Part shown: positions 1 through 64,000 of the stretch, one piece after another | Numbering within the stretch: the first letter of the stretch is position 1 | How the letters are laid out: every line of letters begins with the position of its first letter | Source of the DNA: Dehalococcoidia bacterium | GTDB taxonomy: Bacteria > Chloroflexota > Dehalococcoidia > Bin125 | Direction: 5' to 3' | DNA length: 64,000 nucleotides | Assembly (NCBI GenBank): GCA_963663235.2 | Contig: CAXXNO010000004.1 | Span: 224,001 to 288,000, forward strand | Position numbers and translations under genes: made by a program | Notes under the pieces: generated by a model | Databases searched by the model: none | What the model saw: the letters and a program-made list of their open reading frames with translations, nothing else | What the model was told of the DNA's origin: nothing

Positions 1-201
1 CTCCGAGAGCGGCGTGTTGCGGACGCGATCGGGGCCGAACTTTTCGCGCAGGCCGGCGGCGGTGGACCAGAGCGAGCCCATCTCGATGTCCTGGCCGGCG
101 AGGAAGATATCGGGGTTGTGTTCCATCTCCCAGGCCTGCGCCTCGGCGACGGCCTGCCAGAACTTTTTGCCCTTCTTTTTTTCCTTCGTTTCGGCAGCCA
201 T
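1..201 (-). CDS. 2-oxoacid/acetoin dehydrogenase E1 beta subunit, N-terminal part (runs off window)
   Basis: Manual translation from ATG 201: MAAETKEKKKGKKFWQAVAEAQAWEMEHNPDIFLAGQDIE...GLREKFGPDRVRNTPLSE. ATG overlaps the alpha-subunit stop (TAATG). Confidence 0.9.
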   Translation of the reverse strand, partial: MAAETKEKKKGKKFWQAVAEAQAWEMEHNPDIFLAGQDIEMGSLWSTAAGLREKFGPDRVRNTPLSE

Positions 202-1175
202 TACGCCGTCACCTCCGTGTAGACATCGTCTAAGAGGGTGGACACATCGGGCTCCGGGCTCTCCTCGGCGAATTTGATGGCCTCTTCCACATCGTTGCGG
301 ATCGATTCCACGATCTCGTCGGCCTGGGCCTGGGAGAGGACGCCGCGCTCCGCCAGCAGGGAGCGGAAGAGTGCGATGGGATCGCGCGACTTCCAGTGGG
401 CGACCTCGTCCTCGGGGCGGGGGACCGCGCCGTAATCGCGGCCCACGTGGTCGTAGTAGCGGTAGGTCTTGGTCTCGATGAGAGAGGGCCCTTCGCCGCG
501 GCGGGCGCGGGCGACGGCCTCGCTGGCCGCTTCGTGGACGGCGAGGACGTCCTGGCCGTCGACGGCGACGCCGGGCATGCCGTAGCCGTTGGCGATGTCG
601 GAGACGTCCTGAATGGCGTGCTGCGTGTCGAAGCGCATGAACTCGCCGTAGAGGTTGTTCTCGCAGACGAAGACGACGGGCAGTTTCCAGGTGGCGGCGA
701 GGTTCATGGCCTCGTGGATGGCGCCCTCGGAGGCGGAGCCGTCGCCGAAGAAGCAGACCACCACCTGGCCCTTGTCCCGGTGCTTGCAGGCATAGGCGGC
801 TCCGGCGGCGATGGGCGCCCCGGCGCCGAGGATGCCGTTGGCGCCGAGGATGCCCAGGTCCAGATCCGCCATGTGCATGGAGCCACCCTTGCCGTGGCAG
901 TAGCCGGTGGCCTTGGCGTAGAGCTCGGCGAACATCTTCTTGATGTCGCCGCCCTTGGCGATCAAGTGGCCGTGGCCGCGGTGGGTGGAGGTGATGTAGT
1001 CGTCGTCGTTCAGGGCGGAGCAGACCCCGACGCCGGACGCTTCCTCGCCCACGTAGAGGTGGACGGCGCCGACGACCTTGGCCTGCTCGGAGAGGACGCC
1101 GGCGCGCTCGTCGAACTCGCGGATCCTGACCATGCGCGTGAGCATGTCGATGAGCTTGTCGTTGCTGATCTCCAT
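201..1175 (-). CDS. TPP-dependent dehydrogenase E1 alpha subunit (acoA/pdhA-like)
   Basis: HLYVGEEA, STHRGHGH, GKGGSMH and the GDG..N TPP motif. GGAGG RBS lies before ATG 1175. Confidence 0.92.
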   Translation of the reverse strand: MEISNDKLIDMLTRMVRIREFDERAGVLSEQAKVVGAVHLYVGEEASGVGVCSALNDDDYITSTHRGHGHLIAKGGDIKKMFAELYAKATGYCHGKGGSMHMADLDLGILGANGILGAGAPIAAGAAYACKHRDKGQVVVCFFGDGSASEGAIHEAMNLAATWKLPVVFVCENNLYGEFMRFDTQHAIQDVSDIANGYGMPGVAVDGQDVLAVHEAASEAVARARRGEGPSLIETKTYRYYDHVGRDYGAVPRPEDEVAHWKSRDPIALFRSLLAERGVLSQAQADEIVESIRNDVEEAIKFAEESPEPDVSTLLDDVYTEVTA

Positions 1176-1271
1176 CCGCCACACCTCCCGTGCCGGTAAA
1201 GCGCCCGGATCCGGAGACAGTCCGGCCCGGTGAGTCTGCCGCGCCAGACTAGGAGCCGGGATCAGAACGTG

Positions 1272-1775
1272 TCAATTGAGCCCGCGGGCCGCGCGCCAGG
1301 CGGCCAGCACGTCGGGGTCGGAGGGGAAGGCCGGGGGCGGGAGGGCGTCCCAGGGAAAGTAGCGCAGCGCCCGCGCCTCCGGGCCGGGGCGAAGCACGCC
1401 CCCGACAGGCCGGGCGCGATAGACCACGAGGACGACGGGATCGCCACGATGGGAGAAGACGCCCAGCAAGCCGTCCAAGGCGACCTCCAGACCGGTCTCC
1501 TCCCGCACCTCGCGGATCGCGGCCTCGGGCACTACCTCGCCCCGATCGACGAAGCCGGCGGGGAAGGCCCAAGCGCCCATCTGGGGCTGGTGATCGCGCT
1601 GGGTGTAGAGCAAGCGGCCCTCGTCGTCCTCGATGAGCACCGCCACCGCCAGTTTGGGGTCGGCATAGTGCACGAAGTCGCAGCGGGGGCAGGCGGGCCG
1701 GCGCGCGCCCTGGACGTCCCGTGGCTGGAGCGGTGCGCCGCAGGCGGGACAAAAGCAAGGGTCGGCGTTCTCCAT
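1272..1775 (-). CDS. NUDIX hydrolase with N-terminal zinc ribbon
   Basis: CPACG...CPRC ribbon and Nudix box GFVDRGEVVPEAAIREVREETG. Confidence 0.9.
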   Translation of the reverse strand: MENADPCFCPACGAPLQPRDVQGARRPACPRCDFVHYADPKLAVAVLIEDDEGRLLYTQRDHQPQMGAWAFPAGFVDRGEVVPEAAIREVREETGLEVALDGLLGVFSHRGDPVVLVVYRARPVGGVLRPGPEARALRYFPWDALPPPAFPSDPDVLAAWRAARGLN

Positions 1776-1792
1776 GGAACGAGCAGCCAGCG

Positions 1793-2566
1793 CTAGAAGG
1801 GGAATTGCAGGCGCCGGAAGCGCTCATAGAAGCGCCCGTCCTCGTCCTTCCAGCGGGCGCGGACGAAATCGAAGAACTCCTTCTCCCGATCAGCGAACTG
1901 CGAGGTGTGCTGGAGCAGCGCCTTGATCTTCAGTTCGACGATATCGGTGATGTCGACACGGAAGTTGGGGTCGTTGCTGCCGAAGACGAAGAGCTCGGCG
2001 ACGTTGTGGGTCTCGAGGCCTGCGTCCAGCTGCTCAGGGAAGTTGAGATGGTCGCGGGCGGTGGGGTAGACGGCGTCGATGGCCATGGTGCCGGCCATGC
2101 GGTGGTCGCGGTGATTGACGAAGCCCATGAACTCCGGCGTGTCCGGGGTGCGGGTCGACTCGGTGGGAAACTGCAGGACCTCCGGGCTGTGCGTAAAGAC
2201 GGCATGGGGCCGCAGCCGGCGGATCTCCCGCACGATCATCCCGAGCACGTCGCGGTGGTACTCCAACTCGCCGTCCTCCCAGCCGAGGAAGGTGCAGCTG
2301 AGCACGCCGAGGGTCTCGGCGGCGGCGCGCTGCTCGGGCTCGCGCAGGGCGATCAGGCGCTCGCGGGGCATCTCCCGGTCGGCGGTGCCTTTGGCACCGT
2401 TGGTCACGACGAGGTAGTGGAACTGCCAGCCGTCGCGCGACCAGAGCGCCGCCGTGCCGCCGACGCCGAAGTCGGGGTCGTCCGGGTGGGCGGCGATCAC
2501 CAGCGCCACCTTGGGTGGCGTCTCCTCAGGGGGTTGCGTCTGCTCAGGCGTTTCGTCCACCGGCAA
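1793..2566 (-). CDS. PIG-L/LmbE family deacetylase
   Basis: AHPDD and HRDH motifs. Start uncertain; TTG 2566 follows AGGAG. Confidence 0.85.
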   Translation of the reverse strand: MPVDETPEQTQPPEETPPKVALVIAAHPDDPDFGVGGTAALWSRDGWQFHYLVVTNGAKGTADREMPRERLIALREPEQRAAAETLGVLSCTFLGWEDGELEYHRDVLGMIVREIRRLRPHAVFTHSPEVLQFPTESTRTPDTPEFMGFVNHRDHRMAGTMAIDAVYPTARDHLNFPEQLDAGLETHNVAELFVFGSNDPNFRVDITDIVELKIKALLQHTSQFADREKEFFDFVRARWKDEDGRFYERFRRLQFPF

Positions 2567-2725
2567 TCCGAGCGCGCTCCTTTTATCGGTCGTTGGGCCG
2601 GCGCGGCCGGCCACCAGCCCTGTGGGGTGCGCGGCTGGACCGCAACGGGACTGAGTCTCTCAGCCATTCTAGGAACGACGAGGCTTGAGGCGGAGGAGGG
2701 AGGCGTTGCATCGCGGCGAGGGCGG

Positions 2726-2755
2726 TTGACATAGGCGAAATCGCGGTGTTATGGT
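2726..2755 (+). promoter_or_regulatory. sigma70-type promoter of lexA
   Basis: TTGACA (2726-2731), 18-nt spacer, TATGGT (2750-2755) preceded by TG. Confidence 0.7.
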
Positions 2756-2765
2756 ACCGCCGCTA

Positions 2766-2777
2766 GAACACACGTTC
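2766..2777. promoter_or_regulatory. LexA (SOS) box GAAC-N4-GTTC
   Basis: GAACACACGTTC just downstream of the -10 of lexA; matches the Gram-positive/Chloroflexi-type box. Confidence 0.85.
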
Positions 2778-2781
2778 CATC

Positions 2782-2790
2782 TGTGGATAA
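2782..2790. promoter_or_regulatory. Consensus DnaA box in lexA leader
   Basis: TGTGGATAA is a perfect match; an imperfect GTTGGATAA follows at 2794-2802. Confidence 0.45.
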
Positions 2791-2863
2791 GATGTTGGAT
2801 AATCCGTACAAGTCCGCAGGGGGCGTGGAAGGCACGGGCCGGCCAACGAGACGCAGGGATCCC

Positions 2864-3502
2864 ATGAAAAGCCGCTCTGACAAGCAAGAACGCATCCTGG
2901 CATTCATCGGCGCCTTCCTGGAGGAGCACGACTATCCGCCCAGCATCCGGGACATCCAGGCGGGGTGCGGGATCTCGTCGACCTCCGTGGTGGACTACAA
3001 CCTGAAAGCGCTGGAGGCGCAGAACCTGATCCGGCGCGACCGGGAGGTCTCGCGGGCGATCCAGCTGGTGGAAAGCAGCAGGCGGGGCAACGGCACCGTG
3101 GCGGTGCCGGTCCTGGGCACCATCGCGGCCGGGCAGCCGCTGCCGCTGCCGGACGTGGAAGGGCTGGACGCGCGGGGGGCGGAGGAGACCGTCAGCGTCA
3201 CCCGGGAGATGCTGCGCGGGCGCGCCCACGTGTTCGCCCTGCGGGTGCGCGGCACGTCGATGATCGACGCCCTGGTGAACGACGGGGACATCATCCTGCT
3301 GCAACCGACGGACAGCGTGGATGACGGAGAGATGGCCGCCGTCTACCTCAACAGCAGCAACGAAACGAGCTTCAAGCGCGTGTTCCGCGAAGGCCCGCAG
3401 GTACGGCTCCAGCCGGAGAATGCCACGATGGAGCCGCTCTACGCCGCCGCCAACGACGTCACCGTCCAGGGAAGGTTCGTGGGTGTGGTGCGGGCGCTCT
3501 AG
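2864..3502 (+). CDS. lexA: SOS repressor LexA
   Basis: PPSIRDI wHTH, IAAGQP Ala-Gly cleavage site, VRGTSM catalytic Ser and FKR Lys. Confidence 0.96.
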   Translation: MKSRSDKQERILAFIGAFLEEHDYPPSIRDIQAGCGISSTSVVDYNLKALEAQNLIRRDREVSRAIQLVESSRRGNGTVAVPVLGTIAAGQPLPLPDVEGLDARGAEETVSVTREMLRGRAHVFALRVRGTSMIDALVNDGDIILLQPTDSVDDGEMAAVYLNSSNETSFKRVFREGPQVRLQPENATMEPLYAAANDVTVQGRFVGVVRAL

Positions 3503-4524
3503 CGTCGTGCCGCAGCGGCGCGTCGGCGGCCGAGGCCGGCCAAGTCCGCAACCAGCAACTCCACCGCCAGGTCCTGGGGCATCCCCCCGGGCCGGTCCTG
3601 CCAGTAGTCCTGAATCTGCACCTCACAGCGCAGGATCCGCTGCATCGCCGCGCCGAGCGCCGCCAGCGAGAAGCGACGGGCCTGCTCGACGACGCGCCGG
3701 GCGACGAAGTCCTGCACCTTGAGCTGCTCCTGGACGTCGGCGGGGGAGCCGCCCCGGTCCAAGATCTCCCGCGCGACCACCAACATGCGGAACTGACGGG
3801 CGAGCATGGCGATGATGCGTTGGGGGGCCTCGCCCTCGTCGCGGAGGCGTTCGAGGGCCTGGAGAGCAACGGACCCGCGGCCCTCCGCTACGCCGTCCAC
3901 GAGGCGGAAGATGTTGCCCTCGCGGCTGCGGGCGACGAGGGCGCGGACGTCCGGCTCATCGACGGTGTCGGCGCCGGCGTAAGTTTTTAGTTTGTCCACT
4001 TCCGAGGCGAGCACCCAGAGGTTGCGCCCCACCCGTTCCACGAGGAGGCGCACGGCCGCCGGGGTCAGATCAAGGCCGAGCGCGCGGGCGCGATCGCGCA
4101 CCCAGGGGGCGAGCTGGCGCTCCGCGGGGAGCGGGAACTCCCGCACCTCCCCGGCGGCGTCGATCATCTCGCGGATAGGGTTGCGGAGACGCACGGCGTC
4201 TTCGACGAAGACGAGGAGGGTCGTGTCGGGGACGGCGGCGAGCAGATCGGCGAGCGGCGTCCAGTCGCCGACGTCACGGCGGCGGCGGCCGGCGCCGTTG
4301 CGCGCGTCGAAGCGGCGGCAGAGCCCCTCGACGACGACGAGGCGGTACTCGGCCAAGAACGGCACCGTGGTCGCGGCGGCGCGGAGCTCGGCCAGCGTGA
4401 TCGATGCGCCGTTGAGGGTGACGGTGTTGGTGGCCAGGCCGCCGTCGCGGTCGTGGGCGGCCTTGAGAGCGGTTAAAGCCTCGCGGCGGGAGAAGTCGTC
4501 GGGGCCGGTGAGGAGGAGGATCAC
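3499..4524 (-). CDS. holA: DNA polymerase III delta subunit
   Basis: MILLLTGPDDF, TVPFLAEYRLVVV, EVDKLKTY and IFRLVDGV motifs. Confidence 0.9.
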   Translation of the reverse strand: MILLLTGPDDFSRREALTALKAAHDRDGGLATNTVTLNGASITLAELRAAATTVPFLAEYRLVVVEGLCRRFDARNGAGRRRRDVGDWTPLADLLAAVPDTTLLVFVEDAVRLRNPIREMIDAAGEVREFPLPAERQLAPWVRDRARALGLDLTPAAVRLLVERVGRNLWVLASEVDKLKTYAGADTVDEPDVRALVARSREGNIFRLVDGVAEGRGSVALQALERLRDEGEAPQRIIAMLARQFRMLVVAREILDRGGSPADVQEQLKVQDFVARRVVEQARRFSLAALGAAMQRILRCEVQIQDYWQDRPGGMPQDLAVELLVADLAGLGRRRAAAARR

Positions 4525-4720
4525 GAAGTCACGCGCCGATCACCACGGTCAGTGACCCAGTGTAGGGGGCTCCGTGTGTGGCGGCGTCTCGGCCGCGGCT
4601 AGTCCGGGACCAGAGTGACGCCGTCCTTGCGCGAGAGCCCGGCTATCTGAAAGCCGGGGTGGGTGTCCTGCGGCGGGCCGCCGTCAGCAGCCATTGTGTG
4701 CTTCCGGTGGTGTCGATGCG

Positions 4721-5587
4721 CTAGGGCCAGCCCACGCCTTCGACCTCGACCTGGACCGCGCGGATGCGGGCGTTGCCGGGGCCTTTAATCTGGTGGAGGC
4801 GGCCGCTGAAGGCTTCCAGCAGGAAGAGGGTGCGGCGGTCGGGGCCGCCGAGCATGCAGGCGAAGCCGTTGCGGTCATCGGCGAAGATCTGCTCTTTCAC
4901 CTCGCCGCCCTCGGCGACGCGGACGAAGCGGCCGGGCGGGCGGGGGACGGCGAACCAGACGCAGCCCTCGGCGTCCAGGCAGATGCCATCCGGGAGGCCG
5001 TCGACATTGGCCCAGAGGCGGCGGTTGGAAAGCGAGCCATCGGCGGCGACGTCGAAGGCGGAGAGGCGCTTGGCGTAGGTCTCCGCCACGATCAGCGTGC
5101 GGCCATCCGGGGTGATGACCGCGCCGTTAGGGAAGGCGAGGCCGGAGGCGGCGACGCGGGCCATTCCAGAAGAAGGACCGTCCGGGGTGACGAGGATGAG
5201 GTCGGCATCGCGCTGGTCGGCGCCGCCGAGCATGTCGAAGCCGAAGTTGCCGACGTAGGAGCGGCCCTGGGCGTCGGTGACCATGTCGTTGCAGTGGCCG
5301 GTGGCGAGGGCGGAGAGATCGGCGTGGAGGGCGAGGCCGTCGGGGTCGAGGCGCATCAGTTTGAGGTCGGTCATAGAGACGACGAGGAGCCGACCGTCCG
5401 GCAGGAAGCCGAGGCCGGAAGGCCAGTTGGGGACCGCGACGATGGTCTCGCGGTTGCCCTGGAGGTCGACGGCGACGACCTCGTGGGCGTGCATGTCGGA
5501 GAACCAGAGGCGGCCCTCGTGCCAGCGCGGTCCCTCCGCGAAGAGGAGGCCGTCAAGCAGGACGGTGGGCTTGCGCTCCGGCATCAA
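4721..5587 (-). CDS. SMP-30/gluconolactonase/LRE family protein
   Basis: FAEGPRWH, CNDMVTDAQGR, FPNG and PDGICLDAEG motifs. Confidence 0.92.
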   Translation of the reverse strand: MMPERKPTVLLDGLLFAEGPRWHEGRLWFSDMHAHEVVAVDLQGNRETIVAVPNWPSGLGFLPDGRLLVVSMTDLKLMRLDPDGLALHADLSALATGHCNDMVTDAQGRSYVGNFGFDMLGGADQRDADLILVTPDGPSSGMARVAASGLAFPNGAVITPDGRTLIVAETYAKRLSAFDVAADGSLSNRRLWANVDGLPDGICLDAEGCVWFAVPRPPGRFVRVAEGGEVKEQIFADDRNGFACMLGGPDRRTLFLLEAFSGRLHQIKGPGNARIRAVQVEVEGVGWP

Positions 5588-5633
5588 GGATCCTTTCTCA
5601 GGCCATCTGCGGCCAGCCAGATCCGGCCGCGGC

Positions 5634-7958
5634 TCAGCCCGTCACGGTGAACGCCGTCATGGCGGTTGCCGCGGGATCGGCCTGGGTGGCGGTCATGGTG
5701 AGCACCTCATCGATCTCGCCGAAGAACTGGTAGTTGAACGTGGCCGTGCCGGCCGCGTTCGCGACCGCCATCAAGGTGTCGCCGGTGACGATGTCCAGAG
5801 TGATGGTCGCTCCGGGCTCGGCGCCGACGACGGTGATGGTGGCCATGGTGCCGTTGGGGCCGCTGTCGGGGCTGACGGAGACGCCGAAGGGCGGCGGCTC
5901 GGTGATGGTGAAGGTGGCGAAGGCGGTCTGCTGATCGCCCGTCGGTCCGGCCGTGACCTCGAAGTTAAACACGTCCCCCGGCTCGCCATCGGCGAAGAAG
6001 AGCGAGAGGACGCGGCCGTCGGCATCGGCCGTTCTCACGTCGGTGCTGAGCAGAACGCCGCCCCGCAGGACGCGAATCACGATCGGGTCGCCGGGGAGGG
6101 CGCCGGTGATGATGATCTCGCCGGTGGTCCCGACGAGTCCCGACGATGGCACAATCGCCACCGCCAACGCTCGCTCCTCGATCTCCATCACCGGCTCGGC
6201 AGCCGTCCCGGTGATGGTGAACTTGGTGGTGGCCGTCTCGGTTCCAGCGGTGGCCTTGATGGCGATCTCGTCGCCGGGCTGGCCGGCGAACTGTTCGGAG
6301 GCCGAGGCGCGGCCGTTCCGGTCGGCGGTCAAGAAGTGCCGAGGCGTGCCAGCGACGTCGATATCGACGGCCTGGAAGGGGTCGGCGCCCTCGACGCTGA
6401 TCTCGCCGGTCGTCGCGGAGGGCCCGCTGGCGGGCGTTACCGTCACGGTCAACGTCTGCGCCGCTCCAGCGCCGGCCTGGGCCGCCTGTGGCAGCCAGAG
6501 GAACTGCAGCGTGGAGGTGAGCCAGTAGACCCCACCGCTCATAAAGCTGGTGAAGCCTTGCAACGTATCGTCGCGGCCGGGCACCCAAAGCAGCCAGCTG
6601 GCGACCGGGTCCAAGTACCAAATGCGAGTGACGTAGGCCAGAGCGTCAGCGCCGAGAACGTCCGCCACGGGGGCAGTGACGCCCGCGTACCCATACGGGT
6701 TGGAGCCACGGTAGAGTTGCGCGCCTTCGCGGCCGGTGATCGTGAACGTCGCGCGGACCTCGATCTCGCCGGTCGGCAGGAGCCACTCGATGGCCCGGAT
6801 CTCGATGGTGTCGCCGGGCTCGCCGCGGAACGTGTCCTGGATCTCGATCACGCCGTTCTCGTCGGCGACCTCGCCAAGATTGACGGTGGGCAATTCGCGC
6901 AAGGCCACCGACCCGCCGGGGCGCACGCCGGTGACGCGAATCGTCGCGACGGTGCCGCTGGGGCCCTCGGATGGCATGATGGTCACCGCGAGGCCGGCGG
7001 CCCCGCCGCCGACCACTCCGCCGCCCTGCTCGCCGTCTTGCGGCAGGGCGGTGATCGTGAACTGGGCCGAGCCGGTGCGGTCATTGCCACCAAAGCCGGC
7101 CGTGGCGTCGATCGGGACGACGTCGTCCACTTGCCCGTTGAAGGTGTGCGTGGTGGTAGCGCGGCCGTTGGCGTCGGCGGTGAGGTTGGTCGAGCCCTGG
7201 CCGATCTGCAGAGTGATGGGTGCGCCGGGCTCAGCGCCCTCGATGGTGATGGTGGCGGTCGTGCCGGTGGGGCCGGAGTCCGGAGACACGGTCACCGTGA
7301 GAGCGGCGGCGTTGCCGTCGCCGGCTGCCACCGGGAAGAGCCAGCGGAAGCCCGCGGTGGTGACGAACCAATAGAGCTGTCCGTCAACGAACTCCGGCGG
7401 GGGCTGCGTGCTCAGATTCGGGGGGAGGGGAGAAAGCGGCCAGACGAGCTGCCACTGCTGGGTGGCGGCGTCGAAGGTCCAGATCCGTTCGACGTTGTCG
7501 AGGTTGGACCCAAGCGCGGTGTCGATGCTCACGGTGGGGCCGGAGTAGACGACGGCGCTGCCGCCGGCCGCGACGTCGACGCCGGTGGGGCCTGCGGCCT
7601 TGATCGTGAACTGCGTCGAGGCGGTGGGACTGTCGGCCGAGGGCCCCGCCTGGGCGCTGATCGGGATCACCTCGTCGGGCCGGCCGAAGAACGTATGGGT
7701 GAAGGTGGCGTTGCCGTTGGCATCGGCGATGCCGGTGGTCAGGCCCCGGCCGATGGTCAAGGTGATGGGGTCGCCGGGCTGAGCGCCGCTGACGGTAATG
7801 GTGGCCTGCGTGCCGGAGGGGCCCTCATCGGGCGACACCATGACCGCGAGCGACGAGCCCCCCTGCGCGTGCGGCCCCGCATCCGCAAGCAGCGCCGCGA
7901 GCAGCATGGCGGCAAGCAGTGCCGCAACGACCCCGACCCGGTGTATCCGTCTGGCCAC
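5634..7958 (-). CDS. Secreted protein with six Ig-like repeats and two Trp-rich modules
   Basis: Signal peptide; six ~85-aa units starting [LF]xVx[VI]xPxxGxxxTxxxIxxxG; AGGGAGG before GTG 7958. Confidence 0.85.
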   Translation of the reverse strand: MARRIHRVGVVAALLAAMLLAALLADAGPHAQGGSSLAVMVSPDEGPSGTQATITVSGAQPGDPITLTIGRGLTTGIADANGNATFTHTFFGRPDEVIPISAQAGPSADSPTASTQFTIKAAGPTGVDVAAGGSAVVYSGPTVSIDTALGSNLDNVERIWTFDAATQQWQLVWPLSPLPPNLSTQPPPEFVDGQLYWFVTTAGFRWLFPVAAGDGNAAALTVTVSPDSGPTGTTATITIEGAEPGAPITLQIGQGSTNLTADANGRATTTHTFNGQVDDVVPIDATAGFGGNDRTGSAQFTITALPQDGEQGGGVVGGGAAGLAVTIMPSEGPSGTVATIRVTGVRPGGSVALRELPTVNLGEVADENGVIEIQDTFRGEPGDTIEIRAIEWLLPTGEIEVRATFTITGREGAQLYRGSNPYGYAGVTAPVADVLGADALAYVTRIWYLDPVASWLLWVPGRDDTLQGFTSFMSGGVYWLTSTLQFLWLPQAAQAGAGAAQTLTVTVTPASGPSATTGEISVEGADPFQAVDIDVAGTPRHFLTADRNGRASASEQFAGQPGDEIAIKATAGTETATTKFTITGTAAEPVMEIEERALAVAIVPSSGLVGTTGEIIITGALPGDPIVIRVLRGGVLLSTDVRTADADGRVLSLFFADGEPGDVFNFEVTAGPTGDQQTAFATFTITEPPPFGVSVSPDSGPNGTMATITVVGAEPGATITLDIVTGDTLMAVANAAGTATFNYQFFGEIDEVLTMTATQADPAATAMTAFTVTG

Positions 7959-8159
7959 GACGACCTCCCTTATCATGCAGGCGCAGGAACGGCTCGCAAG
8001 CGGCCCACCGCCGCAGCGGAGCGCGCCCGCGGCGAGTCCTGGGGGATCTTAGGAGAACGGGAGACGGAGCGCATCGGCGCCGGGGCATCGGACGGTCGTG
8101 CGAGTATTGACGCCTCGCGGCGCGGACACCTAGCCTCGGCCGAACTATCGGAGGCAGCA

Positions 8160-9710
8160 ATGACACTCCTCTTCCGTCGTTGGTCTGGAGCCCTTGGCGT
8201 CCTCGCACTGGTCGCCGCCGTCGTGGGGCTCTCCGGTGCGCCGGACCCGAGTGCGGCCGCCTCGCCCGACGTTCGCGCGCAACAGGTCGACGAATCGGAC
8301 GGCGCCCTCACTCTCAACGACGGCGGCCAGTTCGTCTTCTGGTCCTTCGGGCCCTTCGACGCTGCCAACATCTTCGGGACTGTCAAGATCGCCTGGCTCT
8401 TCGACCCCGGCGCCGTGACCTGGACGGCCTTCATCCCCGCCCTCGGCACCGTCAACTTCCCCCTCGCCGATGGCGACGTGCTCTGGATCGTCTCCGAGGG
8501 CGATCAGGTCATTGACCTCGCGGGCGACGTTGTCACCGCCGACGATGGCAGCGCCACCCTCACCATCCCCCCCGGCGCGCTCCCCGAGGGCGTCTCCCCG
8601 GCCGACATCCGCATCCTCCCCGCCGACCGCGGCGAGGCCCTCGCCGCCTTCGAACTGCTCCCCGATGGGCTCACCTTCGCCGCGCCCGTCACGCTCACAC
8701 TGAGCCTGGAGGAGGGAGTGGAGGGCGCGGTCATCTTGCTGATCTCATCGGATGGCGCGGTGGAGTTGCTCGACACGGCGATCAGCGAGGATCCTGAAAC
8801 CGGCGGTCTCTCCCTCAGCGCCAGGCTGAGCCACTTCAGCTTCTCCTACGGGATCGATCTCATGGGCGTGATGGACACCGACCTCGCTCTCGCGGACGCC
8901 AGACCACAGGTCGGCGAACAGTTCGACGCCACGGTGGAGATCGACTTGGGCTCCGGCGCGTCGGGCACGGTTCCGGACCCTCTCACCGGCGAACCCCTCT
9001 TCGTGTTCTTCCAGCCCGTTAGCGACGCGGGGTTCCTCGCCGGTGGGCGACTCACGGCGGAGGGCCCGCTGGATCCAGCCACAGTCGATGATCTCCCTGC
9101 CGACCGCTCCGATCCCGGCACAACCGCGCCCTTCTTCTTTGAGCGCGCGATGTTCACCTGCCTGACGCCCGGCGCCTTCAGCCTGAATTACGCGGGCGAG
9201 GCTGAGTTGACGATCGGTGGCTCGGTGCTGCCAGAATCGGGTGATCTGCGGTCCCTGAAGCCGCGCGTTGTCACGGTCCGCCTCCGGGACGTGGTCCGCG
9301 ACGAGTGCGGCCCCAACCCCACCCTCGCCTGGGAAAACGTCTACACGCCCTTCGACGACACCAACGTCTACACGGCCGGGCTCCTGGATCCGTTTGATGA
9401 ACTCGACGCCGACACCAGCACGGTCGAGTGGATACTCATCAATAGTGTCTGCGGCGATCCCCGGCGCACGGGCGAGTTCAGCTACGCGTACTCTCACGGC
9501 ATCAACAGCGCCGACGGGGAGGGCCCGCTCTCCTCCTGTAGCCTCCCGCAGGAGGAAGTCTTCAGCCTGGCGTTTGTCGTCACGCTGACGCTCCGCTCCG
9601 GCGGAGCCTGCGAGTTCAGCTACCTCCAGGAGACCGCCCGCGCCCTGCAGAACCGGGGCCCACAGAACGTCCAGTGGACCGGCTTGTTCTGCGACCTGCC
9701 GGGAGGTTGA
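8160..9710 (+). CDS. Secreted protein: N-terminal Trp-rich module, ZU5-like domain, Cys-containing C-terminal region
   Basis: GGAGG RBS then ATG 8160; signal peptide; LTIPPGAL..PDGLTFAAPVTL..HFS. The upstream part of the 1477-aa track ORF is a shadow. Confidence 0.82.
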   Translation: MTLLFRRWSGALGVLALVAAVVGLSGAPDPSAAASPDVRAQQVDESDGALTLNDGGQFVFWSFGPFDAANIFGTVKIAWLFDPGAVTWTAFIPALGTVNFPLADGDVLWIVSEGDQVIDLAGDVVTADDGSATLTIPPGALPEGVSPADIRILPADRGEALAAFELLPDGLTFAAPVTLTLSLEEGVEGAVILLISSDGAVELLDTAISEDPETGGLSLSARLSHFSFSYGIDLMGVMDTDLALADARPQVGEQFDATVEIDLGSGASGTVPDPLTGEPLFVFFQPVSDAGFLAGGRLTAEGPLDPATVDDLPADRSDPGTTAPFFFERAMFTCLTPGAFSLNYAGEAELTIGGSVLPESGDLRSLKPRVVTVRLRDVVRDECGPNPTLAWENVYTPFDDTNVYTAGLLDPFDELDADTSTVEWILINSVCGDPRRTGEFSYAYSHGINSADGEGPLSSCSLPQEEVFSLAFVVTLTLRSGGACEFSYLQETARALQNRGPQNVQWTGLFCDLPGG

Positions 9711-9716
9711 GCGGCC

Positions 9717-9837
9717 GACTTCACCGTGCCCGAGGAGACCCGCCTCACGCTCGACGGCCTGCGCGCCTTCGTGCGCGCCGAGGTGGAGCCGCGTGAGGAG
9801 CAACTGCGCGACGTGCTGGACGATCCGCGCCGCCGGC
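9717..9837 (+). pseudogene. Possible N-terminal remnant of an acyl-CoA dehydrogenase
   Basis: DFTVPEETRLTLDGLRAFVRAEVEPREEQLRDVLDDP resembles ACAD N-termini and stops resembling them where the convergent gene ends. Confidence 0.45.
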
Positions 9838-11060
9838 CTACGAGCCGGTCGCGTCCTCGGGGGGCATCGGCGATCCCGATGCGTCGCTATCGGTCTCCGC
9901 TCCGTCCGCCTCCGCCGGGGGGGGGGGAGGGGGGGGCGCCCACCCCGGGAGATCACGGCGTAGGGGTCGGGTTGGTCCTTGACGGCCTCGACGAACTGGA
10001 TGATGTCGGACGTCGCCGTGTACTGGCGGTAGGTGGAGAGCGCGACACGAACCGGGGGGTCGCGATCGGTGTAGTAGCCGTACTGGTCGATGCGGCCGGC
10101 GAGCGCGGGGAAGGCGAGCTGCATGAGTGCGCTCACGCCGGTCTCCTCAGCGTAGTTGTCCGCCAGTTGGTCGAAGGGCCCGTCGTAATAGTCGTTCCGG
10201 CGGACGTTCAGCAGGCGCACGCCGGCAAACACCTTCCGGCCGAGTGAATCCTCCCAGAACGCAAAGCCGCTCCGCCGGCCGATGAGGAGCTCCTCACCGA
10301 ATGCGTCGAGGACGTCGGGCACGTCGCGCTCCTCGTTGAGCACCCAGATGAAGTAGTTGTCCTGCTCGTTGAAGAGGAGATAGAACTCATAGCCCGATTC
10401 ATCGAAGGTCCGCTGCACGAACCGTTCGTCCGGAAGGAGGAACAAGGCGTCGGGCAGCGTCTGGTCAAGCGGATGGAGATGGAAGATCACGCGCTTGGCT
10501 TTGAACTCCACGGTGTACGTGAGCGGATCCCGCTCCGTCACGAGGACCCCGTCCTCCTCCGAGAAGAAGCGCGAACCGCTGAGGCTCTGGCTGCCGAAGG
10601 TGGGAAACTCGATGAACTCAAAATACCCGAACGAGAGCACGCCCTCCTCCCGCTGCCCGGCGGCGAGACGGATGTTCCCCCAGATCTCGCGGCCCTGGAC
10701 GTCCAAAATGAAGTAGTAGTAGTTCTCCGAGGGGTAGACGATCACCTCGTCCGGGAGCCCGGCGAATACGGTGGCGAAGACGCTCGCGGGCTGCTCCAGA
10801 TCGACGCCGTCGGCGCGGAACCCTTCGACCAGCACTTGATTGAACGTCAGGTAGGCGCCGGGGGCGGCGCTCACATCGCTGCCCTCGGGCGGTGGCGCTG
10901 CCTGGGGGGCAGACGCCGAATCGACGGTGGTCGCGGTTTCGGCGGCCGGGGCGGAGGGCGCATCGGGAGTGTCTTCGTCCTGACCCGACGAACAGGCGAC
11001 GGTGAAGGCGGCCACGAGCGGCAGGAGGAGCCCGAGCACATAAAGCGGGCGCAGGTTCAC
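9838..11060 (-). CDS. Lipoprotein of unknown function; frameshift in poly-G tract near the 3' end
   Basis: Lipobox FTVAC and an aromatic-rich body. Adding 1 nt in the G11-A-G8 tract gives ...PAEADGAETDSDASGSPMPPEDATGS-stop at 9838. Confidence 0.75.
9917..9936. repeat. Homopolymer tract G11-A-G8
   Basis: Read directly from the sequence. Confidence 0.9.
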
Positions 11061-11301
11061 GGAAGCACACCTCCCTCCAGATGCCGGTGTGCGGCGACCG
11101 CCCGCAGCGCCGACGGGATCGGCGACCAGCCGGGATCACCGCCTTGCCCCCCCGACCGAGCTCGACATCAGAGCGCCGGGCCTGCGCGGTTAGGATAGCC
11201 ACGAAGCCTCCTTGAAGTATCTCCGATGCGGCTGCTGGAGTAGAATCGCGCCGCATCCGACTCGGCACGGCATCCAGACCGGGCCGCGGGGCGGGTGAGG
11301 G

Positions 11302-13326
11302 TTGGAGTGTCCGATACGTCGTCGCCTCCTTATTCTCGGCCTGCTGGTTCTTGGACTGTCCGCCATCGCCGGAACGGTCATCGTCACGCAGCAGTCCGGC
11401 GATAGCGTCCACGCGGGTCCGGGCGGCCCCGGTCCCGGTCCCGGCGGCGGCTGCCCGGCGGGGGTGGCGATCGACGGGGGAGGGGGATGCCCCGACGGCG
11501 GCCTGATCTGCCCGGCAAGCACCGGCGGGGGAGGGGGATGCCCCCCCGACGACGGCGTGATCTGCCCGGCGGGGGTCACGCTCAAAGGGGAATGCCCCAG
11601 TGGTCGTGACGGCGGCGGTTGCCCCCCGTTGCGGACCGGCGGCCAGTTCGCCGTCCCTGGTCCCAACGCCGATCCCCCGCTCGGGGTGGTCAAACCGGAC
11701 GGACTCGGCGGCGGCTGCCCCGACGGCGGTGTGATCTGCGTCGCCGGGGATAGCGGAGGGCCTCCCGGTCCCGTCTGCCATGACGCGGCGCTAAGCGGGA
11801 TCCACGATGCGGCTCTGAGCGCCACCCATGATGCGGTGGCGAGCGCCCTCCACGACCCGACTGGCAGCGCTCTTCACGATCCGGGTCTCAGCCTGGTCCA
11901 CGACGCTGTGGTGAGCTCTACGCACGACCCGGTCCTCAGCGTCATGCACGATCCCGCACTCAGCCTGATCCACGATGCGGTCCTCAGCGCGGCCGGCCCG
12001 GTCTGCGGGGGAGACCTCGTCGTGCTAGGAGAAGTCGACGGCGGGGGCAGGCTCCCCAGCTGCGACATACACGGGGGCCTTTTGAGCGACCTGCATCTCC
12101 CGGACGCGAGCCTGGAGCACGATCCAGCCCTCAGTCTCGTCCATGACCCGGCACTGACGGGCAGCGGCCACAGTCCGCTCCTCAGTGGCGGGCACGATCC
12201 GGCAATCACCGCCATCCATGCGCCCTTCTCCACCGCACTCCACGACCCGGTTCTCACCGCCGTGCACGACCCGACCTCGACCGCCGGCCACGACCCCGTA
12301 GCGAGCGATCTGCACGGTGCGGTGATCAGTGGTGCGCACCTGCCGGAGTTCAGCCTGGTGCACGAGCCGCTCCTCAGCGCCACGCACGATCCCGACTTGA
12401 GCCTGGTGCACGATCCGGCTCTCACCGCCGCGGGCCCGCTCTGCGCGGCAGGCGTCCCGGCCTGCCATGACCCGGTGGTCAGCCCGCTCCTCGGGCTCCA
12501 TGACCCGGCCCTCACTGCCCTCCACGACCCGGCGCTGAGTGCTTTGCACGATCCTGGGATCAGTACGCTCCACGATCCGGGGGTGAGCGTTCTCCACGAC
12601 CCCGTCCCCAGTAGTGTCCACTTCCCGCTCGTCAGCGGTGGACATGCCCCTGTAGACAGCGCCATCCACAATCCCGTCGCGAGCGCCATCGGGGGCGACC
12701 CCCCAGTCGTCGACTTGTGCGCTCTCTTCGGCTTTTGCCTTGGGCCCGCAGCCGCGTCCTTCGCGGACACCCTGCCGGCCGGGCTGCACAGCGCACAGCT
12801 CGGGGGCTGCGACGCTGCGCAGCTCGCGGACGCGGAATACAGCGTGACCACGCTCGACGACGCGACCTCACTGGAACTGGGCTACGGCATCGGTGGGCAA
12901 CTGGCGACACTGGACGCCTGCGTGCAAGTCTTGCTCCCGGCCGACTTCACCTTCACCGACGGCTGGCAAGCGCCGCCGCAGGGCGCCGTATTCGATTTGG
13001 ACGAGAGCCTGGAGGGGTTGGAACTCGCGGCCATCGGCTCCGTGCTTCCAGCCAGTCTCGAAGACTGGAGCCTCGACTTCTTCCTGCCGGTTGATTCCGG
13101 CGAGGTCCTTGCCTTGGTCACGGGCGGGCAGTTCCTGTTCTGGCAGTTCGGGCCGGCGAACGCGGCCGATGTGTTCGGCACGGTCAAGATCGCCTGGCTG
13201 TTCGATCCCGTGGCGATCAGCTGGATCTCGTTCATTCCCGCGTTGGGCATCACCGACTTTGCGCTCGACGCCGGCGCCGTGCTGTGGATCGTGTCGGAGA
13301 CCGATCAGGAGATCGCCATCGGCTAG
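11302..13326 (+). CDS. Secreted Cys/Gly-rich protein with His-Asp-Pro octapeptide repeats and a C-terminal Trp-rich module
   Basis: Signal peptide ending VHA; 33 H-x4-[ST]-x2 type units; C-terminal module 44/64 identical to the one in 8160-9710. Confidence 0.85.
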   Translation: MECPIRRRLLILGLLVLGLSAIAGTVIVTQQSGDSVHAGPGGPGPGPGGGCPAGVAIDGGGGCPDGGLICPASTGGGGGCPPDDGVICPAGVTLKGECPSGRDGGGCPPLRTGGQFAVPGPNADPPLGVVKPDGLGGGCPDGGVICVAGDSGGPPGPVCHDAALSGIHDAALSATHDAVASALHDPTGSALHDPGLSLVHDAVVSSTHDPVLSVMHDPALSLIHDAVLSAAGPVCGGDLVVLGEVDGGGRLPSCDIHGGLLSDLHLPDASLEHDPALSLVHDPALTGSGHSPLLSGGHDPAITAIHAPFSTALHDPVLTAVHDPTSTAGHDPVASDLHGAVISGAHLPEFSLVHEPLLSATHDPDLSLVHDPALTAAGPLCAAGVPACHDPVVSPLLGLHDPALTALHDPALSALHDPGISTLHDPGVSVLHDPVPSSVHFPLVSGGHAPVDSAIHNPVASAIGGDPPVVDLCALFGFCLGPAAASFADTLPAGLHSAQLGGCDAAQLADAEYSVTTLDDATSLELGYGIGGQLATLDACVQVLLPADFTFTDGWQAPPQGAVFDLDESLEGLELAAIGSVLPASLEDWSLDFFLPVDSGEVLALVTGGQFLFWQFGPANAADVFGTVKIAWLFDPVAISWISFIPALGITDFALDAGAVLWIVSETDQEIAIG

Positions 13327-13429
13327 CGAGGCCCGATTCGTCACCGCGGCTGCCACGCGTCCGGCCAGCCTCGTGCTGCGCGACGGAGCGGCGATGGGCA
13401 GCAGCAGCTCGTTGCAGACGCCGCCTGCC

Positions 13430-15667
13430 TCACGTCGCGGCGGCGGTCAGGCGGATGAAGAAGGCGTCGCCGTTGGCGAGCGTCTCCAACGTGTTACCGA
13501 CGGGTGCGCCGCGGCGCCAGGTGTCGTAGCCGACGCCGTTCCAGCGGAAGACGGCGTCCGCGGCGTCGAGGCCTGCGAGGGCGGCCTCGATGTCCATGGC
13601 CGGGCCGGTCCACATCGCCAGGTTGAGCCCGGCGAGGAGGGCGACGGATCGGGCGTCGTTGAAGGCGGGCTGCTCCCAGGTCGCTGCCTGGTCCATGACG
13701 ATCCAGAAGGCGTCGCCGGTGTTCACGTCGGTCAGGCCCTGCACCGCCGCGGGCAGGCCGGGGATGAAGGAGACGTAGCCCTGGGCGGCGGCGTCCCAGC
13801 CCAGGATCTGGCTGAAGAGGCCGGCGATGGAGGCCGTGGCGTCGAGGATGGCGGTGTCGCCGGTCCAGCCGACGAGGTTGAGGCCGGGGACCAGGCTCAC
13901 GCTGCGGGTCTGGGCCACCACCTCCATCACCTGATCCGGCGTGCCGAGGAAGCCGTAGAGGGCGCCGGTGGGGGCGGCGAAGGGGCTGCTCTTGTGGAGG
14001 CGGGCCGTGACCACGAGGTCGGGGAGGCCGTCCAGGTTGATGCCGGCGACGTCCAGGTCGCCGCCGAAGAGCTCGCCCGGGGGCCCCACGTAGGCGCGGG
14101 TCGCCAGTTGCGCGAGGGTGCCGGACTCAAGCGGGCCTTCGACGACGTAGACCACGCCGGCCTCGTCGCTGACGCCGGCCTGCGCGGCCTGGACGTCGGC
14201 ACTGTCGGCGCCGGGGACGCCGATGAGCAGGTCGAGCGCGCCGTCGAGGTTGACGTCGGCCAATTCGAGCGCCAGGCCGCGGTGCCCGTTGGGGATGCCG
14301 GAGATGCGCGCGGCCCAGGGCTGGGCCTCGTCAATTTGCTCGTCCGCGCCTTGCGGGCCGAAGGGGAGCACCGCGTCGATCAGCCAGACGGAGGAATCGC
14401 CGGCGCCAGCGGCGGCGCCGACAGCGACGCAGGCGCCGGCGCAGAAGCCGCTGCGGCCTTGCCCGCTCACGGCGAGCGTGCCGCCGAAGGCGGGGTCATC
14501 GGCGCGGACGGTGCGGACAGGGGCGGGATCGAAGGGCGTCTCCACCCCGCCGGAGCGGACCAGCATCTCCACACGGCCGCCGGCGCCGTCCGCGCCGGGA
14601 ATCCCCACGATGATCACGCGGCGCGTGACGAACAGCGCCTCGCCGAAGGCGGGCTCAGCGCCCGGTTCCCAGATCGTGATCGGGACGTGCGAGGGCACCG
14701 GGACTTGCTGCACCGAAAGGGAATCCAGGGGCGTGAGGGCATCAGGGTGATCCGCGGGAGCGGGGGAGACTTGCGTATCAACTGGAGTGAGAGGGCGCTG
14801 GCCGGGGCCTAAGCGGCCGAAGGGTAGGTCGTCCGACGTGGGGTCGTCGTCCGGCGTGGGGTCGCCGCCAAAGGGGTTGTTGCCGTCCGACGAGATGTCG
14901 TCGCCAAAGGTGTCGTCGATACCGCTGTCGTCGCCGGGGACGCCCGGCAGGGGGTCAAAGAAGTCGTCATCAGGTTCGGCATCCGGAGCCAGATCGCACG
15001 CCCCGAAGAAGACGCCGAAGCCGGGGTTCGTCTCGCAGATGTCCGGATCCAACTGCCCCAGATCGACAAGCTCGGCCCCGCGCTCCGTGAGGACGAATGT
15101 GGGACCAGCAGAGGTGTTCGCCGTTCGCGCGACCCGAACCTGGGCGCTGGTCGGAGGGACGGCGAACACGATGTTCAGAATCCCGTCTCCGTCGAGGTCG
15201 AAGATCTGCGGATTGCGGTCAAGGGAGCCGAAAGCGCGGCCAACCAGAGAAACGGCGGCCACCCTCGACCAGGGGCGGCCGTCCAGCCGGGTGCAGTCGG
15301 GCGCACCGCCGACCTGGGGGCATAGGACCGCGAACGACTCACCGGCGCCGACGGGGAGCGTGTCGGCAAGGGGGTCCGTGATGAAGAAGGCGGCCTGTCC
15401 CGCCGCCGGGCTGACGCCCGCGAGGACGTTGACGGGAAAGAGCAGGGGCGCATCGAAGTCACCGGCCTCGCGTACGTCCAGGACGGGACCGCCGAGGAGA
15501 AGGAAGTCGGCGTCGGCGGCGTCGATGACGTTGAGGCCGGTGATCTGAGCGACTTCCGTCGCCGCGTGTGGTCCCGCCGCGCGGGACGGGGCGGGGTTCG
15601 CGGTCAGACCAGCGCTCAGAACGATGGCCACCATGACGGCAGCGAAGAGCAGTCTTGTCCGGGACAT
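13430..15667 (-). CDS. Secreted FG-GAP (integrin-alpha-like) repeat protein with two C-terminal Trp-rich modules
   Basis: Signal peptide; DLDGDG, DVNLDGALDLLIGVPG..AGVVYVV and GINLDGLPDLVV; two LxxGLNLxxWTG units; GGAGG RBS. Confidence 0.85.
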   Translation of the reverse strand: MSRTRLLFAAVMVAIVLSAGLTANPAPSRAAGPHAATEVAQITGLNVIDAADADFLLLGGPVLDVREAGDFDAPLLFPVNVLAGVSPAAGQAAFFITDPLADTLPVGAGESFAVLCPQVGGAPDCTRLDGRPWSRVAAVSLVGRAFGSLDRNPQIFDLDGDGILNIVFAVPPTSAQVRVARTANTSAGPTFVLTERGAELVDLGQLDPDICETNPGFGVFFGACDLAPDAEPDDDFFDPLPGVPGDDSGIDDTFGDDISSDGNNPFGGDPTPDDDPTSDDLPFGRLGPGQRPLTPVDTQVSPAPADHPDALTPLDSLSVQQVPVPSHVPITIWEPGAEPAFGEALFVTRRVIIVGIPGADGAGGRVEMLVRSGGVETPFDPAPVRTVRADDPAFGGTLAVSGQGRSGFCAGACVAVGAAAGAGDSSVWLIDAVLPFGPQGADEQIDEAQPWAARISGIPNGHRGLALELADVNLDGALDLLIGVPGADSADVQAAQAGVSDEAGVVYVVEGPLESGTLAQLATRAYVGPPGELFGGDLDVAGINLDGLPDLVVTARLHKSSPFAAPTGALYGFLGTPDQVMEVVAQTRSVSLVPGLNLVGWTGDTAILDATASIAGLFSQILGWDAAAQGYVSFIPGLPAAVQGLTDVNTGDAFWIVMDQAATWEQPAFNDARSVALLAGLNLAMWTGPAMDIEAALAGLDAADAVFRWNGVGYDTWRRGAPVGNTLETLANGDAFFIRLTAAAT

Positions 15668-15790
15668 GCGCGCCTCCGTTTCCGCAGGGCGCAAGGGCTA
15701 GTCGTCGGGGCGCGGGGCGTCAACGCGGCGGCACGTGCGGCGATACGGTCCGCGTCGCGCTCGATGCAGCGCAAGCGTCGATCTGAAGGG

Positions 15791-15888
15791 TGGCGGGAGC
15801 GCGTGGGAGTCGAACCCACCCAGGACGGCGTGGACCGCCCCGCAACGGTTTTGAAGACCGCGAGAGCCACCGGGCCCCCTCCGCTCCC
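15791..15888 (-). tRNA. selC: tRNA-Sec (anticodon UCA)
   Basis: GGGAGCGG...GGTCTTCAAAACC..., long variable arm, GTGGGTTCGACTCCCAC T-arm and GCCA end; 98 nt. Confidence 0.93.
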
Positions 15889-15977
15889 TCGCAAGCGCTG
15901 CCAGGATAAAGCGCGGCGCACGCCTCCGCTGTACCGCTCTGGGCGCGGCCGACGATCAGGGCCGGGGTCTGGGTGGG

Positions 15978-16304
15978 CTAGACGAGCGCGTCGTCCAGGC
16001 GCTTCTTGAGATCGCCCTTGGGCCGGAAGCCGACGATCTGCCCTACCTGCTCGCCGTTCTTGAAGACGAGCAGCGTGGGGATGCTGCGGATGCCGTACTG
16101 GGTGGCAATCTTGGGGTTCTCGTCCGTGTTGAGTTTGTAGAAGGCGACGCGCCCGTCGTACTCCGTGGCCAGTTCCTCAACGACAGGGGCCACCATGCGA
16201 CAGGGACCACACCAGGGCGCCCAGAAATCCACGAGGACGGGAACCGCGCTATCCAGCACATCTACTTTGAACGTGTCGTCCGTGACTTCCGCGGGCTTGG
16301 TCAT
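15978..16304 (-). CDS. trxA: Thioredoxin
   Basis: WAPWCGPC active site; 108 aa. Confidence 0.97.
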
Positions 16305-16360
16305 CTCGGGTGATCCCCTTTCCCGGCTAGTTTAGTAATCGACCATAGGATCGGTCGACT

Positions 16361-16412
16361 TTGACAACTTCGTTATTAGTAAATACGTTATTAGTATACC
16401 CCGTGGGGGTAT
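16361..16412 (+). promoter_or_regulatory. csoR promoter and CsoR-type operator
   Basis: TTGACA 16361-16366, 17-nt spacer, TACGTT; palindrome ATACCCC-GTG-GGGGTAT at 16396-16412. Confidence 0.75.
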
Positions 16413-16480
16413 CTGATCCGGCGGCGCTCCGCCGCCCTGTTACCTGAGCGACAGAAGCAGGGACCGAGTGAGGAGGGCCC

Positions 16481-16741
16481 ATGGCGAGCAACCCCGTGCA
16501 GACCCGCCTCCGCCGGATTGAGGGGCAAGTGCAGGGCGTGCAGCGGATGCTGGACGCGGACCGCTCTTGCGACGAGGTGCTCACCCAACTGCTGGCGGTC
16601 CGGGCCGGGCTGGAGCAGGTGTCCGTGCTGGTAGGCGAGAAGCACCTGCGGGAGTGCGTCCTGGACGGCCTGGACCCCGAGGACCCGCGGATTCCGGCCG
16701 TCCTAGAGATGCTGCGGCTGTGCGTCCGCTGCGGCCCCTAG
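16481..16741 (+). CDS. CsoR/RcnR family metal-sensing repressor
   Basis: RLRRIEGQVQGVQRM..C..VLTQL..HLREC; C-H-C fingerprint; extra C-terminal CVRC. Confidence 0.92.
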   Translation: MASNPVQTRLRRIEGQVQGVQRMLDADRSCDEVLTQLLAVRAGLEQVSVLVGEKHLRECVLDGLDPEDPRIPAVLEMLRLCVRCGP

Positions 16742-17823
16742 GACGAACGACGCACCGGCGCGTCGGGTGAGCCCCAGGCCTGGGCGGGGTCCGGGGAGCG
16801 CCCGGATCCGGCGGCGGGCTGGGGGCGCCGGTCGGGGGGCGCGTCTCGCAGCACCTCGGCGATGGCATCGACGAAACCGGACTCGCTCACGCTGCGGGCG
16901 AGCCGCAGTCCGCTGACCACGGCTTCGGCGTCGGCGCGGCCGTGGCCGATGATCACGACGCCGTCGACGCCGAACAAGGGGGCGCCGCCGATCCGCTGAT
17001 AGTTCAAGCGCCCCTTCATCTGCCGGAAGACGTCTCGCAGCAACCAAGCGGCGAGCATGTAGCGGCGCTTGCTGCGCACGGCCTGGCGCAGCTCGCCGGT
17101 GATGAGATTCGTGATCGCCTCAGAGACCTTGATGGCCACATTGCCCGCAAATCCATCGCTGACGACGATGTCGGCGACGCCCTCGACCAACTCCTTCCCC
17201 TCCACGTTGCCGATGAAGTTGGGCTCGCGCTGCGACAGCAACTCGTAGGCCTGGAGCGTGAGGTGGTTGCCCTTGGACTGTTCCTGGCCGACGTTGAGCA
17301 AGCCCACGCTGGGGTTGCCGTGGTGCAACACGCGCTCGAAGTAGGCCTTTCCCATGGTGGCGAACTGCGAGAGAAACGCCGGGCGGCAGTCCACGTTTGC
17401 GCCGACGTCCAAGAGCAAGGTGCGGGATCCGCGAGCGTTGATGAAGAGGACGCCCAAGGCGGGGCGGTCGACGCCGGGAATGCGGCCCAAAGTCCGCAAA
17501 CTCGCGGCCGTCACCGCGCCGGTGTTGCCGAACGAAAGAAAGGCCTGCGCCTCCCCGCGCTTGACCGCCTGCAGCCCGACGATGATGGAGGAGCGCGGCT
17601 TGCGTCGCAGGGAGGCCACCGCCGACTCATCCATGGCCACGGCGTCCGGGGCATCGACGAAACGGACGTTGGAGGGAAGCGTGGGCGCCAGAGGGCGCAA
17701 CTCATCGACGCGGCCGATGAGGAGCACCTCCAAGCCGGGATCGGCGGCGGCGAGGAGCGCGCCCTGGACCGTGGCCTTGGGCGCGTTGTCGCCGCCCATG
17801 GCATCAAGCGCGATGATGGTCAT
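16738..17823 (-). CDS. plsX: Phosphate acyltransferase PlsX
   Basis: IALDAMGGDNAP, GNTGA, LLLDVGANVD and DGFAGNVAIK. Confidence 0.95.
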   Translation of the reverse strand: MTIIALDAMGGDNAPKATVQGALLAAADPGLEVLLIGRVDELRPLAPTLPSNVRFVDAPDAVAMDESAVASLRRKPRSSIIVGLQAVKRGEAQAFLSFGNTGAVTAASLRTLGRIPGVDRPALGVLFINARGSRTLLLDVGANVDCRPAFLSQFATMGKAYFERVLHHGNPSVGLLNVGQEQSKGNHLTLQAYELLSQREPNFIGNVEGKELVEGVADIVVSDGFAGNVAIKVSEAITNLITGELRQAVRSKRRYMLAAWLLRDVFRQMKGRLNYQRIGGAPLFGVDGVVIIGHGRADAEAVVSGLRLARSVSESGFVDAIAEVLRDAPPDRRPQPAAGSGRSPDPAQAWGSPDAPVRRSS

Positions 17824-17849
17824 CGGCACTCCCTCCCGGCGACCTGCGA

Positions 17850-19094
17850 TCACTCAGCGGCGCAGCGGAAGCCATCCAAGCTGGGCTGCGCCAGCGCCCG
17901 CACGTCGTCCGGGCTGAGGGATTGTAGGACGAACGATCGTCCGGTGTCCTGGCAATACCAGGCGAAGACGCCCAGTTGCCCGCTGACGCCGGGAAAGGCC
18001 ACGTCGACGATGACTGCGCGGCCGGATACGCCGGCGTTGAGTGCCAGATCGCTGCGCTCCACCTCGGTGAAGTCGGTCGCGGCTCCCTGAAGGCCGGCGA
18101 CCACGATGCTCACCGCCTCCTCGGGGTCGAAGAACTCCGCATTCACTGTCTCCCAGCGGAGCAGGAACTCCAGGATGCCGTCCGGCGTCCGCTGCTCGAA
18201 GAGGCCGAGATCGAACGTGGGCAGGGGCGTGCCCAACTCCGAGGTGACGGAGGTGGCATTGTAGGGGAAGAGGAACCCAAACCTCGATCCGTAGAGCCCC
18301 GGGCGGCTGGGCGGAATGGCGCGCGCGATGAAGGAATCCTGCGCGCGTTGGAGGTCCGTATCCAGGAGGCCAAACTCGTCGGAGGCCGCGCCGGCCTCGA
18401 CGAAGTAGCCGAGGGGGCCCACCTGCACGATCAGCGATCGCACGCGCAAGAGATCGCCGCCGGATCCCCGAGCGTCGACCTCCCACTCCAGGAGCAGGCC
18501 CGGCGTTTGCCCGTCCGACGCCAGGACCGTCGTGCGGCGGTCTGTCACGGCGAAGGAGGGGTTGGCGCCGCGGCGGTCGAGCCATTCCGCCTCCAACCCG
18601 TTCAGCCCCGGGTCCAACCCGAGCGACTCCGGGTCGAGCACGGAGATGTCGATGAAGGCGCGTCCGCTATTGGAGACGAAGACCACACGGTCCACGCCGT
18701 TCGTCGTCACGTCGCAGAAAGCGCCGCAGACCAGCTCCAGACTGAAGCCGTAGGTGTCGTTCAAGTAGCGGCGGAGGATGTCCTCGGCGAGATCCAAGTC
18801 TCCCAGGTCGTTGGGATCGTCGGCGGGGAAGGCCGGCTCTTGCTCTTCCGCGGGGGCAGCATCCGCGGGGGCGTCCGTTTCGGCGGGCGTGGGAGGCTCG
18901 ATCTCCTCGGAGGGCTGGACCGTCTCGGCGACAGGCGCGCGGATGAACGCGTCCGCGTCGATGCCCGTGTCGGGGTCGCCGCCGCAGGCCACGAGGCCGA
19001 GGGCGAGGAGCAGGAGCGCTCCCCCCAGCGCGCCTGCCGGCCGAGGACCGGCCGAGCGCCAGCGACCCCGCCATCGATTCCACAGCCACGTCAT
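17850..19094 (-). CDS. Lipoprotein, possibly with PsbP-like domains
   Basis: Lipobox LVAC, Pro/Glu linker, YxNDTYGFSL motif; start uncertain. Confidence 0.7.
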   Translation of the reverse strand: MTWLWNRWRGRWRSAGPRPAGALGGALLLLALGLVACGGDPDTGIDADAFIRAPVAETVQPSEEIEPPTPAETDAPADAAPAEEQEPAFPADDPNDLGDLDLAEDILRRYLNDTYGFSLELVCGAFCDVTTNGVDRVVFVSNSGRAFIDISVLDPESLGLDPGLNGLEAEWLDRRGANPSFAVTDRRTTVLASDGQTPGLLLEWEVDARGSGGDLLRVRSLIVQVGPLGYFVEAGAASDEFGLLDTDLQRAQDSFIARAIPPSRPGLYGSRFGFLFPYNATSVTSELGTPLPTFDLGLFEQRTPDGILEFLLRWETVNAEFFDPEEAVSIVVAGLQGAATDFTEVERSDLALNAGVSGRAVIVDVAFPGVSGQLGVFAWYCQDTGRSFVLQSLSPDDVRALAQPSLDGFRCAAE

Positions 19095-19222
19095 CGCCTC
19101 GCCCCTTCGTCGCGCCCTACCCGCACGGTTCATCTTAGAGGGCTCCGGAACGGGGTAGCGGCCACGTCGATTGACCGACGCGGGGCCCCCTCCGTAGGCT
19201 GAGTCCCCGCAACGGGAGAACC

Positions 19223-19741
19223 ATGAGCGACGACCTGCGCGCATTAATCCGCGACATTCCCGACTTCCCGCAGCCCGGCGTGCTGTTCCGGGACATCACA
19301 CCGCTGCTGCGTCAAGGTCCCGCGTTCCAACACGTGATCGACTGGCTGGTCCGGCTCTACCAGGACGAGAACCTGGACGCGGTGGTGGGGATCGAATCGC
19401 GCGGGTTCCTGTTCGGTGCGCCGTTGGCGGACCGGCTGGGGATCGGCCTGACGCCGGTCCGCAAGCCGGGAAAGCTGCCGGCCGACCGGTACATGGAGGA
19501 GTATGCGCTGGAGTACGGGAGCGGCGTGCTGGAGATACATCGCGACGCGCTCAAGGATGGGGAGCGGGTGGTGATCGTGGACGATCTCCTGGCGACGGGC
19601 GGCACCGCCGCGGCGGCGGCGAAGCTAGTGGAGCGGACCGGCGCGCACGTCGTTGCGCTGGCGTTCCTCATCGAGCTGAGCGACCTGAAAGGGCGCACGC
19701 GGCTGCCCCACTACCGGATCGACGTGCTGCTGCCGTACTAG
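19223..19741 (+). CDS. apt: Adenine phosphoribosyltransferase
   Basis: IPDFPQPGVLFRDIT, ESRGF and VDDLLATGGT. Confidence 0.97.
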   Translation: MSDDLRALIRDIPDFPQPGVLFRDITPLLRQGPAFQHVIDWLVRLYQDENLDAVVGIESRGFLFGAPLADRLGIGLTPVRKPGKLPADRYMEEYALEYGSGVLEIHRDALKDGERVVIVDDLLATGGTAAAAAKLVERTGAHVVALAFLIELSDLKGRTRLPHYRIDVLLPY

Positions 19742-19785
19742 CACGGGCCTGCCCGTAGCGCGCCCGGGCTGCCCGAGCGGCCATC

Positions 19786-19815
19786 TTGACGAGGCCAAAC
19801 GCCCCCCCATACGGT
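19786..19815 (+). promoter_or_regulatory. Putative promoter of the SAM operon
   Basis: TTGACG, 18-nt spacer, TACGGT just upstream of the riboswitch. Confidence 0.5.
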
Positions 19816-19836
19816 ATTTGAGCGAAACGGCCTAAG

Positions 19837-19948
19837 TTCTCATCAAGAGTGGTGGAGGGACCGGCCCGACGAAGCCCAGCAACCGGCCGGCATGGAGCAA
19901 AGCCGGAACGGTGCCAAATCCGGCAGACGCGAGTCTGAAAGATGCGAG
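19837..19948 (+). ncRNA. SAM-I (S-box) riboswitch
   Basis: CTCATCAAGAG-TGGTGGAGGGA-CCGGCCC-GACGAAGCCCAGCAACC...GGTGCCAAATCC...GAAAGATG consensus, upstream of Met/SAM genes. Confidence 0.93.
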
Positions 19949-19991
19949 CGGTGCGCGGGCGTTCCCGATCACCGCGGAGCGCCTGAAATCA

Positions 19992-21057
<1,066 letters not shown>

Positions 21058-21065
<8 letters not shown>

Positions 21066-21926
21066 GCCGACCGCGCAAGTGGCGGTGATCGGCGGATCCG
21101 GCTTTTACGACCTGGCCGACTTGGTTGAGCGCGAGAGCTGGACACCGGAGACGCCGTTCGGCCCGACCAGCGATCCCGTGGTGGTGGGAACGCTGCACAG
21201 GAAGCGGGTGGCCTTCCTGCCCCGGCACGGCAGCGGCCACGTGTTGCTGCCGCAGGAGATCCCCGTGCGCGCCAACCTGTGGGCGCTCAAAGCGATGGGG
21301 GTGCAGGGGATCATCGCGGTCAGCGCCGTGGGGTCGCTGCGGGAGGAGATTGCGCCGCTGGACATGGTGGCGCCGGACCAGATCATCGACCGGACGCGGC
21401 ACACGCGGCCGACCAGCTTCTTCGGCAGCGGTGTGGTAGCGCACGTGGGCTTCGCCGACCCGTTCTGCCCGGACCTGAGCACTCGATTGGTGCAGGCGGG
21501 CCGCGCGCTGGGCCAGACCGTGCACCAAGGCGGCACCTACGTGTGTATAGAAGGGCCGCTGTTCTCGACGCGGGCGGAGTCACAGTTGTACCGCTCCTGG
21601 GGAGCGGCGGTGATCGGGATGACGGCGATCCCGGAGGCGAAGCTGGCGCGGGAGGCGGAGATCGCCTACGCCATGCTGGCCACGGCCACCGACTACGATG
21701 TCTGGCATGAGAGCGCCGCCGACGTGAGCGCCGACCTGGTGGTCGAAACCCTGCGTAAGAACGTAGATACGGCGCGGCAGATCGTCGCGGCGGTGATCCG
21801 GGATCTGCCGGAGGACTGGCGCAGCAGCGCGGCGGGCGCGCTGGCGGGCGCGATCGTGACAGATCCCGCGCGCATTCCAGCGAAAGCGAAGCAGGACCTG
21901 GCGCCGATCATCGGAGCGTACGTGTC

Positions 21927-21930
<4 letters not shown>
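21058..21930 (+). CDS. mtnP: S-methyl-5'-thioadenosine phosphorylase
   Basis: IGGSG, FLPRHG, EGPLFSTRAES, IGMTAIPEAKLARE and TDYDVW. Confidence 0.93.
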
Positions 21931-24112
<2,182 letters not shown>

Positions 24113-24122
24113 AGGCATAGCG

Positions 24123-25334
24123 ATGACCACGACCTTCACCAGCGCGAGCTCGCTGCTGTTGACATCGGAATCCGTCACGGAGGGGCATCCCGACAAGCTC
24201 TGCGACCAGATCTCGGACGCCGTGCTGGACGCTTGTTTGACGGAGGACCCCAACTCGCGGGTGGCGTGCGAAACGTCCGTGACGACCGGCTTGGTTCTGG
24301 TCTTCGGCGAGATCACGACGCACGCCCGTCTGGATATCCCGCGGATCGCGCGCGAGGTCATCCGCGAGATCGGCTATACGGACTCCGGCATCGGCTTCGA
24401 CGCCGACACCTGCGGCGTCACCGTGGCGATGGGGCGGCAATCGCCGGACATCAAGGAAGGCGTGGACCGGTCGATTGAGGTGCGCGAGGAGGAGGGGGCG
24501 GTCGACCGATTCGACCGCCAGGGCGCCGGTGACCAGGGCATGATGATCGGTTTCGCGTGCAACGAAACGCCGGAGCTGATGCCGCTGACTATCTCGCTGG
24601 CGCATCGGCTGACGCAGCGCCTGGCAACAGTGCGGCGTGACGGAGAGATCCCCTATCTGCGGCCGGACGGCAAGTCGCAAGTGACGGTGGAGTACGCCTA
24701 CGGGATCCCCAAGCGCGTGGCGGCCGTGGTGGTGTCCGCGCATCACGACGGCGGGATCAATATCGAGCAGATCAAGCAGGACATCCATCACGCCGTGATC
24801 GAGCACGCGATCCCGGCGGAGTTGATGGACGAGGGGACGCATCGCTACGTGAACCCGGCGGGCCGCTTTGTCCGCGGCGGGCCGATGGCGGACGCGGGGC
24901 TGACGGGGCGCAAGATTATTGTGGATACGTATGGGGGCATTGCGCGCCACGGGGGCGGGGCGTTCTCGGGCAAGGACCCGTCCAAGGTGGATCGGTCGGG
25001 CTCCTACGCCGCGCGCTGGGTGGCGAAGAACGTTGTGGCGGCCGGCCTGGCGGAGCGCGTGGAGGTGCAAATCTCCTACGCCATTGGGGTCGCGCGCCCG
25101 ACGTCCGTGGCGATCGAGACGTTCGGCAGCGCGGCGATCGATGAGAACCGCATCACCGAACTGATTAACGAGCACTTCGACCTGCGGCCGGCGGCGATCG
25201 TGGACGCGCTGCGGTTGCTGCGGCCGATCTACCGCCAGACGGCGGCCTACGGCCACTTCGGCCGGGAGGACCTGGACCTGCCGTGGGAGAGCACGACCGT
25301 GGCGGAATCCCTGCGTCGGGCGGCCGGGGGGTAG
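24123..25334 (+). CDS. metK: S-adenosylmethionine synthetase
   Basis: [17 protein letters not shown] and [16 protein letters not shown]. Confidence 0.98.
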
Positions 25335-25368
25335 AGCGCCGGCGCTCCGCTGCTCCGCGCTGGGTATT

Positions 25369-25770
25369 CTAGCGCTTGGTGTACTGAGGCGCCTTGCGGG
25401 CGCGCTTGAGCCCGTACTTCTTGCGTTCCTTCATGCGGGAATCGCGGGTGAGGAGGCCGGCCTTCTTCAGCGGCGGGCGCAAGGACTCATCCGAGGCGGT
25501 GAGGGCGCGGGCGATGCCGTGCCGAATGGCGCCGGCCCAGCCGCTGGTGCCGCCGCCCGCGCACTTGATCTGGGCGCTGAACTTGCCTTGGGTACCGGTG
25601 ACCACGAAGGGTTCCTCGATCTGCTGGCGGTGGATCTGCCGCGCGAAGAGCGATTCAGCGGGCTTGCCGTTGACCACGATGGCGCCCTCACCGGGGTAGA
25701 GACGCACACGCGCCACGGCGTCCTTGCGCCGGCCGGTGCCGTAGTAATAAAAGTGCCCGCCCGTGGTCAT
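25369..25770 (-). CDS. rpsI: 30S ribosomal protein S9
   Basis: GTGRRK and [19 protein letters not shown]. Confidence 0.98.
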
Positions 25771-26210
25771 GCGTCCGCTCCTTCAGTTGTGGGCGTCGCC
25801 GGCATCTGTCCGGCGTGGGGATGATCGGGGCCAGCGTAGACCCGCAGGTGCCGATACTGACCCCGGCCCAAGCGGGTCTTGGGCAGCATGCCACGCACCG
25901 CCTTCTCGATCACGCGCTCTGGATGCGAGGCCAGCAGGTCCCGGAGGCGGATCTCCCGCAAGTTGCCGGGATACCCCGAGTGACGATAGTAGCGCTTCTG
26001 GTCCAGCTTGCGGCCGGTCACGGCGACGCTGGCAGCGTTGACGACGACGACATAGTCCCCGACGTCCAGATGCGGCGAGAAGGTGGGCTTGTGCTTGCCG
26101 CGCAAGAGCGTGGCGACCTCGGTGGCGACGCGGCCCAGGGGGCGGCCGGTGGCGTCGATCACGTGCCAGGTCCGTTGGATATCAGCCTGGCGTCCAACAT
26201 ATGTCTTCAT
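25767..26210 (-). CDS. rplM: 50S ribosomal protein L13
   Basis: WHVIDA..LGR..LRGKHKP and HSGYPG. Confidence 0.97.
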
Positions 26211-26985
26211 CGTCTTCGTCCCAGCCCTCCAACTCCGCCAGATCGTAGCGCACCCGGACAAGATACAGTCCTTGCGGCGGCGCGGCGGGCCCGGCTGCAC
26301 CGGTGCGGGGCTCTGCTAAGAGCCGCGCGATGATCGCGGGATCGGCCCGTCCCCGGCCCACCGCCAGCATCTGGCCCACCATGCGGCGGACCTGGTGGGG
26401 GAGGAAGCTGGGGGCCCGAAAGCGAAAGCCGACCCCGTGGCTGCTCTCCCATAGCGACGCCTCCCGGAGCGTTCGCGCCGTCCCCGGGCGGGAGGGCCGG
26501 CCGGCGAAGGCGGCGAAGTCGTGCTCCCCCTCCAACTGCGCGAGCGCCTGCCTCATCGCATCGTAATCGAGCGGGCCGGGGATGGCCCAAGCGCCGCCCT
26601 CCCACATCGGCTGTCGCTCCGGCGCCAAGCGCACGAGGTAGCGATAGATCCGCTCCTGGGCGCAGCGCCGGGGATCGAACGCCAGCGGCACTTGGCGCGC
26701 GGCCTGCACGGCGGCGGCCGGGGGCAGGAAATGATTGAGGCCCCGGACCCACCGCTCCGGCGGCAGGGTGGCGGTGGTCGTGATCGCGGCCACCTGCCCC
26801 AGTGCATGGACGCCGGCGTCCGTGCGGCCCGCAAGATCGACCCGGCGCCAGCAGCCGGTGAGCGCGGCGGCCGCGCTTTCCAAGGCGTCCTGGACGGTTG
26901 GGGCGTTTGGTTGTCGCTGGGAGCCGGCAAAGGCCGCGCCGTGGTACTGGAGGCGCAGCGCAATCCGCTGCGGGGATGTGCCCAC
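26182..26985 (-). CDS. truA: tRNA pseudouridine synthase A
   Basis: [25 protein letters not shown] and APPQGL. Confidence 0.95.
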
Positions 26986-26993
26986 CGTGGGGC

Positions 26994-27404
26994 TCAGGAC
27001 GCCTCCTTTCCGCCGAGCTCGGTTGTCTCCTCCTGCGGCCCAGGCTCGAGCCCTTCCACCAGCTCGATCTGGGCCATGTGCGCGCCGTCGCCCACGCGGG
27101 GGCCCAACTTGGTGATGCGGGTGTAGCCGCCGGGCCGGTCTTGATAGCGCGGGGCGATATCGTCGAAGAGGCGCCGGACGATCTTGGGGTCTTGGAGCAG
27201 GGCGTGCGCCTGGCGGCGGGCATGCAGATCGCCGCGCTTGCCCAGCCCGATCACGCGTTCCGCGAAGGGGCGCAGCTCCTTGGCTTTGGCCTCCGTGGTC
27301 ACGATCCGTTCGTGGCGAAGGAGTTCCATGGCCTGATTGCGCGCGAGCGCCTTGCGATGAGCGGCGGTCCGCCCGAGGGCGCGGCCGGTGCGTCGGTGTC
27401 GCAG
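26994..27404 (-). CDS. rplQ: 50S ribosomal protein L17 (CTG start)
   Basis: AAGGAG-6nt-CTG CGA CAC gives [19 protein letters not shown]; TTEAKAKE and RPGGYTRI. Confidence 0.93.
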
Positions 27405-27407
27405 CGG

Positions 27408-28529
27408 TTACTCCTTGCCCAGCGTGTCGGACTCCTGGCCGGCCTCGCGCAAGGCGTCGAGGAGGGCGGAGCCAAGCGAGCTGATCTCTTCGTTTTCCTC
27501 TTCGCGCGCGACCTCGGCGGGGGCTTCTTCGCCGGCGGCCGCCGGGTAGGGCGCGGCGTCGGCGGCGGCGGCGACCGTCTCGGGGCGGTGGCCGCGGGCC
27601 TCATCCTCGGCGACGAAGCCCAGTTCGCGCAGCCGATCCATGAGCTCGTAGAACGACTTATCGCCGAAGTTGCGCAGGGCCAGGAGTTCTTCGTCGCTCT
27701 TCTCGAGGACTTGCCCGACGGTCATGAGCCCACTGCGTTTGAGGCAGTTGTAGGCGCGGACCGAGAGATTCAGCTCCTCGATGGACGTGTTGTAGCGTTC
27801 CGGCGACATGCCCAGCGTCTCGGCGGCGCCGATCTCCTCGGCGGGCGGCGGTTGGCCGAGATGGATGAAGAGGCTCATCTCGCTCTGGATGACCTGCGCG
27901 GCGCTGTGGACGGCGTCGGAGCCGCTGATGGTGCCGTCGGTCCAGACTTCTAGGATGAGACGATCGAGGTCGCTGCGCTGGCCGACGCGGGTGGGCTGCA
28001 CGAGGTAGTTGACTTTGCGCACCGGGCTGAAGATGGCATCAACGGGGATGGCGCCGATGGGGAGGCCGTCGCCCTCGATGGCGGGGACGTAGCCGGTGCC
28101 CTGCTCGACGTCGAAGGTGGCGGTGAGCCGGGCTTTGGGCGTGTCCAAGGTGGCGATGTACAGGTCCGGGTTGACGATCTCGTAATCGCCGGGGACCTCG
28201 AGATCGCCGGCAGTGACGACGCGCGGCCCGGCGACGTCCAGGAAGAGCTTGGCCGGGCGGTCGGAGAGCGCGCGCAAGCGGATGCCGCGAATGTTCAGGA
28301 GTAATTCGGTGGTGTCTTCCCTGACATCGGGGATGGTGGAGAACTCGTGCTGCACTTGGTCGATCCGCACGGCCACGATGGCGGCCCCCGGCAGCGCGCT
28401 GAGGAGGACGCGGCGCAGGGCATTGCCGATGGTGGTGCCGAAGCCGTGTTTGAGGGGCTCCACCACCAGGCGGGTGTACACGTCGGTGGAGTCTTCGATC
28501 TCCAACCGCGGGAGTTCTTGGTCCGACAT
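27408..28529 (-). CDS. rpoA: RNA polymerase alpha subunit
   Basis: GFGTTIGNALRRVLLS, HEFSTI and LNLSVRAYNCLKR; acidic tail. Confidence 0.97.
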   Translation of the reverse strand: MSDQELPRLEIEDSTDVYTRLVVEPLKHGFGTTIGNALRRVLLSALPGAAIVAVRIDQVQHEFSTIPDVREDTTELLLNIRGIRLRALSDRPAKLFLDVAGPRVVTAGDLEVPGDYEIVNPDLYIATLDTPKARLTATFDVEQGTGYVPAIEGDGLPIGAIPVDAIFSPVRKVNYLVQPTRVGQRSDLDRLILEVWTDGTISGSDAVHSAAQVIQSEMSLFIHLGQPPPAEEIGAAETLGMSPERYNTSIEELNLSVRAYNCLKRSGLMTVGQVLEKSDEELLALRNFGDKSFYELMDRLRELGFVAEDEARGHRPETVAAAADAAPYPAAAGEEAPAEVAREEENEEISSLGSALLDALREAGQESDTLGKE

Positions 28530-28569
28530 CACGATCAAGGGTTCCTCCTGGACGGGATCTGGTAGCGCG

Positions 28570-29196
28570 CTAGCGGGAGTAGTACTCCACGATGGCGCTC
28601 TCGTTGAAGCGGGCGTCCACCTCATCGGGGGTGGGGAGCGCCACGACCTCGCCTTCCAGCGTGGACGGGTCCACGCTCAGCCATGCGGGCACCTCGCGTC
28701 CGCCCTGCCACTCTTTGACCATGGTGAAGAAGGTGGTCTTGCGGCCGCGCTCGGTCCAGCCGATGCGATCGCCGATGCGCAATTCCACGGAGGGCACGTC
28801 GGTGGTGCGGCCGTTGAGGGTCATGTGGCGATGGAGGACGACCTGCCGGGCCTGGGCGCGGGACTCTGCGAGACCCAAGCGGTAGACCACGTTGTCCAAG
28901 CGCCGCTCCAGCATCTGGATGAGGATCTCGCCGGTGACTCCGGGGCGGCGGGTGGCCTCGCGGTAGAGCCGGCGGAACTGGCGCTCCAAGAGGCCGTAGG
29001 TCTGCCGCGCCTTCTGTTTCTCGCGCAGCTGGAGCCCCCGGTCCGACATCTTGCGCCGCCGCGGGGAGCGCTGGCCGGGTGGATTGGGGCGGCGCTCGAT
29101 GGCGCACTTGGGCGTGAAGCAGCGCTCGCCTTTGAGGAAGAGCTTCTCCCCGCTGCGACGGCAGAGGCGGCAGACGGGGCCGGTGTAGCGGGCCAT
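28570..29196 (-). CDS. rpsD: 30S ribosomal protein S4 (Zn-motif type)
   Basis: MARYTGPVCRLCRR, LERRLDN and IVEYYSR. Confidence 0.98.
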   Translation of the reverse strand: MARYTGPVCRLCRRSGEKLFLKGERCFTPKCAIERRPNPPGQRSPRRRKMSDRGLQLREKQKARQTYGLLERQFRRLYREATRRPGVTGEILIQMLERRLDNVVYRLGLAESRAQARQVVLHRHMTLNGRTTDVPSVELRIGDRIGWTERGRKTTFFTMVKEWQGGREVPAWLSVDPSTLEGEVVALPTPDEVDARFNESAIVEYYSR

Positions 29197-29209
29197 TTGC
29201 GATCCTTCG

Positions 29210-29605
29210 CTAGACGCGGCGCCGCTTGGGAGGGCGGCAGCCGTTGTGTGGGATGGGCGTGCGATCGCGGATGCTGGTGAGGGTGAGGCCCACGCCCTGC
29301 AACGCGCGGACGGCGGCCTCGCGGCCGCTGCCGGGACCCTTGACGTAGACGTCCACTTCCCGCAGGCCGTGGTCCATGGCCTTGCGGGCGGCGCGCTCGG
29401 CGGCGATCTGGGCGGCGTAGGGCGTGCTCTTGCGCGAGCCTTTGGTGCCGGCGCTGCCGGCGCTGCCCCAGGCCAGCGCGTTGCCCTGGGGATCCGTGAA
29501 GGTGATCAGGGTGTTGTTGAACGTGGACTGGATGTATACCCGGCCGCGGGGCACGTTCTTGCGCTCCCGCCGCCGGGTCCGCTTGGACGCTTTGCGATCT
29601 GCCAT
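29210..29605 (-). CDS. rpsK: 30S ribosomal protein S11
   Basis: STFNNT and [13 protein letters not shown]. Confidence 0.98.
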
Positions 29606-29619
29606 TCGTGCGCCGCCCC

Positions 29620-30000
29620 CTACTTCCGGATCGCCTTGCGCCGACCGGCCACGGTCTTGCGGGAGCCGCGGCGGGTCCGCGCGTTGGTGCGCGTGCGCTG
29701 GCCGTGCGCCGGCAGGTTGCGCCGGTGGCGCTGGCCACGGTAACAGTTGATATCGATCAGGCGCTGGATGTTCTGCCGGACCTGGCGGCGCAAATCGCCC
29801 TCGACCATGTAGTCGCGGTCGATCACTTCGCGGATGCGGGTCATCTCGACGTCGCCGAGTTCGTGGACGCGGGCCTCGGGGTTGATCCGGGTCTTGTCCA
29901 GGATCAGGCGGGCGCGGGTGGAGCCGATGCCGTGGATGTAGCGCAGGGCGAACTCCACGCGCTTGTTGTCAGGGATATCGACGCCGGAGATGCGAGCCAT
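29620..30000 (-). CDS. rpsM: 30S ribosomal protein S13
   Basis: [10 protein letters not shown] and [11 protein letters not shown]. Confidence 0.98.
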
Positions 30001-30010
30001 CGATGCTTGC

Positions 30011-30280
30011 CTAGCTCTTGAACCGGTAGGTGATGCGGCCGCGGGTGAGATCGTACTCGGAGAGTTCCACGAGTACGCGGTCGCCGGGGAGGATCTTGAT
30101 GAAATGCTTGCGGATCTTGCCGGAGACATGCGCCAGGACTTTGTGATCGTTGGCCAGCTCAACGCGGAACATGGCGTTGGGCAGGGCCTCGCGCACGAGC
30201 CCTTCGACTTCGATCTTGTCTTGTTTGGGGGCCGGCTGGGGCCGGGCCTGAGCGCGTCCGCGTGCGGGTGATCGGGCCAT
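30011..30280 (-). CDS. infA: Translation initiation factor IF-1 (N-terminal extension)
   Basis: [35 protein letters not shown]. Confidence 0.96.
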
Positions 30281-30294
30281 GCGGTTCTCTTCTT

Positions 30295-31065
30295 TCAGTT
30301 CACCAGGGTGAGGACGTCCGCGGGGCCATCGCGCAGCGCCAGGGTGTGCTCGAAATGAGCACATAGCGTACCGTCGGAGGTGGAGACGGTCCAGCCGTCG
30401 TCCGCGACGACGGTTTCCGGGCTGCCCATGGTGACCATGGGCTCCAAGGCCACCACCATACCGCGGCGCATCTGCATGCCGGTCCCGGCGTTGCCGAAGT
30501 TGGGCATCTGGGGCGGCTCATGCATATCGCGGCCCACGCCGTGGCCCACATAATTGCGGACGATTCCGTATCCGCCCGTCTCAATCACCTCCTGGATGGC
30601 GGCGCCGATATCGCCCTTGCGGACACCGGCGCGGGCCGCGTGGATCCCGGCCCAGAGGGCTTCGTGCGTGACATCGATCAGCCGCTGCGCCTCGCGCGCG
30701 AGAGCGCCGCAGCCGACGGTGATGGCGGCGTCGCCGACGAACCCGTCGACGGTGGCGCCGAGATCGATGGAGATGACATCGCCCTCGTTGAGGATACGCC
30801 GCTGGGGGATTCCGTGGACGAGCTGTTCGTTTACGGAGACACAGACCACATCCGGGTAGCCCTGATAGCCCTTGAAGGTGGGGGTCACGCCGAGTTGGGC
30901 GAACTTGCGGACGACGAAGGTGTTGAGGGCGCGGACGTCGGAGCCGGGGCGCACCATGTCCGCCAGTTCGCTCAGGGTCTCGCCGACGACGCGCCCGGCG
31001 CGGCGCATGACGTCGATCTCGGCGTCGCTCTTGATGATCACTTGCGCTTCCCGCTCGACGATCAT
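30295..31065 (-). CDS. map: Methionine aminopeptidase type I
   Basis: [26 protein letters not shown] and AHFEHT. Confidence 0.96.
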
Positions 31066-31715
31066 GCGGAGACGGCCTCCAGCGCCGCCAGCAGATCCCG
31101 GCTCACTTCGCGCGGGCCTTGCTCGCCATTCACGCGCACCAGCTTGGCGACGCGCTGGTAGTAGGCGATGAGCGGCACGGTCTGCTCGCGATAAACCTGG
31201 AGGCGATGCTTGACGGCGCTGGGTTTGTCGTCGTCCCGCTGGCTGAGGGGGTGGCCGCAGCGGTCGCAGTGGCCGTCCACGCGGGACGGGTTGGTGGCCT
31301 CGTGGTAGATGGCGCCGCAGTCGGGGCAGGACCATCGCCCGCTCAGCCGCCGGAGGAGCTCGGCCTCGCCCACGCCGATCATCAACACCTTCTCCACCTG
31401 CCGTCCACGCTGCGCCAGCGCGTCATCCAGTGCCTGCGCCTGTTTGATGGTTCGGGGGAACCCGTCCAGCGTAGCACCCCCGGCCGCGTCCGGGCGGCCG
31501 ATGCGCTCCAGCAGCATGGCGATGGTCAGGTCATCCGGGACCAAGGCGCCGGCCTCTATGGAGGAGCGCGCCTGCTTGCCGAGGTCGGTGCCGCGGCGGA
31601 CGTTATCGCGGAACATCTCGCCGCTGGCGACGTGGACCAGACCGGCCGTTTCGGCAAGCAGCGCCGCCTGCGTTCCTTTTCCTGCGCCCGGCGGCCCGAG
31701 CAAGATCACATACAT
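31062..31715 (-). CDS. adk: Adenylate kinase (Zn-lid type)
   Basis: GPPGAGKGTQ, DGFPRT and CPDC..CDRC lid. Confidence 0.97.
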   Translation of the reverse strand: MYVILLGPPGAGKGTQAALLAETAGLVHVASGEMFRDNVRRGTDLGKQARSSIEAGALVPDDLTIAMLLERIGRPDAAGGATLDGFPRTIKQAQALDDALAQRGRQVEKVLMIGVGEAELLRRLSGRWSCPDCGAIYHEATNPSRVDGHCDRCGHPLSQRDDDKPSAVKHRLQVYREQTVPLIAYYQRVAKLVRVNGEQGPREVSRDLLAALEAVSA

Positions 31716-31718
31716 GGG

Positions 31719-33470
31719 CTAGCGGATGAATCCTTCGTAGTTGCGCATGAGCAGTTGCGCCTCGATCTGCTTCATGGTGTCCAGCGCCACGCCCACGACG
31801 ATCAGCAGGCCTGTGCTGGAGATCGTGAGCGCTTGACTGTCGGGGATGAACTCGGTGCCGAGGAAGGGGACCACGGCGACGAAGCCGAGGAACAGCGCCC
31901 CCGCCCAGGTGATGCGGAAAAGGACACGATTGATGTAGTCCTGGGTGGGACGGCCCGGCCGGATGCCGGGGACGAAGCCGCCCTGTTTCTGGAGGTTCTC
32001 CGCCAGGTTCTGCTGCTGAAAGGTGATCAGGGTATAGAAGAAGGTGAAGGCCACCACCAGCACGAAGGCCAGAGCCCAGTAGAGGGGACGCCCCGGGGAG
32101 AGGTTGTTCTGGGCCCAGTCGGCGACGCGGCCGATCAGCGGCAGCCGCTCGCCGGCCGTCTGTCCTTCGACCACACCCGGAGTCAAGGGGTCATCGATAC
32201 CGTTGAGGTCGAACCCGCCCGCCTCCAGCTCGAACACGGTTGCGAGGAAATCGCCCTCCAGGTCTTCCAGTGCGATCAGGTCCGAGCCGGAAGCGCTGCT
32301 CCCGATGCGCCACTGGGTCGCCCCGGTCGCCGGATCGGTGTCCACGAAGGTGAACACGTTGGCATGACGGTCCGAGTTGATGTCGCCGACAAGGTCGTCG
32401 AAGGAGTCCTCCGCCCCCACGTAGGCGAACTCGGCATCGTTGACGCTGAAGCGGCCCTCCGGGTCCAGAGCGGGCAAGGTCTGGGCTAAAGGCTGGGAGG
32501 CGTCATCCTCGGTGAACGGGATCTCCGCGCGAATTGTGGTGTTGCGGTCCACCGCTGCCCCCACCACGTAGCCCGCGACCACCGAGGGGAAGATGATGAT
32601 GGAGAAGGCGAAGATGAGCGGGATCATCCCGGCGCTGTTCACCCGCAGGGGAATGAAGCTCTGCCCGCTCTGCCGATACATGCGGCCGCCCCGGAAGACG
32701 CTGCGCGCGTACTGCACGGGGATGCGGCGCTGCGCCTCCTGGAAGAAGACGATCAAGGCGACCAAGATGAGCGCGATCACGATCACCACCGCGATGCCGG
32801 CGAACCCGGTGTCGCTCTGGCGGACGGAGTTGAAGAGGGTGGGGAAGCTGGCGATGATGCCGCCGAAGATGATGATGGAGATGCCGTTGCCGATCCCCTT
32901 CTCCGTGATCAACTCCCCCAGCCAGACCAAGAACATGGTGCCGGCGGTCATGGTGATGACGGCCGAGATGGTGGGCAGGGCGGCGTCCCCGCTGAAGCCG
33001 ACCCCCTCAATGGCGTTGGCGTTCTGCAGCAGGAGGAGCTGGCCGTAGCCCTGGACGATCGACATGGGGAGGGCCAGCCAGTAGGTGTACATCTGGATGC
33101 GGTTGCGACCCTGCTCCCCTTCGCGGGCGAGGTTCTGCAGCCTCGGGACCATGGGGGTCATGAGCTGCATCACGATGGAGGCGGTGATGTAGGGGTAGAC
33201 CCCCAGCGCCACGAGGCTCAGGTTCTCCAAGCCGCCGCCGCTGAAGAGGTTGAGGAACCCCAGAACGGGGTTGTTGCTCAGGGCGTTGTCCAGTTGCGTG
33301 GGCCGGACGCCGGGGATGGGGACGTGCGCCACGAAGCGGAACACCACCAGCAGGCCCAGCGTGAACAGGATCTTGCGGCGGACGTCCGGCTGCCGCCAGG
33401 CGTCGACGAGGGCTTGAAGCAGGCGCGGCCTAGTCGGTGCGGCGGCGCTCTGTGATCGTTGCATCCACAT
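31719..33470 (-). CDS. secY: Preprotein translocase SecY with a large loop insertion
   Basis: LGVYPYITASI, WLGELIT..GIGNGISIII, PLRVNSAGMIPLIFA and PGIRPG; 583 aa. Confidence 0.97.
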   Translation of the reverse strand: MWMQRSQSAAAPTRPRLLQALVDAWRQPDVRRKILFTLGLLVVFRFVAHVPIPGVRPTQLDNALSNNPVLGFLNLFSGGGLENLSLVALGVYPYITASIVMQLMTPMVPRLQNLAREGEQGRNRIQMYTYWLALPMSIVQGYGQLLLLQNANAIEGVGFSGDAALPTISAVITMTAGTMFLVWLGELITEKGIGNGISIIIFGGIIASFPTLFNSVRQSDTGFAGIAVVIVIALILVALIVFFQEAQRRIPVQYARSVFRGGRMYRQSGQSFIPLRVNSAGMIPLIFAFSIIIFPSVVAGYVVGAAVDRNTTIRAEIPFTEDDASQPLAQTLPALDPEGRFSVNDAEFAYVGAEDSFDDLVGDINSDRHANVFTFVDTDPATGATQWRIGSSASGSDLIALEDLEGDFLATVFELEAGGFDLNGIDDPLTPGVVEGQTAGERLPLIGRVADWAQNNLSPGRPLYWALAFVLVVAFTFFYTLITFQQQNLAENLQKQGGFVPGIRPGRPTQDYINRVLFRITWAGALFLGFVAVVPFLGTEFIPDSQALTISSTGLLIVVGVALDTMKQIEAQLLMRNYEGFIR

Positions 33471-33915
33471 CCTCTACGCGGCCGCCGGCCGCTTCGATCT
33501 TGGCCCGAGCGGCGGGGGAGACCTTGGCGGCCCGGATGACGAGCGGCCGGTCCAGGGTGCCGGTTGCCAGGATTTTGAAGGGCTCCGTGGCGCGGTGCAG
33601 GAGGCCGGCTTCGACGAGCGCCTCGGGCGTCACCTCCGCGTCGGCCGGGAAGCGAGCGTTGAGCTTGAAGAGGTTGATTGGGGTGACTTCCACGCGGAAC
33701 GGTGGCGTGAAGCCTCGCTTGTGTCCCATGCGCCGGACCAAGGGCAACTGGCCACCCTCGAACCCGATGCGCGGTCCAGACCCCGCGCGCGATTTCTGGC
33801 CCTTCAAGCCGCGACCGGAGTACGTGCCGGTGCCGGAGGCGTTGCCCCGGCCCAGGCGCTTGCGCGGCCGTTTCGCCCCGGCAGGGGGGCGCAGATCGTG
33901 TGCCCGGAGCGGCAT
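33430..33915 (-). CDS. rplO: 50S ribosomal protein L15
   Basis: GRGLKGQKSR and GFEGGQLPL. Confidence 0.97.
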   Translation of the reverse strand: MPLRAHDLRPPAGAKRPRKRLGRGNASGTGTYSGRGLKGQKSRAGSGPRIGFEGGQLPLVRRMGHKRGFTPPFRVEVTPINLFKLNARFPADAEVTPEALVEAGLLHRATEPFKILATGTLDRPLVIRAAKVSPAARAKIEAAGGRVEDVDATITERRRTD

Positions 33916-33917
33916 GG

Positions 33918-34106
33918 TTAGGCCTCCTCCACCTCTTGCACGGCGACCAGGTGCTGCACTTTCCTAATCATGCCGCGGATCGCCGGTGTGTCCGGCCGCT
34001 CCACGGTCTGTCCGAGGCGGCGCAGTCCCAGGGAGCGCACCGTCTGCGCTTGATCGGAGCGGTAGCCGATGCTGCTCTTGCGGTAGGTGATTCGCAGTTT
34101 GCTCAC
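33918..34106 (-). CDS. rpmD: 50S ribosomal protein L30
   Basis: [28 protein letters not shown]. Confidence 0.96.
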
Positions 34107-34118
34107 CGCGGGCATTCC

Positions 34119-34956
34119 CTACTCTGAAGCCGTCTCTGGAGCGGGCGCGGCGGGCTGGGTGGGCGCGGCGGGTTGGGTGGCCGCGGCGGGCTGGGTGGGC
34201 GCGGCGGGCTGGGTGGCCGCGGCGGGCTGGGTGGGCGCGGCGGGCTGGGTGGGCGCGGCGGGCTGGGTGGCCGCGGCGGGCTGGGTGGGCGCGGCGGGTT
34301 GGGTGGCCGCGGCGGCGGCGCGGGGTGGGGCGCGGCGGGCTGGGTGGGCGCGGCGGCTGGGTGGGCGCGGCGGGCTGGGTTGGGTGGGCCGGCGGGTTGG
34401 GTGGGCGGGGTTGGGTGGGCGCGGCGGGTTGGCCGGCGGAGGCCGGGGCTTCGGGCGGCAGGCCGGCCAGCGCCAAGCGCTGCCGCCGGACGGCTCTCGG
34501 GTCGCGCAGGCTGGCCAGCGCTTTCATGGTCGCCTGGACAACGTTGATGACGTTCTGCGATCCGAGCGACTTGGTCAGCACATCGCGAACGCCAGCCGCC
34601 TCCATGACGGCGCGCACGCCGCCGCCCGCGATCACGCCGGTCCCGGGAGAGGCCGGCTTGAGCATCACGCGGGCCGCGCCGTATTTCGTCGTCGTCGGAT
34701 GCGGGAGCGTGCCGTTGCGCAGGGGAACGGTGACCATGTTCTTGCGGGCGGTGGTTGCGCCCTTGCGGATGGCCTCGGGCACTTCGTTGGCGCGCCCGAT
34801 GGCCGCGCCGACCGAGCCCTGCCCGTCGCCCACGACCACTACGGCGGTGAAGGAGAAGCGCCGGCCGCCCTTGACCACCTTGGCCACGCGGTTGATGGCC
34901 ACCACTTTCTCGATGAGGTCGCCGGGGGCGCGCTGGGACATCTGCGGGTGCGCCAT
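34119..34956 (-). CDS. rpsE: 30S ribosomal protein S5 with (TQPAAP)n tail; net 1-nt frame break inside the repeat
   Basis: [16 protein letters not shown] and PGTGVIAGG. The repeat frame ends ...PETASE-TAG at 34119, just before rpmD. Confidence 0.93.
34143..34430. repeat. 18-nt tandem repeat (GGGCGCGGCGGGCTGGGT-like), about 15 copies
   Basis: Read directly; copies at ~34310-34420 carry indels. Confidence 0.9.
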
Positions 34957-34972
34957 TCTCCGTCCTTCCACG

Positions 34973-35347
34973 CTAAAACTCTAGGCCGCCCTTGCGGGCC
35001 GCCTCGGCCAGGGCCTGCACGCGCCCGTGATAGCGGTAGCCGCCGCGATCGAAGACGACGGTCCGGATCCCGGTGGCGCGAGCGCGTTCCGCTAGGCGAG
35101 CGCCCACGGCCGTGGCGCGGTCCGTCTTGCCGGGCCCGTTGTGGCTGCGCAGGTCACTTTCGAGGTCGGAGGCGGCGGCGAGCGTCACCCCTTGTTCGTC
35201 GTCGATGATCTGGCTGTAGATGTATTGGTTGGAGCGGAAGACGGTCAGGCGCGGGCGGGCGGCGGTGCCGCGCACCCGCCGGCGCACGCGGGCGTGGCGC
35301 CGCAAGCGGGCGGCCCGAACGGTACGGCGGCGGCGGCGGGTCCCCAT
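34973..35347 (-). CDS. rplR: 50S ribosomal protein L18
   Basis: [10 protein letters not shown] and [13 protein letters not shown]. Confidence 0.97.
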
Positions 35348-35349
35348 CC

Positions 35350-35898
35350 TCACGCTCCCAACGCGGTTCGTGCGCCCTTGCCGGCCTTGCGCCGGACCCA
35401 CTCGCCCTGGTAGCGGATGCCCTTGCCCTTGTACGGCTCCGGCGGGCGGACCCGGCGAATCGTCGCGGCCTGCTGGCCGACGACTTGTTTGTCGATGCCG
35501 CGCACGTGGACCAGCGGGCCTTCCAATTCGAAGGTGATCCCTTCCAGGGGCTCGACGTGCACGTCGTGTGAAAACCCGACGCGCAAGACCAGGGTGGCCT
35601 CTTCCATCTGAGCGCGATAGCCGGTGCCCTGAATCTCCAGCGTCTTCGTGAACCCCTGCACCACACCGATCACCATGTTGTTGATCAGCGTGCGTGTCAG
35701 CCCATGCAAGGCGCGGTGCTTCCGCTGCTCCGAGGGCCGCGTGACCTGGACCCGGCCGTCGCCGATGGTCACCTGCATGTCGGGGTGCAGCAAGCGCGTG
35801 AGGACGCCGTTGGGTCCGCTGACCTCGATGCGGCTGCCGTCCAGGGTGGCGGTGACCCCGGCGGGCAGGGAGATGGGTTCTCGGCCGACGCGGCTCAT
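35350..35898 (-). CDS. rplF: 50S ribosomal protein L6
   Basis: MSRVGREPI and [13 protein letters not shown]. Confidence 0.97.
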
Positions 35899-35902
35899 TG
35901 CA

Positions 35903-36307
35903 TCACCAGACGTAGCACAGGACTTCACCGCCCACCTGTTCGCGGCGGGCGCGCTGGCCGGTCATCACGCCGCGAGGCGTGGAAAGGATGGCGACGCCGA
36001 GACCACCGTAGACCCGGGGCACCTCGCGCCGCTGGACGTAGACGCGCAAGCCGGGCCGGCTGACACGCTGGACGCCGGTGAGCACGGGCTCGCCGTCCTC
36101 GCTGTAGAGCAACTCGATATCGATGTCCCGGCGCACGGGCGTGCGGCCTTCGCCGACGGTGTAGCTCTTGATGAAGCCCTCCTGGGCCAGGACATCCGCC
36201 AGGGCCACCTTGAGCTTGGAGGCGGGGATGCGCACCCGCTCATGGCGGGCGGCGATGGCGTTGCGGATCCGTGTGAGCATGTCGGCGATGGGATCAGTGA
36301 CGGGCAT
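35903..36307 (-). CDS. rpsH: 30S ribosomal protein S8
   Basis: [20 protein letters not shown] and GGEVLCYVW. Confidence 0.98.
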
Positions 36308-36311
36308 ACGG

Positions 36312-36872
36312 CTATCCTCCGCTACCGGCGCGCGCGAGCGGCATGCCGAGCAGTTCCAGCAAGCGCCGGCCTTCTTCGTCCGTCTTGGCGGTGGTGCGGA
36401 TGTTGACCTGGAGACCGCGGATGCGGTCGACCTGGGCGTAGTCGATCTCGGGGAAGATGATCTGCTCGCGCAGGCCGAGGCTGAAGTTGCCCCGCCCATC
36501 GAAGGCGGTGCGGGAGACGCCGCGAAAGTCGCGGATGCGAGGGAGGGCGGCGTTGATGGTGCGGTCCAAGAACTCCCACATCCGGTCCCCGTGGAGTGTG
36601 CAGGTGACGCCCACGGGGTTGCCGGCGCGCAGCTTGAAGTTGGCGACGGATTTCTTGGCGCGCATGATGACCGGCTTCTGTCCGGTGATGGCAGCGATGT
36701 CATCCGCGGTGGTATCCAGGGCGCGGGCGTTTTCCAGCGCCTCTCCCAGCCCAACGTTGACCACGACCATGGTGACGCGGGGGACCTCCATGACGTTGCG
36801 GTAGTGAAACTCCCGCATCAGCGCGGGCTGCACTTCGTCTTGATAGCGTTGGCGGAGACGTGGCGCGGGCAT
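36312..36872 (-). CDS. rplE: 50S ribosomal protein L5
   Basis: [21 protein letters not shown] and EQIIFPEI. Confidence 0.98.
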
Positions 36873-37186
36873 CAGTCGAGTTCCTCGTCGCAGCGTTTGC
36901 AAACTCGCACCTTGACGGTGTCCGCGCGGATGCGGAAGCCGATGCGCGTGGCACGATTGCAGCTGGCGCAGACGGGGGCCACGTTGCTCCAGTGCAGGGA
37001 GGCCTCCATCTCCACGATCCCGGCCTGGGTGCCGAGCTGGCGCGGCTTCAGGTGCCGCTTGACCATGTTCACGCCTTGGACGATGACGCGCTCGCGGCGC
37101 GGGATGACCTGGCGCACCTGTCCGCGCTTGCCGCGGTCCCTGCCGCTCAGCACCTCTACGAGGTCGTCCCGCTGGATGCGTCGCAT
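36872..37186 (-). CDS. rplX: 50S ribosomal protein L24
   Basis: [14 protein letters not shown] motif; CxxC pairs. Confidence 0.97.
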
Positions 37187-37189
37187 GCG

Positions 37190-37558
37190 CTAGACGACCT
37201 CCGGCGCTAAGGAGACGATCTTCATGTAGTTCTTCTCCCGCAGCTCCCGCGCGACCGGCCCGAAGATGCGCGTGCCGCGTGGATTCAGGCGGTCCGAGAG
37301 GATCACTGCCGCGTTCTCGTCGAACTTGATGTAGGAGCCGTCGGCGCGGCGGTAGCCTTGGGCGGTGCGCACCACCACGGCGCGGACCACGTCGCCTTTC
37401 TTGACCTCGCGGGCGGGGTCGGCCTGTTTGACGCTGGCGACGATGACGTCGCCGACGCGGGCATAGCGGCGCCGCGTGCCGCCCAGCACGCGGATGCACT
37501 TGATCACTCGCGCGCCGGAGTTATCCGCGACTCGCATGGCTGTTTCTTGCTGGATCAC
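37190..37558 (-). CDS. rplN: 50S ribosomal protein L14
   Basis: VADNSGA and [13 protein letters not shown]. Confidence 0.98.
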
Positions 37559-38016
37559 GGGGCCGGCTCCTGGTCCGTGTCGGGCGGATCGCCCTCCGTG
37601 TCCTGGCGGGGCGCCGGGGGATCGGGCGCGGCGGTCGCGGCGGGCGGCGCCGACGCCGGCGGCTCGGGCGTCGTCGCGTCCGGTTGGAGGGATGGAGCGG
37701 GCGGCTCAGCGGCGGGGGCGGCGGCGATGGCCTCCGGCTCCACGGCGATCTCGCGCGGCTGAACCTCGGCGACTTCGTGGCGCTCCAAGATCTCGACCAC
37801 GCGCCAGTGTTTCAGTTTGGAGAGCGGGCGGGACTCCTCGATCAGCACGCGGTCTCCCAGGCGGCAGTCGTTGCGCTCATCGTGCGCCTGGTAGCGCTTG
37901 CGGCGGCGGAGGCTCTTGCGGTAGAGGCGGTGGGTGATGATGCGCTCGATCTGTACGACGACGGTCTTGTCCATTTTTTCGCTGACGACGGTCCCGGTGC
38001 GTTGTTTGCGCGCCAT
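37555..38016 (-). CDS. rpsQ: 30S ribosomal protein S17 with Pro/Ala/acidic tail
   Basis: [14 protein letters not shown] and [11 protein letters not shown], then a ~65-aa low-complexity tail. Confidence 0.96.
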
Positions 38017-38019
38017 CGG

Positions 38020-38610
38020 CTAGCCCGCCTCCTTCTGCTCAGCGTCACCGGCCGCCTCGTCGTCGGCGGCGGGCTCCTCGGCGGGCGCCGCGGCCACGGC
38101 CGGCTCGGCGCTCTCGGCGGACTCGCTCTCGGCGGACTCGGTCTCGGCGGCGGGCTCTTCGGCGGGCGCCGCGGCCACGCCGGCTCGGCGCTCTCGGCGG
38201 ACTCGCTCTCGGCGGCTCGGTCTCGGTGGACTCGGTCTCGGCGGCGCTCTCGCCGCGGCCACGGCCGGCTCGCTCTCGGCGGACTCGGTCTCGGTGGACT
38301 CGGTCTCGGCGGCGGCGGCCTCCGCCTCGACCCGCTCGCGTTCTTCCTGGGCGCGCCGCTTCTGGGGCGAGATCTGGCGCTCGGCGGGGGTGGCGAGGGG
38401 CGCGACGAGGACACCGCGCGCCCGCTCCTGGCGGATGGTGCGCAGCCGTGCCACCTGGTGTCGCGCTTGGGGGATGGCCATGGTGTTGGTCAGTTGATGG
38501 GTGCCCTTCTGGAACTGCAGGGTGAAGAGTTCGCGGTAGGCCTCGTTGATGGCGGTGGCCAGGTCATCGTCGGAGAGGGCGCGAGCCTCGTTGGCGGCGG
38601 GGTTGGGCAT
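38020..38610 (-). CDS. rpmC: 50S ribosomal protein L29 with long acidic repeat tail
   Basis: RELFTLQFQ..QLTN..ARHQVARLRT, position between rplP and rpsQ; tail has ETESAES repeats. Confidence 0.92.
   Translation of the reverse strand: MPNPAANEARALSDDDLATAINEAYRELFTLQFQKGTHQLTNTMAIPQARHQVARLRTIRQERARGVLVAPLATPAERQISPQKRRAQEERERVEAEAAAAETESTETESAESEPAVAAARAPPRPSPPRPSRRERVRRERRAGVAAAPAEEPAAETESAESESAESAEPAVAAAPAEEPAADDEAAGDAEQKEAG
38065..38310. repeat. Three imperfect ~81-nt repeats with nested 15-nt units in the rpmC tail
   Basis: Units encode AETESAESESAESAEPAVAAAPAEEPA; the middle copy has 1-nt deletions. Confidence 0.8.
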
Positions 38611-38612
38611 GG

Positions 38613-39032
38613 CTAGATGACCTCGGCGTCGCGCACGATGACGCGCGTGTGGATGGGCAGCTTGTGGGAGGCCAGCCGGAGGGCCTGCCGGGCGTCATGC
38701 TCGCTGACGCCGGAGATTTCGAAGATCACGCGGCCGGGCTTGACGACCGCGACCCAGTGATCCGGGGCGCCTTTGCCTTTGCCCATGCGGGTCTCGGCGG
38801 GCTTCTGTGTGACGGACTTGTCGGGAAAGATGCGAATCCAGATCTTGCCGCCGCGCTGGACGTAGTGGGTGATGGCGCGGCGGGCGGCCTCGATCTGGCG
38901 GCTGTCGATCCAGGCGGGGTCGAGGGCCTGGAGGCCGAATTCGCCGAAGGCCACGGTGTTGCCGGTGGCGGCGACGCCGCGGCGGCGGCCCCGGTGGTGC
39001 TTGCGCCAGCGGACGCGCTTGGGCTGGAGCAT
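38613..39032 (-). CDS. rplP: 50S ribosomal protein L16
   Basis: RQIEAARRA and ETRMGKGKG. Confidence 0.98.
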
Positions 39033-39805
39033 CAGGCCGTCCCTGGGGGCGGGGGCGGCGTCTGGCCGTCCGCGGTGGCGGGAGGCTGCGGCTGTTGCGC
39101 GACCGGGGAGGTGGGGGGCGGCGGGACGGCGCGGGCGGGCCCGGTGACCTCTTCCTCGGCGAGACCGGGGGCGCTGCCCTCCGGCGTGATCAGGCCTTTG
39201 TAGATCCAGACCTTCACGCCGATCCGGCCGAAGACGGTGCGCGCCTCGACGCGCCCGTAGTCGATATCAGCGCGCAAGGTGTGAAGCGGTACTTGGCCGT
39301 TGCGCTCGGTGATGCGTCGGGACATCTCGGCGCCGCCGAGGCGGCCGCTGATGATGATCTTGACGCCCTTGGCGCCCCGTTGCATGGTGCGCTGCGCGGC
39401 CTGTTTGATGGCGCGGCGGAAGGCGACACGGCGCTCAAGTTGCTCGGCGACGTTGCGCGCCACCAAGCGGGCATCGAGCTCCGGTACGTGGATCTCTTGG
39501 ACGTTGACCCGGATCCGCCGGCCGGTGGCGCGCTCCAGGCGGTTGCGCAACTCATCGACCTTCTGGCCGCCGCGCCCGATCACGATGCCGGGCTTGGCCG
39601 TGTGGATGGTGACGGCGGCCTGGTTGGCGTTGTTCTCGATCACGATGCGGGAGACGCCGGAGTCGCCGAGGGTGTCATTGATCGTGCCGCGGATCATGCG
39701 GTCTTCGGCCAAGAAGTCCGCGTATTTCTCTTCCGCGTACCACTGGCTCTGCCACCCGTAGATGATGCCGAGGCGGAAACTGGTGGGGTTGACCTTTTGA
39801 CCCAT
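39032..39805 (-). CDS. rpsC: 30S ribosomal protein S3
   Basis: MGQKVNP and [11 protein letters not shown]; Pro-rich tail. Confidence 0.98.
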
Positions 39806-39808
39806 CGT

Positions 39809-40147
39809 TTACTTCCGATCATCCGAGACGATGACAGTGATATGGCTGGTGCGCCGGCGGATCATGCCTGCGCGCCCGCGGGCCCTGGGCTTGAAACGGC
39901 GCAGGGTGCGCGCATCGCCGGCGTAGGCGGCGGCAACGCGCAGATCGTCGCGCGCGAGGTTGTAGTTATTCTCCGCGTTGGCTATTGCGGACTCCAGCAC
40001 CTTGGCCACCGTGCGGGCGGCGGGTTTGGGGGTGAAGCGCAGCGCCAGCAGCGCGTCCTCCACGGACATCCCACGGAGTCCTTGCAGGATCAGGCGCGCC
40101 TTGCGCGGCGTAATCGGGGCGAACTTGGCGGTGGCGCGGACGTTCAT
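39809..40147 (-). CDS. rplV: 50S ribosomal protein L22
   Basis: PRKARL, SAIANAENN and RARGRA..RTSHIT. Confidence 0.97.
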   Translation of the reverse strand: MNVRATAKFAPITPRKARLILQGLRGMSVEDALLALRFTPKPAARTVAKVLESAIANAENNYNLARDDLRVAAAYAGDARTLRRFKPRARGRAGMIRRRTSHITVIVSDDRK

Positions 40148-40149
40148 CG

Positions 40150-40434
40150 CTAGCGTACCTGTGTGCTCCTCTCGGAGCGGCCCGCGTGGCCGCGGAAGGT
40201 CCGGGTGGCGGCGAATTCGCCCAGCTTGTGTCCCACCATGTTCTCGGTGACGAAGACGGGCACGTGCCGGCGGCCGTCATGGACGCCGATTGTCAGCCCG
40301 ACCATCTCGGGCATGACGGTGGAAGCGCGCGACCAGGTCTGGATCACGGTGCGCTGTCCGCTCTTGCGCACGGCGAGGACCTTCTTGAGCAGTTTGGTAT
40401 CGATGTAGGGACCCTTTTTCGTAGAGCGCGACAT
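40150..40434 (-). CDS. rpsS: 30S ribosomal protein S19
   Basis: [10 protein letters not shown] and MVGHKLGEF. Confidence 0.98.
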
Positions 40435-40448
40435 TCGCTGCGTCCCCC

Positions 40449-41288
40449 TTAGCCGCGGCCGCTGCCGCGGCGGCGCACGATGTACTTGTCGGACGGCTTG
40501 CGCCCGCGGGTGCGATAGCCCAGGGTGGGCTTCCCCCAGGGGGTCTTGGGACCGGGCAGCCCGATGGGCGCCTTGCCCTCACCGCCGCCGTGGGGATGGT
40601 CGACGGGGTTCATCGCCGCGCCGCGCACTTGCGGGCGCCGGCCGCGATGGCGGGTCCTGCCGGCCTTGCCGAGCTTGATGATGCCGTGCTCGGCGTTGCC
40701 GACCTGGCCCACGGTGGCGTAGCAGGCGCTGCGGACGCGTCGCATCTCGCTGGAGGGAAGGCGCAGGAGACAGTAGTCGCCTTCCTTGGCCATGATCTGC
40801 GCGGCGACCCCGGCGCTGCGTACCATCTGCGCGCCCTTGCCCTCCACCAGCTCCACGCAGTGCACCTGCGTCCCGGACGGCAGCCCGGACAGCGGCATGG
40901 CGTTCCCGGGCCGGATGGGCGCGTCCGGACCGGTCTCGATCTGGTCGTTCACCGCGATCCCCAGAGGGGCGAGGATGTAGCGCTTCTCGCCGTCCGCGTA
41001 CACCACTAAGGCGATGCGCGCGGAGCGGTTGGGATCATACTCGATGGCGCGGACGCGGCCGGGGATGCCGACGCGGTCGCGGCGCTTCCAATCGATGATG
41101 CGGTAGCGGCGCTTTGCGCCGCCGCCGCGGTGCCGGACCGTAATGACGCCGCGATTGTTGCGGCCGGCCTTGCGCTTGAGCGGCGCAAGCAGGCTCTTCT
41201 CGGGGCGTTTCTTCGTGATCTCCGTGAAGCTATAGCCGGAGGCGCCGCGACGGCCGGGCGAGGTGGGCTTGAACTGCTTCAACGGCAT
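40449..41288 (-). CDS. rplB: 50S ribosomal protein L2
   Basis: [12 protein letters not shown] and [14 protein letters not shown]. Confidence 0.98.
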
Positions 41289-41290
41289 GG

Positions 41291-41587
41291 CTACACCCCC
41301 TCGAAGAGCTTGATCTGATAGCCCGGGGCGAGGGTGACGACCGCCTTCTTGCGGCTCGGTTCCTGGCCGGTGCGCCGGCCGAAGCGCCGGCTCTTGCCCC
41401 GCACGGTCATCACGTTGACCTTGCGCACGGCCACGCTGAACGCGATCTCGACGGCCTCCTTAATCTGCATCTTGTTGGCGCGGGGATCGACTTCAAAGAC
41501 GTACTTGCCCGTTTCGGCCAGCTCCGTGCTCTTTTCCGTCAGGATGGGACGACGCAACACGACGTAGGGATGGATCTCCTTGGGCAT
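41291..41587 (-). CDS. rplW: 50S ribosomal protein L23
   Basis: [18 protein letters not shown] and KKAVVTL. Confidence 0.97.
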
Positions 41588-42258
41588 CAGGCATCCTTCC
41601 CGCCGGCGATGGCGGCACGGCGCAGGCGGGCGCGATCGCCGCCCCAGAGCGCCTCCGCCCGTCGCACGGCGGCTTCGGTCATGATGATGTGATCATGCCC
41701 AATGAGCGCGGCGACGTTCAGCGTATCAGCCGGGCAAGTGTGCAGATTGGCGAGATTGCGAATGCCCAGCTTCAGGCCGGGATCCGTGGCGCGCGTCACC
41801 AACAGCGCGGTGCGCGTGACGCCCAGCCCGTCCAGCATTGCCTTCATGGTCCGCGTGCGGGGCTCGAACTGCACGTCGTCTTCGAGCACGAGGATCCCGC
41901 CCTCGGCGGCCCGCTGGGAGAGGAGCGATCGGATGGCCAGCCGGCGCATGCGCTTGGGCAGCGCCTGCCGATAGGAGCGCGGATGGGGCCCATGCGCCAC
42001 GGCGCCCCCGCGTCGCACGGGTGAGGAGACAGCGCCCTGCCGCGCGCGGCCGGTGCCCTTCTGGCGGAGCGTCTTGGCCGTGCTGCCGCGCAGCTGGGAG
42101 CGGCTGAGGGTGGCGTGCGTGCCCTGGCGTTGGTTGGCGCGGTGGGCCAGCAGCGCCTGGTGCACGACGGTCAGGTGGGGTTCGATCCCGAAGACGGCGT
42201 CGTCGGTGTCGATCTCTCGGACTTTCTGGCCGGCGGCGTCGACGACTAGCAGCTTCAT
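41587..42258 (-). CDS. rplD: 50S ribosomal protein L4
   Basis: RQGTH, RQKGTGRARQG and GPHPRSY. Confidence 0.97.
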   Translation of the reverse strand: MKLLVVDAAGQKVREIDTDDAVFGIEPHLTVVHQALLAHRANQRQGTHATLSRSQLRGSTAKTLRQKGTGRARQGAVSSPVRRGGAVAHGPHPRSYRQALPKRMRRLAIRSLLSQRAAEGGILVLEDDVQFEPRTRTMKAMLDGLGVTRTALLVTRATDPGLKLGIRNLANLHTCPADTLNVAALIGHDHIIMTEAAVRRAEALWGGDRARLRRAAIAGGKDA

Positions 42259-42938
42259 GACGCTGACTGCGCCGATTGTTTGTAGGTGCGCCGCACCATG
42301 ATGACTTGATTCGGAGGCCCGGGGACAGATCCGTTAACGAACAGCAAGCCCCGCTCGGGCTGGATGTCGACGATCTCGAGGTTGATGCTCGTACGCCGGA
42401 CGCCGCCCTGGCGCCCGGCCATCTTGGTCCCTTTGAAGACGCGCCCCGGCGTGGTGCCGGCCCCGATGGACCCGGGGGCGCGGTGGCGGTCGCTCTGCCC
42501 GTGCGTCTTGGGGCCGCCGTGAAAGCCGTGGCGCTTGACCACCCCGGCGAAGCCCTTGCCCTTGGAGGTGCCGGAGACGTCCACGCGGTCGCCGACGGCA
42601 AAGAGGTCGGCGGCGGTGAAGGATTGCCCGACCTTGAGCGACTCGTAGTCCGCCTCATCGGCGCGGAACTCGGCGAGGTATCGCAAGGGGCCATTGGAGC
42701 CGGTGTGACCGCGCTGGGCCTTGGAGAGCCGCCATTCGCGCCCCAAGCCGAAGCCCAACTGCACGGCGCGATAGCCGTCGCGCTCGGGCGTCTTGATCTG
42801 GGTGACGGCGCAGGGGCCCACTTGCAGCACGGTGCAGCCGCTGACGCGGCCGTCCGAGGCGATGGTTTGGACCATGCCCAGCTTCCTGCCCAGGAGTCCC
42901 TGTACGGCCACGGTGGTCTGACGCTCGCCTTCCGTCAC
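42255..42938 (-). CDS. rplC: 50S ribosomal protein L3
   Basis: [19 protein letters not shown] and RAPGSIG. Confidence 0.97.
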
Positions 42939-43247
42939 TTACAGTTTGATCTCGATATCCACGCCGCTGGGCAGTTGGAGCCGCATCAGCGTATCAACCG
43001 TCTTGCCTGTGGGCTCAAGGATGTCGATCAGGCGTTTATGGGTGCGCATTTCGAACTGCTCACGGGAGTCTTTATCGATGAAGGGTGAGCGGATCACGGT
43101 GTAGCGCTGGATTTTCGTCGGGAGGGGGACGGGGCCGGCAACTTCCGCCCCGGCCTTCTCCGCCGCCTCCACTATCTGGCGCGCGCTCTCATCCAGAATG
43201 CGATGGTCATAGGCCTTGAGTTGGATTCGGATCTTCTGGCGCGCCAC
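42939..43247 (-). CDS. rpsJ: 30S ribosomal protein S10
   Basis: [16 protein letters not shown] and SREQFE. Confidence 0.98.
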
Positions 43248-43251
43248 GGCT

Positions 43252-44451
43252 CTACTCCAGGATCTCGGTGGCGGCGCCGGCGCCGACGGTACGGCCGCCC
43301 TCGCGGATGGCGAAGCGCAGGCCGGGTTCTAGGGCGATGGGGCTGATGAGGCGGATGGTGAGGGTGACGTTGTCGCCGGGCATGGCCATCTCCACGCCGG
43401 CGGGCAGCTCGATGGCGCCGGTGACGTCGGTGGTGCGGATGTAGAACTGGGGCCGGTAGCCGGGGAAGAAGGGGGTGTGGCGGCCGCCCTCTTCCTTGGA
43501 GAGGATGTAGACCTCGGCCAGGAAGGTGGTGTGGGGGGTGATGGAGCCGGGGGCGGCCAGCACCTGGCCGCGCTCGATGTCCTCGCGCTCGATGCCGCGC
43601 AGGAGGCAGCCCACGTTGTCGCCGGCCTCGCCGGCGTCCATGCTCTTTTTGAACATCTCCACCCCGGTGACCACGGTGCTGCGGGTGTCTTGCAGGCCGA
43701 CGATCTCCACCGTGTCGCTGGTGTGCACGGTACCGCGCTCGATGCGCCCGGTGACCACGGTGCCCCGCCCCTTGATGCCGAAGACGTCCTCGATGGGCAT
43801 GAGGAAGGGCTGGTCCTTGGCCCGCGGGGGCGTGGGGATGTAGGTGTCCACCGCCTCCAGCAGGGCCTGGATGGGGGCGTAGGCCGGGCCCTGGGGGTCG
43901 TCTGCGGTCGCCTCCAGGGCTTGGAGGGCGGAGCCGCGGATGATGGGTACCTCGTCGCCGGGGAATTCGTAGCGGCTCAAGAGCTCGCGCATCTCCAGCT
44001 CCACCAGGTCCAGGAGCTCGGGGTCCTCCATCTGGTCCACCTTGTTGAGGAAGACCACGATCTTGGGCACCCCCACCTGGCGGGCCAAGAGGATGTGCTC
44101 CCGGGTCTGGGGCATGGGGCCGTCCGGGGCCGCCACGACCAGGATGGCCCCGTCCATCTGCGCCGCGCCGGTGATCATGTTCTTGATGTAGTCGGCGTGC
44201 CCGGGGGCGTCGATGTGGGCGTAGTGGCGCGCCGCCGTCTCGTACTCCACGTGGGCGATGGCGATGGTGATGCCCCGCTCTTTCTCCTCCGGGGCGTTGT
44301 CGATGCTGGCGAAGGAGCGGAACTCCGCCCCGCCGCCAAAGCCCAGCACTTTCGTGATCGCCGCCGTCAAGGTGGTCTTGCCGTGGTCCACGTGGCCGAT
44401 GGTGCCCACGTTGGCGTGCGGCTTGGTCCGCTCAAACTTGCCTCGCGCCAT
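43252..44451 (-). CDS. tuf: Elongation factor Tu
   Basis: [22 protein letters not shown] and [10 protein letters not shown]. Confidence 0.99.
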
Positions 44452-44492
44452 GATTCTCCATCTCTCCGCGGCGGGCCGGGCCCGCCATCGCG

Positions 44493-46556
44493 CTAGACGC
44501 TGGCCACCGCCTCGGCGACGCTCTCCGGCGCTTCAGCGTAGTGGGCGAACTCCATGCTGGAGGTCGCGCGCCCCTGACTCAAGGACCGCAGCCCGGTGGT
44601 GTAGCCGAAGGTTTCCGCGAGGGGCAACAGGGCCTGGATCACCTGGCTGGTTCCCCGCGCCTCGACGCCCTGCACCGCGCCGCGACGGGCGTTGAGATCG
44701 CTCACGACCTCGCCGAGGAACTCCTCCGGGGTGACGATCTCGACCTTCATGATCGGCTCGAGCACCACGGGGGAACCCCTGCGCACTGCTTCTTTGAAGC
44801 CCATGCTGCCCGCGGTGCTGAAGGCGAGCTCGCTGGAGTCGACAGGGTGGAAGTTGCCGTCGAGGAGCGTCACCTTGACATCGACGACAGGATAGCCGCC
44901 GCGGGGACCGCTGGCCATGGCCTGGATGACGCCCTTGCGCACCGCGGGGATGAACTCCACGGGGATCGCGCCGCCCCGAATCTCGCTGGCGAACTCAAAG
45001 CCCTGACCGCGATCGCGGGGCTCCACCCGCAAGACCACGTGGGCGAACTGACCGCGGCCACCGGTCTGCCGGATGAAGCGGGTCTCCGCTTCCGCCGCGC
45101 GGCGGGGGGTCTCCCGGTAGGCGACCTGGGGCCGGCCGACGGTGCAGCCGACGCCGAACTCGCGGGTCATGCGATCGACGATGACCTCCAGGTGGAGCTC
45201 GCCCATGCCGGAGATCCGGGTCTGGCCGGTCTCCTCGTCAAAGGTGGAGCGGAAGGTGGGGTCCTCTTCGGCCAAGCGGCGGAGGGCTTCTCCCATCTTG
45301 TCCTGGTCGGATCGTGTCTTGGCCTCGATGGCGACGGAGACGACCGGCACGGGGAAGGCGATCTCCTCGAGGACCACGGGGTTGGCGAGGTCCGTGAGGG
45401 TATCGCCGGTGAACGTATGTTTGAGGCCGATGATCGCGGCGATGCCGCCGGCGTAGACCTGATCGACATCCTCGCGGCGATCGGCGTGCATGCGCATCAG
45501 ACGGCCGAGGCGCTCTTTCCTCTGGCGGCTGCTGTTGGTGACCGCCGCGCCAGTCTGGAGCGTGCCGGAGTAGACGCGGACGTACGCCAGACGCCCCACA
45601 TGGGGGTCCGCCACGATCTTGAACGTCAGCGCGGCCAGGGGGCCATCGTCCTGCGCCGGCCGCTCGATCTGTGTGCCGTCGGGCGCGGCGCCCACGACGG
45701 GTGGGACATCGATCGGCGCCGGGAGGTAATCGACGACGGCGTCCAGCAGGAGGCGGACGCCGACGTTCTTGAGGGCGCTCCCGCAGAGCACCGGCGTGAT
45801 GGTGTTGGCGATGGTGGCCCGACGGAGGGCCTTGCGGATCTCATCTTCGCTGAGGGCGTGGCCTTCCACATAGGAGACCATGACCTGGTTATCGTGTTCG
45901 GCGATGCGCTCGATCATGGTGTCGCGCCAGCGTTCGGCGTCGCCGCGGAGCTCGGCGGGGATATCGCCCTCGGTCGGGGGGGCATCGCGATCGCCGCTGA
46001 AGAACCAGGCGCGGCGGGTGATGAGGTCCACGACTCCTTGGAACTGCCTCTCGCTGCCGATGGGGATCTGGACGGGCACGGGGGCCGCGCCCAGGCGGCT
46101 GCGCACCATCTCCATGGTGCGCCAGTAGTCGGCGCCGATGCGGTCCATCTTGTTGATGAAGCAGAGCCGCGGGACTTGGTAGCGATCCGCCTGGCGCCAG
46201 ACGGTCTCGGATTGGGGCTCGACGCCGGCGACGGCGTCGAAGACGACGACGCCACCGTCCAGCACGCGCAGGCTGCGCTCCACCTCGACGGTGAAATCGA
46301 CGTGGCCGGGGGTGTCGATGATGTTGATGCGGTGGTCGGCCCAGGAGACCGTGGTGGCGGCGGCGGTGATGGTGATGCCGCGCTCCCGCTCCTGGTCCAT
46401 GAAGTCCATGGTGGCGGTGCCGTGATGGACTTCACCCATTTTGTAGGTGCGGCCCGTGAAGTACAGGATGCGTTCCGTGACGGTGGTCTTGCCGGCATCG
46501 ATGTGGGCAATGATCCCGATGTTGCGGACGCGTTCGATGGGGATATCGCGGGGCAT
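44493..46556 (-). CDS. fusA: Elongation factor G
   Basis: [24 protein letters not shown] and [10 protein letters not shown]. Confidence 0.99.
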
Positions 46557-46622
46557 GGCTAGGCCCGGCCGAGCGGCCGACGTGAGACCGCCCGACGCAT
46601 GTCGGGCGGTTGGGGGGTCGGG

Positions 46623-47093
46623 TTACCAGCGATAGTGCACAAAGGCACGGTTCGCCTCCGCCATACGATGCGTCTCTTCGCGGCGCTTCACGGCGGCGCC
46701 GGTATCGTGATAGGCGTCCACGATCTCGGCGGCGAGCCGCTCCGCCATCTTCTTGCCGCCGCGGGCGCGGGCGGCACGCAGGAGCCAGCGGATGGCGAGG
46801 GCGTTGCGGCGCTCGGCGCGGATCTCCACGGGCACCTGATAGGTGGCGCCGCCCACCCGCCGGGGCTTGACCTCCATTTGCGGCGTGACGTTGCGGAGCG
46901 CCTGCGAGAAGACCTCCAAGGGCTCCTGGCGCGTGAGCTGTCCGACCTCCTCCAGGGCGCCGTAGACGATGCTCTCCGCCACGCCTTTCTTCCCGCGCTG
47001 CATAATCCGGTTAATGGTCTGCTGCACGGTGACGTTCTGATAGCGCGGATCGGGCGGGATCTTGCGACGCTCGGGCCGGTTTCGTCGCGGCAT
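46623..47093 (-). CDS. rpsG: 30S ribosomal protein S7
   Basis: [11 protein letters not shown] and [10 protein letters not shown]. Confidence 0.98.
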
Positions 47094-47189
47094 GATACTC
47101 CATCCTGGGACGGCCAGCGGCCGTCTTTCTCAAAGGCGCACGGGACTCGACTGCGGAGCGGGGGCCGAGCGCCTGCCCCCACCCAACCG

Positions 47190-47618
47190 CTAGGCGGTTG
47201 GGGACGCTGCCGTCTTGCGCGTGCCGTACTTCGATCGCCCGCGGCGGCGGTTGGAGACGCCCTGGGCATCCAGGGCGCCCCGGACCACGTGGTAGCGCAC
47301 GCCCGGTAGGTCCTTCACCCGGCCGCCGCGGATCAGCACGACCGAGTGCTCTTGGAGACTGTGTCCTTCGCCCGGGATGTAGGCGGTGACCTCGATGCCG
47401 TTGGTGAGGCGCACGCGACAGACCTTGCGCAGCGCCGAGTTGGGCTTCTTGGGGGTCACCGTGCGGACAGCCGTGCAGACGCCGCGCTTCTGCGGCGCGC
47501 CGCGGCCAACGGTGGTGTGGTTGGTCAACGCGTTGTGCATGAAGCGCAGGGCGGGCGCCTTGGTTTTCTTTGTGACGGGCTTACGCCCCTTGCGCACGAG
47601 TTGATTGATGGTGGGCAC
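47190..47618 (-). CDS. rpsL: 30S ribosomal protein S12
   Basis: [18 protein letters not shown] and [10 protein letters not shown]. Confidence 0.98.
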
Positions 47619-47770
47619 TATGCTCTTCCGCCAGACTCCAAACACGACGAACGGCCGAGAGCCGTTCGCTGAACCACTCCGGCCCCGGGGAACGGGTGCT
47701 GCCGGCGGTCTTCGGACGGTGACGGCTTCGACCGTAGCTCGCCCACCGCAGGGCAAGCATACAGGCTACA

Positions 47771-47800
47771 AATGTAGGAAGGGGTGGAAACGCGTGTCAA
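47771..47800 (-). promoter_or_regulatory. Promoter of the ribosomal supercluster
   Basis: TTGACA (47800-47795), 18-nt spacer, TACATT (47776-47771). Confidence 0.7.
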
Positions 47801-47833
47801 GCAATTCGGGCGCGAGTTTACGCCCGGGGCGCC

Positions 47834-48748
47834 TCAGACGCCGGCGTAGGAGTGGAGTCCGCTGATCCAGAGGTTGACGCCCAGGTAGGTGAAGAGGACG
47901 GCCATAAAACCCCCCACCACGATCCAGGAGCCGCGCGCGCCCTTGAGCTGGCGGATGCCGCGGGTGTGCATGTAGCCGGCGAAGATCAGCCAGGTGACCA
48001 GGGCCGCGGTCTCCTTGGGGTCCCAGCCCCAGTAGCGGCCCCAGGCGTCGTGGGCCCAGAGGGCGCCCAGCGCGACGCCCACGGCCAGCAAGGGGAAGCC
48101 CACCAGCACGGAGCGGTAGGTGAGCTCGTCGCAGCGATCGGCGGTGGGGAGCCAGGCGTGCCGCCGGCCCTTGCTGCCCTGGAGGATGTGCATCACGGCC
48201 GCGCCGAAGGCCACCGCGAGCGCGGCGTAGGCCAGGATCATCATCGCCACGTGAATGCTGAGCAGGGTGGGGCTCTGCAGGGCCGGCACGAGCACCTGCT
48301 CCCCCTGCGACGGGAAGGCGAGGGCGCTGGCGTAGAGCCCGAACGACACCGGCATGACGAACGCTCCCAGGAGACGGCTGTGGAAGCGCCATTCCGCGAT
48401 CACGTACATCAGCGCGATGGCGAAGCCGAAGGCCATGGAGAACTCGAAGAGGTTGCTGTAGGGGGCGTGATCCAGCGCGATGGTGCGGAAGACCAGCCCC
48501 AGCCCCCCGAAGACGACCGACGTCCAGGCGGTCAAGCTGGCGACGCCGCCCAGCGTGCGGGAGCGCTGAGGGCGCTGGGACGTCGGGACCGAGGTCGTGA
48601 GGGTGAGGGCTCCGGCGTCGGTGGCGGCGACCGCGCGCGCCGCGCCGAAGGCGAGGCGCGGCTGGAGGGCGTAGGCCACGTAGGCGGCCGCGGCGCAGCC
48701 GGCGGCCACCAAGCCGGACCAGAGAAGGTAGAGCGCGAGGTCCTCCAC
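47834..48748 (-). CDS. ccsA: Cytochrome c biogenesis protein CcsA/ResC (system II)
   Basis: HAPYSNLFE, PALQS..LSIHV, WWD motif WAHDAWGRYWGWDPKE and GLHSYA. Confidence 0.94.
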   Translation of the reverse strand: MEDLALYLLWSGLVAAGCAAAAYVAYALQPRLAFGAARAVAATDAGALTLTTSVPTSQRPQRSRTLGGVASLTAWTSVVFGGLGLVFRTIALDHAPYSNLFEFSMAFGFAIALMYVIAEWRFHSRLLGAFVMPVSFGLYASALAFPSQGEQVLVPALQSPTLLSIHVAMMILAYAALAVAFGAAVMHILQGSKGRRHAWLPTADRCDELTYRSVLVGFPLLAVGVALGALWAHDAWGRYWGWDPKETAALVTWLIFAGYMHTRGIRQLKGARGSWIVVGGFMAVLFTYLGVNLWISGLHSYAGV

Positions 48749-48750
48749 CG

Positions 48751-49527
48751 CTAGGTCTCCGTTTCCTGCGCCGCCAGCAGCTTGGCCCGGTTCGGGGCCG
48801 CGCGCTCGCCGAAGAGCAAGCGGCGGAACCCCTCCGCCCAGGGCACCTCGCCGACGGCGGCGGCCTTGTCTTCCTCCCGGCGCCAGCGCTCCATGCGCTC
48901 CTCCCAGGTGCCGCCACCTCCCTGGCTGGCGTGGCAACGTAAGGCCTGGAGCCGCCGCTCGAATTGGGCGTCGACATCGACAAAATAATCGGGCTCGCGG
49001 GTGCCCGCCAGCAGGACCTCGTTGACGCGGTGGGGCTGGAGGCCGTCGTCACGGTGCTGGGGGAAGTAGTGGGGCGTTCGGGCTAGGGGGAAGGCCGCGT
49101 CCAGCGTGACCGTGCCCACCGTGCGGTGGTCGCGGTGGTTGAAGCCCCGCCAGCCGTCCCAGGTGATCAGCAGGTCCGGGCGCACCTCGCGGATGACGCG
49201 GACGATGGCGCCGCGGAGCTCGGGTGAGTCCTCCACGAAGCCGTCCGGCCAGCGCAGAAAGCGGCAGGTATGCACGCCGAGGACGCGCGCCGCCGCCTCT
49301 TGCTCGGTCTCGCGCACGGCGGCGAGGTCCCAGGACTGGAAGGCGCTGTCCCGGCTGCCTTTATCGCCGCTGGTGACGAGGCAGAAGGTGACGTCCGTAC
49401 CGGCGTCCGCCAGCTTCGCGACGGTGCCGCCACAGGTGAACTCGATATCGTCGGGGTGCGCCATGATCACCAGCGCCCGTTGCGGGGCGCCCGATCCGTT
49501 GGTCGCGGGCGGTGCGGCAGCGCTCAT
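48751..49527 (-). CDS. PIG-L/LmbE family deacetylase (MshB/BshB superfamily)
   Basis: AHPDD, TSGDKG, HRDH and HASQ. Confidence 0.88.
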   Translation of the reverse strand: MSAAAPPATNGSGAPQRALVIMAHPDDIEFTCGGTVAKLADAGTDVTFCLVTSGDKGSRDSAFQSWDLAAVRETEQEAAARVLGVHTCRFLRWPDGFVEDSPELRGAIVRVIREVRPDLLITWDGWRGFNHRDHRTVGTVTLDAAFPLARTPHYFPQHRDDGLQPHRVNEVLLAGTREPDYFVDVDAQFERRLQALRCHASQGGGGTWEERMERWRREEDKAAAVGEVPWAEGFRRLLFGERAAPNRAKLLAAQETET

Positions 49528-49561
49528 GGCGCCCTCAGTTTAGCGGGCCGGTCCCGGAGGG

Positions 49562-50854
49562 CTAGTGAGCGTGACAGCAGGCGGCCGCGCGGGCGGCCGG
49601 GCGGTGCACATGGTGGCCGCCGCAGCAGGGCTGCGCATCGTGCCCTGCGAGGAGGCGCTCATAGACGGCGCCGATGCGATCAGCGACGGCGCGCCATTCA
49701 AACGCCGCGACGGAGGCGGGGGCGGCATCGCCGAAGCGCCGGCGCAGGTCCGGGTTGGCGAGGAGCGCCTCGATCCGTTCCGCGAAGGGCTCCGGGCAGC
49801 GCCAGGGCACTAGATAGCCGGTCTGGCCGTCGCGCACCGTGTACTGGAGTCCGCCGACGCGTGTGGCGACCACGGGCGTCCCGCAGGCCAGCGCCTCCAC
49901 CGCCACCAGGCCGAAGCTCTCGTAGTAGGAGGGCACCACACAGATATCGGCCGCGCGATAGTAGAGCGGCAACGTCTTGTGAGCCACCGCGCCGGGGAAG
50001 CGCACCCGATCGGCGATGCCCAGCGAGCGGCCCAGCGCCTCCAGTTGCGCGCGCTGCCCGTCGGCCTGCTCATCGCCGCCGACGATGAGGACGGTTAGCG
50101 GGGTATCGACGTCGGCCAGGGCGGCGGCCCGCAGCGCGATGTCGACTCCCTTCAACGGCTCCAGGCGCCCGACGACGAGGAGGATGGGGCCATCGCCCAG
50201 GCCCAGTTGTGCGCGCGCCTGGGCGCGGGGGCCGGGTTGGAAGAGGATCCGGTCCACCCCACCGGGCACCACCGTGACGCAGTCGGGCTGGGCGCCGTAG
50301 AGATCCGCCAAGAAGTCGCGCTCATGAGGAGTGGCGCAGATCAGGTGGTGCGCCCGCTGCACGATGCGTCGCTCCGCCTCGATGCGCGCCTGCGATTCCT
50401 GCTCGCCGCGGCGGGCGCGATTCTTGACCGCCCCCAGCGTGTGGAACATGGCGACATGCGGGCAGCCCCACTCGGCGGCCAGATCCGCCCCGCTCAACCC
50501 CGAGAGCCAGTAGTGCGAGTGGATGAGGTCGTAGGTGTGCCCGTGCCGCCGGGCGAAGCGGCGGACGGCATCGGTGAAGGCGGGCAGCAGCGGCTGGATC
50601 TCGGGGGGGGAGAGCGGCGCGGCCGGGCCCGCGGGCAGCGTGATCAGGCGGACGTTTTCGGCGCAGGTGATGGTCTCAGCGGTCTGGGGATTGTCACGGC
50701 GCGTGTAGATATCGACCTGGTAGCCGAGGCGGCCCAACTCGCGCGTCAGTTCCCGGATGTAGACGTTCATGCCGCCGGCTTTGGTGGTGCCGGGCTGCGC
50801 GAGCGGCGAGGTGTGGGTGCTGAGGAACGCGAGTCGATGTAACTGGTGCGGCAT
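49562..50854 (-). CDS. GT4 glycosyltransferase, MshA-like
   Basis: HTSPLAQPG..AGGMNVY, IHSHYWLSG and ESFGLVAVEA; Cys/His-rich tail. Confidence 0.88.
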   Translation of the reverse strand: MPHQLHRLAFLSTHTSPLAQPGTTKAGGMNVYIRELTRELGRLGYQVDIYTRRDNPQTAETITCAENVRLITLPAGPAAPLSPPEIQPLLPAFTDAVRRFARRHGHTYDLIHSHYWLSGLSGADLAAEWGCPHVAMFHTLGAVKNRARRGEQESQARIEAERRIVQRAHHLICATPHERDFLADLYGAQPDCVTVVPGGVDRILFQPGPRAQARAQLGLGDGPILLVVGRLEPLKGVDIALRAAALADVDTPLTVLIVGGDEQADGQRAQLEALGRSLGIADRVRFPGAVAHKTLPLYYRAADICVVPSYYESFGLVAVEALACGTPVVATRVGGLQYTVRDGQTGYLVPWRCPEPFAERIEALLANPDLRRRFGDAAPASVAAFEWRAVADRIGAVYERLLAGHDAQPCCGGHHVHRPAARAAACCHAH

Positions 50855-50863
50855 AGCGCGCTC

Positions 50864-51850
50864 CTAGCGGGTCAACAGCAGGCGAGTCACCGGCGAGGGC
50901 ACGCCACCCAACTGATATTTGTACGCTTCCTCGCCGCGGAGGAAGTTGACCGCGCGTTTTCGCTCCTCGATGCAGGAGCGCAGGCAATACACCTTGGAGG
51001 CCAGGCCCACCGCCAGATCCCGATAGTCGGGGTCGTAGCCGCTGTTGTACAGGAACAGGGTGTCGCCGGTGTCGAAGCCGAGGATCGCGGCGACCGTCTT
51101 GCCGTCGAGTTGTAGGAGGTAGAGGCGCGCCCAGCCACGGGAGGCGAGGTTCCGGCCGAGCGCGAGGAAGAACGCCTGCCGGGGCTCGGTCAGGAAGCCC
51201 GCCTTATCGCGGCGGGAGTCGCGCATCATGGCGAGGAGGTGGGAGACGCCGGCCACCACGGGATCGGGGTCGCGCTCCACGGTGAGCGAGACGCGCGCGC
51301 CGCCTTCGGCCAAGTTTCGCAGCTTGCGGCGCACCTCATGCCGTTGCTTGCCGCCGAGGCCGTCCAGATAGGCCTCCCACGTTGCCGGCAACGCGACCGT
51401 GGGACAGACGGCCTCCTGCTCCGCGCGCACGGCCCAGCCGCGCGCGCGCGCCGCCGCCGGCAGGGACGCCAGCGTCGGCGAGCCCTCCGCGAGCCCGCGC
51501 AGGTCGACGGCGCGGCAATCGTCGCGTTCCAGGTGTTCCAGCAGCGCCTGCGCCACCTCGTCCTCCCGCCCCGGCGCGGCGATCAAGTCCATGTAGTCGC
51601 AGACCTCCGGATCGCCGATGAAAGAGACGGCATTGTCCCGGCGCATAAGGGGCAGCACGCCGATCAGCGTGCCATCGGCCGCGCGGACGGAGCAAAGGTC
51701 CAGCGTGGCGTCCTGGGCGAAGAGATCCCACCAGACGGACTGAAACTGCGGATAAAGGAAGACGCCGGCCGGCGGCGCGGCGCGTGACGCGAGCGCCGTC
51801 CAGTCATCGGTGAGCGACGCCCACGTCTGGGGGTGAACACACACGGTCAC
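50864..51850 (-). CDS. GNAT acetyltransferase, CelD/BcsL-like
   Basis: [26 protein letters not shown] and FLRGEEAYK. Confidence 0.85.
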
Positions 51851-52449
51851 TCAGAGCCCCGACGGAGGAGCGAGAGGAACTCCGCGCGGGTCACGGCCTG
51901 CGACGAGAAGGTGCCACGCAAAACGGAGGTCACCATGCGGCTGCCGGGCTTCTTGATGCCACGCATGGTCATGCAGAGGTGCTCGGCGTCCATTGCCACG
52001 GCGACCCCCTCCGGCTCGATCACGGCCATCAGCGTATCGGCGATCTCACAGGTCAGCCGCTCCTGGACTTGAGGGCGACGGGCGACGGCGTCCACCAAGC
52101 GAGCGATCTTGCTGATGCCGACTACGCGGCCTCGGGGCACGTAGGAGACGTGCGCGACGCCGTGAAAGGGGAGGAAGTGATGCTCGCACATGGAGTAGAA
52201 GGGAATATCGCGGAGGACCACCATCTCGTCGTGGCTCTCCTCGAAGCCCACCTTCAGGAGCTGCCTGGGGTCTGTCGTGAGACCGGCGAAGATCTCCTCG
52301 TAGGAGTCGGCGATCCGGCGGGGCGTGTCGAGCAGGCCCTCCCGCTCGGGGTCTTCACCGATCGCGTACAGGATCTCGCGGACCGCAGCGGCGATCCGCT
52401 CTTTGTCGATTGCCGGTGGGCCGATGGACGCATCGCTTTGTGTCGTCAT
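51847..52449 (-). CDS. folE: GTP cyclohydrolase I
   Basis: [25 protein letters not shown] and HLCMTMRG. Confidence 0.97.
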
Positions 52450-52654
52450 CCTGCTTGGACCTCCTTGCCCAGCACGAACAGGCCTGCCAGGAGCCACGAG
52501 CGCCGTCCCGCCAGGTCTCGAAGAAGATACGCCAGCCCGCCGGCGCGCGATGGCCGTGGAGCCGCCGTACGAGCCACCCGCGCGCCGGCGGCGCCCGCGC
52601 GCCAAGATCGCGGCGCATGGTAGGGAATCGCCACCACGCGAAGGCGCAGCACGG

Positions 52655-53731
52655 CTAGTCGAGCGCGCCCTCGACGCCGGCGAGCGTGGCGGGCACCTCG
52701 CGGCGGTCGGGCTCGATGGCCAGGGCGCGCTCGGGGTCTTTGAGCCCCGATCCGGTAATCACGCAGACGACGCGTTTGCCCCGCACGTCGATGCCGCGCT
52801 GCTTCAGAGCCAGCAATCCGGCGACGGAGGCGGCGGAGGCCGGCTCGGCGAAGACGCCTTCCCTGCGAGCCAGGTGCTCGTAGGCGGCGAGGATCTCGGC
52901 GTCGGACACGGCCAAGATCGCGCCGCCGGACTCGTCGCGCGCCGCGATGGCGCCGGCCCAGGAGGCCGGATTGCCGATGCGGATGGCCGTGGCCAGCGTC
53001 TCCGGCTGGGCCACGGGCCGGCCGGTGACCAGCGGCGCCGCGCCCTCCGCCTGAAAGCCGTACATGGCGGGGAGGTGGCTCATCCGGCCCAGTTGCCGGT
53101 ATTCGCGGTAGCCGCGCCAGTAGGCGGTGATGTTGCCGGCGTTGCCGACCGGCATGCAATGGATGTCGGGCGCGTCGCCGAGATCATCGACGATTTCGAA
53201 GGCGGCGGTCTTCTGCCCCTCAATGCGGTGGGGGTTGACGGAGTTGACGAGGGCGATCGGCCGCCGCTCGGTCACCTCGCGGGCGAGGCGGAGGGCGTCG
53301 TCGAAGGAACCGTCGATGGCGAGGATGCGCGCGCCGTGCGCTACGGCCTGGGCGAGCTTGCCGCGCGCCACGGCGCCCCGGGGGACCAGGACGAAGACGC
53401 GCAGGCCGCATCGCGCGGCGTAGGCGGCGGCGGAGGCGCTGGTGTTGCCGGTGGAGGCGCAGAGCACGGCGGGGAAGCCGACCTCGAGCGCCTTGGCCAC
53501 GGCCACGACCATGCCGCGATCCTTGAACGAGCCGGTGGGGTTGCAGGACTCCAGCTTGAGCATCACAGAGGCCGCGCCGGTCAGCTGTTCCAGGGCAGGC
53601 GCCGGCACCAGCGGCGTGCTGCCCTCGCCCAGCGTGATCCGCGGGGTCTGATCCGTGAGCGGCAGATGGTCGGCGAAGCTGGCCAGCACGCCCTGGGGCG
53701 CCGAACCTTGGAGGGTGGGAGGGTCAGGCAT
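52655..53731 (-). CDS. thrC: Threonine synthase
   Basis: [20 protein letters not shown] and PVGNAGNI. Confidence 0.96.
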
Positions 53732-54749
53732 TCGAGTTGGGCGTTCGCTCGGGGCGGTTGTAGCCCTTGATCTCGCGGACCTCCTGCTCAAGGTCGGCGA
53801 TCTGGCGACGGCGCAGCTTTTCCTGGAAGGCGCTGAAGCGCTGCGCCTCGGCGATGGCGAGGTCGCGCACCTCCTGAACCAAGTTCCGCAGATCCGAGAG
53901 CGCACGATCCTGCTGGTCGGTCTTGCCGCGACTGCGCTCGATCATCCGCTCGAGGTCCTCGAGGCGGCTGGTGAGCGCGGTGTGGTCGCGGGCGACGCCG
54001 CTGGACCGCTCGGCGGTCGCTTCCGTGGTGATGCGAATCGCCTCGAGCCGCTCGCGAGCGACTTCGAATTCGCTGCGCAGATCCTCGACCCCCAAGGGGC
54101 CTTCCAGGACGCGCCCGAGTTGTTCCTCCGCGATCCCCAGCCGTTCGCCGAAGTCGCCGGCGGCGCGCTGGACAATGTCCATGTCCTCGGCCCAGGACTC
54201 GGCTGTCGCTTGGCCGCGCCGCTGGGCTTCTCCCGTGGCGGCCAGGCGCGAGTCCAAAGCCGCAAGCGTGATGTCGATCTGATCGAGGCGCTGGGACTGG
54301 AGGCTGAGGTCGTTGCGAAGGTGGCGTCCGGAATCATCGAGGCTGCCGAGTTTGTCGTGGACGCCGCTGGCCACGCGCTCGGCGGACTCCGTCTGGCGGA
54401 GGACGCGTCCGCGATCATCGCGGTCTCCCTGCATCTCCGCCCGCAGCTGGCGGGCGAGGTGCTCCGTCTGCTCCTGGTCCTGCGCCACCAAGGACTGCAC
54501 GCGGTCCACGCGCTCGCGCAGCCCCCGGACTTCGCCGGAGATGCCGACGAGCGCGTCCATCTGGGAAGCGAGGTTGTTCGCCCCGCTCTCCGAGCGCTGG
54601 AAGCGCTCGACGAGGTCCCACAGCTGGTCGTGGTCGTGTCGCAGTTGTTCGGACTGCTTGGCAATGTCCAGCTTGAGCTGGTGCATCTCGCCTTCCATCC
54701 ACTCCAGCATGGCCTGGGCGGTTTCCGGCGGGTCAGATGACGCGGTCAC
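53724..54749 (-). CDS. Long coiled-coil protein of unknown function
   Basis: 341-aa E/R/Q/L-rich heptad pattern with few Pro; overlaps both hom and thrC. Confidence 0.75.
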
Positions 54750-56062
54750 GGCCGGGGGCTCTCCATGCGAATGCGGATGCCGATCTCCAGCAGTGCGTCG
54801 AGAGCCGTGGCCTGCTGGAGGAAGCGATCCATATCCGCTTCCTGGGCGGCGTGCGTGGTGATCACGATCTCGGCCGTACCGGCGACAGGGTCGGCCTCCA
54901 TCTGGAGGAGGGAGGCGATGCTGATGTGGTTCTCCGCAAAGGCTCGCCCGATCTCCGCCAGCACGCCAGGCCGGTCCCGGACCAGGGTACGGAGATAATA
55001 CCCCATCCGCAGGGCGCCCATCGGTTGGATGCAGGGCGTGGGATCGGAGGGACGCTGCGGGCGGGGCCGCTGCCCGGCGGCGATGCCGTAGACGACATCG
55101 AGGAGGTCGGCGACGACGGCGCTGGTCGTCGGCCCGGCGCCGGCGCCGGGCCCTTCAAAGAGGGCGCGTCCCAGCAGATCGCCCTCGACCGCGACGGCGT
55201 TGAGCACGCCATCAACCTTGGCCAGCGGATCCTCCAGCGGGATGAGTGTGGGATGCACCCGCACTTCCAGGGCGCCGTCCGTGCGCCGCGCCGTGGCGAT
55301 GAGGCGAATCGCATAGCCCAGGCGGCGCGCGTATTCGAAATCCTTGGGCGTCAAGCGGGTGATGCCCTCGCGGTAGACATGGTCCGGATGGACGGTGGTG
55401 TGAAAGGCCAGGCTGGCGAGGATGGCCAGTTTGTAGGCGGCGTCGATCCCTTCGACATCGTTGGTGGGGTCGGCTTCGGCGTAGCCGCGGCGCTGGGCTT
55501 CGGCGAGGGCGGCCTCGTAGGAGAGGCCGTCACGGGCGATGGCGGTGAGGATGAAGTTGGTGGTGCCGTTGATGATGGCATGGATGGCGCGGATCTCGTT
55601 CGCCTGGAGGTCCCGCTTGAGCGGCGCGATGATGGGGATGCCGCCGCCCACGCTGGCCTCGTAGAGCAATTCGACATGGTGCTGGTGGGCGAGCGCGAGG
55701 AGCGCGGGGCCGTCTGTCGCCATCACCTCTTTGTTCGCGGTCACCACGTGCTTGCCGGCATTCAGAGCGGCGCGGATGCAGCCGCGCGCGGGCTCCAGCC
55801 CCCCCATCACCTCCACCACCACATCAACGCGCGGATCGGTGGCCACGGCCAGAGGGTCGGTTGTGAGCAGGGCGGGGTCGAGCGCGAGCGGGCGGGGGCG
55901 GGCGGGATTGCGCACGGCGACGCGGCGGACCTCAATAGGCCGGCCACTGCGCTGCGCGTAGTAGTGGGCCTGCGCCTGCAACGCGCCGAAGACGCTAGCG
56001 CCCACGACGCCGAGTCCCAACAGGCCGACGCCAACCGGGGCTGCCGCGGGGGACTCCGCCAT
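54746..56062 (-). CDS. hom: Homoserine dehydrogenase (with ACT domain)
   Basis: GLGVVG, VVTANK, YEASVGGGIP, NGTTNFIL and DRPGVLA. Confidence 0.97.
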   Translation of the reverse strand: MAESPAAAPVGVGLLGLGVVGASVFGALQAQAHYYAQRSGRPIEVRRVAVRNPARPRPLALDPALLTTDPLAVATDPRVDVVVEVMGGLEPARGCIRAALNAGKHVVTANKEVMATDGPALLALAHQHHVELLYEASVGGGIPIIAPLKRDLQANEIRAIHAIINGTTNFILTAIARDGLSYEAALAEAQRRGYAEADPTNDVEGIDAAYKLAILASLAFHTTVHPDHVYREGITRLTPKDFEYARRLGYAIRLIATARRTDGALEVRVHPTLIPLEDPLAKVDGVLNAVAVEGDLLGRALFEGPGAGAGPTTSAVVADLLDVVYGIAAGQRPRPQRPSDPTPCIQPMGALRMGYYLRTLVRDRPGVLAEIGRAFAENHISIASLLQMEADPVAGTAEIVITTHAAQEADMDRFLQQATALDALLEIGIRIRMESPRP

Positions 56063-56065
56063 GGG

Positions 56066-57181
56066 CTACACCGCGGCGTCCGGCGGCCGGGTATCCGGCG
56101 CGGGAGCGTCCGCCTCATCACTGTCCGCCTCGTCACTGTCCGCCTCGTCACTGTCCGGAGGGGGCGCGTCCGGCTCGGGGCCGGCGGCGGGGGCCTCGGC
56201 CGGCGCGGCGCTCTCCTCTGCGACGGGCTCCTCTGTCCCGGCGGCCTCGGACGGCAGCGGTTCCGGCGGAGCGGGCGGCGGGGTCGGGGTCTCCGGCTCA
56301 GCTGCCTCCGGCGGGGCAGCCTCCGCGGACGGGACTTCCGCTGCCGGAGCTTCGGGTGTCGGGGCTTCGGGCACGGCCGCCTCGGCAGCGGCGGGAGATT
56401 CGGGGGTCGGAGCTTCGGGCACGGCCGCCTCGGCAGCGGCGGGAGATTCGGGGGTCGGAGCTTCGGGCACGGCCGCCTCGGCACCGGCGGGAGCTTCAGG
56501 TGTCGGGGCTTCGGGCGGCGTGGCTGCCAGCCCCGCTTCGCGGGCCGCCGTCTCTTCGGCGGTAGCCGGGGGCGGCACGCGGGCGGGCCGCGTCTGCGCT
56601 CGGTAGTGAGACGCGAGGCGCATGTGCTCCGCGGTGTATGGCAGGAGCGCCACATGCCGCGCGCGCTTGATGGCTATCGTGAGGCGGCGCTGATCCTTGG
56701 CCGTCAGACCGGTCTTGCGCCGCGGCTCGATCTTGCCGCGCTCCGAGATGAGCCGCCGCAGCTTCTCGATGTCTTTGTACGTGATGTGCTGGACTTCGTC
56801 CGGGGTATATACCGGCGCGCGGCGGCCGTAGCGGCGTCGGGGGCCGCCGCCACGCGGTCGCGGGCCTGAGGACCGGTCGTCCGCGTCTGAGCGCCGGTCG
56901 TCCGAGCGCCGGTCGTCCGAGCGTCGGTCGTCCGAGCGCCGATCGTCCGAGCGCCGATCGTCCGAGCGCCGGTCGTCCGAGGGCGGGGAGCGGGGCGGGG
57001 CCGAAGGCACCGGAACCGGCGCCGCGGGTGCGGAAACCGCCGGGGCGGGTTCCGCCGGCGCCGCGGGTGCAGGTTCCGCCGGCGCCGCGGGTGCGGAAAC
57101 CGCCGGGGCGGGTTCCGCCGGCGCCGCGGCGGCGGGCGCGGCCGATGGGGACGAGTCTTCGCCCTCGGTCTCGGTGGGCAT
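56066..57181 (-). CDS. rpsR: 30S ribosomal protein S18 (no Zn motif) with very long N- and C-terminal extensions
   Basis: Core [41 protein letters not shown] in rpsF-ssb-rpsR order; 371 aa. Confidence 0.93.
56350..56515. repeat. About three 48-nt repeats encoding [16 protein letters not shown]
   Basis: Read directly. Confidence 0.8.
56891..56980. repeat. Six 15-nt repeats encoding (SDDRR)6
   Basis: GCGCCGGTCGTCCGA unit with synonymous variants. Confidence 0.93.
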
Positions 57182-57224
57182 AGTCGGCTACTCCTTTGGA
57201 ATCCTTCGCGGAGAAGGATGCCCT

Positions 57225-57662
57225 TTATTCGAAGGGCAGGTCGTCGGGGCTGACCTGGCCAGCGTCGGCGCTAGGTGGTGGGCCAGCGTCGGCACCAGGC
57301 GGGCCGGTGTCGGTGAAGGGCGCGCCTTGGGCGCTGTCGAGGAACTGCACGTCCTGCGCGACCACCTCGGTGGTGTACCGTCGCTGGCCGTCCTGATCAT
57401 CCCACTGCCGGGTCTGCAAGCGCCCTTCGACGTAGACGCGCCGGCCCTTGGTGAGGTACTGACTGACGATCTCCCCGAGTTTGCCCCAGGCGACGACCCG
57501 GAACCACTCGGTTTCTTCGCGTCGCTCGCCGTCTTGGGTGGAGTAGTTGCGGTTCACCGCGACGCGCAGGTTGGTGACCGCGGTCCCGTTGGCCGTGTAG
57601 CGCATTTCGGGGTCGGCGCCCAGATTTCCGATGATCATCACTTTGTTGAGGCCCGCCGCCAT
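57225..57662 (-). CDS. ssb: Single-stranded DNA-binding protein
   Basis: LNKVMIIGNLGADPE, VYVEGRLQTR and DDLPFE tail. Confidence 0.98.
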   Translation of the reverse strand: MAAGLNKVMIIGNLGADPEMRYTANGTAVTNLRVAVNRNYSTQDGERREETEWFRVVAWGKLGEIVSQYLTKGRRVYVEGRLQTRQWDDQDGQRRYTTEVVAQDVQFLDSAQGAPFTDTGPPGADAGPPPSADAGQVSPDDLPFE

Positions 57663-57677
57663 TGGAACCCCCCGTCG

Positions 57678-57971
57678 CTATTTGTCTCGACGCAGCAACA
57701 GGTACCGGAGCACCGACTCATCGATGCTCAGTGCCTGTTCCACTTCGCGATTGCCATCGCCACCCGCCGCGCTGAACTGGGCGATGACGTAGTCGGCCTC
57801 GAAGTGCTGCTTAATCGGATAGGCGAGCCGCCGTCGCCCCCAGTGGATCAGATCGGTGATCGAGCCACCGTGGCCGGCGATCAGATCTCGCAGCTTCTCC
57901 ATCTTCTGGGGGAGTTGCTCCTCCCCGCCCTCGGGGTTGAGCACCACCATCAACTCATAGTCGTACGCCAC
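57678..57971 (-). CDS. rpsF: 30S ribosomal protein S6
   Basis: YELMVVLNP and WGRRRLAYPI; GGAGG before GTG 57971. Confidence 0.96.
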   Translation of the reverse strand: MAYDYELMVVLNPEGGEEQLPQKMEKLRDLIAGHGGSITDLIHWGRRRLAYPIKQHFEADYVIAQFSAAGGDGNREVEQALSIDESVLRYLLLRRDK

Positions 57972-58086
57972 ACCGACCTCCCGACAGCGCAAACACCGCG
58001 CCACGCGCCCGCCTTCGAGCGGCATCAGTATAGAGCAGGGACCGCCTCTGCTTCTGTTCGCCATGAGCACCAGAGAACGCTGCGTC

Positions 58087-59349
58087 TCAGGGAGAGATGC
58101 CGGGGACGGGAAAAGCACGGACCATCTCGGCGACCTCCGCCCGCACCGTCGTCTGCACGGCTGCGTCATCGACATCGGCCAGCACACGGCCGATCAAGCG
58201 GGCGATCCGGCGCATCTCGTCCGGGCCCATTCCGCGGGTCGAGAGCGCGGCCGTGCCGACGCGGATGCCGCTGGCGACGGTGGGTTTGCGCGTGTCAAAG
58301 GGGATGGTGTTCTTGTTGACGGTGATGCCGGCGCTGCCCAGCGCCTCTTCGACGGCCTTGCCCGTGAGGTCGAGGACGCCCACGTCCACCAGCAGCAGGT
58401 GATTGTCGCTGCCGCCGGAGACGAGGCGCAGGCCGGCGGCCCGCAACCCCTCCGTCAGGACCTGCGTGTTTTCGATGATGGCGGCCGCGTAGCGGCGGAA
58501 GTCGTCCGTGGCGGCCTCTTTGAACGCCACCGCCTTGGCGGCGATGGTGTGCATGTGCGGCCCGCCCGAGGTTCCGGGAAAGACGGCGCGATCGATCGCG
58601 GTCGCGTGTTCGGCGTCGCAGAGGATGAAGGCGGAGCGCGGGCCGCGCAGCGTCTTGTGGGTGGTGGAGGTAATGACGGGCGCCAAGCCGACCGGCGACG
58701 GATGCAGCCCGGCCGCCACCAGCCCGGCGACGTGCGCCATATCCACCACAAGCGTCGCGCCCACGCTCTCGGCGATCTCCGCGCTGCGGGCAAAGTCATA
58801 GCGGCGCGGGTAGGCGGTGGCGCCCACGACGATCACCTTGGGGCGGTGCGTGCGCGCCAGTTCCGCCATGGCATCGTAGTCGATGAGCTCCGTCTCGCGG
58901 TCCACGCCGTAGGAGACGAAGTTGAACCATCGGCCGGAAAGGTTGACGCGCAGGCCGTGCGTCAGGTGACCGCCGTGGCTGAGCTCCATGCCCAGGGCGG
59001 TGTCGCCGGGTTCCATGAGCGCGTAGTAGGCGGCGAGGTTGGCCTGCGCGCCGGAGTGGGGCTGGACGTTGGCGTGCTCGGCGGCGAACAGCGCTTTGGC
59101 GCGGTCGATCGCCAGCGTCTCCACCTCATCGACGTGCTCGCAGCCGCCGTAATAGCGCTTGCCCGGATAGCCCTCCGCGTACTTGTTGGTGAGGATCGAG
59201 CCCATGGCGGCCAAGACGGCCGGGCTGGTGTAGTTCTCCGAGGCGATCATCTCCAGCGTGTCGCGCTGGCGGGTGGCCTCGCGCCCCAGGGCGGCGGCGA
59301 TATCGGGGTCGGCGGCGGCCAGGACGTCGACCGTTCCGGTCTGAACCAT
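58087..59349 (-). CDS. glyA: Serine hydroxymethyltransferase
   Basis: [20 protein letters not shown] and [10 protein letters not shown]. Confidence 0.98.
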
Positions 59350-59451
59350 TCCCACACACTTTCGAGAGACGGCGTGGCGGCAGGGCCAGTCTAGGAGCGC
59401 GCCGGAGAGCCGGTCAAACGAACGCGCCTTCGAGCCGGCGAGCGCTCCGCG

Positions 59452-60135
59452 TCAGTCATCGCGGGCCAGGGCCCAGGCGTGGACCGACTCCGCGCCGGCC
59501 GCGCGCAGCGCTTGCGCGCAGGCGTCGAGCGTTGCGCCGGAGGTGGTGACGTCATCGACGACGAGGATGCGACGCCCGTGGACACGGGAGCGCTCGGCGG
59601 TGAATGCGCCGCGCACGTTCCGCCGTCTCGCTTCCAGATCCGGCTGGCGCGCCTGCGGCGGCGCCGCGCGGGTGCGGCGCAGCGCGCGCGAGTCGACGGG
59701 GACGCCGATCCGATCGCCAAGGCGCGTGGCGAAGAGGTGGGCTTGGTTGAAGCCGCGGACCCGACGGCGGCGGCCGGCCATGGGGACGGGGACGACGCGG
59801 TCAAGCGCGTCCGGGAGTGAGCGGAGGTCCACCGCGGCGACGAGCGGCCCCACGGCCGCCGTCGCGCCCTGGTACTTGACGGCGTGCACCGCATCACGCA
59901 CGCGTCCCTCAAAGACGTACGCCGCGCGCAGGCTGTCGAACGCGGGGAGGGAGGTGGCGCAGTGGGCGCAATCGGAAGCGCCACGGGGGCTCCAGCAACG
60001 CGCGCAGCGGTCGCCGGCGGCGGGGAGGAAGTTGTTGATACAGCCATCGCAGAGCTGGGCGCCCGTCCGGTCGCAGGCGACGCAACGGGGCGGGAAGAGG
60101 AGATCCAGGAGGCCGTTCCACGCCTGCCTGGCCAT
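59452..60135 (-). CDS. comF: ComF family protein (Zn ribbon plus PRT domain)
   Basis: LFPPRCVAC, RGFNQA and VDDVTTSGATL; start uncertain (60135 or 60168). Confidence 0.9.
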   Translation of the reverse strand: MARQAWNGLLDLLFPPRCVACDRTGAQLCDGCINNFLPAAGDRCARCWSPRGASDCAHCATSLPAFDSLRAAYVFEGRVRDAVHAVKYQGATAAVGPLVAAVDLRSLPDALDRVVPVPMAGRRRRVRGFNQAHLFATRLGDRIGVPVDSRALRRTRAAPPQARQPDLEARRRNVRGAFTAERSRVHGRRILVVDDVTTSGATLDACAQALRAAGAESVHAWALARDD

Positions 60136-60227
60136 CGGCGGCGACGGGATCGGGTACGCCTTCGGCACGACCGGCCCCCTCGCGCGCCAGCGGTTCGCCC
60201 CGGACGGAGAGAAGATACACTGCCCGC

Positions 60228-60953
60228 ATGGAGATCACGGTGCGGCTCTTCGCCAGTCTGGCCGAGACGGCCGGGGCGCGGGAGGTGCGGCTTCCCGACA
60301 TCCCACGATCGGCGACGGTTGGGGACCTGGCAGAAGCCGTGTTCGGGCGCTACCCGGCGCTCAGCGAGCTGCGTGAGTCGGTGATCTACGCCGTGAACAG
60401 CGAGTACGTGCGGCCCGATCATCCGGTGCGCGCGGGGGACGAGGTCGCGCTGATCCCGCCCGTCAGCGGCGGCGCGTCAGGCCGTGACGCCGATGCGCTC
60501 TACCGGATCAGCGCAGAGCCGCTGGACATCCAAGCGCTGCACGACCTGGTCCGAGCCGACAGCAGCGGCGCGGTCTCGCTGTTCGTGGGCGTCGTGCGCG
60601 CGAGCAACCAGGGCCGGGACGTGGCCTACTTGGAATACGACGCCTACCCGGCGATGGGGACGAAGATCATGGCGCAGATCGGCGACGAGGTGCGGGCGCG
60701 CTGGCCCATCACAGCGATCGCGATGCACCACCGGATCGGGCGGCTGGAGATCGGCGAGGCGAGCGTGGCGATCGCGGTGGCGGCGGCGCACCGGGCCGAA
60801 GCGATCGCCGGCTGCCACTACGCCATCGACCGGCTGAAGGCGATGGTTCCGATCTGGAAGAAAGAGGTCTGGACGGACGGCGCGCACTGGATCGAGGGAA
60901 GCCTGACGCCGCGCGACGAGGCGGCGCCGAGCCCGGAGCCCGCCCAGTCCTGA
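60228..60953 (+). CDS. Fused molybdopterin synthase MoaD-MoaE
   Basis: VRLFA...VALIPPVSGG followed by LEYDAY, HRIGRL and VPIWKKE. Confidence 0.93.
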   Translation: MEITVRLFASLAETAGAREVRLPDIPRSATVGDLAEAVFGRYPALSELRESVIYAVNSEYVRPDHPVRAGDEVALIPPVSGGASGRDADALYRISAEPLDIQALHDLVRADSSGAVSLFVGVVRASNQGRDVAYLEYDAYPAMGTKIMAQIGDEVRARWPITAIAMHHRIGRLEIGEASVAIAVAAAHRAEAIAGCHYAIDRLKAMVPIWKKEVWTDGAHWIEGSLTPRDEAAPSPEPAQS

Positions 60954-60970
60954 GCAACCGACCTGCGCTG

Positions 60971-62377
60971 TTATCTGCGGCGCCGGCTCCAAGAGTTGCC
61001 GCGAGCATCGTCCTGCGTTCGGTCGTGCCGCGGCAGTTCCCCCGCACGAAAGTCCGGCGTGTCTAGCTTGGCGACGCTGCCGATGGTCACGTCGATCATG
61101 CGGGAGAGGATCCGGTCCGGGATGGCGTCCCGATCCGTCAGGTCGACGTTGGTGGTGATCACGGTGGGCAGCACGTTGATGTAGCGGTAGGAGAAGATCT
61201 GGTAGAGCTTCTCCTCCGCCCAAGGCGTGGTGCTGTGCGCGCCCAGGTCGTCCAGGATCAGCAGCCCAGCGGTACGGACCGCGTCGAAGAGATCGTCGTA
61301 GCCCTCCGGGTTGGCCGGGTTGTAGGAGGCGCGGAGGTGATCCAGCAGGTCCGGGACCACGGCGAAGTAGACGTTGTCGCCGGCGGCCAACCGTTCATGG
61401 GCGATGGCGGCGGCGAGGTGCGTCTTTCCCCGGCCGGTGTTTCCCCAGAGCGTGAGCCAGCCGGTCCCCTGACGCGCGAAGCTTTGGGCCATGGAGAGGG
61501 CGTGCCGAATGCTTTCGCTCTCCTTGGGCGTCAAGCCGCCGCGTCCCTGCGGGCGAAAGGTCTCGAAGCGGTGCGCCTGCAGCCGTTCGCGGGTCATGCC
61601 GCCGATCTGGGAGTACGCGTCGCGCGGTCCGGCATCGAGGCACTGCTGCCGCAGGCCCGGGCGGGGGGCGAGACGTCCGGCCAGCCACTGGGGCAGTTCC
61701 TGAGGGGCGCAGGTGGTGACCACCACCGTGGGGAGCGCGGCGTTGGCGCGATGGTTCAGGAGTTGGAAGAGTTTCTCGCGCGTCCAATCGGTCGGGTTGA
61801 CCGCGTCGAGGTCGTCCAGCAGCAGGAAGGGCGCGCCGCGCACCTTGTCAAAGAGATGCGGGAAGGCGATCTCGGCATCGGCGCTGTAGGCGGCGCGGAG
61901 GTGATCGAGCAGGTCCGGGACCGAGAAGTACAGGGCCGGCAGCCCCGCCTGCAAGCGCCGCTGATTCGCCATCGCCGCCGCCAGGGAGGTCTTGCCGCTC
62001 CCCGTCTTGCCCCAGAGGTGGAGCCAGCCGTCCGGCTCATCGACGAACGCCCGGGCGACGCGGAGCGCCTCCGCGAACGCCGGCGAGCGGTCCACGTCCA
62101 GCGCATCGAAGGTCACCTGCAACAAGGGCCCGAGGTTGCTGTAGCGCTGAAGCCGCGCCTGCTGCTCGTCGCGGGCCTCGTTTTCCGCGCAGCGGCAGGG
62201 GAGGGCGCGGCCGAAATCCGGATGCCCGGGCGGGCGGGCGCGGCGGACGAAGCCGGCGTCGGCGCACTCCGGGCAGGCGGGCTCCGCAGGCGCAGGCGCC
62301 GACGGGGCCTCAGCCCCCGAAGAGGTGGCCGTATTCTGAATCGCGCCAGCGGCCAGAATGTCGCCCAAGCGCCTCAT
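60971..62377 (-). CDS. DnaC/IstB-like helicase loader with two tandem AAA+ domains
   Basis: CPEC..CRC; Walker A GKTGSGKT and GNTGRGKT; Walker B LLDDL and ILDDL. Confidence 0.88.
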   Translation of the reverse strand: MRRLGDILAAGAIQNTATSSGAEAPSAPAPAEPACPECADAGFVRRARPPGHPDFGRALPCRCAENEARDEQQARLQRYSNLGPLLQVTFDALDVDRSPAFAEALRVARAFVDEPDGWLHLWGKTGSGKTSLAAAMANQRRLQAGLPALYFSVPDLLDHLRAAYSADAEIAFPHLFDKVRGAPFLLLDDLDAVNPTDWTREKLFQLLNHRANAALPTVVVTTCAPQELPQWLAGRLAPRPGLRQQCLDAGPRDAYSQIGGMTRERLQAHRFETFRPQGRGGLTPKESESIRHALSMAQSFARQGTGWLTLWGNTGRGKTHLAAAIAHERLAAGDNVYFAVVPDLLDHLRASYNPANPEGYDDLFDAVRTAGLLILDDLGAHSTTPWAEEKLYQIFSYRYINVLPTVITTNVDLTDRDAIPDRILSRMIDVTIGSVAKLDTPDFRAGELPRHDRTQDDARGNSWSRRRR

Positions 62378-63029
62378 CGTCCCGTCCTTCTTCCTGCCAG
62401 CGCTCGAGAATGCGGCGGATGTAGCGCCAGCTCCGCTTGTTCAGCTCCGCCGCCTCGCCGAAGGCATCTTCGATCCAGGTCCATTGATAAAGTCCCTCCG
62501 CCTCGGCCAGGTCCTCGGCGATCTGGGGGGTGATCGGCCCGACCGTCTGCTCGTAAAGCACGAAGATGGAGCGCGGCGGCCGCGGGGCAGGCTGGTGCAC
62601 GGTCAGCGCCGGCCCGAGCGAGAGCTCGCCACGTCGCACCCGCTCCACGGTGCGGCGGTCGGCGGCGCTGTTGATGGTGAGCAGAGGCCGCGGGCCGCGG
62701 TCGCCGGTGGCGTCGACGAGCAGCAGCGTGCCGCGGCGGACGGCGGCGTCGAGGCCGCGCTGGAAGGCCGCGCCGACCTCGTCGTCGGGGAGCATGCGGG
62801 CCAGCGCGTCGACGAGCGGGCGCTCGGCGCGCAGCGCGGCGACATCGAGCAGGCGGGGGAAGCGGCGGAGCCGCTGCACGGTGACGATGGTGTAGAGCGT
62901 GACCAGCAGCTCGGCGGGGTCATCCATCGCCGGGATCAGGCTCCCGAACAGCGCGGCCGGAACCGGCAGCGTCTTGGCGGCGGCGGGAAAGCCGGCGAAC
63001 GGGAGCGGGTCAGTCGTTGGGGAAGGCAT
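62310..63029 (-). CDS. DnaD-domain replication protein
   Basis: IFVLYEQTVGPITP..WIEDAF.EA..NKRSWRYIRRILERW. Confidence 0.88.
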   Translation of the reverse strand: MPSPTTDPLPFAGFPAAAKTLPVPAALFGSLIPAMDDPAELLVTLYTIVTVQRLRRFPRLLDVAALRAERPLVDALARMLPDDEVGAAFQRGLDAAVRRGTLLLVDATGDRGPRPLLTINSAADRRTVERVRRGELSLGPALTVHQPAPRPPRSIFVLYEQTVGPITPQIAEDLAEAEGLYQWTWIEDAFGEAAELNKRSWRYIRRILERWQEEGRDDEALGRHSGRWRDSEYGHLFGG

Positions 63030-64000
63030 CCAGGCTCCACTGGGGATCGGGCTCGGAGACCTCCTCCTGGCGGAGGAGCAGATCCTCGAACTTGGCGGTG
63101 ATTTTGACGAAGCGGAGATGCACGTTGCCCGTGGGGCCGTTGCGATGCTTAGCCACGATGATCTGCGCCACGCCGGCGGGGTAGTGCGCTCCCGGCTCCC
63201 CGGGATGCAGATCCTCCCAGTCTTCCCGCTGGACGTACATGTCCTCGCGGTAGATGAAGAGGACCACGTCGGCGTCCTGCTCAATGGAGCCGCTCTCGCG
63301 CAGGTCGCTGAGGAGGGGGATGTGCGGCTGGCGCGCCTCGACGGCGCGGGAGAGCTGGGAGATGGCCAAGACGGGCAGTTTGAGCTCGCGCGCCAGCTCC
63401 TTGAGCGAGCGCGAGATGTAGCTGATCTCGGCCACGCGGTTGTTCTCGTTGCCGAAGCCGGTGTGCATCAGTTGCAGATGGTCGACGACCAGCAGGTCCA
63501 GCCCGACTTCCATGGCCAAGCGCCGCGCCTTGGCGCGCAGCTCGGCGACGCTCATGCCGGGGGTGTCGTCGATGTAGATCTCGGCCTGCGAGAGGTTGCC
63601 GATGGCGCGGCTGATGAGCGCCTCCTCGGCCTCATTGTGGCGACCCCAGGGCAGCCGGTGCGAGTCGACGCCCGCCTCCGCCGACACCAGCCGCGCCGCC
63701 ACCTGCTCGGCGGACATCTCCAGACTGAAGAAGGCGACGCGGCCTTGCTGTCCCAGCGCCAGGTTGCGCGACATCGCGAGCGCCAGGGCGGACTTGCCGA
63801 CGGACGGCCGCGCGGCCAGCACGGTCAGGTCCGATCGCTTGAGCCCGTCGAGCAGCGAGTCGAGGTCGGAGAAGCCGGTGCGGGCGACATCGGTGAGACG
63901 GAGCTCATCCGATTCGGAGGGCGGGCTGAGGAAGCCCTCCAGCAGGTCGCGCAGCGGGACGAAGTCGCGCAGGCGCTCGCCGCCGCGCAGCTCCAGCAGC
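63010..64000 (-). CDS. dnaB: Replicative DNA helicase, C-terminal part (start beyond window)
   Basis: TGFSDLD, AARPSVGKS, FFSLEMS, LSDLRESGSIEQDAD and AKHRNGPTG. Confidence 0.97.
   Translation of the reverse strand, partial: LLELRGGERLRDFVPLRDLLEGFLSPPSESDELRLTDVARTGFSDLDSLLDGLKRSDLTVLAARPSVGKSALALAMSRNLALGQQGRVAFFSLEMSAEQVAARLVSAEAGVDSHRLPWGRHNEAEEALISRAIGNLSQAEIYIDDTPGMSVAELRAKARRLAMEVGLDLLVVDHLQLMHTGFGNENNRVAEISYISRSLKELARELKLPVLAISQLSRAVEARQPHIPLLSDLRESGSIEQDADVVLFIYREDMYVQREDWEDLHPGEPGAHYPAGVAQIIVAKHRNGPTGNVHLRFVKITAKFEDLLLRQEEVSEPDPQWSLDAFPND

Follow-up and report, generated by a model that had tools for sequence, protein, structure and literature searches.

The window analyzed here, a stretch of 64,000 nucleotides from a Dehalococcoidia bacterium, carries on its reverse strand a series of ribosomal protein genes, together with those for RpoA and IF-1, whose products extend beyond their cores. 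Ribosomal protein cores were assigned by Pfam searches and the tails were then measured outside the core; the small ribosomal proteins were found with Pfam, and a six-frame motif search gave mostly noise. The features are as follows.

26994-27404, reverse strand: rplQ (L17), apparent CTG start, 18-aa acidic tail (14-90 aa in the family)
27408-28529, reverse strand: rpoA with a 63-aa acidic C-terminal extension and a conserved end motif, Ser/Thr-Leu-Gly-x-Ala-Leu-Leu-x-Ala-Leu-Arg
30011-30280, reverse strand: infA (IF-1), Pfam core with an 18-aa basic N-terminal extension, outside the acidic set
34119-34956, reverse strand: rpsE (S5), core of ~165 aa followed by an 18-nt-repeat tail of ~113 codons; TAG at 34121-34119 closes the TQPAAP frame
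37555-38016, reverse strand: rpsQ (S17), 153 aa, Pfam core aa 8-75
37555-37776, reverse strand: S17 tail, 73 aa, net charge -13, which opens with a class-wide conserved motif
38020-38610, reverse strand: rpmC (L29), 196 aa, Pfam core aa 7-63
38020-38412, reverse strand: L29 C-terminal tail, 130 aa: Pro linker, predicted helix at aa 82-109, then acidic 15/81-nt repeats
39032-39805, reverse strand: rpsC (S3), 257 aa, with a 49-aa Pro-rich tail at 39032-39181
56066-57181, reverse strand: rpsR (S18), 371 aa, Pfam core aa 130-180
56837-57181, reverse strand: S18 N-terminal tail, 115 aa, net charge -5, 24-nt and 15-nt arrays
56066-56590, reverse strand: S18 C-terminal acidic tail, 174 aa, net charge -36, 48-nt and 15-nt arrays

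Most of the extensions named in the preliminary description of this DNA were recovered. The Pro/Ala/acidic tail of S17 is present and slightly longer than the ~65 aa claimed, the length of S18 around its short core was confirmed, and the shorter tail on S3 was borne out and bears a family-conserved GPA-x-AVPPP motif. S18 is laid out as a Pro/Ala-rich N-terminal tail with Ser-Asp-Asp-Arg-Arg repeats, the core, an extended helix and the acidic C-terminal tail. Among the shorter extensions, that of RpoA stands, the tail of L17 is only 18 aa long, and IF-1 is extended by basic rather than acidic residues. NusG is also extended, by a tail of ~180 aa. The neighboring enzymes were said to be mostly without tails, and none was found on Adk, Map or TruA.

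The tail described on S5 as (TQPAAP)15 is real (15.9 copies of an 18-nt unit) but out of frame as assembled. Between 34416 and 34304 the frame is lost through units of 14, 17, 5, 17 and 41 nt, so that the assembled open reading frame continues, Arg-rich, into L30; the TQPAAP frame itself stops 3 nt ahead of the L30 start, as in relatives. For L29, the claimed acidic-repeat tail of ~130 aa holds in length, except that an Arg/Pro patch at ~38251-38178 is locally frameshifted. In both genes the shifts are likely to be assembly indels. Programmed frameshifting in S5 or L29 is not favored, given several single-base losses in GC runs of the repeat units and relatives that are in frame. The indel zones are unbridged because the public DNA contigs listed end within the repeats of S5 and L29, and a single nucleotide called as missing at 34247 in three of four runs cannot be assigned to a particular repeat unit. 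By comparison, such contigs bridge the S17 tail with 0-1 differences in 4/4 independent runs. The non-triplet units in S5 and L29, and a shifted S17 tail in genome G009, mark the repeats as error-prone and would suit a reading of the tails as assembly artefacts or untranslated read-through sequence. The bridged S17 tail, the same tails in 24 other genomes, and 182 of 205 S18 candidates that are proteins of 204-650 aa make that reading highly improbable.

We compared this bacterium with 24 sampled relatives of its family (25 genomes from 10 genera), which is monophyletic in the tree with support 1.0, and set the length of the L29 tail against nine other families. The comparison of ribosomal protein lengths across relatives, proposed in the preliminary description, found tails on L29 (30-130 aa) and S17 (26-220 aa) in all 25 family genomes, and an L29 tail of at least 30 aa in none of the nine other families. 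The S18 N-terminal tail (40-144 aa) is likewise present in 25/25, the C-terminal tail (53-189 aa) is net negative in all 24 untruncated genomes, and L9 carries a tail of 32-48 aa with a net charge of -13 to -21 in 23/23 untruncated relatives. Long S16 tails occur in only two of the 25. A broad control consisted of distant bacteria, the only group returned by scanning genome contigs with L16; tails of at least 25 aa were found there on S3 (34/78), S5 (5/67), S17 (8/78) and L29 (3/23). Solved bacterial chains, among those listed, do not exceed 103 aa for S18 and 77 aa for L29. Judged from these genome comparisons, the ribosomal protein tails are inherited family-wide and are not the product of slippage confined to one genome.

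Repeat units of 15 nt (L29, S18), 18 nt (S5) and 48 nt (S18) were confirmed, and L29 carries a higher-order unit of 27 aa (81 nt) that is visible in the repeat-unit listing. The claim of a different repeat unit for each gene holds to this extent, but arrays are limited to 2-3 copies in S17 and S3 and are absent from L17, RpoA and IF-1, so that "repeat-derived" fails as a description of all tails. Arrays were detected in 11/11 tails of at least 100 aa versus 6/61 tails of 25-59 aa, which indicates that in-frame repeats account for the longest tails but not for the others. Without exception, the 22 best repeat periods are divisible by 3. The longest DNA common to any two of 11 tails in this genome is 16 nt; the tails were therefore not copied from one another, and the idea that a single repeat had spread from gene to gene was rejected. 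The proposal that the tails arose in this genome, each by its own repeat expansion, is not supported: they are ancestral to the family, and the repeats serve only to lengthen them.

Tails are concentrated on the ribosome. Acidic, hydrophobe-poor C-terminal tails were found on 8/50 ribosomal proteins versus 38/2366 other called genes (odds ratio 11.7, P = 2.7e-6), and on 6/54 versus 18/2366 in a stricter test (odds ratio 16, P = 9e-6), an enrichment over the proteome of ~12-20-fold (odds ratios 12-20). When the tails of 2522 proteins are ranked by score, nine of the top 20 belong to ribosomal proteins. The frequency of tails on ribosomal proteins is thus well above the genome-wide background, rather than matching it as neutral slippage would. 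An expression-matched control based on a codon-bias proxy gave 2/171, and was a poor one that did not pick obviously abundant proteins.

Net negative charge characterizes 101 of 107 tails, with -18 per 100 aa, compared with a median of -2.7 for the soluble proteome and +11 for intergenic open frames. The two shifted frames of the tail DNA would encode +29 and +28 per 100 aa and are open in 74 and 38 of the 107. The tails of S18, L29, S17, S3, S16, L9 and L25 consist of 57-79% P/A/E/D and 2-8% hydrophobic residues, and all tails are C-terminal except the S18 N-terminal one. Between close relatives, 20 of 22 indels are triplets; between distant pairs many gaps in the DNA alignments are non-triplet (e.g. 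28/47 triplet), which we read as alignment noise. dN/dS is below 1 in 11/11 pairs (0.2-0.6), as computed from protein-guided alignments, which bias it downward. Substitutions favor third over first over second codon positions (88/72/57), a weak bias (P = 0.036). Constraint on the tail sequence itself is weak. The tail lengths of S17, S5, S18, L17 and S16 vary several-fold with inconsistent coordination (Spearman -0.12 to 0.67). A general, salt-type acidification was considered and is not decisive: ribosomal protein cores have a median of +8.7 versus +9.5 per 100 aa in other families, and Adk and Map are somewhat more acidic in the family (-4.3 versus -1.3) with overlapping ranges.

The picture of an acidic, disordered brush is upheld in part. 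The acidic frame is kept, and in isolated predicted models the distal tails have pLDDT values of ~45-60 and no secondary structure. On the other side, the distal S5 tail (net -2 in 61 aa) and the S18 N-terminal tails are near neutral, IF-1 and L21 (tail +17) are basic, and conserved or predicted helices at the base of the L29 and S18 tails indicate that not all tails are wholly disordered. The placement of the tails on the ribosome surface is deduced from the known positions of the ribosomal protein cores.

Our best reading, in which we have about even confidence from the comparative evidence, is that the tails would be selected, non-specific acidic "entropic bristles". The comparison of genomes shows that short tails with a conserved proximal motif or helix on S18, L29, S17, S3, L9 and NusG were fixed before the family radiated, and that in-frame tandem duplication with gene-specific units lengthens them in individual lineages. 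By the statistics above, selection holds the frame and the acidic, low-hydrophobic composition, the sequence weakly and the length, except in L9, not at all. The tails would be translated and project into solvent and, at ~1,100 additional residues for each ribosome, would act mainly as a steric coat, preventing very basic, very abundant proteins, and the ribosome once assembled, from sticking or coming out of solution. The mostly acidic Pro/Ala/Glu tails on S18, L29 and S17 probably form such a loose, non-sticky coat. A ribosome carries ~4,500 rRNA phosphates. Because the added charge of the tails, ~-105, is only ~2% of the rRNA charge, the tails would be more likely to act sterically than electrostatically. 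Ribosome surfaces bind positive proteins (PMC5726854), which favors the bristle reading. Against it count the small added charge, the uneven tail lengths, the weak substitution bias and the non-acidic tails of L21, S5 and the S18 N-terminus; acidic tails would also result if selection acted as no more than a filter that discards basic or hydrophobic ones.

Such a filter is central to the main alternative, tolerated drift, in which slippage in GC-rich DNA lengthens exposed termini, the tails bring no benefit, and the role of selection is limited to weeding out variants (basic, hydrophobic or frameshifted) liable to stick to rRNA. We regard this as possible, though less probable than selected bristles. 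It fits the hypervariable length and sequence of the tails, the dN/dS of 0.35-0.56 in the closest pairs, the tailing of different ribosomal proteins in different Dehalococcoidia families, the dominance of cheap residues (Ala, Pro, Glu), and the overlap of tail ends with the ribosome-binding region of the next gene, which may explain why the last residues are conserved. Drift is less easily reconciled with the L29, S17, S18 and L9 tails never having been lost in 24-25 genomes of 10 genera, with the narrow length and charge of L9, with an inconsistent link of tail length to GC (rho 0.74 for S17, -0.49 for S5), or with tails that concentrate on the proteins costliest to extend instead of spreading over the proteome. 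It is unlikely, in our judgment, that the tails serve specific docking or remodeling, the L29 and S18 helices, the S17 and S3 motifs and the RpoA end motif binding rRNA or factors while the distal repeats serve as spacers or arise as by-products. The predicted L29 helix (pLDDT 87-90 over aa 81-100) with its SPQ-(K/R)-x-RA motif in 13/25 family genomes, the S18 helix, which reaches aa 197 in the predicted model, with R188, R194 and R198 invariant across 30 sequences, and the C-terminal helix of chloroplast uL29, which shields the SRP pocket on uL23 (PMC5694952), all speak for it. However, the 12 family members without the L29 motif still keep the acidic tail, the motifs make up ~10-25 residues of tails of up to 220, and no partner for the motifs or helices was identified. 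Docking is compatible with bristles in the distal parts. More doubtful still is a coordinated acidic coat over the ribosome, NusG and RNA polymerase alpha, in which the L29 helix, as a new feature, would hold a disordered acidic arm next to the tunnel exit, where the arm would serve as a chaperone in cis or as a gate for trigger factor and SRP, and the S18, S3, S5 and ~180-aa NusG tails would tune mRNA entry and transcription-translation coupling. Compensation for lost ribosomal proteins was rejected, S21, S14, S20, L28, L31, L32, L36, L25 and L30 all being present.

Acidic "entropic bristle" solubility tags are hydrophobe-poor, disordered and sequence-independent, and have been shown mainly for engineered fusions. 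The tails described here resemble them in being acidic, hydrophobe-poor and disordered; for ribosomal tails the solubility effect is putative. Ala/Glu-rich, mostly C-terminal low-complexity regions of unexplained function were reported on prokaryotic ribosomal proteins by Ntountoumi et al. 2019 (PMC6821194), and the family's tails are an extreme form of this published trait. Both sets are Ala/Glu-rich and mostly C-terminal, a place on the ribosome surface, proposed for the published regions, is presumed here as well, and S2, S16, L25, S3, L17 and L21 are common to both. Its frequent carriers (at least 20 orthologs) are S2, S16, L25, S3, S6, L3, L10, L17, L19, L21 and L31; here S16, L25, S3, L21 and S2 are tailed, S6, L3, L19 and L31 are without a long tail, and the main carriers, L29, S17, S18, S5 and L9, are off that list. 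The tails of this family also differ in being Pro-rich, up to 220 aa long, fixed across one family and growing by in-frame repeats. In composition, the L29, S5 and S17 tails of the relatives (A 31%, E 16%, P 16%, D 9%, K 1%) are higher in Pro and lower in Lys than the published average (A 39%, E 21%, K 9%). The word "Chloroflexi" does not occur in the main text of that paper, and part of its supplement has no match for L29, L9 or "Dehalo"; supplementary files 6-7 may list such cases. A literature search that covered few subscription papers found none on the tails of this lineage.

Extensions in the chloroplast 70S ribosome, including those of uL29c and uS5c, are mostly ordered and bind rRNA or proteins (PMC5694952). 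They share with the tails described here a lineage-specific occurrence at the mRNA entry, platform and tunnel exit, and a C-terminal helix on uL29, whereas most of the added length here is predicted to be disordered, acidic and hypervariable. IF2 also has disordered terminal extensions, whose deletion has stress-dependent effects on growth (bioRxiv 10.64898/2026.02.08.704698); it is a similar case within the translation machinery, but a single factor, as opposed to many ribosomal proteins.

Tails of this kind were flagged as unexplained in 2019 (PMC6821194), and the family offers a natural series for separating useful from tolerated ones, with ~30 to 220 residues on near-identical cores. Within it, the L9 tail stays in a narrow range of length and charge, and L29 shows a family-specific gain at the tunnel exit. 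Annotators should be aware that these repeats are prone to indels, which can leave S5, L29 or S17 in the wrong frame in an assembled genome.

The source genome, G000 (2.75 Mb, 68% GC, 14 contigs), carries an S12-S10-spc-alpha cluster and an S6-SSB-S18 cluster on the minus strand of the window. Several proteins extend beyond their conserved cores:

S18, 371 aa, Pfam core at aa 130-180
L29, 196 aa, core at aa 7-63
S17, 153 aa, core at aa 8-75
S3, 257 aa
RpoA, 63 extra residues

These cores and lengths agree with the preliminary description, which had reported a 371-aa S18 around a short core and long tails on L29 and S17. Its repeat units of 15, 18 and 48 nt were recovered as tandem arrays (18 nt in S5, 15 nt in L29 and S18, 48 nt in S18), and its 81-nt unit as a higher-order unit of the L29 repeat. 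S17, S3, L17, RpoA and IF-1 contain little or no tandem repeat. Acidity, also claimed, applies to most tails but not to the nearly neutral distal tail of S5 or the basic extension of IF-1. Summed over G000, the extensions amount to 981 residues with a net charge of -105; S5 adds about 113. The short L17 tail exists, at 18 aa. The apparent L17 start is a CTG (27402-27404, 6 nt past AAGGAG) where all 20 scored family relatives have ATG, and it appears to be an uncommon start codon or an assembly error. Beyond its acidic linker, the C-terminus of RpoA is a conserved motif (27408-27470), probably amphipathic, that every family genome shown shares and that has a similar counterpart in G039 and G034; it may be an interaction helix.

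The TQPAAP repeat reported for S5 is present, but the assembled gene is out of frame within it, through units of 14, 17, 5, 17 and 41 nt. Its TQPAAP frame stops at TAG 34121-34119, just ahead of L30, where S5 of relatives also ends. L29 has a comparable, locally compensated frame shift. The stretch is present in 20 of the 24 public runs listed. In the four compared, contigs are near-identical to the flanks and run right across the S17 tail with 0-1 differences, and the listed contig pieces end inside the repeats of S5 (at 34172-34240 and at 34408-34413) and L29 (at 38107 and 38267-38281). The read contigs confirm that both repeats are real and confirm the S5 stop region; we infer that the indels are assembly errors. 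The same sort of indel is the likely cause of the frame-shifted S17 tail in a relative, G009 (locus L026), whose three congeners have acidic tails of 203-220 aa.

A tree built from 12 concatenated r-protein cores groups G000 with the 24 sampled genomes of its family in a single clade (support 1.0). Comparing lengths across relatives, as had been proposed, we found tails on L29 (30-130 aa), S17 (26-220 aa) and the S18 N-terminus (40-144 aa) in 25 of 25 family genomes. The S18 C-terminal tail (53-189 aa) occurs in 24 of 24, one further genome being truncated, and the L9 tail (32-48 aa, net charge between -13 and -21) in all 23 untruncated relatives, one more being truncated. S3 tails span 26-50 aa (24 genomes scored) and S5 tails 13-158 aa, reaching at least 25 aa in 17 of 24; S16 is long in just 2 of 25. 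All 25 genomes have a NusG open frame of 293-497 aa; of 15 loci examined, 13 have N-terminal tails of 98-184 aa (net charge between -23 and -48) and two gave no ATG. In some genera the NusG core is also interrupted by an insertion (matches split or longer). Among 16 further families of the class, tails at least 25 aa long occur on S3 (10/15), S17 (6/15), S18 (N 5/16, C 4/16), L13 (4/14) and S5 (2/16), and on L29 in 0/9 (undetected in seven). Tails as such are thus class-wide and the complete set is shared by the family, whose L29 tail is unique to it among the families scored. A database search yielded 205 candidates, of which 182 are S18 proteins 204-650 aa long.

Genes of G000 were called with a home-made caller (2675 genes, 86% coding) that missed S5, and possibly other frameshifted repeat genes; S5 was entered via the frame of its distal tail. 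A score trained on relatives' tails placed nine r-proteins in the top 20 of 2522 (S18, L29, S17, S16, L9, L21, S3, L25 and S1). An untrained rule for hydrophobe-poor, acidic C-terminal tails matched 8 of 50 r-proteins versus 38 of 2366 others (OR 11.7), or 20 of 1915 with soluble proteins as control (OR 18); for S18, L29 and L21 it overruns into the core, and the tail lengths it gives were therefore set aside. A fixed 35-residue rule gave 6/54 versus 18/2366 (OR 16, p 9e-6). The three measures agree, and tail frequency on r-proteins lies above the genome-wide background, a match to which would have pointed to neutral slippage. Soluble non-ribosomal matches include IF-3 and proteins we take to be trigger factor and DnaK. 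NusG of G000 (L169:2343-3407 = G000:C4:391492-392556) has a 182-aa N-terminal tail (net -35) with a 45-nt repeat. Neighbouring enzymes, described as mostly tailless, bear this out: no family genome scored shows more than 13 extra residues on Adk, Map or TruA.

Tandem arrays become commoner with tail length: 6 of 61 tails of 25-59 aa have one, as do 5 of 15 at 60-99 aa and 11 of 11 at 100 aa or above. Repeats thus lengthen tails already there; all 22 best periods are divisible by three. Across 24 relatives, 101 of 107 tails carry a net negative charge (-18 per 100 aa), the exceptions being five S3 tails and the frameshifted G009 S17. In 106 of the 107, neither of the other two forward frames is as acidic as the one in use; shifted frames, often open, stand at +29 and +28 per 100 aa, and intergenic open frames at +11, with 4.9% of 5677 negative. 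In all 11 congeneric pairs (G009 S17 left out) tails have a dN/dS of 0.18-0.56 and cores one of 0.04-0.18, for pairs that are non-independent and in some cases near saturation, with an alignment bias that depresses tail values. Of 22 indels counted in three close, independent pairs, 20 are triplets (p 3e-8), and the substitutions there number 72/57/88 at positions 1/2/3 (p 0.036). Judged from these comparisons, frame and composition are conserved, and sequence barely so.

In the L29 model, core helices up to aa 64 are followed by a linker and a helix at 82-109 (pLDDT 87-90 for aa 81-100), with low confidence from aa 151; the helix motif recurs in 13 of 25 family members. A modelled helix at 133-145 was set aside as it falls in the frameshifted patch. 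S18 is modelled without secondary structure at aa 1-126 and 218-371, and its last core helix runs to 197, with three arginines invariant. Among the matches listed, solved chains reach at most 77 aa (L29) and 103 aa (S18).

The tails are thus a real, family-wide feature, inherited in frame, growing by in-frame repeats, enriched on r-proteins and selected for frame and composition; they would be translated, surface-exposed and functional, in a role that is predicted. The charge they add is about 2% of that of the rRNA, so they would act, if at all, chiefly by steric means or on free r-proteins prior to assembly. We favour, at roughly even chances, non-specific acidic bristles, given that the most costly proteins never lose their tails and that the L9 tail is narrow in length and charge. 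Filtered drift, in which tails are tolerated under a filter, accounts for acidity and noisy lengths but less well for retention, and we consider it rather unlikely. Specific docking is improbable, and may hold for short proximal motifs. As to the favoured bristles, positive proteins reportedly bind to ribosome surfaces and aggregate with them (PMC5726854).

Regions of the same kind are described in PMC6821194, which reports 822 low-complexity regions on bacterial r-proteins, Ala/Glu-rich, surface-located and mostly C-terminal, with S2, S16, L25, S3, S6, L3, L10, L17, L19, L21 and L31 as frequent carriers; the tails of the G000 family are larger, and their main carriers, L29, S17, S18, S5 and L9, are not among these, though S2, S16, L25, S3 and L21 of G000 are tailed too. 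Chloroplast r-protein extensions are reported to be ordered and to include a helix of uL29 that lies at the SRP site (PMC5694952), and IF2 extensions to have stress phenotypes (bioRxiv 10.64898/2026.02.08.704698). Among the papers listed by our literature searches, none deals with r-protein tails of the G000 lineage.

Elsewhere in the genome, L21 (L164:350-1054) has a bipartite 130-aa tail, acidic and then Lys/Arg/Ala-rich, whose net charge (+17) is opposite to that of the other tails. The NADH dehydrogenase 30-kDa subunit (L173:60-1103) has a C-terminal extension of ~170 aa, rich in Ala/Lys/Glu/Pro, with internally repeated helix-like motifs, and EF-Ts (L168:1438-1938) is short, at only 166 aa. 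SecY (window 31719-33470; 583 aa) has a ~140-aa acidic insertion in a loop between transmembrane segments. S14 and L36 are absent from the spc/alpha cluster (window 36307-36312 and 30000-30011) and found at G000:C1:28030 and C9:91811; both apparently miss their zinc-binding cysteines. Degenerate 24-nt and 54-nt tandem repeats cluster within and ahead of a 565-aa ORF (window 11451-12826).
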